A DNA stretch of 64,000 nucleotides from an uncultured Phycisphaerales bacterium (GCA_963755915.1 CAVWLP010000002.1:128001-192000); one strand, 5' to 3'; shown: positions 1 through 64,000, counted from the stretch's first letter. Translations and numbers: made by a program. Notes: generated by a model from the letters alone, not told the origin.

Positions 1-94
1 CGACGCCCGCTTCCGCTCCTTCGACACGATGGAGCAGTACCGCCAATGGTGCGAAAAAAACCTCCCCTCATGGCTTGGATATGGCCGCGCCTGA
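1..94 (+). CDS. 3' end of a hypothetical protein (partial)
   Basis: Frame 2 reads DARFRSFDTMEQYRQWCEKNLPSWLGYGRA* with codon usage like neighbouring genes. Confidence 0.5.
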   Translation, partial: DARFRSFDTMEQYRQWCEKNLPSWLGYGRA

Positions 95-191
95 ATTCCA
101 CGAAGTTCCCCACCGCTTCCCCCGCCCCCGGTACTCCGGGAGAGGGCAGAGGAGGGGGTTGCACCATAAAAATCAAAGGGGTCGGGAGTCT

Positions 192-2420
192 TTGAAAAGA
201 CTCCCGACCCCTTTGATTTTCGTGGCGATTCTCGCCGCACTCACCCCCCTCGCCCCCGCCGACACCTGGGCCTTCGTCCACCCCCCCGATCCCTTCACCC
301 CCACCGCCCTCCTCGACCTCCGCTCCATGAACGAACCCATCGCCGGCCAAACCGGTTTCATCCGCGCCTCCCCCGACAGCGCCTCCCCCACCCACGGCTT
401 CCTTCGCGGCGACGGCCAACCCATCCGCTTCTGGGCCTGCGGCTCCGACCTCTATACCTCCGACGCCCAAACCCTCGCCCGCCACGCCCGCTTCCTCGCC
501 AAGCTCGGCGTCAACATGGTCCGCATCCACGCCCAGATCGGCTCCAGCCGGGACGGCGCAAATCTCACCGACGTCAGCCAGAAACAAATCGACGGCATCT
601 GGCGCGCCGTCGCCGCCTTCAAACGTGAAGGAATCTACGTCACCATCTCCCCCTACTGGGCCACCGATCGCCCCGTCGCCAACTGGGGCATTGACGGATA
701 CGACGGCCGCTCCGACCTCTGGGGCCTTCTCTTCTTCAACCCCAGGCTCCAGCAGGGATACAAAGCCTGGGCCGCCAAGCTCTACGCGCAAACCAATCCA
801 TACACCGGCATCCCTCTCAGCCAGGATCCCGCCGTCGCCATCATCGAAGTGCAAAACGAAGACGGCATGTTTTTCTGGACCGTCGACGCCATCCACCCCC
901 CACAGAAGCAATTGCTCGGCCGCATCTTCGGCAAATGGCTGGCCATAAAATACGGCTCGCTCAATTCCGCATGGGACGCCTGGGACAACATCACCCAAAC
1001 CGGCGACGACTTCCCCGTCGGCGACGTCGCCATCCTCCCCATCTACCAATGGACCATCCCCCATCGCGTCGGCATGGCCCGCCGCCTCCGCGATCAGCTC
1101 GAATTCTTCGCCGCTCTCGAGCGCGATTTTTACGTCCGCATGGTGAACTTCTACCGCCACGACCTCGGCTGCCGCCAGCTCATCAACGGCTGCAACTGGC
1201 TCACCGCCGATGCCGTCACCCTCAACGACGTCGAGCGCTATTGCAACACCCCCGCCGACGTCATGGCCGTCAATAAATATTTCAACGCCGTCCACGCCGG
1301 CAAAAACGTCGGCTGGCGAATCGACCCCGGCGATTTCTTCACCGATCATCCCGCCGTCCTCAATCCCTGGGACCTCCCCACCAATCTCAAGCAGGCGATG
1401 GGCCATCCCATGATCGTCACCGAAAGCACCTGGGTTTCGCCGATGGATTTTCAGGACGAAGGCCCGTTCCTGGTCGCCGCCTACGAATCCCTCAATGGCC
1501 TGGCCGGCTATTACTGGTTCACCGCCACCGCGGAACAATATCTCAACGACCCGCGCTTCCCCTTCGTGAAAGTCGCTGGCCAATTCCCCCTCAAAAAATG
1601 GACCATCTCCACCCCCTCCATCATGGGCAATTTCCCCGCCGCCGCGATCATGTATCGCAACGGCTATGTCCAGCAGGGCCAACCCGCTGTCATCGAAAAC
1701 CGCCCGCTGAATGATCTGTGGAACCGCAAACCCCCTCTCATCTCCGAGGGCACCGCCTTCGACCCCAACCGCATGTCCGGCCAACCCACCGAGACCGGCC
1801 CATATCGCCAGGACGTTGATCCCCTCGCCTTCCTCGTCGGCCCGGTCATCGTCAACTATGGCGGCGACCCGCGCAACAACCAGCTCGCCGACTTCTCGAC
1901 CAGTATCGACCGCCAGAAAAAGCTCATCATCAGCAACACCGGCCAGATTCGCATGGACTATAACATCGGCCTATGCACCCTCGACGCCCCCGCCGCCCAG
2001 GGCGCCACAGGATTCCTAAAATCCGCCGGGGCGATCCATCTGAGCACGATCGACATCACCGCCAACAACGCCCATGCCACGGTCCTTGCCGTTTCGATGG
2101 ATGGAAAACCGCTGAGTCAGTCCCAACGGATACTCGTTCAAGTCGGCGCAGCCGCGCACTTGGCCGGCTGGACGCAGGAGCCGATCGACTTCAGCGATAG
2201 CGGGCACCAATACCAGGGCTTCAAGGTCACCCAAGCCGGCCAGCCGCCCTGGCTCGTCGAAGATAACGACATCACCCTCACGATCCGCAATCCGCATCTT
2301 TCGCAATTGACGGCACTGGACACTGCCGGATATCCGTTAACCCGCACGGCGCTGAAATCTTCCGGCGACAACATTCAATTCCGTTTTCCCGCCGGATCGA
2401 TGTACGCAATCTTGAATTGA
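192..2420 (+). CDS. Secreted glycoside hydrolase, GH5/clan A-like
   Basis: Signal peptide after the TTG start; LAKLGVNMVRIH; acid/base motif IEVQNED; nucleophile-like MIVTES. Confidence 0.75.
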   Translation: MKRLPTPLIFVAILAALTPLAPADTWAFVHPPDPFTPTALLDLRSMNEPIAGQTGFIRASPDSASPTHGFLRGDGQPIRFWACGSDLYTSDAQTLARHARFLAKLGVNMVRIHAQIGSSRDGANLTDVSQKQIDGIWRAVAAFKREGIYVTISPYWATDRPVANWGIDGYDGRSDLWGLLFFNPRLQQGYKAWAAKLYAQTNPYTGIPLSQDPAVAIIEVQNEDGMFFWTVDAIHPPQKQLLGRIFGKWLAIKYGSLNSAWDAWDNITQTGDDFPVGDVAILPIYQWTIPHRVGMARRLRDQLEFFAALERDFYVRMVNFYRHDLGCRQLINGCNWLTADAVTLNDVERYCNTPADVMAVNKYFNAVHAGKNVGWRIDPGDFFTDHPAVLNPWDLPTNLKQAMGHPMIVTESTWVSPMDFQDEGPFLVAAYESLNGLAGYYWFTATAEQYLNDPRFPFVKVAGQFPLKKWTISTPSIMGNFPAAAIMYRNGYVQQGQPAVIENRPLNDLWNRKPPLISEGTAFDPNRMSGQPTETGPYRQDVDPLAFLVGPVIVNYGGDPRNNQLADFSTSIDRQKKLIISNTGQIRMDYNIGLCTLDAPAAQGATGFLKSAGAIHLSTIDITANNAHATVLAVSMDGKPLSQSQRILVQVGAAAHLAGWTQEPIDFSDSGHQYQGFKVTQAGQPPWLVEDNDITLTIRNPHLSQLTALDTAGYPLTRTALKSSGDNIQFRFPAGSMYAILN

Positions 2421-2557
2421 ATTACAAACTCCCCGTGTAGCCGTCCCACTTGTCGGGCGCGTCTTCCGACGGCGGCAAAAAAAATGTGGTATCGCGAACA
2501 TCTTGCTGATACCTTAAAATCCCTGCCGGACACGCAGCGCCGAAAGGAAAACCCAAA

Positions 2558-2911
2558 ATGAAAAAAGCTCACCCCGGAATTAACCCCGCTTCCAAACCAA
2601 GTGGCGACGGATGCATGGAATGCCTGGCGTCCCCGACAGACTGGTGGTTTCATCTCCGTCGCTGTGCGCAGTGTGGGCACATCGGATGCTGTGACAGCTC
2701 TCCCAATCAACATGCATCAAAGCACGCGGCCGAGACGGGGCATCACATCATCTGCAGCTTTGAGCCGGGCGAGGACTGGTTCTACGATTACGAGACGCAG
2801 GCGATGATCGAAGGCGTGGAATTGCCTCCGCCGCACGCGCATCCCGCAAGTCAGCCCACGCCCGGACCGGCGGGAAGGGTGCCGGACGACTGGGATTCAC
2901 AACGAAGCTAG
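2558..2911 (+). CDS. UBP-type zinc finger protein
   Basis: CxxC...HLRRCAQCGHIGCCDSSPNQHASKH pattern. Confidence 0.85.
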   Translation: MKKAHPGINPASKPSGDGCMECLASPTDWWFHLRRCAQCGHIGCCDSSPNQHASKHAAETGHHIICSFEPGEDWFYDYETQAMIEGVELPPPHAHPASQPTPGPAGRVPDDWDSQRS

Positions 2912-2996
2912 CTGCCGTCGATCGACTTTTTATGAATCGGAGCGGGGACTCGGGAGACCGTATTTAAAATGAGCACCGCATCGAAAGGAGCCGTCA

Positions 2997-3449
2997 ATGA
3001 GCAGCGTACAAATCGAACCAAAGAGCTATGAGTTGCGCCCGCGCGTTGGGTTCACCGTCACACATTTCATCACCGTCGCCGACATCGACCGATCGGCTGA
3101 TTTTTATGAAAAGGTCTTCGGCGGCCGCGTTCTGAGCAGAGGCGACAGCAAGGGCGCCTCTGGGCACATTCAGATCGCGAATTCCTGGCTGATTGTCAAC
3201 GTCGGCGGCGGCCCCACCCCGGACAAGCCGACGGTAACGCTCGACGTCCCCGCCGACCCGGATAAGGTCAGCAGCTTCCTGAATATCCGCGTTGCCGATA
3301 TTCAAGCGTGCTATGAATTATGGAAAAGTCGAGGAGCCGAGTTTCTCACGGAGCCGAAGCAAAAGTACGGCGAAATACGCTGCTACATCCGCGATCCTGA
3401 CGGCTATATCATTGAAGTCGGACAGAGCACCGACCTCACGCACGGCTAA
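2997..3449 (+). CDS. VOC/glyoxalase family protein
   Basis: HFITVADIDRSADFYEKVFG and YIRDPDGYIIEV motifs; AAGGAG RBS. Confidence 0.85.
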   Translation: MSSVQIEPKSYELRPRVGFTVTHFITVADIDRSADFYEKVFGGRVLSRGDSKGASGHIQIANSWLIVNVGGGPTPDKPTVTLDVPADPDKVSSFLNIRVADIQACYELWKSRGAEFLTEPKQKYGEIRCYIRDPDGYIIEVGQSTDLTHG

Positions 3450-3462
3450 CGCTCGGTTACAA

Positions 3463-4287
3463 TTAGCAACGGCGGTTGCGCGGACGGATCAAATGTAGAC
3501 TAAAGTTGACGGCGAGCATTACCGAGAGCGAAATCGGCTCCGGAACAACTGCAACGGCGGATAGTGACGCTGATTCGACTGCGATGTTGTCGTACTGCCC
3601 GTTGTCCGCGGTCGTGGTGTAGTCAACTGTCAGAGTCTGGCCCGGGGAGTTGGCCACGTAGGTGATCGTGTAAATAGAAAAGTTGGCGCCGTTATCGCTC
3701 GAGGATTCAACGTCCGTGTACGGCGATGCCGAGCCGTCGCTCAGAGCTGCCGTGAGTGAAGCAGTCACATTCACATAGCCCAACGTCAGAATCAGCGTCC
3801 TGGATTCCGTGCTGCTGGCGGCGAATGTCAACTGGAACCCGGTGCCGACTGCCGGCCCATCTGTGGCGCCACCGTTTACCGGATAGGCCTGCATAAACAA
3901 AGGCAGGGCCGAACTCTGATCGGGCGTATTCGTTCCGTCGCTCCAGGTGTACTCGCCAGGCTGATTCGTCCGGTTGGTCAAACCGGAGACGGTCAGACCG
4001 CCAAGCAGCGTCATACCCCGGATATCGTGGGTGGCGACATTTTTCTCATCATAAGGGGTTGTGCTTCCCTGCGTCTCGTTGGAGGCGCCACCCCAAACTG
4101 CCCAGTCATCGGTGCCCACGGTGGTGAGATTTGACGTCCCAGGATCCGTGGTGAGCATGACCGAACCGTTAATGACCCCCGCGCGGGCGGTCAGATCGAG
4201 TGCCGAAACGATCGCCAGGACCAGCCAAACGGCGGTGTAAATACTGATTGCCGAGAGACGTCTAACAGAATGAGGTGCAAGGTCCAT
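3463..4287 (-). CDS. PEP-CTERM surface protein
   Basis: Signal peptide, Ser/Thr-rich body, C-terminal VPEP + hydrophobic stretch + RPRNRR. Confidence 0.75.
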   Translation of the reverse strand: MDLAPHSVRRLSAISIYTAVWLVLAIVSALDLTARAGVINGSVMLTTDPGTSNLTTVGTDDWAVWGGASNETQGSTTPYDEKNVATHDIRGMTLLGGLTVSGLTNRTNQPGEYTWSDGTNTPDQSSALPLFMQAYPVNGGATDGPAVGTGFQLTFAASSTESRTLILTLGYVNVTASLTAALSDGSASPYTDVESSSDNGANFSIYTITYVANSPGQTLTVDYTTTADNGQYDNIAVESASLSAVAVVPEPISLSVMLAVNFSLHLIRPRNRRC

Positions 4288-4787
4288 ATTCTTCTCCCAT
4301 CCCTTGAAATCTTCAAACACCTGATGTGCAGGATGAATCTAGAAGTGTGATGAGCCAGGTTCAATATTTTTCTGGAGATTTTTTATATAATTTTGCTACG
4401 CAAAATGCGGCACTTGCAATCTCATAACGCGACGAAATCGGCAGCGCCAGCTTAAGGCGCGGGATGGGATAGGGTTCACTTAACTGGGCAGGTTGCACTC
4501 CGGGCATCACTCACCGGCACTTTCGTGAGCGATAGGCAAACTGCACTTCAGACACCATTCACCCTTAACCATCACCCGGACTACCAAGGGAGGGAAAAGA
4601 GGAGGAATTCGAACTCGTAGACCACGCCCCCGAAACCCGGGCAGCATAAATAGACTACTAAAGATTATAAATAGTGCCAAAAACGACAAAAGGCGCTCCC
4701 CAGCTTACCCATCCATCCCAGCTTGTTGCCGAGTGTCCGGTAGTGGTATACTCTGAAGTAATCGGAAAATATTCATCTCTTCGGACA

Positions 4788-5135
4788 TCAAACCGGCCTT
4801 GACTTCATGGGGGTTGTTCCGCATTCCGGGCAGCGATCCGGCGTGGCGCGGAGGTCGTACCCGCATTTTGCACAGCGTCCTCGCAAATCGCGTTTTCGCG
4901 CTCGCCGATCCATGAAGAGTAGAACGGCCGCCATGAAATACAAAGCTGGGCACGCATAGCTAACGATCAAAAGAACCGTTCGCGTCGAATCCGAAAATGG
5001 TCCAAAGGTTCCTATGAGCGTATGAAGCTTGAATTGCCCCAGCCCGTGAATCTCAAACCCGGAAACCAAAATCGAACTCGCGAAGAGAGAGAAGGCGAGC
5101 ATCGCGTATAGCATCCATCGAGGAAAGCTTTTCAC
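4788..5135 (-). CDS. Membrane protein with C-terminal zinc ribbon
   Basis: Two hydrophobic segments then RCAKCGYDLRATPDRCPECG. Confidence 0.75.
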   Translation of the reverse strand: MKSFPRWMLYAMLAFSLFASSILVSGFEIHGLGQFKLHTLIGTFGPFSDSTRTVLLIVSYACPALYFMAAVLLFMDRRARKRDLRGRCAKCGYDLRATPDRCPECGTTPMKSRPV

Positions 5136-5195
5136 GCGACCGATTGTACCGCGCCTCAGCCGATCGGCTTCAGCAAATCATCAATCTCCCAAACC

Positions 5196-6083
5196 TCATG
5201 CGAGCTTCTTTTTCGCTGGCTTATAATCGGTCAGTCTGCCGCCCAGCAACCGCTCTTCCCGTTCCAGCAATTCCACAAAATCACGCATCGTCCATTCTTT
5301 GTTGGCGATTCCGGCCCGAACGGCTGGCGTCGTCTTCAATGTCATGTGAACGCGGATGAAATTGTAGTGCATGTATTGCAGAGCAACCATGTGCTCGTGA
5401 TTCGCCAGCTTCTTTGAGAACGCATTGGTAAGGCGAGTGAATCGCCGATTGCCCATCCGCACCGTCAGATTCTGTCGCTCGATATAGCTCGTGGAAATCT
5501 TCTTCGGCTCGGGCGCGCCGCATACCGCCTCTTTCTTTATGCTGACAACTTCGGGTGGGCTGTAGCGACCGGGGCCCGACCTATCGGGGCCGTAAACTTT
5601 GATGAGCTGCGCGTAGTCAATGTCGTTTCCGAAAGCGGTGTCCACTGCGTCAAGATAGGCTTTCAATCCGTCCGTCGTAAGCTGCACGCGATTCGCCAGC
5701 CGATCCGCAACATCATTCATAAACTTGTGAGCGTACCACCCATTGCGAAGGCCCACAGTGTAGCCGATGACGAGTTTTGTGTCCGCGTCGATTGCAACCC
5801 ACGTCCAAACATCGCCGATGCCAAAGACACCTTGAAGATCGATCGGGACATTCTTTTGTTTGCAACCGACGTACTGCCAGATTTCGTCACATTGGACGCG
5901 GCGGCTACGGACATCGCAGACGGTCAAATCGTGATACTGCGCGGCCAGCGTACCAGCATCGGCCAGCAACCGGAGAACGGTAACCTTGTTCACGCCGAAC
6001 ATCCGGCAGGTTGACGCGATGCTGACGCCTTCAACCAGAGCTGTAAGAACTGCTGCCCGCGTTTCGATGTTCAGCTTTTTCAT
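5196..6083 (-). CDS. IS1-family-like DDE transposase
   Basis: N-terminal HTH; VQCDEIW, LTTDG and SYIERQNLTVR (DDE); RRFTRLTNAFSKK; YNFIRVH. Confidence 0.9.
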   Translation of the reverse strand: MKKLNIETRAAVLTALVEGVSIASTCRMFGVNKVTVLRLLADAGTLAAQYHDLTVCDVRSRRVQCDEIWQYVGCKQKNVPIDLQGVFGIGDVWTWVAIDADTKLVIGYTVGLRNGWYAHKFMNDVADRLANRVQLTTDGLKAYLDAVDTAFGNDIDYAQLIKVYGPDRSGPGRYSPPEVVSIKKEAVCGAPEPKKISTSYIERQNLTVRMGNRRFTRLTNAFSKKLANHEHMVALQYMHYNFIRVHMTLKTTPAVRAGIANKEWTMRDFVELLEREERLLGGRLTDYKPAKKKLA

Positions 6084-6090
6084 GTGAGTT

Positions 6091-6159
6091 ATTGTAATTA
6101 CGTAAACATTACAACGCAAGAACAAAATGATTGATTTCTAAGTTTTTTGTGATTACAAT
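6091..6159. promoter_or_regulatory. Divergent sigma70 promoters with repeated palindromic operator
   Basis: + strand TTGATT(6131)-17-TACAAT(6154); - strand TTGCGT(6119)-17-TACAAT(6096); TTGT(A/G)ATTAC at 6092 and 6147 overlaps both -10 boxes. Confidence 0.7.
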
Positions 6160-6165
6160 GTTGAG

Positions 6166-6378
6166 ATGAAAAAACATATAGGCAGACCGAAAAAACCTGC
6201 GGACCACTCTAAGGGAGAATTGCTCCAGGTGCGATTGGAAGCCAAAGAAAAGCAGGGTTTTTCGGATGCTGCCGCCCTGTCTGGCCTTGCCTTGTCTTCT
6301 TGGGTTCGGGAACGATTGCGTGGCATCGCGCGTCAGGAATTGGAGGGGATGGGAAAGCCGATTCCGTTTATTCCCTAG
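6166..6378 (+). CDS. Small ribbon-helix-helix-like DNA-binding protein
   Basis: GRPKK tail, beta-strand LLQVRL, then AAALSGLALSSWVRERL; homologous to 32007-32228. Confidence 0.75.
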   Translation: MKKHIGRPKKPADHSKGELLQVRLEAKEKQGFSDAAALSGLALSSWVRERLRGIARQELEGMGKPIPFIP

Positions 6379-6444
6379 GCCGTTTTTATGGGCGGATGCG
6401 GAGTGCTGTACTTCTTTTAATTGCCATGCGATAATTCGCGCATT

Positions 6445-8980
6445 ATGCCTCACAATGGCGAATGGAATCCGTTCTCGACCAAAGACTGGGCGGATGCTAT
6501 TGGCCTAGTGAACATCCCTTTGTTTGGAGGAGAGCAACCCAGAGGAATTGCCGGCGACTTCGCTGTGCTTTTGGACGGACGCCGGTCTAGCTTTGGACTT
6601 TTTCTGGCCGACGATCCTAATGAGCTGATTTACAGCAACCGCCCTCTTTCTTGGTCATGGTCCGCGAATCTGCGCCACTCGTTAATCGTTCACAAAAAAG
6701 CTGACGTTGTTATTCACCGGCGGTGGGACTCTCCTGACAAATCCACAAAATTTCCTATTCCGAGAACGTCTCTTGAGGCGGCGACGGCCTTTGCGGAAAG
6801 AATTGGGTCGGCGAAGGCTAGATCGGCATCGGACGTAATAGGCCGAATGCTTGGCGCGTTCCGCAGGGTGCGGGCCAATTTGGCCCCACAAATTATGGAT
6901 GCCGTTGTCGCGATTCGTGTCTTTAATGCCTTTCTCGTCGGGGCGGAAATGGTTCGAAAGGGCTCGTTGCGTCCTGACGAATGGCGCGGTTGTCGGACAG
7001 TCAAAGACGCTCTCGACCTGATAAAGAACAACGACGATGGCGTCGGAGTTGATAGAATCCCCTCAGACGCAGCAAGCATTGAGATCGGTGGACTTCCCGG
7101 AACATTCATTGATCCTGATCCATCCACCGGATGTGAATTAGAGCCTGATTTGCTGATACGCCATGCGTCCGGCTCGCTCTATCAGGATGCGCATTTCGAA
7201 TTGGAACGAGAAGATCAATTATCGTTGCCTGGGCTTGCCGAGAATCCCTCGTATCAACCTTCACTTCAGCGCGACGCGAGATTTACACAGCCAGCACTTG
7301 CGAGGGCTATGGTGCAACAGGCACTCAAGGCATATCGTCGAACAGAACGCGAACGAGAGATGGTTATATTGGACCCCGCATGCGGGTCGGGGGTTTTTCT
7401 TCAGCATGCCTTGCAAGAGCTGGCAGCTACAGCATGTAAACGTGCGATCAAATTAATTGGCTTTGATACTTCGGCCGTTTCCTGTGCGATTTCAGAATTC
7501 TGTTTACATCGCTCCGCAAGAGATGCGGCGTTGCGCGATTTGAGAGTTACAACCGAGATCAGCGATCAGAATGCGATGCGCAGAATGGCCAGTTGCTGAT
7601 CTGATTCTCACAAATCCACCATTTGCCGCGTGGAAAAAGATGCATGCCGACGATAGGAACATGGTGCGCGAAGTGCTTGGCAAGCTGTTTAAGGGCCATG
7701 CCGACAAGGCAATGGCCTTCATCTGGAAGGCTGCGAATTCAACGGCGATGGGTGGAACCTTTGCTTCGGTTCTTCCGAGCCCGCTACTAGAATCAAACGC
7801 CGGGGAACGGTGGCGGAAAGCGGTTATGGAACTGGCGAACATGGCGCTTGTCGGGCGGTTTCGTGGATACAGTTTCTTTCAAAACGCGATGGTTGAACCC
7901 GCTTTTGTTGTAATGCAGCGGAAGATTTCCGAAGACGATTTACCAAGGCCGGTGCACGTTCTCCTCTCCGATGAGGGAGCGGAAGATGAATCGTTGCGTG
8001 CAATTCGCCGGAACCGCCCAGACGGAGAACATGCGGACGATGACTCGTTCAGTGTGTTTACAGCTCCCCCATCCATAATAACATCCGTAAGTTGGATGCC
8101 CCGGTCGAAAAAGATGATGGAATTGATCCGCCGCCTTAAAGATAGCGAAATTGCGACCGTTGGAGAATTGTTTTCGATCGACCAAGGCGTCCTAACGGGC
8201 CTGAATAGCGCTTTTATTCTTTCCAAGGCTGAATTTCTCGGTCTGCCCGAAGATGAGCGCGAATACTTTATGCCCGCAATTGGATCTTCCACAATTAGGG
8301 GCGGCCAAATTCTTGAAGAGGAATATGTCTTTTATCCCTACTTGAAACCAGAGGACAACGATCCAAATCCGAAGACGCGAATAACCACCGTTGATGAACT
8401 GCGCGAAATGGTTCCGAATTATTTTGATGGTTGGCTACAGCCTTTCGAAGATCGCCTCTTAAAGCGAGAAGGATTCGGACAAAACAATTGGTGGCTTCTC
8501 ACGCGTGAACGAAGATGGCCCAAAGTACCAAAAATCGTCACGGCATATTTCGGCGAGACGGGAAGTTTCAGCTTTGATGTGGAAGGCCGTTTCGTCGTGG
8601 TTCAGGGTTATATCTGGCGATGGAATTCCGCCCAAGACAATGGGGATGAGGAGGCGGAAGAAATAGACTTCAATCGTAGTGGACTGCCGTGGGCTTATGT
8701 GGCGATGCTTAACAGTTCGGTATTCGAGACAATGTTGTCCCAATATTGCCCAAGGGTTCAAGGGGGACAATTTAATCTTTCTGATAGGTTTGTATCTAAT
8801 GCGTTTCTGCCAGACCTTACTGACGAAAGTCGCGTTGTCCCGGACGACGTGAAGGAATTGTCGCGCATTGGATTGAATTTATTCACGAATCGCTTAGTTG
8901 ATCTCAACCGGCTCAATTTAATCGTGGCTCACGTTTATGGAATTACGCTGGCGGACTTAGCAAGCGCAGCGAGGAGCTAG
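6445..8980 (+). CDS. N6-adenine DNA methyltransferase (gamma-type) with target-recognition domain, frameshifted near 7580
   Basis: Motif I ILDPACGSGVFL, motif IV LTNPPF, C-terminal YVAMLNS...RVQGGQFNL region like TaqI/Eco57I TRDs; two overlapping ORFs. Confidence 0.85.
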
Positions 8981-8982
8981 AC

Positions 8983-9663
8983 ATGGCAGGCGTTTCGCGC
9001 GGAGAAATTAACGCGATGCACGAGCGCCTATCGCGGAGCTTTGGGTCAAACCTTAGAAATGGATGCGATATTGCTCCGATGCCAGAATCCAGGCAGGGCT
9101 GGCATAGGAGAGCGCTTATGGCAGATATAGAATTCTTTCTTTGGAGCAGAAACCGAACACAACAATATGGGCTCCGGTCCGGGGGTCGTGGACAATGCCC
9201 AATCGTTTCCGCGATAGAAACCAGCGACGACTGGGATGTTGGAGAATTCTCGTGGGTAGCGTGGCGGGAAATATGGATCAGGAAGAAAGACGACGAATTT
9301 GATTTGAAAGATGCCGCCTTCACGTTCTTTTGGGGAAGAGAAACCGGATTAGGCCCCATTGACGATCAGTTGTTCCGCGTAGAGTGGCCGCAAAAGGGAT
9401 ACGGGGGCGACAGGTTGGGGCGACCTCATTGGCAAGTAGATTGGCCGCTCGCCGACCTGGAGCGATCTGTATCTGGTATTCATCTCGCGATGGCCGGATG
9501 GAATCAAACCGATGGCCGAAATTTGGATGGTGAACCCCACATATCCGAACACTTTATTCGGTATGCCACGGATGTAATAAGCGACATTGAAATTTGGGCG
9601 TCTCGTACGATGGCCTATTCGTTCGACCAGATCGCTCGATTCTTTCCGAGAAATTGGGGATAG
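8983..9663 (+). CDS. Hypothetical protein coupled to the methyltransferase
   Basis: Starts 2 nt after the MTase stop with an AGGAG RBS; FRVEW...PHWQ...IHLAM segments. Confidence 0.7.
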   Translation: MAGVSRGEINAMHERLSRSFGSNLRNGCDIAPMPESRQGWHRRALMADIEFFLWSRNRTQQYGLRSGGRGQCPIVSAIETSDDWDVGEFSWVAWREIWIRKKDDEFDLKDAAFTFFWGRETGLGPIDDQLFRVEWPQKGYGGDRLGRPHWQVDWPLADLERSVSGIHLAMAGWNQTDGRNLDGEPHISEHFIRYATDVISDIEIWASRTMAYSFDQIARFFPRNWG

Positions 9664-9670
9664 AGAAAAA

Positions 9671-9883
9671 TTAGGACATCATCCGTTGTCCCGCTTCCGC
9701 CCCCGCAAAGAACGCCGCCCGCAACAACGTCATCCCCCGTTCATCCACTTTTTGAATCCCCTTCGCCCACGCCTTCCACGCGGCCTCCAGGCCGGGCGGT
9801 AGCTGCTCCTCATGGCGCTTGATTGTCTCGTCAACGATCCGCTTGGCGGTTACGGCGGGGTCGGGGAGCTTGGCCTTTTTCAT
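9671..9883 (-). CDS. Small hypothetical protein reading inward from the right TIR
   Basis: 70-aa helical ORF (PDPAVTAKRIVDET); TACAAT 6 nt upstream of the ATG. Confidence 0.6.
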   Translation of the reverse strand: MKKAKLPDPAVTAKRIVDETIKRHEEQLPPGLEAAWKAWAKGIQKVDERGMTLLRAAFFAGAEAGQRMMS

Positions 9884-10023
9884 GGGCAAATTGTATGCCA
9901 AAGTGGCCCCGGCGGCTAAACCCTGAGTATACTACTACCGAATGTCCAGTTTTGTCTTGATTGCCCCAAACCAAAAAAACATCGCCGCCCCAAAAAACCA
10001 CTTCGCGCCACCCCCCAAATTCT

Positions 10024-12273
10024 TCACCCCTCCGCAACCTTCTGCACCACCCCCTGCAACCTCTGAAAATTGATCGGCTTGGTGAGATGATCCGTAAACC
10101 CCGCCTCGCGGGTTTTGAGAATGTCTTCTTCCATTCCAAACCCCGTCAGCGCCACGGCCGGAAAATCGTTTTTACCTCGCTGGCGCAATTGCTGAATCAA
10201 ATCGATCCCCGTTCCATCCGGAAGCCCGATGTCGCTGAGCAGCAGATCGAACGGCTCCTCCGCGGCCACCAGCGCCGACGCCACCGAATCGGCCGTCCGC
10301 ACCTGGTGCCCAAGCCGCTCCAGCAGCCGGCTCATCACCCGCGAGGTGTCGTCGTGATCTTCCACCAGCAAAATCCTCAGCGGCCGCGTCGACCCCGCAG
10401 CGGGCCTGGGCGCCGCGCCCGGCTTTGAAGAGGGGATCGACGGCATCACCGGCGCGGAAGTTGTCGGCATCGAGATCGTGAACGTCGAGCCCTTCCCCAG
10501 CCCCTCGCTTTTAGCCGCGATGGTTCCGCCCTGGGCCTGCACGAACGCCTTGCTCAGGCTCAGCCCCAGTCCCAGCCCGCCATACTGCCGAACGATCTCT
10601 GCCGATCCCTGCTCGAACGGCTGGAAAATCCGCTTGATCGTCTCGGGCGTCATGCCGGTGCCGGTGTCGGTGATGTTGATCTCGACCCGGCCGCTCGCCG
10701 GGTTGAGGCACTTGATCTCGATTTTGCCGCCGGCCGGCGTGAACTTGGCGGCGTTTTTGAGGATGTTCCAGAAAACCTGCTGAAGCCGCCCGGCATCCGC
10801 CATCACAAATCGCGATTCGGCGTTGAGGTGCATCTCCAGCACGATCGACTTGGCGTTCAGATCGGACCGGTAGATCCGCGTCACCCCATCGAGCATGGCA
10901 TGAACGTCGACGGCTTCCATGTGCAGCGCCAGCTTACCACGCACGATGCGGGTAAGATCAAGCAGATCGTCGATCAATCGCGCTTCCAGCTCCGCACATC
11001 GCCGGAGCGTGCCTAGGTCCTCGCGAAACTCGACCGGAAACGACGGGTTCTGCGTCCAGGAGGTGAGCGTGACGACGACAGGCGTGAGCGGCGTGCGCAG
11101 CTCGTGCGAAAGAACGGCCAGAAAATTGTCCTTGGCCACGTTGGCGCTCTCGGCCTCTTCCTTGGCGTGCTGGAGGTTCTGCTCGAACTGTTTTCGCTCG
11201 GTGAAATCGCGGAAGACCAGCACAACGCCGTGAATGATCCCATCGTCCCCGCGGATCGGCGCCCCGCTGTCGTCGATGGGCAATTCGGAGCCGTCCTTGC
11301 GGATCAGCACCGTATGATTCGCCAATCCCTGCACCACACCGGTCTCCAGAACCTTTTCGACGGGATTAGGCACCGGCTTATGCGTCGTTTCGTTGACGAT
11401 CCGGAAAATCACCCCGCACGGTTTCCCGCCCGCTTCCGCGGAGGTCCATCCCGTGAGCTGCTCGGCGACGGCGTTCATGAAAACGATATTTCCTTTCGCG
11501 TCGGTGACGATCACCCCGTCGCCGATACTCGCCAGCGTTACTGCGGTCAGGCGCTGCTGGCGGGCCAAGTCATCGACCACAACTTCTCGCCGGCGCATTT
11601 CCTGCTGGATCTGGTTAAACGCCCAGGCGAGGAATATAAGGTTGATCCCGGCGGTAAAGGCAAATGCGAGTGTATGGATGTCGGTAACCCGCTCGGTCTT
11701 TTGCTGGACAGCGAGCTGCCGCTGCTCCCCCTGGTCGATCATGTGGGTGATCAGCGTGCGGATGTCGTCCATGAACTGCTTGCCGACGTTGGATTTGACG
11801 GTTGCCAATGCCGCCGCGGATCCTTCGGGACCCCGCTGCTGGTCGATGGTGAGTTTCAACTCCGCCATTTTTTCATGGCAAAGCTCCTGAAGCCGACTCA
11901 CGTCATCCTTATCCAGCAACCCTTCATTGACCCGCGCATCGAGATCGGCCAATTGCCCGTCCACCCGGCCGACTGCCGTGGTATAGGGCGCCAGATACGT
12001 CGAATTCCCCGTCAGGAGATAACCCCGCTGGCCGGTTTCAGCATCTTTTAAGGTGGAGAGCACTACGTTGAGGGCATCGACCGTGTTATGGACCCTCAGC
12101 AAAGACCGCCCATATTCAATCCGCACCTGGCCGATCCAGTAAGTGCCCGCCACGGTTGCGACCAGAAGCAGGGCCATGGCCCAGAAAAGGGTTTGGACGC
12201 TGAGCGTGGGGCGGATTCGCCGTTGTCGTACGAAGCCGTCGATCGTGAAATTTTCAGATTTTTCCATGCCCAT
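10024..12273 (-). CDS. Hybrid sensor histidine kinase (CHASE3-PAS-HisKA-HATPase-REC)
   Basis: DAETGQRGYLLTG, PAS, SHELRTPL, NAAKFT, GLGLGL, receiver LLLSDIGLPD. Confidence 0.95.
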   Translation of the reverse strand: MGMEKSENFTIDGFVRQRRIRPTLSVQTLFWAMALLLVATVAGTYWIGQVRIEYGRSLLRVHNTVDALNVVLSTLKDAETGQRGYLLTGNSTYLAPYTTAVGRVDGQLADLDARVNEGLLDKDDVSRLQELCHEKMAELKLTIDQQRGPEGSAAALATVKSNVGKQFMDDIRTLITHMIDQGEQRQLAVQQKTERVTDIHTLAFAFTAGINLIFLAWAFNQIQQEMRRREVVVDDLARQQRLTAVTLASIGDGVIVTDAKGNIVFMNAVAEQLTGWTSAEAGGKPCGVIFRIVNETTHKPVPNPVEKVLETGVVQGLANHTVLIRKDGSELPIDDSGAPIRGDDGIIHGVVLVFRDFTERKQFEQNLQHAKEEAESANVAKDNFLAVLSHELRTPLTPVVVTLTSWTQNPSFPVEFREDLGTLRRCAELEARLIDDLLDLTRIVRGKLALHMEAVDVHAMLDGVTRIYRSDLNAKSIVLEMHLNAESRFVMADAGRLQQVFWNILKNAAKFTPAGGKIEIKCLNPASGRVEINITDTGTGMTPETIKRIFQPFEQGSAEIVRQYGGLGLGLSLSKAFVQAQGGTIAAKSEGLGKGSTFTISMPTTSAPVMPSIPSSKPGAAPRPAAGSTRPLRILLVEDHDDTSRVMSRLLERLGHQVRTADSVASALVAAEEPFDLLLSDIGLPDGTGIDLIQQLRQRGKNDFPAVALTGFGMEEDILKTREAGFTDHLTKPINFQRLQGVVQKVAEG

Positions 12274-12363
12274 CGAAGTTGCGATAGTGATTTTCCGTTC
12301 CCCGTCAGTTATCGTATTTGGTTGGACTAATCCACGTCAAATGAGCAAGATACATAGAGCATA

Positions 12364-13191
12364 ATGCGACTGAGAACGACGATTTTTGATCCGGTCCAGC
12401 ACAGCCTACCTGTGAAGCTGGATTTGCCGGCGACCCAAAGCCCCCCGGCAGAGCCGACCACGGTTTTCCAGCAGCTCAAGTGTCTCATCATCGTTCCCGC
12501 CTTCAACGAAAGCCAATCGGTCGCGAAACTGGTGAACCGCCTGAATCGCGCCCTGCCGGATTGCCATATTCTTGTGATCGACGACGGCTCGACCGACGGC
12601 ACCGCCCGGCAAATCCCCCCCAGCGCCACGGTGGTGAGCCTGCCCTTTAACCTGGGCATCGGTGGGGCGATGCAGACGGGATATCGCTACGCGGCCTGCC
12701 ACGGCTACGACGTCGCCATCCAGGTCGACGGCGACGGGCAGCATCGGCCGTGCGAGGTGGAAAAACTGGTCCAGGCCCTGGTCAGCGGCCCGGCCGACCT
12801 GGTCGTCGGCTCGCGATTCCTGGCGGCGCCAAGTCTCGTCCCCTCCTTCACCCGCATGACGGGCATTCGGGTCCTTAGCGCCTGGATCCGCATTCTCACC
12901 GGTCTGAAAATCACCGACTGCACCAGCGGCTTCCGGGCAGCCAACCGCAAGGTCATTCTCGCCTACGCCCACTGGTATCCGGAAGATTATCCGGAGCCGG
13001 AGGTCGTGCTGCTGCTTCACCGCTCGAAATTCAAGGTTGTGGAAGTCGCCACGCGCATGCGCCGGCGAATGTACGGAAAGAGCAGCATCAGCCTTCTTCG
13101 CGGTCTGTATTATGTTTTGAAAGTCAGCTTCTGCCTCTTCCTCGACATGATCCGCCAGCCCTGGCCGAGCGGGAAAATTGACGTGCAGTGA
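12364..13191 (+). CDS. Glycosyltransferase family 2
   Basis: IIVPAFNE, IDDGSTD, VDGDGQH, DCTSGFRA. Confidence 0.9.
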   Translation: MRLRTTIFDPVQHSLPVKLDLPATQSPPAEPTTVFQQLKCLIIVPAFNESQSVAKLVNRLNRALPDCHILVIDDGSTDGTARQIPPSATVVSLPFNLGIGGAMQTGYRYAACHGYDVAIQVDGDGQHRPCEVEKLVQALVSGPADLVVGSRFLAAPSLVPSFTRMTGIRVLSAWIRILTGLKITDCTSGFRAANRKVILAYAHWYPEDYPEPEVVLLLHRSKFKVVEVATRMRRRMYGKSSISLLRGLYYVLKVSFCLFLDMIRQPWPSGKIDVQ

Positions 13192-13196
13192 CAAAT

Positions 13197-13222
13197 ATCC
13201 GTGAAATCCGTGTAATCCGTGG
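13197..13222. repeat. Short 9-mer tandem repeat
   Basis: Three copies of ATCCGTG at 9-nt spacing, intergenic. Confidence 0.6.
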
Positions 13223-13252
13223 TTCTCTTCTTTTTTTCCTGTTTGAGCCTGC

Positions 13253-13639
13253 ATGGCCGCGAGAATCATCCTCATCTGTTTCGGAGCGACGGTGATGATC
13301 GTCGCCGTTCGGCGGATGCGTTCCTATCGGCTCAAGGAACGCCACATGATTCTTTTCCTGCTCACCGGGCTGCCATTTTTGCTCCTGGCGGTCTGGCCGT
13401 CGGCGATCGGCTGGGTCGGGCACAAGCTGGGCGTTCAATATCAAACTGTCTCCCTCCTGTGCGTGGCGGCATTTTTTATCCTGGTGATTTTCGAGCTGCT
13501 CACCATCGTCAGCCTCCAGGACCGTAAGATTGCCACGCTGGCGCAGATCGTCGGCATCCTGATGGAAAAGCACGGCATGGGCGACCGCCCCACCGGCGAG
13601 GGCAAGCCGGCCGAGTCCTCCGATCCGGCGCACCGATGA
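13253..13639 (+). CDS. DUF2304-like membrane protein
   Basis: Three TM segments and KIATLAQIVGI, located between GT2 genes. Confidence 0.75.
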   Translation: MAARIILICFGATVMIVAVRRMRSYRLKERHMILFLLTGLPFLLLAVWPSAIGWVGHKLGVQYQTVSLLCVAAFFILVIFELLTIVSLQDRKIATLAQIVGILMEKHGMGDRPTGEGKPAESSDPAHR

Positions 13640-13640
13640 T

Positions 13641-14694
13641 ATGACACGCCTCGCGATCCTGATCGCATGCTTCAACGGCCGCAAATACATCGCCGATTGC
13701 CTGCGCTCGCTTCAGAAGGCCGCCACTGCCGACGCTGAAATCTCCATCATCGTCATCGACAACGCCAGCACCGACGGCAGCGCCGATTTCGTCGCGGCGG
13801 AATTCCCAAATGTCGAGCTGATTCGCCTCCCTGACAACCGCGGCTTCGCGGGCGGCATCAACGCCGGCTGGCGACATGCGCGAGAAATTCTCCAATCTCA
13901 AGTACGTCGCCCTCATCAACCAGGACGTCACCGTCGCCCCCAACTGGCTCGCCCCTCTTCTTGCCCATCTCGATTCGAACCCTTCCACGGCCGCCGTCCA
14001 ACCCAAGGTGCTTCTCGCCGACCCTCCCAACCGCTTCAACACCGCCGGCAATCGCAGCCACTATCTCGGGTTCGGCCTCGTCACTGCCTACGGGCAGATC
14101 GACGACGGCTCCCACGACCAGATCTGCGAAATCGACTTCCCCTCCGGCGCCGCCGCCGTCATCCGCGCCGAAGCGCTGGGCAACGCCGACATCTTCGACG
14201 ATCTCTACTTCCTCTACCTCGAAGACGCCGAACTCGGCTGGAAACTCCGCCAGTTCGGCTTGAAAATCCACTTTATCCCCGCATCCGTCGTCTGGCACCA
14301 GTACGAATACCGCCATGATTACAAATTCTATTTCTACCTCGAGCGCAACCGCTGGTATCTGCTGGCGACGTATTTTAAGCTCCCCACGCTGCTGATTCTT
14401 CTGCCCGCGATCATCGCCATGGAATTCGGCCAGCTCTATTTCGCCTGGCGCAACGGCGTGCTAGGCCAGAAGCTGGCCGCCTATCGCTTCTTCCTGTGCC
14501 GAAAGAACCTGGCAAGGCTGCTGGAACATCGCCGCCGCGCTCAGGATCGCCGGCGGATCGACGACCGCCAGTTCGTCCGCACTTTCGTATCGGAAATCGA
14601 TCTCCCCGAATTGCGCAGCACAATCCTTCGCCGGATCGGCAACCCCCTGCTACGGACCTATTGGCACATCGTGCGTCCGCTCATCATCTGGTAA
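13641..14694 (+). CDS. Glycosyltransferase family 2, frameshifted near 13885
   Basis: IDNASTD and NRGFAGG in the first frame; LINQD, FLYLEDAE and YLERNR in the second. Confidence 0.85.
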
Positions 14695-16281
14695 CGCAAA
14701 CCGCGCCCGTTCCAGCGTCAGCGGCGGAAGATTGGGGCCGCGGTTCACGGTAATCAGCGGATCGCCATACGCATAAACCTGCGCCCGCTTCAACCATCGC
14801 TTATATTCGATGTCCGCCGGATCGAGAATCACCAGCATGTGCCCGTTCTTCGCCTTGATCGGCTCGTTGAATTCATAAAACATCCGATCCGACAAAAACG
14901 CCATGATGCGAGCCAATTTCTCCGGGCAGAGGATCACGTCTTCCTGCGTTGTCTGGGCCGGGATCTGCTCGGCCATCTGCACGACCGGCGCAAATTTCCC
15001 ATTCTGATACCCGTCGAGAAACGGAATCCACCTCTGGTGAATCACAAACCCGCCGAGCAGAATTGCGTTGGGAACCGTCCCAAGCACGACCAGCAACAAA
15101 AATATCCAGTTACCCACCGGCGTGGGAAACCGCAGGTTGAATCGCCGGATGACGTCCCACCACCCCAGCACGATCAGCGGGAGAATCGGCAGAAGATACC
15201 GGTCGTCCGAAACCGTCATCAAAAGCGTCGCCATCAGGGCGATTACCCACAGCCCCCAGAGCATGCGTTTGCGGATCAGCGCCACGGCCGCGGCGATGAT
15301 GCAAAACCCAAAAATCGCGTTGGGCCACCACCAGCCCCCCAGCCGCAAACCGAACGCGGCCTTCGCGATCAGCGGATTCAAAAGCCTCCCGAGATTCAGC
15401 TCGATCGCGTTCCGCAGATCGTCGAAATGCGTGAGCTGATGCACTGCATACTGGAGATACCCGCTGACCAGCCCATGCCCCCGCCGGCGCGGATCGAAAA
15501 CGAAGAAGACCACCAAAATCGCCGCGCACAGCGCAATCGCGCCGGCCGCCTTCAAATTTCGCCGAACCACCGCGGCAAACCCCAGCGAGACAAACCACGC
15601 CGCCAGGAACGCGATCATGACCGGCCGCGTGGTGATAAGAACGATCAGCCCGCCGATCAGCAGCGCCCAATCCCACCACCGCGCCCGGCGCGACGGGCTC
15701 GAATGAAAAACCCCTTCATGCCCCGCCAGCACTGCCATCACGCCGGTTAGAAATGGCATGTCCGTGAGGACCGAGAAGGCGTATCGATAAAACTCGGTGG
15801 TGATCGCCACCGCACAGGTCACCAGCAGCGCCGTCTTTCGGTCATACGCCAGCAGCACCAGCCGATAGACCAGTGCCAGCGCCACCACCCCGCACACCCA
15901 CATCAGCAGGTCGGCGGCAAGAATAATGTGGTCCGGGAACAGCCGGTAAAACGCCGCCAGCGCCATCGGAACACCGGGACACGCCGTGTCGTGCAGCACG
16001 CCGCCAAACGTATATCCCCACCCCCGTGCCAGGTTTCGTGCCAGGCAAAGATAAAGCGCACTATCCGGCTGAAGCAGCCATTGCCCGTTGAACCCCAGCA
16101 GATAAACCGCCGCGACCGCAAGCAGGATCGCCCTGCGATGGCGATCAAGAAAATCCATGAGCTGTTGACACAGCGCCTCGGACGGCGCGGCGTCAGTGAC
16201 GGTCGCCGCCGGTTGTGCGTTATCGCTCGCCTTACCGCCTACTTCGTCGGCAGGCTTCGAATGAATCGCCGAAATGTTCAT
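14650..16281 (-). CDS. Multi-pass membrane glycosyltransferase (ArnT/PMT-like)
   Basis: DSALYLCLARNLA, VLTDMPF, RYLLP; many TM helices. Confidence 0.65.
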   Translation of the reverse strand: MNISAIHSKPADEVGGKASDNAQPAATVTDAAPSEALCQQLMDFLDRHRRAILLAVAAVYLLGFNGQWLLQPDSALYLCLARNLARGWGYTFGGVLHDTACPGVPMALAAFYRLFPDHIILAADLLMWVCGVVALALVYRLVLLAYDRKTALLVTCAVAITTEFYRYAFSVLTDMPFLTGVMAVLAGHEGVFHSSPSRRARWWDWALLIGGLIVLITTRPVMIAFLAAWFVSLGFAAVVRRNLKAAGAIALCAAILVVFFVFDPRRRGHGLVSGYLQYAVHQLTHFDDLRNAIELNLGRLLNPLIAKAAFGLRLGGWWWPNAIFGFCIIAAAVALIRKRMLWGLWVIALMATLLMTVSDDRYLLPILPLIVLGWWDVIRRFNLRFPTPVGNWIFLLLVVLGTVPNAILLGGFVIHQRWIPFLDGYQNGKFAPVVQMAEQIPAQTTQEDVILCPEKLARIMAFLSDRMFYEFNEPIKAKNGHMLVILDPADIEYKRWLKRAQVYAYGDPLITVNRGPNLPPLTLERARFALPDDERTHDVPIGP

Positions 16282-16450
16282 TCAGTTGAATTTCTACTAT
16301 ATCGCAAAATAGTAAATTCCGAACCGCCGAATTTTCTCACAGTGAGATAGGGGCGTCCCGCCCCACGGCCTCCAGCCTATGCGGGGTACCGCTCCTCGCC
16401 TCCGGCTGCGGCTTGGCAATCGGCAATCGGCATTGTTAATGTCTCTCCCA

Positions 16451-17650
16451 ATGGAGGTCCCCTCCTCTTCCCCCCAAGGCCTTCCCCGCCGTATTGGCCG
16501 GATTCCTCGGCTGGTCACTCGATGCCTTCGATTTCTTCATCGTGGTCATGACCCTGCCGCACATCGCCCACGATTTTCACAAAACCGATGCCGAGATGGC
16601 CCTGGCGCTCACAGTGACGCTCGCCTTCAGGCCCGTTGCGCTCTCATCTTCGGCCTGATCGCCGACCGATGGGGCCGGCGAATCCCCCTTATGATCGACC
16701 TGGTCTTCTATTCCATCGTCGAAGTCCTCTCCGGCATGGCGCCGAATTTCACCACATTCCTTATCCTCCGCGCCCTCTTCGGCATCGGCATGGGAGGCGA
16801 ATGGGGCGTCGGCGCATCGCTCATCATGGAAAAAGTCCCCGCCAAATTCCGCGGCGTCCTTTCAGGAATCCTTCAGGAAGGCTACGCCTTCGGCTACCTC
16901 GCCGCCGCCATCGCCTACGAATTCGTCTTCCCCCACTTCGGCTGGCGTGTGATGTTCTATATCGGCGGCGTCCCCGCAATCTTGGCCGTCTTCGTCCGCT
17001 TCGCGGTGAAAGAATCGGAAGTCTGGCAAAAGAACAAAGCCGATTCCTGGCAAAACCTCGCCCGCGGCCTCGTTGCCCACTGGCCGATCTTCCTCTACCT
17101 CGTCGCCCTGATGTCGATGTTCAACCTCGCCTCGCACGGCACCCAAGATCTTTACCCCACATTCCTGCTGCGCTACCTTGGCCTGAGTGTGGACACAAAA
17201 GCCACCCTCGTTGAGATCTCGATGATCGGCGCCATCCTGGGCGGCATCTTCTTCGGCCTTCTCTCCGACCGCATCGGCCGAAGAAAGTCCATGATCATCG
17301 CCTTCGCGTTGGCGATCGTGGCTATCCCCTTCTGGGCCATGCCTGGCGCGGTTGCCAAGCTCGCCGCCGGCGCGTTCGCGCTTCAGTTCATGGTCCAAGG
17401 CGCCTGGGGCGTCATCCCCGCCCACATCAACGAGCTTTCGCCGAACCACATCCGCGGCTCCATGCCCGGCTTCGCCTACCAATGCGGCAACCTGGTCGCC
17501 AGCGGCATCGTCCTGCTGGAAGCATCGCTGGCCGCGAAGCACAACTACGCCACGGTCATGGCCGCCAGCGCGGCGACGATCTTTATCGTCGCCATCCTGG
17601 TCACCGCCGTCGGGCCCGAAAAACGCGGACAGGAGTTCGCCTCAGGCTAG
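16451..17650 (+). CDS. MFS carboxylate/sialate:H+ symporter (NanT/JEN-like), frameshifts in the 5' part
   Basis: GWSLDAFDF (alternate frame), ADRWGRR, GIGMGGEWG, SHGTQDLYPT. Confidence 0.85.
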   Translation: MEVPSSSPQGLPRRIGRIPRLVTRCLRFLHRGHDPAAHRPRFSQNRCRDGPGAHSDARLQARCALIFGLIADRWGRRIPLMIDLVFYSIVEVLSGMAPNFTTFLILRALFGIGMGGEWGVGASLIMEKVPAKFRGVLSGILQEGYAFGYLAAAIAYEFVFPHFGWRVMFYIGGVPAILAVFVRFAVKESEVWQKNKADSWQNLARGLVAHWPIFLYLVALMSMFNLASHGTQDLYPTFLLRYLGLSVDTKATLVEISMIGAILGGIFFGLLSDRIGRRKSMIIAFALAIVAIPFWAMPGAVAKLAAGAFALQFMVQGAWGVIPAHINELSPNHIRGSMPGFAYQCGNLVASGIVLLEASLAAKHNYATVMAASAATIFIVAILVTAVGPEKRGQEFASG

Positions 17651-17656
17651 CGCCCG

Positions 17657-18841
17657 CTATTGCACCACGCTCTGATTCTCCGCCCGCTTCGCCGCTTCCT
17701 GCAAGCCGCAGATTTCCTCCCCGCACGCCATCGGCGACTGTCCCGCGGGCACCGGCGCCTCAGGGCAATCCTGCGGCCGCGAGGGCAGCCCATACCCGCT
17801 GCGCAGCAACCGCCGGTGCTGAAGAATCTGCCGCATGTCGTTCTTGGTCCCGATCGCCGCTGGATGGTGCGCCACCGCGTCGCTGAGCATCGCCCAGGAA
17901 ACCTGCGAGGCGATCGCGCTGTCGCGCGCCGTCGGCATGCCAAGGTTCTTTCCCGCAAAAACCGATCGCGCGAAAATGTCGATCATCACGTCCAGCTTCT
18001 TGTCGTTGAACAGCGCGGTCTTGCGCACCGTCGCATTCATGCCATGCAGCTCGATCGTCGCGTCGATGAAATCATGGTGCATCCGGCAAATCCCCTTGGT
18101 CCCAATCACATCCACGTAGCAGTTATGCGTCTTTTCCTTGGCCAAATGGCCATAGACAAATCCCTGGGTGATATCGAACACCACGCCGTTTTTGAATTGG
18201 CCGTGGGCGTTGATCCACCAGGGATATGTGTGGTCCCACATGCGAACGCCCTGCGCGTGCCAGGTGTCGTATTCGCTTTTGGCATACCAGCGGGCGAGAT
18301 CGACGTAATGCATCCCGCAGTCGTGAAACGGCGGCCCCTCCGGCTCGTGCCCCTCGGTGGGCATGTGCCCCGGCGTCATATGGCACACCCGCACGATCGC
18401 CAAATCGCCGATCTCCCCCTCGGCGATGAACGCCAGCATATCCTTGTGATACCACGCATTCCGATTGAAAAGATTCACCGCAACGAACCGATCGCTTGAT
18501 TCGATCTCCTCAACAAGCTTCCATTCCGTTTCGATATCCGCCCCCAGCGGTTTTTCCGCCAGGATATGCTTATTGAATCGCAGCGCCGTGCGAATCTGCT
18601 GCGGCCGCGCATCGGCAAGCGTGAAGAGCCCGACCACGTCGATCGAAGGATCGGAGAAAATCGGCTCCGGATCGGAAAGGATTTTAGCCCCCGGCGCCGA
18701 TCGGCCCGCCAGTTCCCGGGCGCGCTCAGAGGTGTCGCAGATCGCGACGATTTCCCACGCATCGCTCTGCTGCATGGCCGCGACAAAGCCCCGGCCCATA
18801 CGCCCATATCCCACAATTCCAACCCGCAAACGACGACTCAT
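17657..18841 (-). CDS. Gfo/Idh/MocA oxidoreductase
   Basis: VGIVGYGRMG, AEKP, DCGMHYVD. Confidence 0.9.
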   Translation of the reverse strand: MSRRLRVGIVGYGRMGRGFVAAMQQSDAWEIVAICDTSERARELAGRSAPGAKILSDPEPIFSDPSIDVVGLFTLADARPQQIRTALRFNKHILAEKPLGADIETEWKLVEEIESSDRFVAVNLFNRNAWYHKDMLAFIAEGEIGDLAIVRVCHMTPGHMPTEGHEPEGPPFHDCGMHYVDLARWYAKSEYDTWHAQGVRMWDHTYPWWINAHGQFKNGVVFDITQGFVYGHLAKEKTHNCYVDVIGTKGICRMHHDFIDATIELHGMNATVRKTALFNDKKLDVMIDIFARSVFAGKNLGMPTARDSAIASQVSWAMLSDAVAHHPAAIGTKNDMRQILQHRRLLRSGYGLPSRPQDCPEAPVPAGQSPMACGEEICGLQEAAKRAENQSVVQ

Positions 18842-19127
18842 TGCTTTATCTCCGAATGAACGAGCCCGGTTTCATCCCTTGATCGTGCCCATATGGATGC
18901 CCATGACCAGGTGGCGCAAAAGCGCAACCAATACAATTACCACAGTTACTATCGACATGGTAGTTGCTCACCAAAACGAGGAGGGCCAGGGCGATTAATC
19001 CGGGCCCGCACGTCGCATCTATTATATCCCATAAAAGCCGCCATTTACCGGGTCCCCCGTTGTCGCATTTAAGGAAAGCGACCTCAGCGATTCCCCTGTT
19101 TGTCCAACGCGAAACTCCACGGTAGCT

Positions 19128-20171
19128 TTGGCGACTGACATGGGGTCACGCGCTTGGACAACCGCCCTGCTGCTGGCGTGGATTTGCCTTCCACGTCCGG
19201 CCATTTCGCAAACGCCCTACGCCCCCGCCCCAGGCCCCTTTTCGGTCAAAACAGAAGCGCTCAACTGGCACGACGCCCAGCGCAACCGCGACGTCCCCGT
19301 GCGGATCTATTATCCCGATTCCCCCCAAGGCAAATTCCCCATCATCATCTTCTCCCACGGCGTGGGCGGCTCGCGCGACGGCTACGCCTACCTCGGCGAA
19401 TTCTGGGCCGGCTTCGGTTATGTCTGCGTCCACGTCCAGCACGTCGGCTCCGACACCTCCATCTGGCAGGACCTCCCAGCCGATGAAATTTCTGCCGCCA
19501 TGCGGCGAGCGACCGTCAGCCCCCGCAACATTCGCAACCGGCCGCTGGACGTCAGCTTCGCCATCGACCAACTCACAAATCTCAACCAGACCGATCCAAT
19601 TTTCAAGGATCGCCTCGATCTCGATCGCATCGGCGTCGCCGGTCACTCCTTCGGCGCCTTCACCACGCTCGCCGTCGCCGGCGAGGTCTTCACCACTTCG
19701 CGCGGCACAAAATTGATGTGGCCGGATTCGCGCGTGAAAGCCGCCATCGCCATGAGCGAATCACCCCCACCCGACCCGTCCACCTGGGACGACGCCTTCC
19801 CCCACATCGCCATTCCCATGATGCACATGACCGGCACAATCGACGACAACCCCTTCGGCGACTCCAAGGCCGCCGTTCGTCGCGTGCCATTCGACCATAT
19901 CCCACCAGTCGCCGACCAATACCTGATCATCCTCCAGGGCGGCGACCACATGGTCTTTTCGGGCCGTACCCAGCAGGGCGAGCCAATGTCCGGCACCGGC
20001 AACCCCGCCCTCGACCCCACGTTTCAGGTCCTGATCCAGCAATCGACAACCGCGTTCTGGGATGCCTATCTGAAATCCGACGCCAGGGCCCAGGACTGGT
20101 TGCAAACCGGCGGATGCAAACAAATGCTGGGCGCGAACGCGGCATTTGAGATGCATCCGAAGAAGGGGTGA
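19128..20171 (+). CDS. Secreted alpha/beta hydrolase
   Basis: Signal peptide, FSHGVGG, GHSFG nucleophile elbow, GGDHMVF. Confidence 0.85.
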   Translation: MATDMGSRAWTTALLLAWICLPRPAISQTPYAPAPGPFSVKTEALNWHDAQRNRDVPVRIYYPDSPQGKFPIIIFSHGVGGSRDGYAYLGEFWAGFGYVCVHVQHVGSDTSIWQDLPADEISAAMRRATVSPRNIRNRPLDVSFAIDQLTNLNQTDPIFKDRLDLDRIGVAGHSFGAFTTLAVAGEVFTTSRGTKLMWPDSRVKAAIAMSESPPPDPSTWDDAFPHIAIPMMHMTGTIDDNPFGDSKAAVRRVPFDHIPPVADQYLIILQGGDHMVFSGRTQQGEPMSGTGNPALDPTFQVLIQQSTTAFWDAYLKSDARAQDWLQTGGCKQMLGANAAFEMHPKKG

Positions 20172-20222
20172 ATGGATCGGCGGAATTTTCGATGGTGTCA
20201 TTGTCTGAGATTCCGGCCACCT

Positions 20223-20498
20223 CTATTTCGCAAACCAGCCCTTTTTCCTATTCTGAGCCGGCTTCCAATTCCGATGCGCGTGCCGCCATGCTTCTTCGCT
20301 TTCATACGAGATAACGAGTTTGATTTTGTCCATAGGAATGGTCGTCGTAGTACCGACAAGCCATTCACGATTCTCAATGGTTAACGTTTTCCCACGAATG
20401 CACGGCAGGCCAAAAAACTCAACCCGCTTAGCTTCCGTTATGACCCAGTGCTCGTTCGCCAAACCGACAATGTGAAAAGAATTTATCTCTTTGGCCAT
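20223..20498 (-). CDS. Hypothetical protein
   Basis: 91-aa ATG-started ORF filling the gap between genes. Confidence 0.5.
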   Translation of the reverse strand: MAKEINSFHIVGLANEHWVITEAKRVEFFGLPCIRGKTLTIENREWLVGTTTTIPMDKIKLVISYESEEAWRHAHRNWKPAQNRKKGWFAK

Positions 20499-20669
20499 GG
20501 TTGGATTTTACCATCCGCGCCCGTGTGCGGATGGCTGACGGAAGAAATCGAAACCCTGCGCCATAAACTGCGGGAACCAATCACCCGCAGTCCCCTCGGA
20601 GATTCGCCTTGGACGGTTAGATGGCATGTTGGTTGTCGGGCTAGCCACCGTCGACTAAACCCGACAACC

Positions 20670-21809
20670 ATGAAACACAATTCTTCTAAAGGTAGCCGCA
20701 AGGCCTCCCAAGTTCGAGGGGAGAGAGTCTCGAAGCCCAATCAGTCGCACGAGGTGATCAAACTCGGCGTGGATACCCACAGCCAGCAATATACCTTCGC
20801 ACGGATGGTCGATCATCAGGGGATTCAACCGGCCCAAAAACTCTCGCCGGCCGTCTTCATCGAGTTTCTCAAAAAGCAGCTGACGCTGGCCAAACGCGTG
20901 GTGATGGTCTACGAAGCCGGTCCCTACGGCTTCGCGTTGCACCGCGAAGCCACCGCCCTGGGCGTAGAGTGCCTGGTCTGTGCCCCCGAACGTCTGTCCC
21001 GCGGCCGCAAGAGAGTCAACGACAAGATCGACGCCACCGAACTGCTCTCGCGTCTGGACCGGCATCTCGCCGGCAACACGACGGCGCTGCGTCTGGTGCG
21101 TGTCCCCACGGTGGCCCAGGAGATCCACCGCCGCCTGGGGCGCGAGCGCAACACCTACCGAAAGGAACGGCAGCGCTGGATCGCCCGTGGACGAAGCCTG
21201 CTGCACAGCCTCGGCATCCATCGCCCGGGAAAATGGTGGGAGCCGCTGGCGTGTGAGCCGCTGCTGAAAAAGCTGGAAGAACTCTACGGCTCAGAACTGA
21301 TCGAACCGATCCGCAAGGAGCTTGCCCGCGACCTGGAGATGGTAGAGATGATGGACCAGAAGCGAGATGAACTGACCCGCCAGCTCTGCGCGGAGGCCAA
21401 GTCCCGCGAATCGGCCCGGATCAAGGGAATCGGACACCTCAGCTATGAGCTGCTGGATCGTGAGATCGTCGACTGGAATCGCTTCCAGAACCGCCGGCAG
21501 ATCGCCAGCTACACCGGGCTTTGCCCTGGAGAATCCTCCTCAGGCCAGAGCCGGATGAATCTGTCGATCGACAAACATGGCAACCGCCGACTGCGCACGG
21601 TGCTGGTGGAACTGGCGTGGCTGCTGCCCAAGTTCCAGCCGGAGTATTTTCGTCTGAAGCGCTGGAAGCAGGTCTTCGAGAACCCCGGAGCCAGAGCCAT
21701 GCGCAAGAAAGCCGCGGTGGCCTTGGCGCGGCAACTGGCGGTGGACCTGTGGCGGATCAAAACCGGCCGGGTCAAAGCGCAGGATCTGGGCTTGAAACTG
21801 GCAGCGTAA
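20670..21809 (+). CDS. IS110-family DEDD recombinase/transposase
   Basis: LGVD, YEAG, NDKIDA; IKGIG; YTGLCPGESSSG; KAAVALARQLA. Confidence 0.95.
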   Translation: MKHNSSKGSRKASQVRGERVSKPNQSHEVIKLGVDTHSQQYTFARMVDHQGIQPAQKLSPAVFIEFLKKQLTLAKRVVMVYEAGPYGFALHREATALGVECLVCAPERLSRGRKRVNDKIDATELLSRLDRHLAGNTTALRLVRVPTVAQEIHRRLGRERNTYRKERQRWIARGRSLLHSLGIHRPGKWWEPLACEPLLKKLEELYGSELIEPIRKELARDLEMVEMMDQKRDELTRQLCAEAKSRESARIKGIGHLSYELLDREIVDWNRFQNRRQIASYTGLCPGESSSGQSRMNLSIDKHGNRRLRTVLVELAWLLPKFQPEYFRLKRWKQVFENPGARAMRKKAAVALARQLAVDLWRIKTGRVKAQDLGLKLAA

Positions 21810-22137
21810 AAAGCCGGCCAAGGTTGTCCCCGAACTTCTGGAGCCTGGATGGACGACGGATAAAGAGCTTGGAATAAAAGTGAAAGAGACGAGCCACGGT
21901 GTAACGCGCCCGTTTTCCCCTATGAGCGCCCTTGAGCGTTCGGCGGTTAGATTGGGTCAGCGTGAACCGCCTGCAACGGACGTATTAGACCATGGTGTAC
22001 TGGCAAACCGCCAGGTACGGATAGCAGGAAGAGCGTTGCCGCAATGATGGCAACAGCCCATGCAGAGCGGACACTGACAGGCCGAGCAACAGCTTAAAAA
22101 GACAAAAGAATAAAGGCGGCGAATGCGGCCCACACTT
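21810..22137 (+). ncRNA. Putative bridge/seek RNA region
   Basis: About 330 nt non-coding, with a stem/internal loop at 21937-21982 whose two loop strands match the insertion target; exact RNA ends unknown. Confidence 0.6.
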
Positions 22138-22307
22138 GACAACCAACATAGCAGGGGAAGGGAAAGAGGGTGGAGGGGGTGCGGGGGAGGCGGCGAAAAC
22201 CGCTTGGGGCCTTATGGGGTTGTCGCCGCCTCCCTGCATTACATTTGAATTTCTCTCTAAAGAGGAACACGGCCGCCTCGTCACCATGACGAAAATCGCA
22301 GCGACCG

Positions 22308-22396
22308 TTTCGTCATTCGGTCATTCGGATTTGATTCCCTTCGGGTCTGAGCATCAGGGTCGAAGACTGGTTTCTGGTTTCGGATTTCTGGTTTCC
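22308..22396. repeat. Heptamer repeat tract with an embedded hairpin
   Basis: TCATTCG, ATTTCGG and TTTCTGG units; hairpin CTTCG..CTGA GCA TCAG..CGAAG at 22337-22367. Confidence 0.7.
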
Positions 22397-22430
22397 GCAC
22401 TCGGCCGCTAAACTCCCGCTAACCGGAGGA

Positions 22431-23630
22431 ATGCCCGCCATGCCCAAAGACGCCATCAACATCTGCCTCATCGGCCAGAAATTCATGGGCCGCGCCCACA
22501 GCAACGCCTTCCTCAAAGCCCCCAAATTCTTCGACCTCCCCGCCGACCCCGTCATGCACACCGTCGCCGCTCAGGATAAATTGGAGCTGGAAAAATTCGC
22601 CAAAAAATGGGGCTGGCAACACGCCTCGACCGATTGGCGCCAAGCGATCGCCGATCCCGAAATCCAGCTCGTCGACATCACCGCCCAGAACCACATGCAC
22701 CGCGAGATGGCCCTGGCCGCCCTCGAAGCCGGCAAGCACGTCGCCTGCGAAAAACCCCTTGCCGGCAGTCTCGACGACGCCCGCAAAATGCGCGACGCCG
22801 CCAGAAAATATAAGAAATCCAAAACCTCCGTCTGGTGGAGCTACCGCCGCACCCCTGCCGTCGCACTGGCGTATCAGCTCGCCCGCGCCGGGAAAATCGG
22901 CCGCATCTATCACGTCCGCGGCTACTACCTCCAGGACTGGGCCGGCCTCGATGTCCCCCTCATCTGGCGCTTCGATAAAAAAATCGCCGGCTCCGGCTCC
23001 CACGGCGACCTCGGCGCTCACATCATCGACATGGCCCGATTCATCACCGGCGAGGAAATCACGGAAATCAACGGCGCGATTACGGAGACATTCGTAAAAG
23101 AACGAACCATCCCCTCCGCCCTTTCCGCAGGCGGAATCGCCGGCGGCGCTAAGGGCGGCGGAAAAAAAGGCAAAGTCGAAGTCGACGACGCCACCCTCTT
23201 CCTCTGCCGATTCTCTGGCGGAGCCGTCGGCAGCATCGAGGCCACCCGCTTCTCCACCGGCTACCAGAACAAGAACGGCGTCGAAGTCCACGGCGAAAAA
23301 GGGGCCATCAGCTTCAACTTCGAAGACATGAACTACCTCAGCTATTTCGACAACACCGCCCCCGCCAAAACGCGCGGCTGGACCAAAATCATGGTCACCC
23401 ACGCCCCCGATCACCCCTACGCCCACGCCTGGTGGCCCGATGCGCATATCATTGGCTATGAGCACACCTTCATCAACCAGGCCGCCGATCTCATGATGGA
23501 CCTCGCCGGAAAAACCCCCACCATCCCCCTTTCCGATTTCGCGGACGCCTATGAAACCCAGCGCGTCCTCGAAGCTGTCATGATCAGCGCGGCCGAAAAA
23601 CGGCCGGTTAAACTTTCGGAGGTCCAGTAG
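22431..23630 (+). CDS. Gfo/Idh/MocA oxidoreductase
   Basis: IGQKFMGRAHS, ACEKPLA, GDLGAHIID. Confidence 0.9.
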   Translation: MPAMPKDAINICLIGQKFMGRAHSNAFLKAPKFFDLPADPVMHTVAAQDKLELEKFAKKWGWQHASTDWRQAIADPEIQLVDITAQNHMHREMALAALEAGKHVACEKPLAGSLDDARKMRDAARKYKKSKTSVWWSYRRTPAVALAYQLARAGKIGRIYHVRGYYLQDWAGLDVPLIWRFDKKIAGSGSHGDLGAHIIDMARFITGEEITEINGAITETFVKERTIPSALSAGGIAGGAKGGGKKGKVEVDDATLFLCRFSGGAVGSIEATRFSTGYQNKNGVEVHGEKGAISFNFEDMNYLSYFDNTAPAKTRGWTKIMVTHAPDHPYAHAWWPDAHIIGYEHTFINQAADLMMDLAGKTPTIPLSDFADAYETQRVLEAVMISAAEKRPVKLSEVQ

Positions 23631-23956
23631 TGCCCTGGGTCAGCCTGTGCGATTTCGATGAAGTCCCCGAAGGCGCCGGCAAATACGTCGAGATCGACGG
23701 CTTCTCCCTGGCCGTCTTCCGCCACCAGGGAAATCCATATGTGATGGACAGCACCTGCCCCCACGCCGGCCACGACATCTCCGCCGGCGCAATAGAAAAC
23801 GCCTGCGCCGTCTGCCCCTACCACGGCTGGATGTTCCGCCTCACCGACGGCCAAATGCCGGACGCCCCCGGCGTCGCCGTAACCGTCTACAAAACCCGCC
23901 TCCTCCCCCGACCCGATCAACCGACGCTCGTGCAGGCCGATTTGCCGATGCCGTAG
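23630..23956 (+). CDS. Rieske 2Fe-2S ferredoxin
   Basis: CPH...CPYHGW. Confidence 0.9.
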   Translation: MPWVSLCDFDEVPEGAGKYVEIDGFSLAVFRHQGNPYVMDSTCPHAGHDISAGAIENACAVCPYHGWMFRLTDGQMPDAPGVAVTVYKTRLLPRPDQPTLVQADLPMP

Positions 23957-23959
23957 GCT

Positions 23960-24146
23960 TAGAATGACGAAATCAGAAACCAGAATGACGAATCAAATCC
24001 GGAGGCGCGGACGCCTCCGGGGCGTACTCGCCGATTACGGCCCGGAGCCGTCCGCGGCTCCTCCGAATGACGAATGAAGCAACGGCCATTCGTCATTCGG
24101 ATTTCGGATTTGATTCGGAATTCTGATTTCTGGTTTCGGGTTTCCT
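23960..24146. repeat. Inverted heptamer repeat tract with a REPIN-like insertion
   Basis: GAATGAC/GAAACCA units facing GTCATTC/TTTCTGG units; 61-bp palindromic insert at 24001-24061. Confidence 0.75.
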
Positions 24147-24158
24147 GACGTTAAAATC

Positions 24159-24905
24159 ATGCCCATGCCTGCCTCCCAAATCCAGGACCTCTGCGAGCTC
24201 GGCCAGGAGCAGCTTTCCCTGATGCAGTACCTCGCCGCCGAGAAAACCCTCGCCGCCGCCGAGCATCTCGCCTGGACCGCCCGCGATTTCGATTCCCTCT
24301 CGCGCCTCTACATGCCCCTTCAGGAATCTCGCCGCCAGCGCCGCCAGCGCTGCGGCGAAGGAACCGTCCAACTCGACCTGCTTTCCTCCGGCGCAACCGA
24401 ACCCCTCGACGGCAACGCCATCGCCTCCACGATCCTTCGCGGCCAGCTTCTCATCGCCGGCTGGGCTTCCATCGAACCGGCGCTTCAGGCTCGCCGAGCG
24501 CAAGCGCAGGCCGAGCTCTATCTCGACGTCTTCCTGGCCGCCGTCTATCCCGCCGGCGAAGGCCGGCTGGTCGCCATTTTTCCGACGGCCGACGTCGCAT
24601 TGCCTCCGGCCGAGGCAACGTCGATCGACGCCCTCATCCGCCGGCTTCCGGCGCACAGCATTGTCATGTCCGATAATCAGCTTCCCAAAGGGCAAAGGCC
24701 CGGCTCGCCGGATACGTATGCCGAGGTGATGGACCTCTGGGAACGGCTGCACGCCCCGTTCCTGGGCGCCGCCGACGCGACGCCGGACCCCATTCGCCGC
24801 ATCGATGCCTATCGCAAAACCATTGCCGTCGATTATGCTTGTGAGCTCGCCCATCAGAGGATTTCCGACACCGCGCGAAAACTCTGCGCAAAGGGGACTG
24901 CATGA
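24159..24905 (+). CDS. Hypothetical protein
   Basis: 248-aa ORF with host-like codon usage; ATGA overlap with the next gene. Confidence 0.7.
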   Translation: MPMPASQIQDLCELGQEQLSLMQYLAAEKTLAAAEHLAWTARDFDSLSRLYMPLQESRRQRRQRCGEGTVQLDLLSSGATEPLDGNAIASTILRGQLLIAGWASIEPALQARRAQAQAELYLDVFLAAVYPAGEGRLVAIFPTADVALPPAEATSIDALIRRLPAHSIVMSDNQLPKGQRPGSPDTYAEVMDLWERLHAPFLGAADATPDPIRRIDAYRKTIAVDYACELAHQRISDTARKLCAKGTA

Positions 24906-25756
24906 GCTATTACGGTTATGGTTACGGCTACGGACGCGCCCCCGGTTTCCACCTCCGCCACATCATTGGGATCGCGGTCATTCTCTTCGGCATCTTCTCC
25001 TACTTCAGCCACGAAACGGTCAACCCCGTCACCGGCGAGAAGCAGCACGTCTCGATGACTGCCGACCAGGAGATCGCCCTTGGCCTGCAATCGGCCCCGC
25101 AGATGATCGGCGAAATGGGAGGCGAGATTACCCCGCCCGATCCCAAGGCCCAGGCCGTCGAGCACGTCGGCCAGACGATCGCCTCGCAGCGCGAGCCGCG
25201 CGAGAGCGGGTATCCGTTTCAGTATCACCTGCTGGCCGACCAGCAGACGATCAACGCCTTTGCCCTGCCGGGCGGGCAGATCTTCATCACCCGCGGCCTC
25301 TACGACAAGCTGCAGGACGAAGCCGAACTTGCCGGCATTCTCGGCCACGAAACCGGGCACGTCGTCGAGCGCCACGTCGCCCAGCAGATCGAGCAGAGCC
25401 GCCTCGGCCAATCCATCGTCTGGGGCTCAGCCATCTACGCCAGCGGGAATCACAACGGCCTATCGACATGGGCCATCGCGGACATCGCCGACCAGATGAT
25501 CCAGCTTCGCTTCAGCCGCAAGGACGAATCGCAGGCCGACCAGTGCGGGCTACAGTACATGACCGAAGCCGGCTACGACCCGCGGGCGATGATCGACGTG
25601 ATGAACATCCTGAAAAGCCTGGGCGCCGACTCCGAGCCGGAATTTCTCGAAACCCACCCCGACCCTGGGAACCGGATCCAGGCGATCCAGGATTGGATGC
25701 AGGACCATCCGTTCCTGGCGCAGCAGCTTACGCGCGGCGATCAGTTGCCGCATTAG
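24902..25756 (+). CDS. M48 family metallopeptidase
   Basis: NAFALPGG, HETGH, FSRKDESQAD, FLETHP. Confidence 0.92.
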   Translation: MSYYGYGYGYGRAPGFHLRHIIGIAVILFGIFSYFSHETVNPVTGEKQHVSMTADQEIALGLQSAPQMIGEMGGEITPPDPKAQAVEHVGQTIASQREPRESGYPFQYHLLADQQTINAFALPGGQIFITRGLYDKLQDEAELAGILGHETGHVVERHVAQQIEQSRLGQSIVWGSAIYASGNHNGLSTWAIADIADQMIQLRFSRKDESQADQCGLQYMTEAGYDPRAMIDVMNILKSLGADSEPEFLETHPDPGNRIQAIQDWMQDHPFLAQQLTRGDQLPH

Positions 25757-25759
25757 CGA

Positions 25760-28249
<2,490 letters not shown>

Positions 28250-28328
28250 CCATGTGCTCCAGTCATGCGTAAAAACAGAAGTTCACCCGCCTTTGCGCCA
28301 AAGGTGATTCCGGGGCGCTGGAGGTGAG

Positions 28329-30196
28329 ATGTTACAGCCCAGCTATTATCTCGAAATCCCGTGCGAATTCTATGCTTGCAGGGGTGAAAAGGTCCACCGG
28401 GGATGGATTGGCGAAGGTGCGTTTTTGCCTCGATTTTTCGTGCTTTTTGCGGTGATCTTTGGGGTTTTTACCGGATGCTGGGCCAGGACGGTTTCATCGA
28501 CGACGCAGCCCTCGGCGGATCAGCGAATTGACGCCTGGATCGAGCAGTTAAATTCCGACAACGCGGATGACCGCAAGGCCGCGGCAAATGCGCTCATCAA
28601 CATGCGGGAAGCGTCGCGGCCGGCGATTCTGAAGCTCATCAAGTCCGCCGATCCGGGGCTGCGAAAACAAGCGCAGGACATCCTTTTGGCGCTGCCGTGG
28701 TATACGGCGACCGATCCGCCCAAGGTGAAGCAACTGCTCCTGAATTACGGAGCACCCGACATCGAAACGCGGCGGGTGTCGATCGGGCAGCTTGCAGGGT
28801 TCGATGACCAGGCGGGACTGGGGGCGCTCACCCGGCTGCTTACCGAAGACCCAAGCCCCGCGGTGCAGTGGACGATCGTCGAATGCCTGCGCGAGCAGGG
28901 GTGGCTGGATGGGTTTCAAAGCATAACCCCCGCGCCCGACGATTCGCGGCAACTGGCGGTTTGCGGTTACGCGCGGCTTTCCAGCGATGTCGCGGGGGCG
29001 ATGGACTATCTTTCCCAATGCGCGGAGCTGGAATTCGCCGAGCCGACCGACGATGACGGGGAGTTTGATTTTGTTATCCGGTTCCTTGCCGATGCTGAAT
29101 GCCAGCAGAAGCGATATGACGAGGCGGCCGATTGGCGCCGCAAAGAAATTCAGCGCGGAAGCCTGGTAGAACAATCATCAGGAATTCCCCAGGCGATGCT
29201 GGAATTGTTCGCGCTTCAGGCAAACTTTGGGCCGCTGAAGGGCCTGGAGGGCGACATCCGCACCGCCGGCGCCGACATTCAAAAGCCGATGCTTCAGTAC
29301 ACGCTGGCGGAGATGTATGCCCGCACGGGGCAGACAGCCAAGGCCCAGGCAGCGCAGAGCGCTGCGTTCGCGGGATCCACCAATCGGATGCAGCGATATT
29401 ACGTGGGCGAATTTCTCTACGAGCATGGGTGGGACGTTTTCGCCGAGGGCGAGCTTCGCGCCTATCTGAAGCGGAACCCGGCGGATGTGGGCAATGAGCT
29501 GGATTTTCAGCAGCTCACCGATGCCAATGTTCACCTGGCGCTGGGCGCGATCGCGGTGCGGCGGGATGACGACGAAACCGCTGCCAAGGAAAAGGAGCAG
29601 GCGATGCTGCTCATGGGCAACGGCAGCGACCTGCTGATGACCGACCACCTGGGGCATCAGTGGAAGCTGACGCCGGACAAGCTTCCGCAGCTTTGGGGGG
29701 AAATTTACTGGCGCTGATCTGCGCGGCAGTCGCGGGCAACGATCAGAAGGAAATCAATCGGCGGATGGAGCAGCTTCTGGGAACCAAGCCGACCGACACC
29801 GATATCGCCATCGATATCGTTCCCCTCCTGCGGAGCATGGGGCGAACGAGCGACGCCGATTTGCTCTTTGGATGGAGCTACGATTCTGTCATGCGGGATC
29901 TGGATTCGGGCCCCAATGATCCCGAAAAGCTGAACGAAGCGGCTTGGCTTTGTGCCAAATGCGATCGCCATCTTCCCGAAGCCCGCGCCTGGGCGGAGAA
30001 GGCGGTCGCGCTTGCGCCAAACGATGCGGCCATTATCGATACTCTGGCGGAGGTCTATTTCCACCTTGGGCGGCCGGATTTGGCGGCGACGACAGAAGCA
30101 AAAGCGCTGAGCTTTCAGCCGGGCGATCCTTATATGAGTAAGCAGCTTGCCAAGTATCAGGACGCGGCAAAGAGCGCCACAACTCGACCCAACTGA
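28329..30196 (+). CDS. HEAT/TPR repeat protein, frameshifted near 29710
   Basis: Signal-like N-terminus, HEAT-like helices, LNEAAW...IIDTLAEVYF TPR. Confidence 0.7.
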
Positions 30197-30218
30197 TCCG
30201 CGGCGTATGATTGAGGGA

Positions 30219-31013
30219 ATGTTTCGGCTGACCCGCGAGGTTCGATTTGGGATTAATCCGGAAGAGGCCGCGCCGGCTGCAGGCACTCCTTCCAATGGGT
30301 TCGCGGGATATCCGCCGCTGATCGGGATCGGGCATTATTTCACGCTGGAAGTGACGGTTGTAGGCAATCCGTCGCCGGAGACCGGCTGCATCCTGAACAT
30401 CAAGGAAATCGATCAGAAGGTGCGCGAGCTGGCGATTCCGACGGCGGTCGCCTTTGTCCGGCGCGGGCGGCTCGCGGGCGGGGCGATGCTGATCACTTGC
30501 ATCTACGAGAGTCTGAAAGACGCGTGGCCGGAGGCGAAGCTGCATCATCTTCGGCTGGCGCTCAGTCCGTATCTAACGCTGTCCCTGTTTGCCCAGGAGT
30601 TTCCCATGGTTCGGCTTAGCCAGAAGTTCGAGTTTTCGGCGTCGCATCGGCTTCATAATTCGGCGCTTTCGGAGGAGGAAAACCGCCGGCAGTTTGGGAA
30701 GTGCAACAACCCGCATGGGCATGGGCATAACTATGTCTTGCAGGTGACGCTGGCGGGAATGCCGGATGGGAATGGGTTTGTGGTGGATATTCCGAAGTTT
30801 GAGGAGGTTGTGGCGGCGACGGTGATCGAGCCGCTGGATCATCGGTATCTGAATGTGGAGATTGCGGAATTCTCCGATCTGATTCCCACCGTTGAGAATA
30901 TTGCGATGGTGATTTTTAAGATGCTGAAGCCGAAGCTGGATGCGCTCGGGGCGAAATTGGCGGGGGTGACGCTTTGGGAGACGACGAAGACTTGGTGTGA
31001 ATATATGGAGTGA
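30219..31013 (+). CDS. queD: 6-carboxytetrahydropterin synthase, tandem-domain form
   Basis: FSASHRL, KCNNPHGHGHNY, LDHRYLN, PTVENIA, LWET; degenerate N-terminal copy. Confidence 0.85.
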   Translation: MFRLTREVRFGINPEEAAPAAGTPSNGFAGYPPLIGIGHYFTLEVTVVGNPSPETGCILNIKEIDQKVRELAIPTAVAFVRRGRLAGGAMLITCIYESLKDAWPEAKLHHLRLALSPYLTLSLFAQEFPMVRLSQKFEFSASHRLHNSALSEEENRRQFGKCNNPHGHGHNYVLQVTLAGMPDGNGFVVDIPKFEEVVAATVIEPLDHRYLNVEIAEFSDLIPTVENIAMVIFKMLKPKLDALGAKLAGVTLWETTKTWCEYME

Positions 31014-31150
31014 TTATTTCACTGTGGGGGGGGCGGCAAAAAGATTTTTATACGCGGGGCATCGGGTACAAAAGGTAACAGTCCGCAAGCTTTGCACAAC
31101 GGGAGGGTTTTGCACAACGCGACGAATCCTGCACAACGGGACAAGTTCTT

Positions 31151-31999
31151 CTATGGGCTTGGTTTATAGTTCAATGGATTCGGCGCGGAATCTTCTGGCC
31201 TTGGCTTCGCCCCCACGATTATGAGGACGGTCCCCTTTGGGCACGGGACTTCCAATTTCAGAGACATGATTATGCCGCCGGTCGCCATTTCCATTCCCGC
31301 GTCTGCGAATGCGTCGCCAAGCTGTTTCGGAACATCCCACCACTGGCCGGATTTGTGCATCTCCATAAGGTCTTCTGGACCCATTTGTACGGCAACCCCG
31401 GAATGGATTTGTATCAGTTGGTCGCTTGGAGCGAGGCCCAGATATGCGCTGCCGGACCAGCCACAATCGCCCCGAAGAAAATAAGCGATCTGCTGAGCAT
31501 AGTTTCCGGCTTCATTGTCCCCAAATCCGATCTGTACCACCACGAACTTCTGCGTCCCGATTTTCTGAATCAAGGGGATCAGTTTTATTTTTTGGGCTTC
31601 CGTCAATTCTCTTGGGGCAAAAAGCTGCGCGAATGCCTGCCTGTATCCAGCGTCCCCGGACACTTGCTGAACACCGCCGCTATCGACCGCCGGTGCCGCG
31701 ACGGGGGGCGATGAAAAATGCAAATACAGCAAAATGGACACGGTCCAGAGCGCGACCGTAAGGACCCCTGCAAAAACCAGAATCATCCAAGCGTTACCGA
31801 TAAAATAGTAAACGAATGCGGCAAAAAATGTGGCAATGGCGAGCGAAATGCGTTTGACAAGCCTGTGCTTAAATACGCGAAGAGCGCCCACGGTGCGCTT
31901 AACATTAGGGTCATTGAGAATGCGTTTTACTTCATCGCTGGAACGGTCGTAGGGTTTGTTTTGTTGGGCGTCCTGATTCTGTTCTGGCTCCATCGGCAT
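31151..31999 (-). CDS. Hypothetical 2-TM membrane protein (IS cargo)
   Basis: 282-aa ORF starting 7 nt after the RHH gene stop; two hydrophobic helices near the N-terminus. Confidence 0.7.
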   Translation of the reverse strand: MPMEPEQNQDAQQNKPYDRSSDEVKRILNDPNVKRTVGALRVFKHRLVKRISLAIATFFAAFVYYFIGNAWMILVFAGVLTVALWTVSILLYLHFSSPPVAAPAVDSGGVQQVSGDAGYRQAFAQLFAPRELTEAQKIKLIPLIQKIGTQKFVVVQIGFGDNEAGNYAQQIAYFLRGDCGWSGSAYLGLAPSDQLIQIHSGVAVQMGPEDLMEMHKSGQWWDVPKQLGDAFADAGMEMATGGIIMSLKLEVPCPKGTVLIIVGAKPRPEDSAPNPLNYKPSP

Positions 32000-32006
32000 C
32001 CCTAAA

Positions 32007-32228
32007 TTACGCCGTTAACTTATCCAGATATGCCACCGGCAATCCTAAATCCTCCAATTCCCTTTTCGCGTCCCGCCGCAACCGCTGTCTTATCCAGCCG
32101 GATAGCGGCAATCCGGCCGCATCGGCGGCGGCACGGAAGGTATCCTTCTCGGATTTCTCGACTCGCATTTCGATCCATTCGGTTTTCACGTCATCCGGGT
32201 TTTTCTTCGGTCTTCCAGCTTTTCTCAT
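32007..32228 (-). CDS. Small ribbon-helix-helix-like DNA-binding protein
   Basis: GRPKK, WIEMRV, AAADAAGLPLSGWIRQRL; homologous to 6166-6378. Confidence 0.75.
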   Translation of the reverse strand: MRKAGRPKKNPDDVKTEWIEMRVEKSEKDTFRAAADAAGLPLSGWIRQRLRRDAKRELEDLGLPVAYLDKLTA

Positions 32229-32234
32229 GCCAAT

Positions 32235-32304
32235 ATGATACGGACGAAAATCATATCGGTCAAGTAATTTTATTCTTGACAGGGACGATTATTGTCCGTA
32301 TACT
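32235..32304. promoter_or_regulatory. Divergent sigma70 promoters with inverted operator boxes
   Basis: + strand TTGACA(32276)-17-TATACT(32299); - strand TTGACC(32263)-17-TATCAT(32240); ATACGGAC (32238) and GTCCGTAT (32294) overlap both -10 boxes. Confidence 0.8.
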
Positions 32305-32311
32305 ATTCAAC

Positions 32312-33727
32312 ATGGAAACAGCACTTTATAACGGTCAAAAAGTAACAGACGGCATCAATGAGGGCGTTGAAGCCCGGAAACAGCGCGGCCTTGAAATCGC
32401 CGCCTTGGCCAAGATTGACCGAAAGAACGGCATTTATCTTGTCCCGTCCGTCACCAGTCCACGGCATCAGAAATATCAGGTTCAATACAGCAAAGAGAAT
32501 CCGACTTGCACCTGTGAGGACTTCCACCAGCGCGGATGCCGTTGCAAGCATATTTATGCGGTCGAATTCGTCCGCCGCCGTGAATTGAATCCCGATGGCA
32601 GCACCACGGTTACCGAATTGGTAATCATTTCCAAAAAGCGAAAGACGTACCCGCAGAACTGGCCCGCGTACAACGCCGCGCAGACGACCGAAAAGGCAGA
32701 ATTCCAGCGGCTGCTGGCCGAAGCCTGCCGGGACTTGGTGACACCGGCGCAAGAGGGACGTGGCCAGCGTCGTATGCCGCTGTCGGACGCGGTGTTTTGT
32801 GCCGTGTTCAAGATTTATTCCACGATGAGCGCCCGCCGCTTCACCAGCGATCTTTGCGACGCGCAGGCCAAGGGACACATTCAAAAAGTCCCGCACTTCA
32901 ATAGCGTCCTGAAGGCGCTGGAGAGTGCCGAATTATTCCCGATTCTCGTGGATATGATTCAGCGGAGTGGTGCGGTGCTCGCGTCGGTTGAGTCTCAATT
33001 TGCGGTGGACTCGGCTTTGCCTTTTTAAGTTAACCTAGGTAATTTGGCGATCGATTTTATGGGCAGCCGCCGGATTTTGTGGGCAGGGGCGATTTAAAAG
33101 GCAAAGTCGGTGGACTCGACGGGCTTCGCATTCTGCCGATTCACGCGCTGGTACGACATCAAATACAATAAATTCACTTCGGAGCAGCAGTGGATCAAGG
33201 CCCATATCTGCACCGGGACAAAGACGAACGTGGTGACCGCGATTGAACTTAAGGACCGGGACACTGCCGACGCGACCCAACTCCCGGCGCTGGTGGAATC
33301 AACCGCCAAGAATTTCAACATGGTGGAAGTGTCCGCTGACAAAGGCTATTCGGGGCTGGAATCTCACAACGCGATTGCCGCCACCGGGGCGAAGCCCTTC
33401 ATCATGTTCAAAGACAATGCGACTGGTGGCGTCGGTGGATTGTTCCGCAAAATGTTCCACTTCTTCCAGTTCAACCGCGACGAATTCCTTACCCACTATC
33501 ACCGTCGGTCAAATGTTGAATCGACCGTCAGTATGATTAAGGCCAAATTCGGGGACGCGGTGCGGTCGAAAACCGAAGTTGCCGCCCGGAACGAAGTGTT
33601 GGCCAAGGTTCTCTGCCATAACATTTGCTGCCTGATAAGCGCAATGCACGAGCTTGGGATTGAGCCGGTGTTCGGCTTAGGCTCGGCTGCACAACAGAAC
33701 GTAAACCTGCACAACGAAAAGTCTTAA
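32312..33727 (+). pseudogene. SWIM zinc-finger DDE transposase interrupted by a MITE
   Basis: CTCEDF...CKHIYAV (SWIM); FAVDS|TGF, SADKGY, YHRRSNVES (IS4/IS5-type DDE); removing the insert restores the frame. Confidence 0.9.
33013..33108. mobile_element. 96-bp MITE
   Basis: TIRs GGCTTTGCCTTTT and GACTTTGCCTTTT (12/13); 9-bp TSD GGTGGACTC at 33004 and 33109. Confidence 0.9.
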
Positions 33728-33842
33728 ATATGTTCCGGTGTGCAAGGTCCAGTCCGCAACAAAATGGGTGGTTTGGGTAGTTTGAGAAAGCGAACGATAC
33801 GTTTTAACAATATTCCGCATCGTCGGTAGAAAGAAGCAATTG

Positions 33843-34430
33843 ATGATGCAAGATGCTCCTGGTGACGATCGTCTCACTCACGAAGTCACGCGAATCCTTG
33901 ACGAAGCGGGACGCGGGAACCCCCGCGCCTCCGAGGCGCTTCTTCCTTTGGTCTATGAGGAACTCCGCAAGCTAGCCGCCCATCGGATGGCGGGGGAGCG
34001 CTCGGACCACACGCTACAAGCGACAGCGCTGGTACATGAGGCGTATATCCGGTTGGTCGGCAATCGCAACTATCCGTGGGCCAGTCGTGCCCAGTTCTTT
34101 TCCGCGGCGGCCGAGGCGATGCGGCGCATTTTGATCGAACATGCCAGGGCGCAAAAGGGGCCGCGACGTGGGGGTGGATTAAAGAAATGGCCCCTGGATG
34201 TCGTCGACTTGGCTGTTGCGGACGACCCGGAACAAATCCTGGCCCTTGACGAAGCGATTTCTCGCCTTGAGCAGCAGGATGCCGATGCCGCACGCGTCGT
34301 ACGGCTTCGGTTTTATGCCGGCCTGAGTATCGACGAAGTCGCCGAGGCAGTGGGCGCGTCGCCGCGGACGGTCAAGCGTAACTGGGCCTATGCCCGCGCT
34401 TTCCTCTTTCGCGTCCTCGAAGGAAAGTAG
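33843..34430 (+). CDS. ECF sigma factor, planctomycete kinase-associated type
   Basis: LLPLVYEELRKLA, TLQATALVHEAY, AMRRILIEHAR, WAYARAFL. Confidence 0.92.
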   Translation: MMQDAPGDDRLTHEVTRILDEAGRGNPRASEALLPLVYEELRKLAAHRMAGERSDHTLQATALVHEAYIRLVGNRNYPWASRAQFFSAAAEAMRRILIEHARAQKGPRRGGGLKKWPLDVVDLAVADDPEQILALDEAISRLEQQDADAARVVRLRFYAGLSIDEVAEAVGASPRTVKRNWAYARAFLFRVLEGK

Positions 34431-34454
34431 CAGGCGTCGCCGCTGGAGTTTTGC

Positions 34455-34814
34455 ATGGCTGAGGCGCCACCCAATCGAATTAAGTCGATCTTCACTGAGG
34501 CGTCGGAGATCGCGGTCGATCAGCGGGCCGCCTTTCTGGACCAGCAGTGCGGAAACGATGCCGCGCTTTGCGCGGAGGTGGAAGCACTGCTCTCGGCCGC
34601 CGAAATGGCGGGTGAATTTCTCGGCGCTCCCACACGCCTCTCCTCCCCAACAATTGGCCAAATACCGATCCACGAAGGCCCTGGCGCGAAGATCGGCCCC
34701 TACAAGCTTCTGCAACTAATCGGCGAAGGCGGCTTCGGCAGCGTCTTCATGGCCGAGCAGGAGTTTCCCGTCCGCCGCAGGGTCGCGCTGAAGATCATCA
34801 AGCTGGGGATGGAC
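34455..34814 (+). pseudogene. N-terminal part of a Ser/Thr kinase-WD40 protein (split by inversion)
   Basis: IGPYKLLQLIGEGGFGSVFMAEQ...VALKIIKLGMD, after which similarity is lost. Confidence 0.88.
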
Positions 34815-37739
34815 CCCCCGCCGATAACGCCCATTTACCCGCACCATCGTCGGGGCAGATGGGCAGCAGCATGTGGGTTGTAGCCGACACCGGCCCCAGG
34901 GACTGGATCTGCTTGAGGGTACGCCTATCCAGAATGGGGATGTAGTGATCATTACCAGGTACCGCCAACCGGTCCGGATCAAGAAACGTCATTCCGCGAG
35001 CTTCGCCGGATACATAAGACCGTCGTGTGCTGCCCCCCGGACCAAGATCCCAATCAACGACCAAGCCTGTGCCCGTGTAACCAATGAACAGGTGCCCGTC
35101 CGTCGCGGCGCGAGAGAGTCTCGGGCGCCGCTGTCTGCAACAGGCGCAAATGCAACCACCTGACCTTCACCCAGGTCGTTGAGCGCCCGCAAGAGTTTCC
35201 CGGTGCGCGTGTCCCAGATGCGGGCGGTGTAATCGGCTCCCACCGTCGCAAGCGACCGTCCATCCGGGGAGATCGCCAGTGATCGCGGACTGCCATCATG
35301 GGCCTTAACCGACCAGAGCGTTTTACCTGAAAGCAGTTCGATGGCCTGTACGGCATCGTCGCCAAAGGTTGACGTATAAAGGTATTTGCCATCCGCTGAC
35401 AGAGCGTTGGCTTCACTCCAATGCCAATTGTCGATGCGTGCCCGCCGAAGCACTCGACCCGTGACAGTGTCCTGCACCACAATCGCGTCCCCGGCAGGTG
35501 TTCTGCCGGCACAGAGCAATCCGTCTGGGGTCATGGTAATCCCGGCATCGCTGTCTTCACCGATTCGTACCGGTGCCCGAACCGGCCACGCATAGGCGCG
35601 ACCGTTGTGGTCGACACCGATTACCACTCCCTGGTCTGTGGGTGGCGTTGCCTTGGTGGACTCGCATGCGATCGCCCCGGTGTCGGGGACGAACCCGATT
35701 TCCATCCGAGACGCGTTTTGGTTTCCCAGTTCGACTCCGCCAAAACCCGGCGTGGTGAGGCTGGCGTCGAGCACGCGTATCGTGCCGTCACTTCCAGAGG
35801 TGATTACCCGTTGTCCCTCAGGTGTGACAACGACGGTGCGTATCGTCCCGCTCTGAACCGACGTTACAGTTCCTTTGGCGCCAGAGACCGGAAAGAATCC
35901 GAGTTCGCCATTGTATTTTCCTCCGCAAACGACGCCCGTATCATCCGGAGTGAAGGTGACACACTCACTTCCCCCATCAAGTCCCTTAATTTCCCGAATA
36001 AGCTTACCGGTCCGTGGCTCCCAAAGCCTGATGGTGTTTTGCCTGGTGACAGTCGCCACCATCAAACCATCGTGGGAAAACGAAAGAGCATCCACGGCAA
36101 TACCGTGCCGTCCTTCACCGAGACGCTTGAAAGTGTCCGTTTCCCAAAAAACCACCGCGTCCCCCGCATCGATTGACGCCGCCAGCTTTCCGTCTGGCGA
36201 GAGCGCGCAGGCTCGCGTGGCGCGGTCATCCTGAATCTCGCGAACAATCGCGCCGGTCTTAACATCCATAATGCGGGTGAACCCCTCGCTGCCTGCCACG
36301 ACCACGGGACCGTCGGGGGATTCGACACTGGCCATGCATTTCACGTCGCGGGCGTCGCCAAATGAGCGCAGTTCCCGGCCGCTGATGATGTCCAGCACAT
36401 GAAATTGTTTGTCCTCGCCATTCCCGGCGAGAAGAAGCTCTTTTCGTTTGGCCAGCAACGTCCAGACTTTCGGCGCTCCGCCGGGGATTGTCGCTGTCCA
36501 GAGGGGTGGTGGCGAAAGTCGATACAGGCGAACCAGCGATAGATTCAGCGCGCCATACGGCTCGCCAAGCTCCTTAAGAATTGTCTCAGCCTCGGCAAGC
36601 CGTGCGTAGCTGGCGGGGAACTCTCGAGTTGCCATGAGCGCGTCGGCGTTGCTGATCAGACTGTTGGCATATTGAAGGCGGCTTCGGTGGGCTTCATCTT
36701 CCGCGCGAGCCGCCTGGGCCTGGGCAAGTGCCTTTTCGCGCTCTGCAACTAGCTGAGCATCGAGGACCCGGTCGCGTTCACGGATCAACTGATGGTCGGC
36801 GCGGGTGGCTCGGATGGCCTGCCAGGAGCTGATCGCGACGGCAGCCACCAGCAGCACCGCAATCGACCCCGCCAGTGCCAGCGGCTTGCGGTATCGCCTG
36901 GCAAATTTCTCCAGGCGATAGCGCGCCGATGGTGGGCAGGCTTCCACGGGTTCATCCGCCAGATAACGCTCGATGTCCCGCGCCATTGCGCTGGCGGTGT
37001 CGTATCGCCGGGTGCGGTCTTTCTCCAGCGACCGCATGACGATCCAATCGATTTCACCTCTAAGCAACCGGCTGAGTTTCGCCGGATCGCTTCGCCGTTC
37101 GGCGGCAACGGTCGCGAGCTGCACGCCCATCGTGCTGAGCCGCGTTGATGGCGCAGGCGGATCCTGCTCCTGGATCATCTTCTGCATCTGCTCATAAGCG
37201 GCTGTCCGCAGCGCCTTGGCGTCCAGTGGAGTTGTTCCTGTCAGCAACTCGTAAAAAAGCACACCCAGGCTGTAGACATCCGAGCGGGTGTCGATATCCA
37301 ACCCGCTCATCTGTGCCTGCTCGGGACTCATGTATTGCGGTGTGCCGATCATCTGCCGGAATTCCGTGAAAAGAGTTTTCTCGGTCAACCGCTGATGCAT
37401 CGCCTTGGCAACCCCAAAGTCGATCACCTTGGGGACTGCCTTGTCGTCATGAAGTGTGGTCAACACATTGGTCGGTTTGATGTCGCGGTGAATAATCCCC
37501 TTGGAGTGCGCATGCTGCACCGCATGGCAAACCTGCAGAAACAGTTCGAGCCGCTCCCGGGTGGTTAGTTTGTTGGTATTACAGTATTCCGTGATCGGAA
37601 TTCCATGCACCAGTTCCATCACGAAATAAGGCCTGCCGGTTTCGGTGGCACCGGCATCAAAGACCCTGGCGATGTTGGGATGATCCATCATCGCCAGCGC
37701 CTGCCGCTCGGCCTCAAAACGCGCGATGACCTGTTTGGT
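34815..37739 (-). pseudogene. Inverted central part of the Ser/Thr kinase-WD40 protein
   Basis: Begins [44 protein letters not shown] segment, WD40 repeats; one frameshift near 35115. Confidence 0.88.
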
Positions 37740-38581
37740 GTGACGAGATGCTGGTCTGGGACTTGGTCTCAGGCAAGGAACTGTGCGTTTTTTCGAGATT
37801 TGACGATTACCCCCTGGGCAGCGCGGCGGTGTCGGCCGATGGGAAGATTGTCTGCTGCCGCGGAGCCCGGCGAATCAATCTCGATCTGCCCGAGCAATAT
37901 CGCAAGCTTGGACCAGACCCTGCGCCTGTTGCCCAGGCCGCCTGGTATGCTGAATGGGGTGTCTGGGCATGGACGCGGGAGTTGCTGCTCCGCGAGCGCC
38001 TGGCCGGACATGAAGTGCCCGCGCTTCTGCTTGCCAGGTCAGATTGGATGTGCGGCGATACCGACGGTGCCCGCGAGGCGTTCGACCTGGCGGTCGCCCG
38101 GCATGAAACTCCCGCGTGGTACGCCACACTATGCATGTCGGTCGGTAATGACCCATTGGTGATTCATTTCACGCAACCGGCCACCCGTCCCAGCGATCCG
38201 GTCGAATCCCACCCGCTATCCCTGCCGCTTGCGGGGAGCGTCCTGTCGGCTGGCGATGTGAAGGATCTCATCCCGCTGATTGGTAAAGAGGTGACGGTGG
38301 AAGGGATCGTCGCCGAAAGTGTCTGGAGCAAGAACGCCAAGCATCTCGACATCGTCTTTCAGGGCGATACCGAGGACACTCCCGGGTTGGTGTGTGTTCT
38401 GCACCGCGAGAATCGCGCGGCCTTTGATGCCGCATTTGACTCCGATGCCCGCACCGCTTTTTCCGGAGCCCGGCTGCGGGTACATGGAACGCTCATACCG
38501 TACACAGGTAAGCGCGCCGAACTCAAAGGATGGCCGCAGATCGATTTGGAAGACGTCAAGCAGGTGACTATCGTGAAATAA
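37740..38581 (+). pseudogene. C-terminal part of the Ser/Thr kinase-WD40 protein
   Basis: [14 protein letters not shown] completes a WD40 repeat; OB-fold-like tail (GKEVTVEG...PQIDL). Confidence 0.8.
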
Positions 38582-38889
38582 TCGTCCAATCGAACTGGCC
38601 CCTCCATGGTTGGCGTTGACGTTTAGAAGTGTGTGATCCACGGTATTTTGCGACCGAAGCGCGGCGAGTGAATCCTGGAAACGTAGGCCCCCCAACCGCG
38701 CTGACAGCACCATCATCTATGCCGGCGGAGCCGGGACCCCATCCCTGAAATTCCATTCGCCTGAGTGCCGCGTCCCATTCTTCGACAAATCTTGTCCCCA
38801 AACCAGTCAATCTCTCGCGTTGAGAAACGGAAAGCGCGACGCCGAGAGGCGTTGCGCATTCATAGGGCAATCTTTTTGAAGGAGAGAAT

Positions 38890-40163
38890 ATGAGATCGAA
38901 GCATTGGATTTCGTTTGGCGGGTGCATTGATCGCAGGGGTTGCAGCAGGCTGCTTCTCTTGTCCTTTGTTTGGTTGGGGCCCGCCCTGGCCCCAGCAGCG
39001 CGGGCTGACATCCTGTACAGCCTCATCGATTTGGGTGCCTTGGGTGGTACAGGCAGCCAAGGCTGGGCGATCAACGCCAGCGGGCAAGTGACGGGGGACG
39101 CAGGCACCAGCGGAAACGCCACCGCTCATGCTTTCCTGTACAGCAATGGCAGCATGACTGATCTGGGCACGCTCGGCGGCACATACAGCCAGGGCATCGC
39201 GATCAACGACAGCGGTCAGGTGACCGGGGAAGCAACCACCAGCGGAAACGCCACTCATGCTTTCCTGTACAGCAATGGCAGCATGACGGATCTGGGCACG
39301 CTCAGCGGCACAGACAGCTACGGCGCGGCGATCAACGACAGCGGGCAGGTGACGGGGCAATCAGACATCAGCGGAAACTCCCCTCATGCTTTCCTGTACA
39401 GCAATGGCAGCATGACGGATCTAGGCACGCTCGGCGGCACAGAAAGCTACGGCACCGCGATCAACGCCAGTGGGCAGGTGATGGGGTTCTCAGACACCAG
39501 CGGAAATGCCGCCGTTCATGCATTCCTGTACAGCAATGGCCACATGACTGATCTGGGCACGATCGGCGGCACACGCACCAGCGGCACCGCAATCAACGCA
39601 AGCGGACAGGTGACGGGGTTCTCATACACCAGCGGAAACGCCGCCTATCATGCTTTCCTGTACAGCAATGGCAGCATGACTGATTTGGGCACGCTTGGCG
39701 GCACGATCAGTCAGGGCTCCGCAATCAACGCAAGCGGACAGGTAACGGGGGCGCAGAGATCAGCGGAAACGCCACTCATGCTTTCCTGTACAGCAATGGC
39801 AGCATGACCGATCTAGGCACGCTCGGCGGCACAGACAGCTACGGCGAGGCGATCAACGACAGCGGGCAGGTCGTGGGATCCGCCAACACCAGCATAGGCG
39901 ACTGGGACGCATTCCTGTACAGCAACGGCAGCATGATCGACCTCAACAGCGTGGTTGCTCCCGGTTCCGGTTTCACGATGACCGAAGCCGACGGCATCAA
40001 CGATGCCGGCGACATCTGTGGGCAAGGAACCGACGCCGATGGCAACAGTTACGCATTTGAGCTCACGCCTATAGCCGTCCCCGAACCCGCCTCGGCCAGC
40101 TTGCTCGCCATTGGCTCGCCGGTCCTTTTCGCTCGCCGTCGGCGACCGCAGGAACAAATCTAA
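38890..40163 (+). CDS. HAF-repeat PEP-CTERM extracellular protein, frameshifted near 39755
   Basis: About seven repeats of HAFLYSNGSMTDLGTLGG...AINxSGQV; C-terminal VPEP...RRRR. Confidence 0.9.
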
Positions 40164-40313
40164 TTCCATTCGGCCAAATGCATCTCGGCGGTTGGAGTAG
40201 CGGATACAGCAGAATATTCAAACTTTGGGAAGGATCTCACTCCACCGCCAACTCCGCATTGCCCGTGAATTTAATGGTTCGTGAATTCAAGTTCGCGTCA
40301 CCTTTATTCATAA

Positions 40314-43300
40314 CTATTGGGGCAATACCACATCAATCGGAACCTCCGTCCACGGCCCCTGGCCGGGCGACAGCGGGGGCACCGTGATCTGCTGGCTGAA
40401 TGATGAGCCACCGCTTAAAGGCATCGCCAGCCGGTAATTCCCGGGGCGGAGAAAGAAGAGGGTGCCTATGCGCGGGACATCGCAGGGAGGGAGCTGATTA
40501 TTGCCATCGAAGACCTGGGGCGGGGGCGAGGTAATGGGGGTTCCAGTGGAGGACCAGACGGCCACGTTCACGTGCCGGAAATGCGCCGGGGAGAAATCGG
40601 TGCGAATTTCGGTGGTCTGGCCCGCCGTCATCGTGAAATGCGGGAGGCCGGGAATGGGCACGAGGCTGCCCATGGGATAAGAGAAGTAGTAGCGTCCGGG
40701 AGGGAGTGGGATTTTGTCGGTAGCGGAATCCCAGAGGCCCATTTCGCAGTGGGTAGAGCCGTCTTCGGATTGGAGGTCGAAGCGGATGGGGAAAGGTTCC
40801 TTGCCGGAGGGGGCCGAGGTGTCGATGAGGCGAAGGGTGGCGGATGATTTGGGGATTCGCATGGTCAGCGACGTTTCCGCGGTTCCCGCGATTCGCTGGA
40901 AGGGGGAGGTGAAGAGAAGGTTGCCATCATCGAAAAAGGCGGCGGAAATAATCAGGTTCTGAGCAGGGACGCCGGTGGCGCGCAGGTGATCGCCTTCGTT
41001 GTCGAAGTCCAACATGCGGGCCCATAGAAGGCCATTGGGCCAGGGGGTGGAGACGACGACAGTGCGGCGGGAAGAGGCGAGGGCCGGATCGTCGAAGGTG
41101 AGGCGGAGAACGACATCGCCCTGGTCGCAGTCGATTGCGCCGAGATCCTGAGGCTGTGCCGTGAGGTCGATGCGGTGGATGGGTACCCAGTCCCGACGGG
41201 AGCCGGACAGGAAGAAGAGGTGGTATGGACCCGGAGGGGCGCCGAAGAAGTTGAAAAATCCATTGGCGTCAGAGGCGCACTTGGCTTCAAAGGGCGTGCC
41301 GTAGAAAGATTGGGTCGTGAGCAGAAGGTTCTGGTAGGCAAATGGATTTCCATCCTTCACGAGACGGCCGCGGATGGTGGGGACGGGGCCACCGAAATCG
41401 AGACGGGCAGTACGGCCATCGACGGGACGAACGACGCGGAAGGCGACGCCCTGAAGATCCTGGCCACCGGCGAGGTTCACCCAGAGGCATTTAGTGGGAA
41501 GATGCGGGGCGCGATAGCGGCCTTGTTCGTCGGCAGTCACTGCCAGCACCCGGTGGGCCTTTACGCGGGCGTCCATGAAGGTGATCTGATCGTCGGAGTC
41601 CTGAATAAGGAGGCTGGCGTGGGGAACAGGCTGACCTTTATCGTCGTACACCGTTCCCTCAACAGTGCCGCCGGCGTGAAGGGAAATCGTTCCCGCATCG
41701 GTCTGCTTTCCTTCGGCGAGGGCGAAGCCCGGGACGATCAGCGGGGAAAAATCGGTGTGGACGATTTTCAGCGTCTCAGTGCCGGGCTGAAGGTGAGGGA
41801 GGAGGAAATGACCAGTGGCGTCGGTGACGACCGCTCCGGTTTCCCCTTCAAAATTCTCCTGCATCGGAAAGTCGGTGCTGACAGCCATGGAGAGAGGAAT
41901 GACTTTCGCGCCGGTGACGGGATTGCCGGAGGAATCTGTCACGATCCCGGCGAGGGAGCCACCGGGCGTAAGGCGAATCGGGATGTCCCTGACCCGCTGA
42001 TTTTCTTCGAGCCGGACCTTGGGGGTCCATTGCCAGGCGTAGTCGCGGGTGGAAATCTGAAGGGAGTAGATGCCGGGGCCGACGCATTCGACGCTGAATT
42101 TTCCGCCGGGGTCGTCGACCTGGGTCCACTGCGGGTCCTGGCTGTAATTGAGGCCGTCGCCGAGCGTTTCAAATTTCCGCACGCGGACGGCGAAGTTGGT
42201 CACGGGATTGCCGGTGGGATCGGTGACGGTGCCGGTCAGACGGGGCTGATTGATGATTTGAAGGGTGATGAGCGGGAGGTTGCCGGGCACTTGGACGCGA
42301 TCGATTTGAAATGGGGTTATGTCTTCAGCGTCGATGGAAAGCTGGTAGGCGCCGGGAGGAAGTTTGAGGGAGTATTGCATTTCGGTGTGGGAGCGGGGGA
42401 TATTCTGGGCCCAGGCGGAATAGCGCTCTTGATTTTCCAAACTAGTGAAATCGACGGAGAGCATGTCGCGCGAGAGTCGGCCGCCGGAGAGTTGAATCTT
42501 GCCGGAGACAGTGACGAGAGAGCCGAGGGACGGCATGGGGACGTTGAGGGTGATGGGCTGGGTGGTGGGGGGCATCTGGAGGGTTCCGATCTGCCGGCCG
42601 GAACTTTCGCCCCAGACGTAGAGCACATTTTCGCCGGGGGCGAGGCCGGTGAGGGTGAAATTGCCGGCGGCGTCGATCTGGGTCCGGGAAAGAATGCCGT
42701 TGCCGGTCCACCAGTCGGGCTGGGCGGAAATCGTATATCCGGCCGCCGGCTTGTGATCGGAGCAGATGGCCACGCCCTTGATGGATAGTCCCGGCTGCAT
42801 GATGAGGGTGACGTCAAGCGGCTTGTCGGCGGAGGCGGGGGTAATCACCTGGCGCGCGGGGGCGAAGCTTTCCAGGGAAGCAAAGACGACGAATTGGCCC
42901 TGGTTGAGGGGAAGCGTATAGCTGGACGTGCCGCTGTGATCGGAACGATCCTGCGGATCGGGGCGAACTCTGGTTCCCAGAAGCTGGCCAAAGGGAAGAA
43001 CGGCAATGTCTTCCGGAGCCAGGCGTTTGCCCTGGCTATCCGTGACGAGCACCTTGATCTGCTGTCCCTTCTGGAGGACGAAATCGCGGCGTGCCCTGGA
43101 GGTGGGGGAGAGTTGGATGGTTGGCGTGTTGTTTGAGTCACCGAGCGAGACAAATCCGCGGGCGAGCACGGAGAGTTGGTAGGTGCCGCTTCTTCCCCTC
43201 CGCAGGGCGCGGAAATTATAGTAGCCTTGGGAATCGGTGGTGGTGGGTGCGCCGCCGCCCACGATTTGCACCTGTGCACCGGGAACCGGATTCCCGGCAG

Positions 43301-44204
43301 CGTCGGTGACTCTGCCGGAAAGGACGCCGGACTGCGCCGCCGGCGATGGTTGCTGCCAGACGGGTGGGATCGCTGTGGCGGGTTGATTGGCGTTCACGGT
43401 GAAAGCCGATGGCGCGGAAGCCGGGACAGAGGCTTGGGGCGGAAATTGAGCGACCGGCGAACCTGGGGCGGAAATTTGATCCCAGGCAAACCATGAGGCC
43501 AACCCCAGCAGCACGAGAATCGCTGCGGCAATGAGAATCGCGGCAAGGGGCATGGCCGAGGTTCCGGCGACGCCGGTGAGACCGATTTTCATGAGATTTG
43601 ACGTCAGGCCCTTCTCGACGGCGGCGCTGGCATGCTCGGCGTGCAGATTTTCCGCCAGAGCGGCCGCGCCCGCCGCCGCGGCGGCGCACCCCATCGAGCC
43701 CAAGTGCCGGCGAAGCGATTCAATCGCCTTCTGGAGGCGATGGGTAATGGTTGAAGGCGTCACGCCGGCCCTGGCGGCAATATCAATCTGCGGCGTGCCG
43801 ACAAAGAATCGCTCGATGATGAGTTCTCTGTCCGCCGCCGGGAGCTTCGCGAGCGCATCGTCGAGATGCTCACGCAGATCGGCGAGCTGGCGCTGGGGAT
43901 CATCCCGCACTGCCGGCGATGCCGCCGCCGACTCATACTCAGCCCGAGCCCGGCGCCGGCGATTGATGTCAATCGACACGTTCACGGCGCAGCGGTGCAG
44001 CCAGGCGCCTAGGTTGCTGTGCAGGTGAGACGCCTTGCGGGCCAGGCGAAGAAACGTCTCCTGGACCGCGTCATCGACGTCGGCCGGATTGGCCAGCTTC
44101 CGGCGGCAGGTTGCCAGGACGAGGGATTGATATTCGTGGACGATCTCGGCGAAGGCCTCGGCGTCCCTGGTTTTGGCGTAGCGATCGAGCGGGGCTGAAA
44201 GCAT
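40314..44204 (-). CDS. ECF sigma factor fused to a TM segment and carboxypeptidase-regulatory-like beta-sandwich repeats
   Basis: DDAVQETFLRL, LGAWLHR, region 4, TM helix, repeated GxVTDxxGNPVxGA. Confidence 0.88.
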   Translation of the reverse strand: MLSAPLDRYAKTRDAEAFAEIVHEYQSLVLATCRRKLANPADVDDAVQETFLRLARKASHLHSNLGAWLHRCAVNVSIDINRRRRARAEYESAAASPAVRDDPQRQLADLREHLDDALAKLPAADRELIIERFFVGTPQIDIAARAGVTPSTITHRLQKAIESLRRHLGSMGCAAAAAGAAALAENLHAEHASAAVEKGLTSNLMKIGLTGVAGTSAMPLAAILIAAAILVLLGLASWFAWDQISAPGSPVAQFPPQASVPASAPSAFTVNANQPATAIPPVWQQPSPAAQSGVLSGRVTDAAGNPVPGAQVQIVGGGAPTTTDSQGYYNFRALRRGRSGTYQLSVLARGFVSLGDSNNTPTIQLSPTSRARRDFVLQKGQQIKVLVTDSQGKRLAPEDIAVLPFGQLLGTRVRPDPQDRSDHSGTSSYTLPLNQGQFVVFASLESFAPARQVITPASADKPLDVTLIMQPGLSIKGVAICSDHKPAAGYTISAQPDWWTGNGILSRTQIDAAGNFTLTGLAPGENVLYVWGESSGRQIGTLQMPPTTQPITLNVPMPSLGSLVTVSGKIQLSGGRLSRDMLSVDFTSLENQERYSAWAQNIPRSHTEMQYSLKLPPGAYQLSIDAEDITPFQIDRVQVPGNLPLITLQIINQPRLTGTVTDPTGNPVTNFAVRVRKFETLGDGLNYSQDPQWTQVDDPGGKFSVECVGPGIYSLQISTRDYAWQWTPKVRLEENQRVRDIPIRLTPGGSLAGIVTDSSGNPVTGAKVIPLSMAVSTDFPMQENFEGETGAVVTDATGHFLLPHLQPGTETLKIVHTDFSPLIVPGFALAEGKQTDAGTISLHAGGTVEGTVYDDKGQPVPHASLLIQDSDDQITFMDARVKAHRVLAVTADEQGRYRAPHLPTKCLWVNLAGGQDLQGVAFRVVRPVDGRTARLDFGGPVPTIRGRLVKDGNPFAYQNLLLTTQSFYGTPFEAKCASDANGFFNFFGAPPGPYHLFFLSGSRRDWVPIHRIDLTAQPQDLGAIDCDQGDVVLRLTFDDPALASSRRTVVVSTPWPNGLLWARMLDFDNEGDHLRATGVPAQNLIISAAFFDDGNLLFTSPFQRIAGTAETSLTMRIPKSSATLRLIDTSAPSGKEPFPIRFDLQSEDGSTHCEMGLWDSATDKIPLPPGRYYFSYPMGSLVPIPGLPHFTMTAGQTTEIRTDFSPAHFRHVNVAVWSSTGTPITSPPPQVFDGNNQLPPCDVPRIGTLFFLRPGNYRLAMPLSGGSSFSQQITVPPLSPGQGPWTEVPIDVVLPQ

Positions 44205-44428
44205 GATGAACCTGCCTTTTCATCATTCTTAGACGCATGAGCGGGCCGCGATTTCAAAACCTTTTTTCGCGATTTTTTGGGGCAGCGGATCAATTGGCGG
44301 GAGACTATTTTAGCGTGAGAACGGGGGATTTCGTAAAGGGTGTCGCGGGTTCGGTTGTGGCGGAGAGTCCCAACCTCCCGCCAACTCTGCATTTCTTGTG
44401 TTATGATTGGTGTTGAGCATTAGCATCG

Positions 44429-44867
44429 GTGGCACGCCCAGAGATTCCACAGTTTCGGCCCGACGGATATTTGCCCGAGGGGCTTTATGGGGCTTCGGAG
44501 GCAGAAATCATCTTTCGGCTCGGCACTTCCAGTCGCCGGCGCAAGCGGCTGGTTTTCAGGCTTCGCCGGTGGATAGAATTGGCGAGGCAGGTGGGCGCTC
44601 GTCGGCTGTTGTTGGACGGCAGTTTTGTCACCGGCAAAGCGCAGCCACGATATTGATGCAGTAGTGTTGCTTCCGCCTGACTTCCAGCGGCAGGTGGATC
44701 GCGGAATTAGTGCGGCTTTGGAGTTGGAAGAGATGCTTTTGACGCGCCGGCCGGAGGAAGTGTTCGCCGCGGAAGACGAAAGCGACTGGACCCAGTGGGT
44801 GGATTTTTTCAGTCGCACGCGCGAAGTGGACGGTCGCCGCAAGGATCTAGTGGAGGTTCAATTATGA
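44429..44867 (+). CDS. Minimal nucleotidyltransferase-like protein (DUF6932-like), frameshifted near 44645
   Basis: IPQFRPDGYLPEG, LDGSFVT...P.DID. Confidence 0.75.
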
Positions 44868-45066
44868 TATCCAATCCCAACGAGTATGAGAAAGCTCAGG
44901 AAGAAATCCGCATTCTCCAGAAGCGCTGGAAGCGTTGCAACAAACCAACCCAATCGGTTCCAAGGGGTTCACAAAAGCGGGAATTCGCAAAATGATCGCG
45001 CGCTTGCACGAGGAACTGGCCGTCTACGAAGGGGGCGAGGCTGCCAAAGAGCCGGCGTCGAATTAG
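44864..45066 (+). CDS. Small helical partner protein (putative antitoxin), frameshifted
   Basis: ATGA overlap; MISNPNEYEKAQEEI...GIRKMIARLHEELAVYE. Confidence 0.6.
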
Positions 45067-45101
45067 CTGGTTGCGTCCGAATTTAGGACGAAGATCATCT
45101 A

Positions 45102-45702
45102 TTAAGGATTTTCCGGCAACCACGCAGAGTGCTTGAAAGTCTGATCGGGCAGCTCTTCCGGCAAATTAAAGCCGCGCCCGCCCATTTTTGATATCCACCC
45201 TTGCATGTCAGCAGCTTCTCTAAAGGAGACGTGAATCGCGTCATGGTGGTCCGTCGTCAGAATCTGCTTTGCGTGATCCGGCACCACCACCACATCGTCG
45301 CCCATCGAACATCCAAATACGGTGGTGCAAAAAAGGAGCGTGAGCAGTCGGTCTATTTCGCCCCGGTCAAATCGCAATACGTCCCCCGTTCCCAGCGCCA
45401 AGCCCAAACCGCGGAGAATGCACTTCTTCCACAAGATCGTTCACATGATGTTTCGGACCGGTTGTCGTGTCCGGCCATTTGCCTAAGTGGCGCCAGACGT
45501 AACAGCTGTTCCAATTCTCCATGAACTCAAGCAGTGATGAAAGAAAATAGGGCCGCAAATGCGGCTGGGGCGGGACGCACCAGAATCGCCTTTCCGAATT
45601 CGTCCTGAAAACGAGCGATTTTGCCTTGGGATATCGAGGGTCCAATTCCATTCCGTTGGCCGAGGCCCATCGAAGGAATTCGATTTCGGCGATCCTTTCC
45701 AT
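45102..45702 (-). CDS. Hypothetical protein, frameshifted near 45430
   Basis: Two overlapping ORFs join into about 200 aa. Confidence 0.55.
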
Positions 45703-45764
45703 AGTGAAACGGTATAACAGATTATTCAAGCGTATCCCACGTTCGGATCTTGCCGACAAGTTAT

Positions 45765-47053
45765 TCACCCCACCGCCAACTGCGCGTCCCCAGTCGTTTC
45801 GACCATCCACCAGAGAATCATCAGCGGCGCCATCCGGCCGACGAGGATGATCGCGTTAAAGGCGAAGTACAATCCTTTTTCATCCGGGACCGCCGAGACG
45901 GTCAGGCCGACGTTGCTTACGGCACTGACGGCATTGAAGAGAATATTGTCCGCAGGGTCGCCGATGGAGACGTAGGAGAGGAGCAGCACAGCCCCCAGCA
46001 CAGGCCGATATAGGTGGCGAGCCAGACAAAAGCGATGGCGAAGGATCGGCCGGCGGGCTGGCCTTTGAGGAGGCGGCGGGTTCCGCGGGCGAGCTCGGCG
46101 ATGGTGGTGGTTTTGAGGCCGCTGCCGGTGCCAGCGGAATTGGCGCCGACAGCCATCAGGGCGACGAGAAACCACCGCGCGGGGGCGGTGGTGGCGCTGA
46201 GGTCGGCGATGGGCATCCCGCCGGTGCGCGATTCGATCGCCAGGACGGAAGCGGTGGGAAGCTGGTTTTGGAGATTGGTCCAGTTCGTCCATCCGCGGCC
46301 GGCGCTGCTGAGGAGGACGATGGCGATCAGGCCGATGACGTAGAGCCAGCCGGTGGCTGACATGACGGTTTTGGAATGCTCGGACAGGGGCTCGCGAAAG
46401 ACGAGGGCGCACCAGAATTCCATCAGGACGGGCAGGCCGAGGCCGCCTAGGACGGTCAGCGGAAGAATGACGGCGTGGGCCAGGACGTTGGAAACGCCGG
46501 GGAGGGCGCCGAGATATAGCCCGCAGTTTCCGAAGGCGCTGGCGGCGAGAAACGCGGCCTGGAAGGGGGAGCGGTCGGAATCCCAGAGGAGCGATGCACC
46601 CACCAGCACGGCGACGGTTTCGACGATGAAAGCGGACGAGATGAGCTCGCGATCGGTGAACTTGAGGCGGGCGATGCGGATGACGGCGAGGCCGCCGGCG
46701 ATCATGGTGAAGAGGCTGCCGGAGATGATCAAGATGAAGGTGGTCCACTGGCCGACATTGTTGAGGGCGCTGGAGACACCGGGGCTGCCATTGAAGCCGG
46801 TGAGGGTGGCGGCGTTCATGGCGATGAACATGGCGCGGACGGGGTTGGTGGTTCCGCCGGCGGCGCCGAATTTCCAGATGATGAAGACGCCGACGAGGAT
46901 CAGCCCCAGGAAAATTGGGAAGAGCCAGTTGGAGAGATCTCGCCCAAATCCACCGCCGAGCGGCGGGGCAAGGGGCGCCTGGGCCGGCAGGGGCGATTGC
47001 GGCTTTTCCGCAAGTTGCGCCGGGTTGGATTTGGCGGAGTTCTTGCTGGGCAA
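45765..47053 (-). CDS. TrkH/KtrB-type K+ transporter membrane subunit, frameshifted near 45990
   Basis: Four pore-loop motifs: ATLTGF, FGNCGL, SRTGGM, VSNVGL. Confidence 0.85.
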
Positions 47054-47073
47054 GTGGGCTATTTCCTTGGGGG

Positions 47074-47463
47074 CTATTTCCCGTAGACCTTCTCAGGCTC
47101 GAAGAGTTTCTGGCCCACGACGTTCCATGTGTTGCCGTCCTTGTCGAATTCGCGGAAGAAGCAGGAGTAGTATCCTTCGTGGCAGGCGGCGCCTTCCTGC
47201 TCGACCTTCACGAGCAGGACGTCGGAATCGCAATCCCTGGCGATGGATTTGACGCGCTGAATATGTCCGCTGGTTTCGCCCTTGAGCCAGAGCTTGTTTC
47301 GGCTGCGGCTGAAAAAGTGGGTCTTGCCGGTTTGCACGGTTTTGACGAGGGCATCGCGATTCATCCAAGCCATCATGAGAACCTGTCCGGTGGCGGCATC
47401 CTGGATGATGGCGGGAATCAGGCCGTTGCCGTCGAACTTGAGATCGGAAAACTGCTTATCCAT
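47074..47463 (-). CDS. hisI: Phosphoribosyl-AMP cyclohydrolase
   Basis: [30 protein letters not shown]. Confidence 0.95.
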
Positions 47464-47594
47464 GGGGATATATGTGCGAGGGTGGGGTGAGTTTGTCAAA
47501 TCGGGGCCTTCGTGGGGACCTGCGCGGTTTCGCCTTGCTTGGCTCCGCCGCGCGCCGTAGCATCGCGGCCCTATTTCTGAACAGGAGTTATCAA

Positions 47595-48779
47595 ATGGCA
47601 AAGAAATCGGTCGCCGATGTGAATGTTAAGGGCAAAACAGTGTTGATGCGGGTTGATTTTAACGTCCCGCTGGATGGGTCGAACATTACGGATGACCGGC
47701 GAATCGTGCAGGCGCTGCCGACGATTAAGGATGTGATCGGGCGCGGCGGGCGGCTGATCCTCATGTCGCACCTGGGGCGGCCCAAGGGCGGGCCGGAGCC
47801 GAAGTATTCCCTGAAGCCGGCGGCGGATCGGCTTTCCAAGCTTCTTTCCAAACCCGTGAAGTGTGCCGCGGACTGCATCGGCCCGGTCGTGGAGCAGCTT
47901 GCGGCTTCGCTTGCGGATGGGGACGTGTTGCTCCTGGAAAATCTACGATTTCACAAGGAAGAGGAAAAGAACGATCCGAATTTCGCGAAGCAGCTCGCGA
48001 AGCTGGGGGAAATTTATGTGAACGACGCCTTTGGCACGGCCCACCGCGAGCACGCGAGCACGTTTGGCGCCGCCCAGGCGATGGCGGGGATGCCGCGCGT
48101 GGTCGGGCAGCTTATTCAGAAGGAGCTGAAATTTCTGGGCGAGGCGATCAGCAATCCGAAGCGGCCGTTCGTCGCCATCCTGGGCGGGGCAAAAGTCTCC
48201 GACAAGATCAACGTCATCGAGCAGCTTCTGGGTAAGGCGGACGTTCTGCTCATCGGCGGGGCGATGGCGTATACGTTTTTCCTGGCGCAGGGGAAGGAAG
48301 TCGGCAAGAGCCTTGTGGAGCGAGATAAGGTGGAGCTGGCCAAGAGCCTGCTCGCCAAGGCCGGAGGCAAGATCAAGCTTCCTGTCGACAATGTGATCTC
48401 CGACAAGATGACGGATGACGCGCAGACGAAGATCGTCGAGGGGAATATTCCGGCCGACATGGAAGGGTTCGACATCGGGCCCAAGACGCGGGAGATTTAC
48501 CAGGCGGAGATCGCGAAGGCGAAGACGATCGTCTGGAACGGGCCGATGGGGGTGTTCGAGAAGAAGCCGTTCGCGGCGGGGACCAAGGCGATTGCACTCG
48601 CCGTCGCTGAAGCGACCAACAAGAACGGCGCCGTGACCGTCATCGGCGGCGGGGACAGCGCGGCGGCGATCGAGCAGCTCGGGCTTTCGGAGAAGGTGAG
48701 CCACGTCAGCACGGGCGGCGGGGCGAGCTTGGAATTTTTGGAGAATGGGCATTTTTCGACGTTGGATATACTCGATTAA
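47595..48779 (+). CDS. pgk: Phosphoglycerate kinase
   Basis: [34 protein letters not shown]. Confidence 0.98.
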
Positions 48780-48794
48780 GATGAGTTTTATTGC

Positions 48795-49468
48795 ATGACG
48801 TCCACTCCACTGGATTCAACCTCGCCCCAGATCGCCGCGTCGATTCTTTCGGCGGATTTCGCCAAGCTCGGCGCCGAGATCGCCGAAGTCGATCGCGCCG
48901 GCGTGGATTTCCTCCACCTGGACATCCTCGACGGGCATTTCGCACCAATATCAGCTTTGGGCCCGCGGTGACCGCCGCCACGCGGCGATCCACCAATGCG
49001 TTTCTCGACATCCACCTGATGATCACCGACCCGCTGCGCTACGCCCCGGAATTCCTAAAAGCCGGCGGCGATGGGCTGACGTTTCACGTCGAAGTTACCT
49101 CCGATCCCGCCAAGACGGCGCGCGAGCTTCGGCAGATGGGTTGCAGGCACGTGGGGATTACGCTTAACCCGGCGACGCCGCCGGAGAAGATTTTTCCGGC
49201 GCTGGATGAAGTGGATCATGTGCTGATCATGAGCGTTGTTCCCGGATTTTCGGGGCAGAAGTTCATGCCGGAGGTGCTTCCCAAGATCGAGCCGATCAAG
49301 AAGCGGCTGCGGCCGAACCAGCGGCTGGAAATCGACGGGGGAATACACGAGGAGACGATCCGGATCGCGCGGGACGCGGGGATCGACTGGTTTGTGGTCG
49401 CCAGCGCGATCTTCGATCAGAAGGACCGCGCCGCGGCCGTCGCCGGACTGCGGCGGCGGCTTCAATAG
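48795..49468 (+). CDS. rpe: Ribulose-phosphate 3-epimerase, frameshifted near 48945
   Basis: [35 protein letters not shown]. Confidence 0.93.
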
Positions 49469-49538
49469 CCTGCCGGCCGCGCCGCGTAAATGAATCGCGT
49501 CGCTTTACATCGCGCGGCAAGGCGTTTATCACCTATTC

Positions 49539-50130
49539 ATGCCAACCCGTGCGGTGTTGATTGAAGCGGGTCCGACACCGTGGGACCTCGAGCAGCGCCT
49601 GGCTGGAAGCTCCTCCCTGCCGCTGACGGCAGAGGCCTTGGATGCGATTCGCCACCTGGTGGACACGCTGGGATTTCATATCGATTCGGTCTATCGCTCG
49701 GCCGCCAACGAGGCGGCGACGCAGACGGCGCAGATCATTGGGAAGAAGTTCGGCATCCGTCCGCGCGACAATCAGGATCTCGAGGAGGTCAACCTGGGAT
49801 TGTGGGAAGGGCTTTTGCCGGATGACCTTCGCCAGCGGTTCCCGACGGTCTATCCGAAATGGGAGGAGCAGCCGCTGCAAGTGACACCGCCCGATGGCGA
49901 GCCGCTGAGCGGGGCCATTGAGCGTATCCGCGGGGCGGTGAACCGGGTTCTGCGGCGAAACCGCGGCTATAGTTTTGCACTGGCCCTGCGGCCGATGGCT
50001 TTTCAAATCGCCACCGGGGTTTTGCGCGGGAAACGCCCCCGGCCATCGCCGAGCGCTTGCATCGCCGGCAGGCAATGGAGACGATTGAGATCGATCCGGC
50101 GGAATAATCACCCGCGATCGCCGCAAAATT
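49539..50130 (+). CDS. Histidine phosphatase-fold protein, degenerate active site (3' end uncertain)
   Basis: LEEVNLGLWEGL and PPDGEPL present; RHG motif replaced by IEAG. Confidence 0.7.
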
Positions 50131-50970
50131 ATGTCACAAGCGCCAAACGAACCGGTTTCAGCCAAAAAAGACGGGATCCCCGAGGGTCTGTGGATGCGTT
50201 GCCCCGATTGCGGGGCGATGCTCTTCCGAAAAGTCGTCGAGGAAGCGCTGCACGTTTGTCCCGAATGCCAGCATCATTTTCGCATTTCCGCCCGCCAGCG
50301 GATCGAGCAACTGGTCGATCCCGGCAGCTTTGAGGAGATGTTCGACGATATCGAGCCGACCGATTCCCTCAAATTCGTTGACAAGAAGAGCTACAAGGAA
50401 CGGCTTAAATCGGAGCGCGAAAGCTCCGGCGAAAAAGACGCGGTCGTATGCGGGAAGGGATTCATCAAGGGGCGTCCCATCATGCTCGCGGTGATGGACC
50501 CGACGTTCATGATGGGCTCGATGGGCAGCGTTGTGGGGGAGAAGATCACGCTGACGATCGAATCGGCCGTCGCCGAAAAGCTGCCGCTATTGATCGTCAG
50601 TTGCTCGGGTGGGGCGCGGATGCAGGAATCGGCGCTGTCGCTGATGCAGATGGCCAAGACCAGCGCGGCGCTGGGCCGCCTCGACGAAGTCGGCGGGCTT
50701 TTCGTGAGCCTGTTGGCCGACCCGACGACCGGCGGCGTTACCGCCAGCTTTGCCATGCTCGGCGATTTCATCCTCGCCGAGCCCAAGGCGCTGGTCGGCT
50801 TCGCCGGTCCGCGCACCATCAAGAACACCATCAAGGTTGAGCTTCCCTCCGGATTTCAGCGCAGCGAATTTCTTCAGGAAAAGGGGTTCGTCGACTTCGT
50901 GGTACACCGGCGCGACCTGCGCAGCGAAATCGCCCGCATCGTCGATTTCTGCGTGAAGAGCAAGAATTAG
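50131..50970 (+). CDS. accD: Acetyl-CoA carboxylase carboxyltransferase beta subunit
   Basis: LWMRCPDC...CPEC, GSMGSVVGEK, SGGARMQE, PTTGGVTASFA. Confidence 0.97.
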   Translation: MSQAPNEPVSAKKDGIPEGLWMRCPDCGAMLFRKVVEEALHVCPECQHHFRISARQRIEQLVDPGSFEEMFDDIEPTDSLKFVDKKSYKERLKSERESSGEKDAVVCGKGFIKGRPIMLAVMDPTFMMGSMGSVVGEKITLTIESAVAEKLPLLIVSCSGGARMQESALSLMQMAKTSAALGRLDEVGGLFVSLLADPTTGGVTASFAMLGDFILAEPKALVGFAGPRTIKNTIKVELPSGFQRSEFLQEKGFVDFVVHRRDLRSEIARIVDFCVKSKN

Positions 50971-50978
50971 ATCCGGAA

Positions 50979-51776
50979 TTAGATCATGAACTGCGAGGCG
51001 ATCTGGGCGACCGATTTGCCCAGCGCGGCCGCCCCACCCGGCGTGGCGAGTTTGTTGTCGAGCACGAAGACCGTCCCCACCATGCGCTCGAGGCGTCCTT
51101 CGCCGTCGAGGTACATCCGGCCGCGCGTGTTGACCTTCTGAGTCGTTCCGTCGCCGCGGATGATGCGATGGGCAATCTCATAGTCCCGCTCTTTTCCCTC
51201 GCCCCCCACCGCCGCGAGGTGGAAGAACTCGCGGTCCTCCGGATGGACATAGGCGAAAAAGCCCTCGTAAGTGGTGGCGAAATCGGCGTTGGTCCGGCCG
51301 AAGATTTCGGGAAGGTTGTGCGATTTCCAGAACGTGCCGTTGGCGACGTTGGCGTCCCAGCACGCCACCCCGGAGGAATCGAGCGAAAAATGCAGGCGGT
51401 GATCGGTCTCCTTCAGCGATTTTACCGCGCGATTGCGGGCGAAATGGAGATAGGTGATCAGCACACCCAGACAGATGAACAGCACGAGCCGAACGACGTC
51501 GTCAGAGCGGGCGATTCGAAAAGAATCATCCGGCGGTAATAGCCAGGCAACCGACAGCGAAGAGAGCACCAGCGCTACGACCGCCGTGATCCATTTTCCG
51601 CGCCACGCGGCGATGGCAATCGCCGCGAGAAAAAAGGCGAAGCTTCCGTGTCCGCGCAAAGATTTGTCGGCGAGATAAAGTGCTTCGGTGGCGCCCCACG
51701 CCGCCGCCACAACCAAAACTGCCCAGATCAGTTCGAATGTTGCGTTTCGGATGTCTTGACGCATAGGCACAAACAC
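50979..51776 (-). CDS. DUF4118-like membrane sensor + PAS domain protein
   Basis: Four TM helices then a PAS domain (VHPEDR...RIIRGDG); no output domain. Confidence 0.75.
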   Translation of the reverse strand: MFVPMRQDIRNATFELIWAVLVVAAAWGATEALYLADKSLRGHGSFAFFLAAIAIAAWRGKWITAVVALVLSSLSVAWLLPPDDSFRIARSDDVVRLVLFICLGVLITYLHFARNRAVKSLKETDHRLHFSLDSSGVACWDANVANGTFWKSHNLPEIFGRTNADFATTYEGFFAYVHPEDREFFHLAAVGGEGKERDYEIAHRIIRGDGTTQKVNTRGRMYLDGEGRLERMVGTVFVLDNKLATPGGAAALGKSVAQIASQFMI

Positions 51777-51885
51777 AAATTAAGCGTCCCGACCCCCTGA
51801 ACGTACTAAGATCGGCAATATTTCGCGTGAATTAACGCCCGATTCATTGAGCGCGATTCTAGACATGCTAAATCATCATTGCAAC

Positions 51886-53412
51886 TTAATCTCGCAAAAC
51901 GCGGTGCTTCACAATTCTTGCGTCGGGTCCGGCGACGACTTGGTCCGGCGGAACATCTTTAATAACCGTCGCCCGCGCACCAACAACCGCTCTATCGCCA
52001 ACAGTTACGCCCGGTCCCACGAAGGCATCCGCCGCTATCCACACTTCTTCGCCAATCACGATGGGCGGCTTAAGAAGCGGAAATTTTCGCGTGGTGTAGT
52101 CGTGAGTTCCCGCGCAAAGGTGCGCGTATTGGCTGATCGTCGCGGCGCGGCCAACCTTAATTTTACCTAAAGAATAAATAATCGCGTAATCACCGATGAC
52201 GACGTTGTCGCCGAGCTCAATGTTCCAGGGAATTTCGACCATGGCCGTGGGGCGGATGCGCACACCCTTGCCGAGGCGTGCTCCGAAAAGCTCGAGCAGA
52301 AGCCGCCGCCAGCCATACCAGTTGTGAAACGAGGGGCGAAACAGCGATGCCCGCACGACCATCCATAAGGCGCGCTTGACGTTTTCCATAGGATCCCATG
52401 GGCTTGAATGTTGTTTGGTTCGCGCTGGAGCCGGTTGAATCGGCGGCGCAGGGACAAGCGGCGCGAGCGGCGCCGAAGGCTTCCCGACGGGTGGGGCAAT
52501 CATCTTCGTCTCAATCCGTGAAATCGCCCCGCCCCCTTCGTTCACCGCCAAACCACTGAACCCGGTCAACTCCTGGCCGCCGGTCCTGACCAATTCATTA
52601 TATTTCGCGCGGATAAAGAGGTGATAGGTGCTGATGAGCAGGCAGAGGTTCAGCCCCGCGCGACGGTCCAGAATACCGCCGCGGATGAAATACATCCAGA
52701 CGAAGGTGAAGAACCACGGCAGCGCCAGCTTGGGGAGAATGGAGTATTTCATATACCGCCGCCGCGCCACCCGGTCGTTGAAGAATCGCCACAGCCCGGG
52801 CCAGCGTTCGTTGTGGCGGTAAATCTCCATCGCCTCCAGCGTGGAGTAGCGATTGTGCTTGGCGATGAAATGCTCCAGACCGCGGCGGTCCTCGTGGCGC
52901 ATTAGATAGCGCAGGTGGCTCGTCGATCCCTGGACGATCATGTGCTCGTGGACGTTGCGATCTTCGTATCGAGCCAGCCCGCGCTTGAAGAGGCGAATGT
53001 TCCACGCCGGGAAATAGTTGCAGTGGCGAATCTCGCGCCCCATGAAGATGGTCACGCGATTCAAATAGAACGCCGACTGGGGCACGTTCTGCACCGGGCG
53101 GGCAATGATGTTCACAATCTCGTGCCGCAGTTCGGGGGTCAGCGATTCATCCGCGTCGAGGATCAAAATCCAGGGGGACTCGAACGGCAGGTTGTCCAGG
53201 GCCCAATTTTTCTGCCGGGCATACCCTTCCCAGGCCTTTTGGACGACAACCGCGCCAAATTCACCGGCGATTTGAACGGTGCGGTCGGTCGAGCCGCTGT
53301 CCACGACGAAAATGCGATTCGCCAGCCCCTGCACGCTTTGCAGCGTGTGCGGCAGGTTGATCTCCTCGTTATGGGTCTGAATCAGAACGTCCAGCATAGG
53401 GTTGGCGCCCAA
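51886..53412 (-). CDS. GT2 glycosyltransferase fused to a WcaF-like acetyltransferase
   Basis: DSGSTD, QKNWAL, LDADE; Pro-rich linker; WRRLLLELFGA, HLCAGTHDY, hexapeptide repeats. Confidence 0.88.
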   Translation of the reverse strand: MGANPMLDVLIQTHNEEINLPHTLQSVQGLANRIFVVDSGSTDRTVQIAGEFGAVVVQKAWEGYARQKNWALDNLPFESPWILILDADESLTPELRHEIVNIIARPVQNVPQSAFYLNRVTIFMGREIRHCNYFPAWNIRLFKRGLARYEDRNVHEHMIVQGSTSHLRYLMRHEDRRGLEHFIAKHNRYSTLEAMEIYRHNERWPGLWRFFNDRVARRRYMKYSILPKLALPWFFTFVWMYFIRGGILDRRAGLNLCLLISTYHLFIRAKYNELVRTGGQELTGFSGLAVNEGGGAISRIETKMIAPPVGKPSAPLAPLVPAPPIQPAPARTKQHSSPWDPMENVKRALWMVVRASLFRPSFHNWYGWRRLLLELFGARLGKGVRIRPTAMVEIPWNIELGDNVVIGDYAIIYSLGKIKVGRAATISQYAHLCAGTHDYTTRKFPLLKPPIVIGEEVWIAADAFVGPGVTVGDRAVVGARATVIKDVPPDQVVAGPDARIVKHRVLRD

Positions 53413-53501
53413 TAGCTCTTATATATCGGAAGTCTAGCCGATGGTCATTTGCGGCGAGTTCGCTTTACAAACCGGGGTGCGGAAATGAGAACATACCACG
53501 C

Positions 53502-54591
53502 ATGCGGATTTTGCACCTGACGGCCGGTTCCGACGCCGGTGGCGTCAGCCGGTATATCTTCGACCTTTGCTCGGCAATGTCCGCGGCGGGGCACCAGGTT
53601 GCGGTCGCCGGTGAGCGCGGGGCCTGGCACGGCCTCTTCGCCGCCGCCCCCTTCCCGTGGATTGACGCCCCCCTTAAAGGCGGCCCCCTAACCCTCCTGC
53701 GCCGCCCGCCAGCTCCGCCGATACCTCGACGACAATCCCGTCGATCTGCTCCATTGCCACTATCGCAAAACAACCGTCGTCGCCCGGCGAATCCAAAAGA
53801 GCATTTCTTTACCCATCCTCTATACGCTGCATCTTTCCCATATGCCGCTGGGCGGACCCTGGAAATGGCTGACCGATTTCGGCGATCACGTGCACTGCCC
53901 CTCCAGCGAAGCACGCGATTGGCTCATCGAGCAGGCCCACGTTCCATCGGATCGGATCTCCCTCATCCCCCACGGAATCCATGTCGAGCAATTTCCGATC
54001 CCCAAGCCCGAGGAAAGAAAGACATCGCGATCCGACCTTAGCTTGAGAGACGAAGATCTCGCGGCGCTATTTCTCGGCCGCTTCGATAATCCGAAAAACG
54101 AATCCTGGTTGGTAGACCTCGCCGCCATGTCGCGCAATGCGCTTCCCAATCTTCAAATCCTCCTGGCCGGCGAAGGCCCAAACGAGCCCGCGGTGCGTGA
54201 GCAGATTCAGCGCCTTGGCGTCGCCGACCGCGTGCGCATTCTCAGCTATCGCCCGCCCCTTCCTCTTCTCCATGCCGCCGACGCCCTGCTTCTCCCATCC
54301 GCGCGAGAGGGATTTTCCTACGCTTGCGCCGAAGCGATGTGCACCGGCGTTCCCGTCCTCCGCACGCAAACGAGCGGGACGAAGGAATTGATCGTCGAAG
54401 GCGTCACCGGCCGATCGGTCGCGATCGACCACGACGCATTTTTGCACGCCGCCGTGGAATTTCTGAAGGACAGGCCGGCGCTGAAACAGATCGGCGCCGC
54501 CGCCGCGGAACATATCCGCCGGAATTTCACTTTCGAACGTCAATTGATCCAAACCTTGGAAATGTATAAAACGCTGACGTTGGGACGCTAG
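53502..54591 (+). CDS. Glycosyltransferase family 4, frameshifted near 53705
   Basis: MRILHL...GGVSRY; EGFSYACAEAM (EX7E). Confidence 0.88.
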
Positions 54592-54633
54592 ATTTCATCC
54601 GCTTTTCACGACCCTTAGATACAGGATGTCTGA

Positions 54634-55436
54634 ATGAAGCAGAGTCTTTTTCGTCGCGCGTTTACGCTCATCGAACTCCTGGTCGTGATCGCCATTATCG
54701 GGGTGCTCCTGGGAATTCTTCTCCCCGCCATCGAGCACGTTCGCGATAAAGGCTACGTCGATGCCTGCGCGTCGAATCTCCGCCAGATCGGCCTGGCCAT
54801 CTCCATGTATTGCAACGAGAACCAAGGGAACTTTCCACGAACGCTTTACGATCCCACCCAACCCCTGACTGAAGGCACCGGCATCAACGCCACCGACCCA
54901 TTCCAGCCCGGCGGCGTGGCCGCCAACGATCTGACGGCCGCTCCCTATCTCCTGCTTCGCGCCGAGCACCTGCCCACGGCGCTTTTTATCTGCTCGCTGA
55001 ACGACAACACCAACTATTCCGCTGACACTGCCGATCCATCGAAGCACAGCAACTTCACCAACTGGACGCAGAACCTGGCCTACAGTTTCGCCAACCCATA
55101 TCCCAGCCAGGCCGTCGCCGACGCGGGGTATCGTCTGACGAGCCATCTGCGCGGCGACTTTCCAATCGCCGCCGACCTGAATCCCGGCGTGACGAAATGG
55201 TCCAACGTCGTGGCCGCCGTCCCCGGCGCGCCAGCAAAGTCATCGAAAACGCCAACTGCGAAAACCACGAGCAGGACGGGCAGAATGTTCTCTATGCCGA
55301 CGGGCACGTCGATTTTCAGGAAACCTGCCTCTGCGGCATCGCCCAGGACAACATTTACACCAACCAGTCGAATCTATTCGACAACGTCTCGCCGGTTTCG
55401 CCAACCGATGCCATTCTGCTTCCGCACGGTCAATAG
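54634..55436 (+). CDS. Prepilin-type N-terminal methylation protein with H-X9-DG motif, frameshifted near 55235
   Basis: [39 protein letters not shown]. Confidence 0.9.
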
Positions 55437-55474
55437 ATTTTCAAATTGACCTGAATGTCGCTAATCTCCGCCGC

Positions 55475-56346
55475 ATGAGCAGACCGGCGATCTTCTTCGA
55501 CCGCGACAACACGCTGATCGAATGCGATGGATATCTGGGCGACCCCGCCAAAGTTCGCCTGATCCCCGGCGCGGCCGGCGCCGTCGCGCGGCGCGGGAGC
55601 TCGGGTTTGTCGTCGTCACCTTCAGCAACCAGTCGGGCGTGGCGCGGGGAATGTTCAGCGAAGAGGCGGTCACCGCCGTCAACAACAAGCTGGGCGAACT
55701 GCTGGAGCGCGAAGACCCTGAGGCGAAGATCGACCGCCACGAATTCTGCCCGTTTCATCCCGAAGCCAAGGTGGAAAAATACCGGCAGGAGAGCGAGCTG
55801 CGAAAACCCCGCCCCGGCATGATCCACCGGGCGGCCGAGGCGCTCGACCTTGACCTGGGCGCCTCCTGGGTCATCGGCGACGCCCCGCGCGACATTGAGG
55901 CGGGCCAGGCCGCCGGATGCCACACCATTCTCATCAAAAATTCCCGTCTCCCCGCCTCCCCCGCCGCGCTGGAGCGCTCCAGCGCCGAGCCGGACGAAAC
56001 CGTCTCCGATCTCGCCGAGGCGATGGACCTCATCGAAGCCTTCGCGGGCGCTCAATCTCTGCACCGCCGCTCGGGCGTTCCGAGTGCGTCATTTCAGGCG
56101 CGTGAATTGGTGAAGCTCGAGCATCTGGCGCAGCAGATTCTGGATCAGGTTCGCCGCCGAAACGAGCAGGCCCCCGAATTTTCGCTTGGCAAAATGCTCG
56201 CCGGGATCACCCAGATCCTCGCCATCGCCGTCGCCGTGGGCAGCTATTTTTACAAGCCCATCGGCGAGCCGCTGATGCCGATGCTCGTGGCGATTTTCCT
56301 GCAGGCGATGACCGTTGCGCTCCTCCTGATGGGGCGCGATAGATAG
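55475..56346 (+). CDS. gmhB: Heptose-1,7-bisphosphate phosphatase (HAD IIIA) with membrane tail, frameshifted near 55590
   Basis: FFDRDNTL, SNQSG, CPFHP, RKPRPGM, IGD. Confidence 0.85.
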
Positions 56347-56348
56347 AC

Positions 56349-56966
56349 TCAGTCTTTGTATTTCACGCCGCAACCGTAGGGCTTTGTCTGCGGCGTCGCG
56401 ACCGGCTGCCCGGACAGAATCTCATCCAGCGCCGTCTTCACGTAGTTGACCTTGTCGTTGGTCTTGTCGCCGTCGGGATCGTTGTCAATCGCGCCCGAAT
56501 AAAGCAGCGTGCCGTCCTTGCCAATCACGTACATGTCCGGCGTGTTGGTCGCGCCATAGGCATGACCCGTCGCCCCGCTGGCGTCATTCAAAATCGGATA
56601 CGCGATGTTCTGCGCAACTGCCCACTGAAGGTTCGCGTCGTTGGTCGTGAAATTGCTCGAATTGATCGCCAGCCAGGCCACGTTCTTGCTCTGATAATCG
56701 CTGGCCAGCGTGGTCATCGTCTTCGCCTGATAATGCCGCTGCACAAACGGACACTCCGGGTTCGTCCATTCCAGCACCACGATCTTTCCCGCGAAATCGT
56801 GCAGGCTCACATTCTTGCCGTTCTGGTCCTGCAACGTGAAATCGGGCGCCTTGGAACCGATGCTGGCAGTCGCGCTCTGCTGATCTTCCGCCAGGCTCCG
56901 CCCCGCCAGTGCAACGGCAATCAGCGCCAGCACCGACGTCAACGCAGTCATCTTTCGCATGGCCAT
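56349..56966 (-). CDS. Secreted thioredoxin-fold redoxin
   Basis: APDFTL, EWTNPECPFV, YSGAID, PYGCGVKY. Confidence 0.9.
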   Translation of the reverse strand: MAMRKMTALTSVLALIAVALAGRSLAEDQQSATASIGSKAPDFTLQDQNGKNVSLHDFAGKIVVLEWTNPECPFVQRHYQAKTMTTLASDYQSKNVAWLAINSSNFTTNDANLQWAVAQNIAYPILNDASGATGHAYGATNTPDMYVIGKDGTLLYSGAIDNDPDGDKTNDKVNYVKTALDEILSGQPVATPQTKPYGCGVKYKD

Positions 56967-56996
56967 CTCCTTAAAAAAATTAACCCTTGGAAACCT

Positions 56997-57857
56997 CTAA
57001 TGATTGTTGCCGCCAACCAATGGTAAAGCAACAGCTATATCGATCCCTCGTCTTTTTCCCTGCTGGTCATAACCAACTGTGCCATCCAGCCTGATTGCGC
57101 CGGGGGTCTTTCCCGCAAGCGGCTGGAGCATAAACCCAATAACCGTCGTATCCTCCGACGATTTAACCTCGGTGTTAACAAGATTGTAATCGTCCAGCGC
57201 CTGCGGAAAAAAATCGACTGAATCCGGCGCCGGGCCGGTCCACCTGATCTTAATCGTGCAGTCGCGGCTGGTCGGATTGGCCTGCCCCGCCGGAGTGACA
57301 TCGGTGCTGATGGTCACCACCTCGCCGCTTTGTGCGGCGGTCACCGGGAGTTGACCGATCCAATCGTCGAATAATTCCCGGTTCGAAGAATCCGCCGAAA
57401 CGCTTGAGCCAAGCGTCAGGCTGGCGGTCGTTTTGCCAGGGATGCAGACTTCGGAACAGACGAGCCAGGAAATTTGTGCTTCGAACTGACCCTGGAAATT
57501 CGCCGGCAGATTGTCGGGCGGGGTGATTTTTGCCAGAAGCATCACCGTGTTTTCGTAGCCGAAGCAAACAATGTTTCCGGGAAGGACGACCCGATGCGGG
57601 ACGGGATATTGAAGCTCGCCGGCGGTGAAGCCGTCGGGCAGATTGAATTTCACGCGCGTAGGCAGGCCCGAATCGCCGGGATTCTTCCAATAGATGTGCC
57701 AGCCGGGATCGACGTTCAGCCGCACGCCAAGCCAGAATGGCTGGCCGGGCTGGATGGAGCGAACATCCGCGAGAAGATCGGCCTGCACGTGCTCAGCTCG
57801 CGCGACGGAGGCGAGCAGAAAAACAATCGCCAGCGCAGCCAATCGAGCAAGTGTCAT
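56997..57857 (-). CDS. DsbD N-terminal-like thiol:disulfide interchange domain protein
   Basis: GWHIYWKNPGDSG, WLVCSEVCIP. Confidence 0.88.
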   Translation of the reverse strand: MTLARLAALAIVFLLASVARAEHVQADLLADVRSIQPGQPFWLGVRLNVDPGWHIYWKNPGDSGLPTRVKFNLPDGFTAGELQYPVPHRVVLPGNIVCFGYENTVMLLAKITPPDNLPANFQGQFEAQISWLVCSEVCIPGKTTASLTLGSSVSADSSNRELFDDWIGQLPVTAAQSGEVVTISTDVTPAGQANPTSRDCTIKIRWTGPAPDSVDFFPQALDDYNLVNTEVKSSEDTTVIGFMLQPLAGKTPGAIRLDGTVGYDQQGKRRGIDIAVALPLVGGNNH

Positions 57858-57866
57858 AGCACAATG

Positions 57867-58421
57867 TTATACCCGACACCGAAGCCAGGCGAGGACCTCG
57901 ATATTTCCACCGCTTCCGCGGATGGGGCTTGGGACGCTGGCCAGCCACCCCCAGCCGGCCGCTTCGGTTTCCTGCCGAACCGCCTGGAGCACCGAATCGA
58001 CCGCATCATCAGGTAAAACGCCTTTTTGGAGGAGCTTTGCATCCGCTTCGTACTGCGGCTTCACCAGCGTGATCACCAACCCCCCAGAGGAAAGCAAATT
58101 TCTCGCGCTCGGAAGGATATTTCGCTGCCGCGTCCACCCCACGTCGATGGCAACAATCTCCACCCGCTGCGGCAACTGCACGTGCATCGCGTTAGTCCGT
58201 TCCATAACCACAACCCGCGGATCGTTTCGCAGTTTCCAATCCAGCACGCCGTAGCCGGTGTCGACGGCGAAGACTTTTGCGGCGCCGCGCTGGAGCAGAC
58301 AATCGGTGAAGCCGCCGGTGCTGCAACCGAGGTCGGCGCAGGTTTTGCCGGCGACGTCGATGGCGAACGAGGCCAGGGCGTGCTCGAGTTTTGCGCCGGC
58401 GCGGGAAACGAATTCGCTCAT
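57867..58421 (-). CDS. tlyA: TlyA-like RNA methyltransferase without the S4 domain
   Basis: FVSRAGAKL, DLGCSTGGFTD, LVKPQYE, GNIE. Confidence 0.85.
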   Translation of the reverse strand: MSEFVSRAGAKLEHALASFAIDVAGKTCADLGCSTGGFTDCLLQRGAAKVFAVDTGYGVLDWKLRNDPRVVVMERTNAMHVQLPQRVEIVAIDVGWTRQRNILPSARNLLSSGGLVITLVKPQYEADAKLLQKGVLPDDAVDSVLQAVRQETEAAGWGWLASVPSPIRGSGGNIEVLAWLRCRV

Positions 58422-58617
58422 TGGGAAAAGTATTGTGATGGGGGGCGGGTGATTTGTCAGCCGTTCATTCTTTTTTGCCCAAAATTGATCGGTACGTACA
58501 TTAATCCGTACACTAAGTGCGGATAACCATAAGTAGATTCGGCCGTCTGCCTGTAGCCTCCGATTGAGTCAGTGCATCAGGTGTCGCTCAATCAGCAAAC
58601 CAGAAGGAGACATTCAT

Positions 58618-59214
58618 ATGCGATCCGACATGATTCCAGGGGCCGCCTTCCCCGACTACGAGCTGCCGGACCACACCACTAAACATCGAAAGCTCTCTGA
58701 GCTGCAGGGACAGCATCCGATGGTTCTGGTCCTGAGCCGCGGAGGTTTCTGCCCCAAGGACCGCTGCCAGCACGAAGGGCTCGTTCAATTCCATCGTGAG
58801 CTTGAGGTCGGATATTGCCGGCTGGTCACCATCAGTACCGACAACATCACCGAGACCAATGAATACCGAAGCGGAGTGGGCGCCCACTGGCCATTCCTGT
58901 CGGACTCGCGGCGTATATTGCAGAAGGAACTCGACATCGTGGAATACACCGACCCGGTCCACAATCCGATGATCCCATACACGATCGTCCTCGAGCCCGG
59001 TCTTGTCATCTTTAAGATCTACAACGGCTACTGGTTCTTTGGCCGCCCCACCCTGGAAGACCTGCGCCAGGACCTGCGCGTTGTGACGAAGAAATGCCGG
59101 CCGGACTGGGACATCACGACGCCCGAGTCCAAAGCCGCATGGCAACAGGGCCGCAAGGAACTCTTCTACCCGTACGGAAAGACCTACGCCCAAACGATCG
59201 GCGAACAGGATTAG
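58618..59214 (+). CDS. Redoxin-domain protein
   Basis: FPDYELPD, RGGFCPK; AAGGAG RBS. Confidence 0.8.
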   Translation: MRSDMIPGAAFPDYELPDHTTKHRKLSELQGQHPMVLVLSRGGFCPKDRCQHEGLVQFHRELEVGYCRLVTISTDNITETNEYRSGVGAHWPFLSDSRRILQKELDIVEYTDPVHNPMIPYTIVLEPGLVIFKIYNGYWFFGRPTLEDLRQDLRVVTKKCRPDWDITTPESKAAWQQGRKELFYPYGKTYAQTIGEQD

Positions 59215-59262
59215 CGCAATTTCATTTCACTCGTAGCGTCCGCGTCGCCTTCGGCGACCCCT

Positions 59263-60330
59263 TTATGCCCCCAACGGCCCAGGCGTTACACCCTGCTGTT
59301 CCTCGTGGGTGTACGGCTCGCCGAAGTATGGAAACTCGCCCCGCGTGCGCAGGTGGTCGAGAGCCACGCCGTCACTCAGCGCCTGGTTGGCCGCCAAAGT
59401 CAGCATCACATCCATGGCGTCATCTCTCAGGGCGCGACCGTTGAACCCGGCGTAATCGAAGGATGCAAAGGTGCCGATTTTGTAGGGCAGCGTCGCCGGA
59501 CACAGAATACAGGCGATACGTTTCCCGTACTCAGCAGGGTTGCCCGACGTGTTCGCGTACGTTGTCATATTCCGCACAAACTCCGCGATGGGTCCCGAAA
59601 ATTGAGCCACATCGTCGCCAGGCAGGGAACGGTTGAAGGCTTCCTTGAGATCGCCCTTGCTGTGATCGCTGAGAAAGATGTGCGTGAGCATCGGCATCCC
59701 CCAGCGTGACACCTGCACCTCCGGCGCATGACCGACGAGTGAAGCCGTCGCCCACGCCCGGACCGTGCCTTCGCCAATCAGGCGATTGGGAACCTCCAGC
59801 ACGATGGCCGAGACGTTCCGATTGGCGAAGAAATTCGTTCGATTGACGAAGGCCTGGGGGTTAAATTTTTGATCCTTGTAAAACGACGTCATGAAGTCAT
59901 GCACCGCCGCGGCATCGCCGGCGAACAGATCCGGAGCCAGTCCGGCGTAAGCACGTACCCCCGATCGGCCCAGGACTGCGCCGGTTTCGCCTTCCACAAG
60001 CAACTCACCGCCGAGGCCGTGAAAGGCGTCCTCACCGCTCGCCATGCGAACCTGGCAATCCTGGATGTGGCGATGCTCGTTTCCATCGGCATGGCGTGGG
60101 TCGCCGAACCTGAACTTGAACGTAAGCTCCTCCCGCGCGTCCCCGTTCAGGTCGAAGCGGAAAGCGTACAGGCCCTCATCCCGGAATGTATCCGGCGCGG
60201 ACAATCCCGCATCGGGGTTCACGGTCATGGCCATAACGGTCGTGCCGGCCGCCCCATCGAACAAATAAAAATCGTTGACGCAGATACGCGGGTCTTCTCG
60301 GGCGGTTGGAGTATCAAAGTGATGTGACAT
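59263..60330 (-). CDS. DUF4331-family protein
   Basis: MSHHFD, NVSAIVLEVP, QVSRWG, NGRALRDD, FPY. Confidence 0.8.
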   Translation of the reverse strand: MSHHFDTPTAREDPRICVNDFYLFDGAAGTTVMAMTVNPDAGLSAPDTFRDEGLYAFRFDLNGDAREELTFKFRFGDPRHADGNEHRHIQDCQVRMASGEDAFHGLGGELLVEGETGAVLGRSGVRAYAGLAPDLFAGDAAAVHDFMTSFYKDQKFNPQAFVNRTNFFANRNVSAIVLEVPNRLIGEGTVRAWATASLVGHAPEVQVSRWGMPMLTHIFLSDHSKGDLKEAFNRSLPGDDVAQFSGPIAEFVRNMTTYANTSGNPAEYGKRIACILCPATLPYKIGTFASFDYAGFNGRALRDDAMDVMLTLAANQALSDGVALDHLRTRGEFPYFGEPYTHEEQQGVTPGPLGA

Positions 60331-60358
60331 GCAACACTCTTTCTGCTGGACAAACCCT

Positions 60359-61649
60359 CTATGATCGCAGCGATCTAAACCCCGCGCGAACTTCCTGTGA
60401 AAGAAGTTGCGGCTGTTCCCAGGCCGCGAAGTGGCCACCTTTGTCGAGCTTATTAAAATAGATCAGTTTGGGAAACGCCCGCTCAATCCAACTCCGCGGG
60501 GCCGCGTAATTTTCGCCCGGAAAGACGCTCACGGCCGCCGGGATAGGAATGTTCATGGCGTTGTACGGACTCATCTTCCTGCCTTCCCAATAGAAGCGAG
60601 CCGCCGAAACCCCCGTATTTGTTAGCCAGAAGAGCGTGATATTGTCCAGCACATCGTCTCTTGTAAGGTCGCCCGCGGAATGGCCATTGACCGTGTACCC
60701 ACGCACAGCCGAAGTGATCCCCGCCGCCGGCTGACCATAGCCGTCGCCGTGGTCGAGAAGCCACCCGGCCAGGCCGACAGGCGAATCTGCAATTCCATAG
60801 AGCGTTTGTGGACGGGTCGCCATCATGAGTGCATAGGCTCGCCTCAGCGCAAATAACACGCTCAATTGCTCGTACGCGTGTTTCTCATCTGGCGAAAGGC
60901 CCGGTGGCGTCGGTTCGCCGGCCTTGAGTGCCTTCGCCACCTCTGGAGGAATCGCAGCGGGGAAATTAACATGGATCCCTAGCAACTCCGGAGGCATCTG
61001 CAGAGCCATCACCTCTGCGATAATTGCCCCCAAATCTCCACCTTGCGCTACAAACTTTTCGTAACCAAGGCGCTTCATCAGCGTTATCCATGCACGCGCG
61101 GTGCGTTCATAGTCCCAGCCGGTAGTCGTGGGCTTGCCTGAAAAACCAAATCCCGGAATCGATGGAATTACCAAATTGAAGGCATCCGACGCATCTCCGC
61201 CATGGGCCGTGGGGTTTGTCAGGGGCTCGATGATTTTCAATTGCTCAATGATCGAACCGGGCCACCCGTGGGTAACGATGAGCGGCAACGCATTTTCGTG
61301 TTTCGAACGAACGTGAATGAAATGGATATCCAGCCCGTCGATTTCCGTGATGAACTGCGGCAGAGCGTTCAGTTTCGCTTCGATCCTGCGCCAATCGTAA
61401 TCGGCCGCCCAATAGCGCCAGTTCCTGCATCATCCCGAGCTGCACGCCTTGCGATTCATCGGTGACTGTTTCTCGGTCAGGCCATAAGGTCGTACTAATC
61501 CGCCTGCGCAGTTCGATGAGCTGGGCTTCCGCAATGTTCACCTGAAACGGCCGAATCTCGGTCGTATCACCTGCTCGCGCACTGCGTTGTTGTGCGGCAG
61601 GCGTCTCCAGCATGATGGCTTCCCGTTGAGTGTTCGATGTTCGTGACAT
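60359..61649 (-). CDS. Epoxide hydrolase, frameshifted near 61415
   Basis: IRPF N-terminal domain, HGWPGS, QGGDLG, DSPVGLA, GGHFAAWEQP. Confidence 0.9.
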
Positions 61650-61689
61650 GATGCACTCCTTTATTGAAGAGGATCAGACCCCTGACCCT

Positions 61690-62523
61690 TTATGGCTTCC
61701 TGTCATCGTCGTCTGCCCGCCCCAGCGCAGGCATGTGCTTGCCGAAGTTCAGTTCGAAGTCGCTCGGAACGCCATAACCCAAATTACGGACCTTGGCACG
61801 GCGTGCCTGCGCCCCTGGCAGGGCCAGCAATGGGAAGAACATGTCGCTGCTCGACCGAAGCTCGGAAGCTGTCGGCCTCCCGAACCGATTGATCTGCCCC
61901 TTCGCCGCCGTCAGCGTTTCACGGTCGAACGAGGCCAGACGCCGGACCAGCGTATCGACAAACGCGTCGAGTTCGCCATCCTCCAGCGTGCGGTTCACCC
62001 AGCCATAGCGCTCGGCGATATCAGCATCGAAATCATCGCCGCTTAGCACGATCTCAAGTGCCCGCGAGCGGCCAACCACGCGCGGGAGCCATTCCATCGC
62101 CCCGCCCCCCGGCACCAGTCCGACGCCGACCTCGGGGTTGCCGAACAGGGCGTTTTGCCGGCTCGCGAAACGCATGTCGCAGGCCAGCACAAACTCGTTA
62201 CCAATGCCGCGCATGCGCCCTCGAATCTTGGCGATGCTCACCACCGGCGCGGACGAAGGCGCAGCACAAACTCGCGCCAAAGGCCGAGCACCTCCGGCCG
62301 TTCGGCAGCCTTGGCTACGTCGAGATGGGCGACGTAAAAATCAGGATTCGCCGACTGAAACACCACCACCTTCACCGACGGGTCCGCCTCAAGGTCGGTC
62401 ATGCAGCGCCCCCAACTCGACGATCGTTGACGGAACAAACATGTTGATCGGCGGATTGCTGAAGGTGATAGTCCACCGGCCCCGATGGGCGCGGTCGATA
62501 TTGAACTGCGAAGCGTCAGCCAT
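61690..62523 (-). CDS. Enoyl-CoA hydratase/isomerase family protein (frameshifts)
   Basis: NPPIN, GIGNEFVLACDMR, PEVGVG. Confidence 0.85.
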
Positions 62524-62546
62524 GGCGCAGCTCCTTGTGAAGATCC

Positions 62547-63424
62547 CTACTGCAGCGATCGGAAGCCCGCGCGAACCTCTTCGGAAAAGAGCTTCGGCTG
62601 CTCCCAGGCGGCAAAGTGCCCTCCCCTTGGCAGCTTGTTAAAATGTATTAGCTTGGGATACGCCCGCTCGGTCCAGCTCCTCGGGGCTGGATAGAGCTCG
62701 TCCGGGAAGACGCTCACGGCAACCGGGATGGAGACGCCTTTGGCATTGAAATACCCCTTCCCAAAATACTCCCAATAGAGACGGGCGCCGGAAAGGGCCG
62801 TGTTCGTCAGCCAGGTAATCGTGATATTGTCGAGGATGTCGTCGCGCGTGAGGCCTTCGGATTTTCCCTGAAAGACGCGTGTGATCAGCTCGTAGCTGCG
62901 TGCGTCGTGGTCAAGGAAATAGGCGGCCAGCCCGACGGGTGAGTCGGCGATTCCGTATAACGTCTGCGGCCGCAACCCCATCTGGAATCCGTAGGCAATT
63001 CCCTTTTGATACACGAATTGCAACCGGTCGTAAGCGAGTTTCTCATCGGCGGATAGACCTGATGGCGCCGCGCGCCGGAAAACGCTGCCGCGTCAATTTC
63101 GGCCGGGAAGATGCCGGGCATATTGGTGTGAATGCCGAGCAACTCCGGAGCTGCCTGAACGCCCATTAGATCGACGACTACGGCGCCCCAGTCGCCGCCC
63201 TGTGCTACGAATTTCGTGTAGCCGAGGCGTTTCATGAGCGTGACCCAGGCACGTGCGATATGTGCGGGGTCCCAACCCGTGGTGGCCGGCTTGCCTGAAA
63301 ACCCGTACCCGGGCATCGACGGAATCACCACATCAAACGCATCCGATGCGTTTCCGCCATGGGCGGTGGGATTGGTCAGCGGATCGATGATCTTCATCTG
63401 TTCGATAATCGAGCCCGGCCAACC
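62547..63424 (-). pseudogene. Second epoxide hydrolase, 5'-truncated at GWPGS
   Basis: QGGDWG and GGHFAAWEQP present; N-terminal domain absent. Confidence 0.85.
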
Positions 63425-63874
63425 TTATTCGCCGAATGGGTGATGTATTTATCGCGGACCATTAGGGAGAAGAGCGTCCTCCCTCTTGCCTTTGGCAACG
63501 CTCGCTATGCTCCCATCGCGGGGGAAGATTTGGGCCGGATCATTGCCGTCATTCTGAGTCGGCCTGCCGAGCACGCTGGAAAGGTCTATCCGCTCTACGG
63601 CTTAAAGGAATTAAATCAGTATGAAATTGCTGACATCCTTACCCGGGTCCTTGAGAAAAAAATTACCTATGTCCCTATGGAGATCGAACCCTTCAAGGAA
63701 ATGTTGAAGGAAATGGGGTTTACCCCTCACTTCCAGCAGCACATGGGTCACGTTGCCCAGGATTGTCTCGATGGAGTCTTTTCCGGAACGAACGATCTCG
63801 TCGAAAAACTATCCGGGCAAACGCCAATGGGGATGGTCGATTACATCGTCAAAAACAAGGCGCTGTTCAGTTGA
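63416..63874 (+). pseudogene. C-terminal half of an NmrA-like NAD(P)-binding protein
   Basis: RPTLFAEW...APIAGEDLG...HAGKVYPLYG; no Rossmann N-terminus. Confidence 0.8.
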
Positions 63875-63923
63875 TTCTCTCCTCACCGGCAATTCTTCAG
63901 TACCCTAACCAATGGAGAAAACC

Positions 63924-64000
63924 ATGAAAGTAATGGCCATCGGCACCCTCAAACCTCTTACGCCCAAGCAACGACAAAAATATCTGCCGAAGGAAGTCCC
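63924..64000 (+). CDS. Start of a hypothetical protein (partial)
   Basis: GGAG RBS; MKVMAIGTLKPLTPKQRQKYLPKEV. Confidence 0.55.
   Translation, partial: MKVMAIGTLKPLTPKQRQKYLPKEV

Follow-up and report, generated by a model that had tools for sequence, protein, structure and literature searches.

The Arc protein of IS605 elements binds and represses a bidirectional promoter region, and Arc homologues neighbour other transposases too (Moon, Zedaveinyte, Wiegand & Sternberg, bioRxiv 10.64898/2026.09.24.754181). In type V-K CAST, the mRNAs of CvkR and cas12k were both found experimentally to be leaderless, with an 82-nt spacer between the start codons; Arc-like ribbon-helix-helix (RHH) genes of 53-72 aa occupy the CvkR slot in other CASTs, and the regulators are believed to have been picked up on several occasions (PMC9938897). 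The tnpA-res-tnpR region of the Tn3 family consists of divergent genes with both promoters in the intergenic region, and the regulator represses both; this transposition module has taken in small DNA-binding units, namely antitoxins of which some are RHH proteins, and a burst of expression in a newly entered naive cell has been suggested for it (PMC7157771).

We examined two transposons in a 64,000-nt stretch of DNA from an uncultured Phycisphaerales bacterium (hereafter, the window). In each of them, as an earlier note on this DNA had claimed, the transposase gene stands head-to-head with a gene for a protein of 70-73 aa with a predicted RHH-like fold. Like the Arc-type repressors, these proteins are small, transposon-internal, and located beside a bidirectional promoter for transposition genes; the comparison with the Arc proteins of IS605 and CAST is one of arrangement and description, and the host families differ. 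The IS605 Arc, as far as the cited part of the preprint goes, is likewise a small IS-encoded RHH protein with sites over two predicted divergent promoters, but its hosts are HUH/TnpB elements rather than DDE transposons (IS1, IS5-like), its gene lies beside tnpA in many IS605 elements whereas here RHH is divergent from the transposase, and the same part does not describe cross-family exchange of a cassette, leaderless geometry, or variable cargo. In the CAST loci, as in ours, the regulator gene points away from a core gene of transposition across an 82-nt spacer; there, however, the host is Tn7-like, the regulated gene is cas12k or tnsB, the characterised regulator is of the MerR type, and the portion of the article used here shows no sharp ORF-to-ORF cassette common to unrelated transposases (PMC9938897). 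In the Tn3 control region, as the cited source presents it, transposase and regulator also diverge around a shared promoter region, yet TnpR is at the same time a resolvase that binds res, whereas the elements of the window are small IS-like units with a bare RHH protein that has no recombinase role. The earlier note knew of no description of such a module; the same design is in fact published for other transposons (CvkR/Arc-like in CAST, Arc in IS605), and it is the repeated swapping of such control units between families that has not been described previously.

Self-encoded repression of transposase expression is also found in IS1, where InsA, a zinc-finger/HTH protein, is encoded upstream in the same direction and is frameshift-fused to the transposase. 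The role predicted here for RHH resembles InsA self-repression, but the IS1-like element encodes its transposase in a single ORF and its regulator, an RHH protein, divergently. Passenger genes within the inverted repeats are known in "transporter IS". Our preferred reading, to which we assign a probability of about 70%, is that both loci are complete cargo-carrying IS with a common cassette of RHH gene and two-way promoter, the RHH protein shutting both promoters.

Anatomy of the two elements

The element ends given in the earlier note (4739-9939 and 31088-33749) proved right, and target duplications flank both. Element 1 (4739..9939) is a complete transposon with an IS1-like backbone, bounded by terminal inverted repeats GGTAGTGGTATACTC (4739..4753) and GAGTATACTACTACC (9925..9939); its 8-bp target-site duplication copies, GAGTGTCC (4731..4738) and GAATGTCC (9940..9947), differ by a one-base mismatch. 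The left-repeat type is found at both ends in L038, L052, L053 and the copy at C2:1253824, and 8-bp duplications surround all five of the five complete IS1-like elements (three perfect, two with one mismatch). Members of the IS1 family have ends starting with GGnnnTG and target duplications of 8-9 bp; the ends of element 1 read GGTAGTG..., and both these and the duplications fit the IS1 type.

The transposase of element 1 (5196..6083, minus strand) is a single-ORF DDE enzyme of 295 aa. It is matched by Pfam DDE_Tnp_IS1 (E 3.3e-6, 27.9 bits, cut-off 24.1), and its NCBIfam transpos_IS1 score of 57.9 bits is under the equivalog cut-off of 100, which makes it a distant member of the IS1 family. 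The InsA/InsAB' two-frame layout with programmed frameshift is absent at element 1; single-ORF IS1 subgroups exist, and the layout fits them. A zinc-ribbon ORF of 115 aa with a weak DZR match (4788..5135, minus strand) lies 3' of the transposase and is optional extra cargo, which L053 also has (by size) and which L038, L052 and the C2:1253824 copy lack. On the other side are RHH1, the 70-aa predicted repressor (6166..6378, plus strand), an Eco57I/type IIG-like N6-adenine DNA methyltransferase (6421..8980, plus strand) that a frameshift divides into 6421..7599 and 7571..8980, and a cargo ORF of 226 aa without known family (8983..9663, plus strand). A small terminal ORF reads inward (9671..9883, minus strand) and codes for 70 aa when begun at the ATG at 9883; it shows a TACAAT-6-ATG arrangement of its own, is kept at the same end of IS1-like elements, with homologues in L038, L042, L049, L052, L053 and the copies at C2:3545133 and C2:1253824, and found no family match in profile searches, Pfam and NCBIfam among them.

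Element 2 (31088..33749) is likewise a complete transposon, with a 9-bp target duplication CAGTCCGCA at 31079..31087 and 33750..33758. The left copy sits within a repeated promoter-like sequence, and ten uninterrupted paralogous target sites are found elsewhere in the same genome. The cargo-side end (31088..31150) has the terminal repeat AGCTTTGCACAACGG and two more TGCACAACG subterminal repeats; the transposase-side terminal repeat is CCGGTGTGCAAGGTC (33735..33749). The transposase gene (32312..33727, plus strand) encodes an N-terminal SWIM zinc finger and an IS5-like DDE_Tnp_1 domain (Pfam E 2.9e-19; NCBIfam transpos_IS5_2 98.5 bits, under the cut-off of 140). It is inactivated by a MITE-like insertion of 95 bp (33014..33108) with ends GCTTTGCC.../...GGCAAAGTC, which duplicates 10 bp, GGTGGACTCG, at 33004 and 33109. 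The IS903-like group of the IS5 family has a 9-bp duplication and GGC... ends; the duplication of element 2 is 9 bp long, and the ends of relatives read GGCTTTGCACAACGG. A SWIM zinc finger is not known as an IS903 feature. RHH2, of 73 aa (32007..32228, minus strand), is followed by a predicted membrane protein of 282 aa without known family (31151..31999, minus strand) as cargo.

Divergent promoters and the RHH protein

The gaps between the ATGs of transposase and RHH, put at 82 and 83 nt in the earlier note, indeed have these lengths by coordinates (6084..6165 and 32229..32311), and the two sigma70-type promoters claimed for each gap, with a 17-bp spacing and -10 boxes 6-7 nt from the ATG, can be read directly. 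In spacer 1, the transposase promoter is TTGCGT-17-TACAAT-7-ATG (minus strand, -35 at 6114-6119, -10 at 6091-6096), and the RHH1 promoter is TTGATT-17-TACAAT-6-ATG (plus strand, -35 at 6131-6136, -10 at 6154-6159). The corresponding promoters of spacer 2 are TTGACA-17-TATACT-7-ATG for the transposase (32276..32304, plus strand) and TTGACC-17-TATCAT-6-ATG for RHH2 (32263..32235, minus strand). A scan with the sigma70 consensus recovers three of the four, with shuffled 500-nt regions yielding 0.3-0.5 sites each; the transposase-1 promoter fits 8/12 consensus positions and falls under the scan threshold. Because the -10 boxes are 6-8 nt from the ATGs, the mRNAs are expected to be leaderless or nearly so, and the sequence suggests leaderless transcription starts at both promoters.

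Element-specific palindromes had been noted over both -10 boxes, and dyad symmetry is present in each spacer (6091-6119/6131-6159 in spacer 1, 32232-32264/32275-32307 in spacer 2). In spacer 1, operator-like sequences GTAATTAC/GTGATTAC overlap both -10 boxes; TGTRATTAC occurs twice in the whole window, both times in this spacer, against 0.18 expected. In spacer 2, GTCCGTAT covers both -10 boxes. The 8-mer GTCCGTAY by itself is not rare (4 in the window, 1.7 expected); inside element 2 it is confined to spacer 2, and the other copies, at 30565 and 60563, are outside both elements.

RHH1 and RHH2 share 30/67 identical residues (E 2e-20); their relatedness had been correctly noted, with a hand count of about 32/70. 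In the AF2 model of RHH1 (pLDDT 85), helices 26-39 and 43-62 come after an extended segment, in the strand-helix-helix order that RHH proteins show within about 45 residues, and the Foldseek list is headed solely by RHH proteins (Arc, KacA, AtaR, NikA, CopG and others), with weak E-values of 0.2-1 that are expected given so small a fold. For the modelled homodimer the score is 0.75, with the best control at 0.00 (the mark is reached by 20/30 solved pairs and 1/23 single chains); at least 98% of contacts agree between runs, the partner has a pLDDT of 79 or more, and strand-to-strand pairing across the interface is predicted for residues 19-23. RHH dimers, intertwined around an antiparallel two-stranded sheet, are a textbook fold, so that the pass may reflect likeness to solved structures. 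At the sequence level, Pfam NikA-like matches RHH2 with 26.1 bits and RHH1 with 17.2 bits (cut-off 27), NCBIfam RelB and MbpA matches are far under their cut-offs, and the relatives of RHH2, in 36 metagenome clusters, are named hypothetical or DUF1778. The protein would be expected to bind its operator-like sites in a sequence-specific manner, for which the tracking of these sites with the beta-strand type, described below, is indirect evidence.

Recurrence and exchange of the cassette

We assembled 47 RHH loci: seven come from this genome, and the rest are the 40 best among 49 places found in 19 relatives, the unpublished genome G014 being excluded. The census of neighbours proposed in the earlier note found a divergent transposase at 32 of these loci, 16 of them IS1-like and 16 SWIM-DDE (IS5-like); SWIM-type end repeats are present at three further loci, and the same architecture was also seen in other phyla. 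Counted from the transposases, RHH is found at 11/22 IS1-like loci. The other 11 IS1-like transposases have different divergent genes (among them unknowns, a protein that by eye looks XRE-type, and a weak Gp49/HTH pair), so RHH is dispensable for the IS1-like backbone. In a few cases the gene opposite an RHH homologue codes for a DNA methyltransferase and not for a transposase (L066 and L067, called by eye from the DPPY motif, and L102, confirmed by Pfam), so that RHH may serve more generally as a small regulator.

The 27 measured spacers are 80-85 nt (n=17), 100-105 nt (n=5) and 195-209 nt (n=5) long, with a slight bias in these counts since an in-frame ATG was picked for common geometry at L039, L043, L045, L056, L069 and C2:4183023. 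The best RHH-side promoter lies 6-8 nt from the ATG in 26/27 spacers, and the transposase-side promoter 6-7 nt from it in 15 of the 17 short ones. Some copies from other phyla (L104; the transposase of L095) start behind a Shine-Dalgarno sequence, and thus leaderless expression is no intrinsic trait of the cassette.

Within an element, the same 10-12 nt adjoin the -10 box on both sides, and they track the type of the RHH beta-strand, not the transposase family. The strand EY(I/L)E.R is paired with GTCCGTAC, VD.RIP with TTGGCTAT, (I/V)LRIRL with TGTGGCTAC, and LLQVR with GTRATTAC; the same site, TTGTAAT..ACATTAC, recurs with an LLQVR relative that belongs to another class. Side-to-side identity, over the stretch that separates the hexamers, is 0.63 within elements (n=27) and 0.44 between elements (702 comparisons). 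Tandem 5-bp subsites 11 bp apart give a weak signal, at 7-10 of 49 promoters. All three RHH subtypes are found with both transposase families, and this genome alone has three operator types over IS1-like and SWIM-DDE elements.

Such sites could also be the loading sites of an architectural or accessory transposition factor, acting in transpososome assembly, target choice or directionality. RHH proteins are accessory factors in relaxosomes, those of the NikA and MbpA type are matched weakly, and the SWIM-DDE transposase nearly always has RHH beside it (10/11 loci in the count centred on this transposase, 8/9 without G014). The candidate sites, however, lie over -10 boxes in mid-element, with TGTRATTAC and GTCCGTAY confined to the spacers and no full copies elsewhere in either element; one RHH type serves two transposases with unrelated ends; and the non-autonomous copies L043, L045 and L056 retain RHH after loss of the transposase. 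We regard a role of this kind as quite improbable.

The IS1-like L042 and the SWIM-DDE elements L043/L044/L045 are 82-85% identical over 292-295 nt, and this block has the transposase ATG and the RHH stop codon as its exact limits, with no homology beyond. On the RHH tree (41 rows), the IS1 and SWIM labels need at least nine changes, and well-supported branches force four or five. These data support the RHH gene and its two-way promoter as a discrete unit, repeatedly exchanged between two unrelated transposase families, in line with the earlier proposal that a control module had moved between IS families. Since homology ends at the RHH stop and cargo varies, the portable unit is promoter plus RHH without cargo.

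Short sigma70-like matches and palindromes are common, as the GTCCGTAY counts illustrate, and the likeness of the two window elements might in principle be a coincidence of ordinary neighbouring genes and promoters. We reject this, with hardly any probability left to it, because the architecture recurs (32/47 loci across 20 genomes, plus other phyla), the geometry is conserved, and the shared 82-85% identical block is sharply bounded.

Cargo, and the predicted role of RHH

Cargo follows RHH directly in both elements of the window, as the earlier note had it, but not in general: it is often convergent to RHH (e.g., in L037, L042, L043, L046 and the C2:4397596 copy). Near-identical RHHs carry different cargo. 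Among 61 cargo ORFs scanned with Pfam, 40 have no Pfam family and five are toxin- or antitoxin-like (GNAT in L039 and L047, Fic in L060, a weak YafQ-like protein in L058, HicB in L069); several DNA methyltransferases and GmrSD are also found, and no conserved cognate toxin directly 3' of RHH was found in this set. The module that the earlier note read as an autoregulatory switch thus is portable, and its operator-like sequences track the RHH subtype, as such a switch would predict, but the cargo is outside the shared unit and often convergent, so that coupling of transposition to cargo expression does not hold as a general property.

The same data bear on whether RHH might be just the first cargo gene, an antitoxin or cargo-specific controller that is beside the transposase because of the slot it occupies and does not regulate it. 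The antitoxins KacA, TacA and AtaR are among the best Foldseek matches, one source names close relatives "DUF1778 family", the cargo includes the toxin-like genes, methyltransferases and GmrSD listed above, RHH-less IS1-like elements hold other genes in the same slot, and some homologues face methyltransferases. Yet the cassette is exchanged without cargo, near-identical RHHs precede cargo that differs and is mostly without known family, the frequent convergent orientation does not fit, the shortest RHHs (53-57 aa) have little room for a toxin-binding tail, and operator-like sequence also covers the transposase -10 box, where a cargo-only regulator needs none. On balance we find this explanation unlikely, and most likely, by analogy with the known systems, RHH is an autorepressor of both promoters.

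In our preferred reading, the shared cassette measures about 300 bp, with the transposase start codon and the RHH stop codon as its limits, and contains two back-to-back sigma70-type promoters about 82 nt apart from start codon to start codon. An RHH dimer, probably a dimer of dimers, most likely binds a subtype-specific sequence that adjoins and overlaps each -10 box, and would thereby silence the RHH gene and the transposase gene at once, giving copy-number-dependent self-limitation. All elements that share an operator type would be subject to it in trans, irrespective of their transposase family. DNA binding, repression and action in trans are here predicted from sequence.

A further, tentative suggestion, which we think rather doubtful, is that RHH cassettes are exchangeable transposon "immunity" specificities, where all resident same-operator elements, of whichever unrelated transposase family, would be repressed in trans, and selection for escape from resident copies would drive diversification of beta-strand and operator pairs as well as repeated transplanting of whole cassettes between IS families. 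This can be likened to the mosaic immunity regions of temperate phages.

If RHH represses both promoters, transposon self-restraint would, in these bacteria, be a plug-in of about 300 bp, movable between transposases of unrelated chemistry and ends. This would add a new layer to the evolution and interaction of IS, and cross-regulation between IS families in one cell would become possible. For practical use, the cassettes would also supply naturally occurring small repressors, each matched to a two-way leaderless promoter of 82 bp, in at least four distinct specificities. With DNA methyltransferases, GmrSD, Fic, GNAT and many unknowns as cargo, the elements may be vehicles for defence-type genes, and would then be carriers of such genes in the poorly studied soil Planctomycetota and Acidobacteriota.

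Two elements with one control layout

Element 1 is a complete IS1-like transposon at 4739..9939, bounded by 15-bp terminal inverted repeats (GGTAGTGGTATACTC / GAGTATACTACTACC) and flanked by 8-bp target duplicates that differ at one base (GAGTGTCC / GAATGTCC). On the minus strand it carries a 115-aa ORF with a zinc ribbon (4788..5135) and an IS1-like transposase in a single ORF (5196..6083; Pfam DDE_Tnp_IS1, 27.9 bits, cut-off 24.1). These are followed by an 82-nt spacer (spacer 1), the ribbon-helix-helix gene RHH1 (6166..6378, plus), an N6-adenine DNA methyltransferase in two frames (6421..7599 / 7571..8980), a 226-aa ORF and, at the far end, a small inward-reading ORF (9671..9883) that encodes 70 aa if it starts at the ATG at 9883. 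The methyltransferase is the sole PADLOC match among 50 cargo and backbone proteins; its frameshift, near 7571-7599, probably reflects either an inactive gene or an assembly error. The small terminal ORF (window 9671-9939) is kept at the non-transposase end of IS1-like elements and has, 24 nt inward of the terminal repeat, a TACAAT-6-ATG layout of its own; it could be assigned to no family and no function, and a protein-atlas look-up gave only unnamed clusters below 0.9. A terminal 54-nt stretch of the zinc-ribbon ORF (CxxCGYDLRATPDRCPECG) recurs with 82-94% identity at about 20 further loci, and near the element at C2:3545133 (G000:C2:3541800-3543000, this genome) zinc-ribbon ORFs and C-terminal fragments of IS1-like transposases alternate in a short array.

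Element 2, a SWIM-DDE (IS5-like) transposon at 31088..33749, has the 9-bp direct repeat CAGTCCGCA on both flanks, and consists of a 282-aa membrane-protein cargo gene (31151..31999, minus; likewise only unnamed clusters below 0.9 in the protein atlas), RHH2 (32007..32228, minus), the 83-nt spacer 2, and a SWIM + DDE_Tnp_1 transposase starting at 32312. The uninterrupted target sequence (...GGTAACAGTCCGCAACAA...) is found at ten other places in the genome, and these empty sites fix the ends of the element. The insertion lies within a roughly 60-nt conserved repeat (GGGCATCGGGTACAAAAGGTAACAGTCCGCAACAA..TGGG; window 31030-31088 plus 33750-33800), found at at least 10 other loci on contigs C2 and C3 of this genome and promoter-like by eye (GTAACA-17-TAAGAT). 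Since in the window this repeat directly precedes an ECF sigma-factor gene (33840..34430), element 2 may have split the promoter of that gene. The transposase gene contains two stop codons; a 95-bp miniature element (33014-33108, limits set from the DNA sequence) with its own 10-bp duplication, GGTGGACTCG (window 33004-33118), interrupts and inactivates it. No second copy of the miniature element was found in this genome; at its ends (GCTTTGCC...) it looks like the SWIM-DDE terminal repeats, so that the transposase gene may have been the target of a derivative of its own family.

In all, 8-bp duplications flank five of five complete IS1-like elements (2.4-5.2 kb; three perfect, two with one mismatch), and L069 has a duplication of 7-8 bp.

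The head-to-head architecture that the earlier note described is confirmed by these coordinates, by the 82/83-nt spacers, by four promoters and by RHH1 and RHH2 themselves, which are identical at 30 of 67 positions (E 2e-20). The promoters, read from the sequence, are TTGCGT-17-TACAAT-7-ATG for the element 1 transposase, TTGATT-17-TACAAT-6-ATG for RHH1, TTGACA-17-TATACT-7-ATG for the element 2 transposase and TTGACC-17-TATCAT-6-ATG for RHH2; a consensus scan recovers three of the four, with 0.3-0.5 sites per region in shuffled sequence. Both spacers have dyad symmetry. Across the homologous loci, the best RHH-side promoter ends 6-8 nt before the ATG in 26 of the 27 spacers with both start codons assigned, and the transposase-side promoter 6-7 nt before it in 15 of 17 short spacers, the other two being decayed copies; at six loci a choice was made between alternative ATGs, which tilts these counts slightly toward the common geometry. 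Transcription from sigma70 promoters usually starts about 7 nt past the -10 box. The start would thus fall on the ATG itself, and the 6-7 nt between -10 box and ATG exclude a ribosome-binding site, so that the natural reading of the promoter spacing is that both mRNAs would be leaderless. The length of about 82 nt follows from the same geometry, because two back-to-back promoters need 7+6+17+6, then about 10-12, then 6+17+6+6 nt.

A distant IS1 branch (L054, L055, L057, L062 and L064) keeps RHH and the two-way promoter, and its transposase is preceded by some 120 nt of conserved, structured leader, with a GC-rich hairpin as well as a stem in which ribosome-binding site and ATG would be hidden. 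A 138-nt stretch of L054 (promoter core and first part of the leader) folds with z = -4.9, much of which comes from the dyad-symmetric promoter core, and includes the hairpin while the ribosome-binding-site stem lies outside; an Rfam search with the long leader gave no credible match.

Exchange between transposase families

The IS1-like locus L042 and the SWIM-DDE loci L043, L044 and L045 are 82-85% identical at the nucleotide level across 292-295 nt. In the alignment, this block runs from the transposase start codon to the RHH stop codon, and the flanks are unrelated. The ends of the elements track the transposase (GGTAGTGG... in IS1-like, GGCTTTGCACAACGG in SWIM-DDE elements); they stay with it, and the moving part is therefore the central cassette alone, that is, the two-way promoter spacer with its RHH gene. 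On a maximum-likelihood tree of 41 RHHs, built on only 67 columns and with many forks that lack resolution, the IS1/SWIM labels require at least nine changes among 32 labelled rows, of which 4-5 are forced by the starred branches alone, and the labels cluster barely above shuffled ones. Portability between IS families, as the earlier note proposed, is borne out by the shared block and by these label changes.

Cargo, which the same note had counted as part of the switch, drops out of it: the shared block ends at the RHH stop, and the cargo varies greatly in content and occurs in both orientations. No Pfam family was found for 40 of the 61 cargo ORFs scanned, a set that includes some ORFs outside undefinable element ends, part of them host genes. 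Matches include DNA methyltransferases (C5, D12, N6_N4), GmrSD (two), GNAT (two), Fic, a weak YafQ-like ORF, HicB and a ClpP-like protease. In two species of the genus, L043 and L045 each have a transposase-deleted SWIM-type element beside apparently the same 664-aa flanking ORF; their cargo, by crude ORF calls, differs, which suggests that it may have been replaced in place.

The RHH protein and the sequences beside the -10 box

An AF2 model of the protein (pLDDT 85) has an extended segment and two helices, and its Foldseek list is headed by RHH proteins only (E 0.2-1). Pfam gives only NikA-like matches, near threshold, and close relatives are named 'hypothetical' or 'DUF1778 family' in public sources. 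The homodimer model scores 0.75, the best control 0.00, against a mark that was attained by 20 of the 30 solved pairs and by one of the 23 single chains; contact agreement between runs is at least 98%, the partner has a pLDDT of 79 or more, and residues 19-23 form the strand pairing. This pass is a likeness more than a proof, because solved structures hold many RHH dimers.

With each promoter written 5' to 3' from the -35 box through the ATG, the 10-12 nt beside the -10 box are of identical type on the two sides of one element: GT(A/G)ATTAC adjoins both -10 boxes in spacer 1, and GTCCGTAT adjoins both in spacer 2. This sequence sorts by the RHH beta-strand and not by transposase family. In particular, strands of the form ...EY(I/L)E.R... 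go with GTCCGTAC, ...VD.RIP... with TTGGCTAT, ...VDLRIPV... with TATTACTAC, ...(I/V)LRIRL... with TGTGGCTAC, and ...LLQVRL..., the strand of RHH1, with GT(A/G)ATTAC; every type is found with both transposase families. The IS1-like copy at C2:4183023 of this genome, for example, has GTCCGTAC, the operator type of element 2. L102, an RHH1 relative from another class with the strand NLLQVRV, has a TTGTAAT..ACATTAC site as in the RHH1 type. A second 5-bp copy stands 11 bp upstream in 7-10 of 49 distinct promoters (other offsets, 0-3), a weak indication that such subsites may be arranged in tandem. Repetition of the candidate sites at the element ends was checked and is not supported. The N-terminal (G/A)RP.K motif of the RHHs is invariant and AT-hook-like; speculatively, it could reach the T-rich linker.

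Distribution, precedents and reading

A profile of five RHHs from this genome matched 59 places in 23 of 101 genomes: 11 of 12 in the same genus, 21 of 60 in the same family, and one of 40 in the other families of the class. We tabulated 47 loci, namely seven in this genome and the best 40 of 49 elsewhere, with genome G014 left out and nine places dropped at E of 8e-7 or worse. At most of them the RHH homologue lies divergently from a transposase, as the earlier note expected. The transposase is IS1-like at 16 of these loci (nine with 80-85-nt spacers, two remnants, and five of the distant branch with 195-209 nt) and SWIM-DDE at another 16 (ten full length, six N-terminal remnants). The cassette is a family, not a coincidence. 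By tblastn, neither transposase was found at the remaining 15; three of these have SWIM-type end repeats on the cargo side and, by eye, three have apparent SWIM N-terminal remnants and two, L066 and L067, lie opposite ORFs bearing a DPPY methyltransferase motif. Together with L102, where Pfam confirms a DNA methyltransferase gene opposite the RHH homologue, and with the methyltransferase cargo of element 1, these two hint at a link of the RHH family to methylase control.

Counted from the transposase, RHH is present at 10 of 11 SWIM-DDE loci in the family (8 of 9 without G014) and at 11 of 22 IS1-like loci, the rest of which carry different divergent genes. Two identical IS1-like copies without RHH (G000:C2:1476169-1478500 and C2:2156026-2158400; L122, L150, L152) have in the regulator slot an ORF weakly similar to Gp49/HigB and, after it, an XRE-type HTH ORF with a frameshift, an arrangement that resembles a toxin-antitoxin pair; further RHH-less copies have an XRE-type protein or unknown genes there.

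A wider scan, with one genome per species and the long RHH subtype only, gave 30 loci, the close relatives being in Tepidisphaeraceae and Phycisphaerales (Planctomycetota). At the 16 loci from other lineages, an IS1-like transposase stands beside RHH in 11 (Acidobacteriaceae, Fimbriimonadales, Planctomycetaceae, Gemmataceae, two proteobacterial MAGs, Nitrospinota and Prosthecobacter) and a SWIM-DDE transposase in none. Most of these IS1-like loci retain the promoter layout described above; exceptions, with Shine-Dalgarno-led starts, are the Nitrospinota copy and one proteobacterial transposase. A search of 400 other Planctomycetota genomes for the N-terminal half of the SWIM-DDE transposase found no match at E 1e-10 or better. 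It therefore looks as if the pairing with IS1 is the older and wider one, and the SWIM-DDE family probably acquired the cassette inside this bacterial family, more than once. In a Patescibacteria record (L096), a long-subtype RHH has as its neighbour a short fragment that weakly matches an IS1595-type transposase (E 0.0012, below the cut-off), a lead only to a possible third transposase family.

The principle itself is already known. A preprint of October 2026 shows for IS605 elements that their RHH protein, Arc, binds the divergent-promoter region and represses the transposon genes, and it mentions that Arc homologues adjoin other transposases (bioRxiv 10.64898/2026.09.24.754181); the predicted role of the RHH here is the same. 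A study of type V-K CAST describes CvkR and cas12k as both leaderless across an 82-nt spacer, much like the 82/83-nt spacers with their predicted leaderless mRNAs, and Arc-like RHH genes as replacing CvkR in other CAST systems (PMC9938897). In Tn3, the divergent promoters of tnpA and tnpR, which lie in res, are both under repression by TnpR, again the principle predicted here, and toxin-antitoxin modules are located in the control region (PMC7157771). In the literature searched, which lay apart from subscription journals, ISfinder/TnPedia and the supplements of the Arc preprint, we found no description of the cassette in IS1/IS5-like elements, of its ORF-to-ORF boundaries, of repeated exchange between unrelated transposases or of operator sorting by RHH strand.

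Judged from promoter and operator layout, the autoregulation reading, in which RHH would repress its own promoter and that of the transposase, is probably right. The boldest reading, a rather doubtful one that we put at about three chances in ten, is that RHH-operator cassettes confer an exchangeable immunity specificity, such that each RHH/operator type would repress in trans all elements with the same operator, whatever their transposase family.
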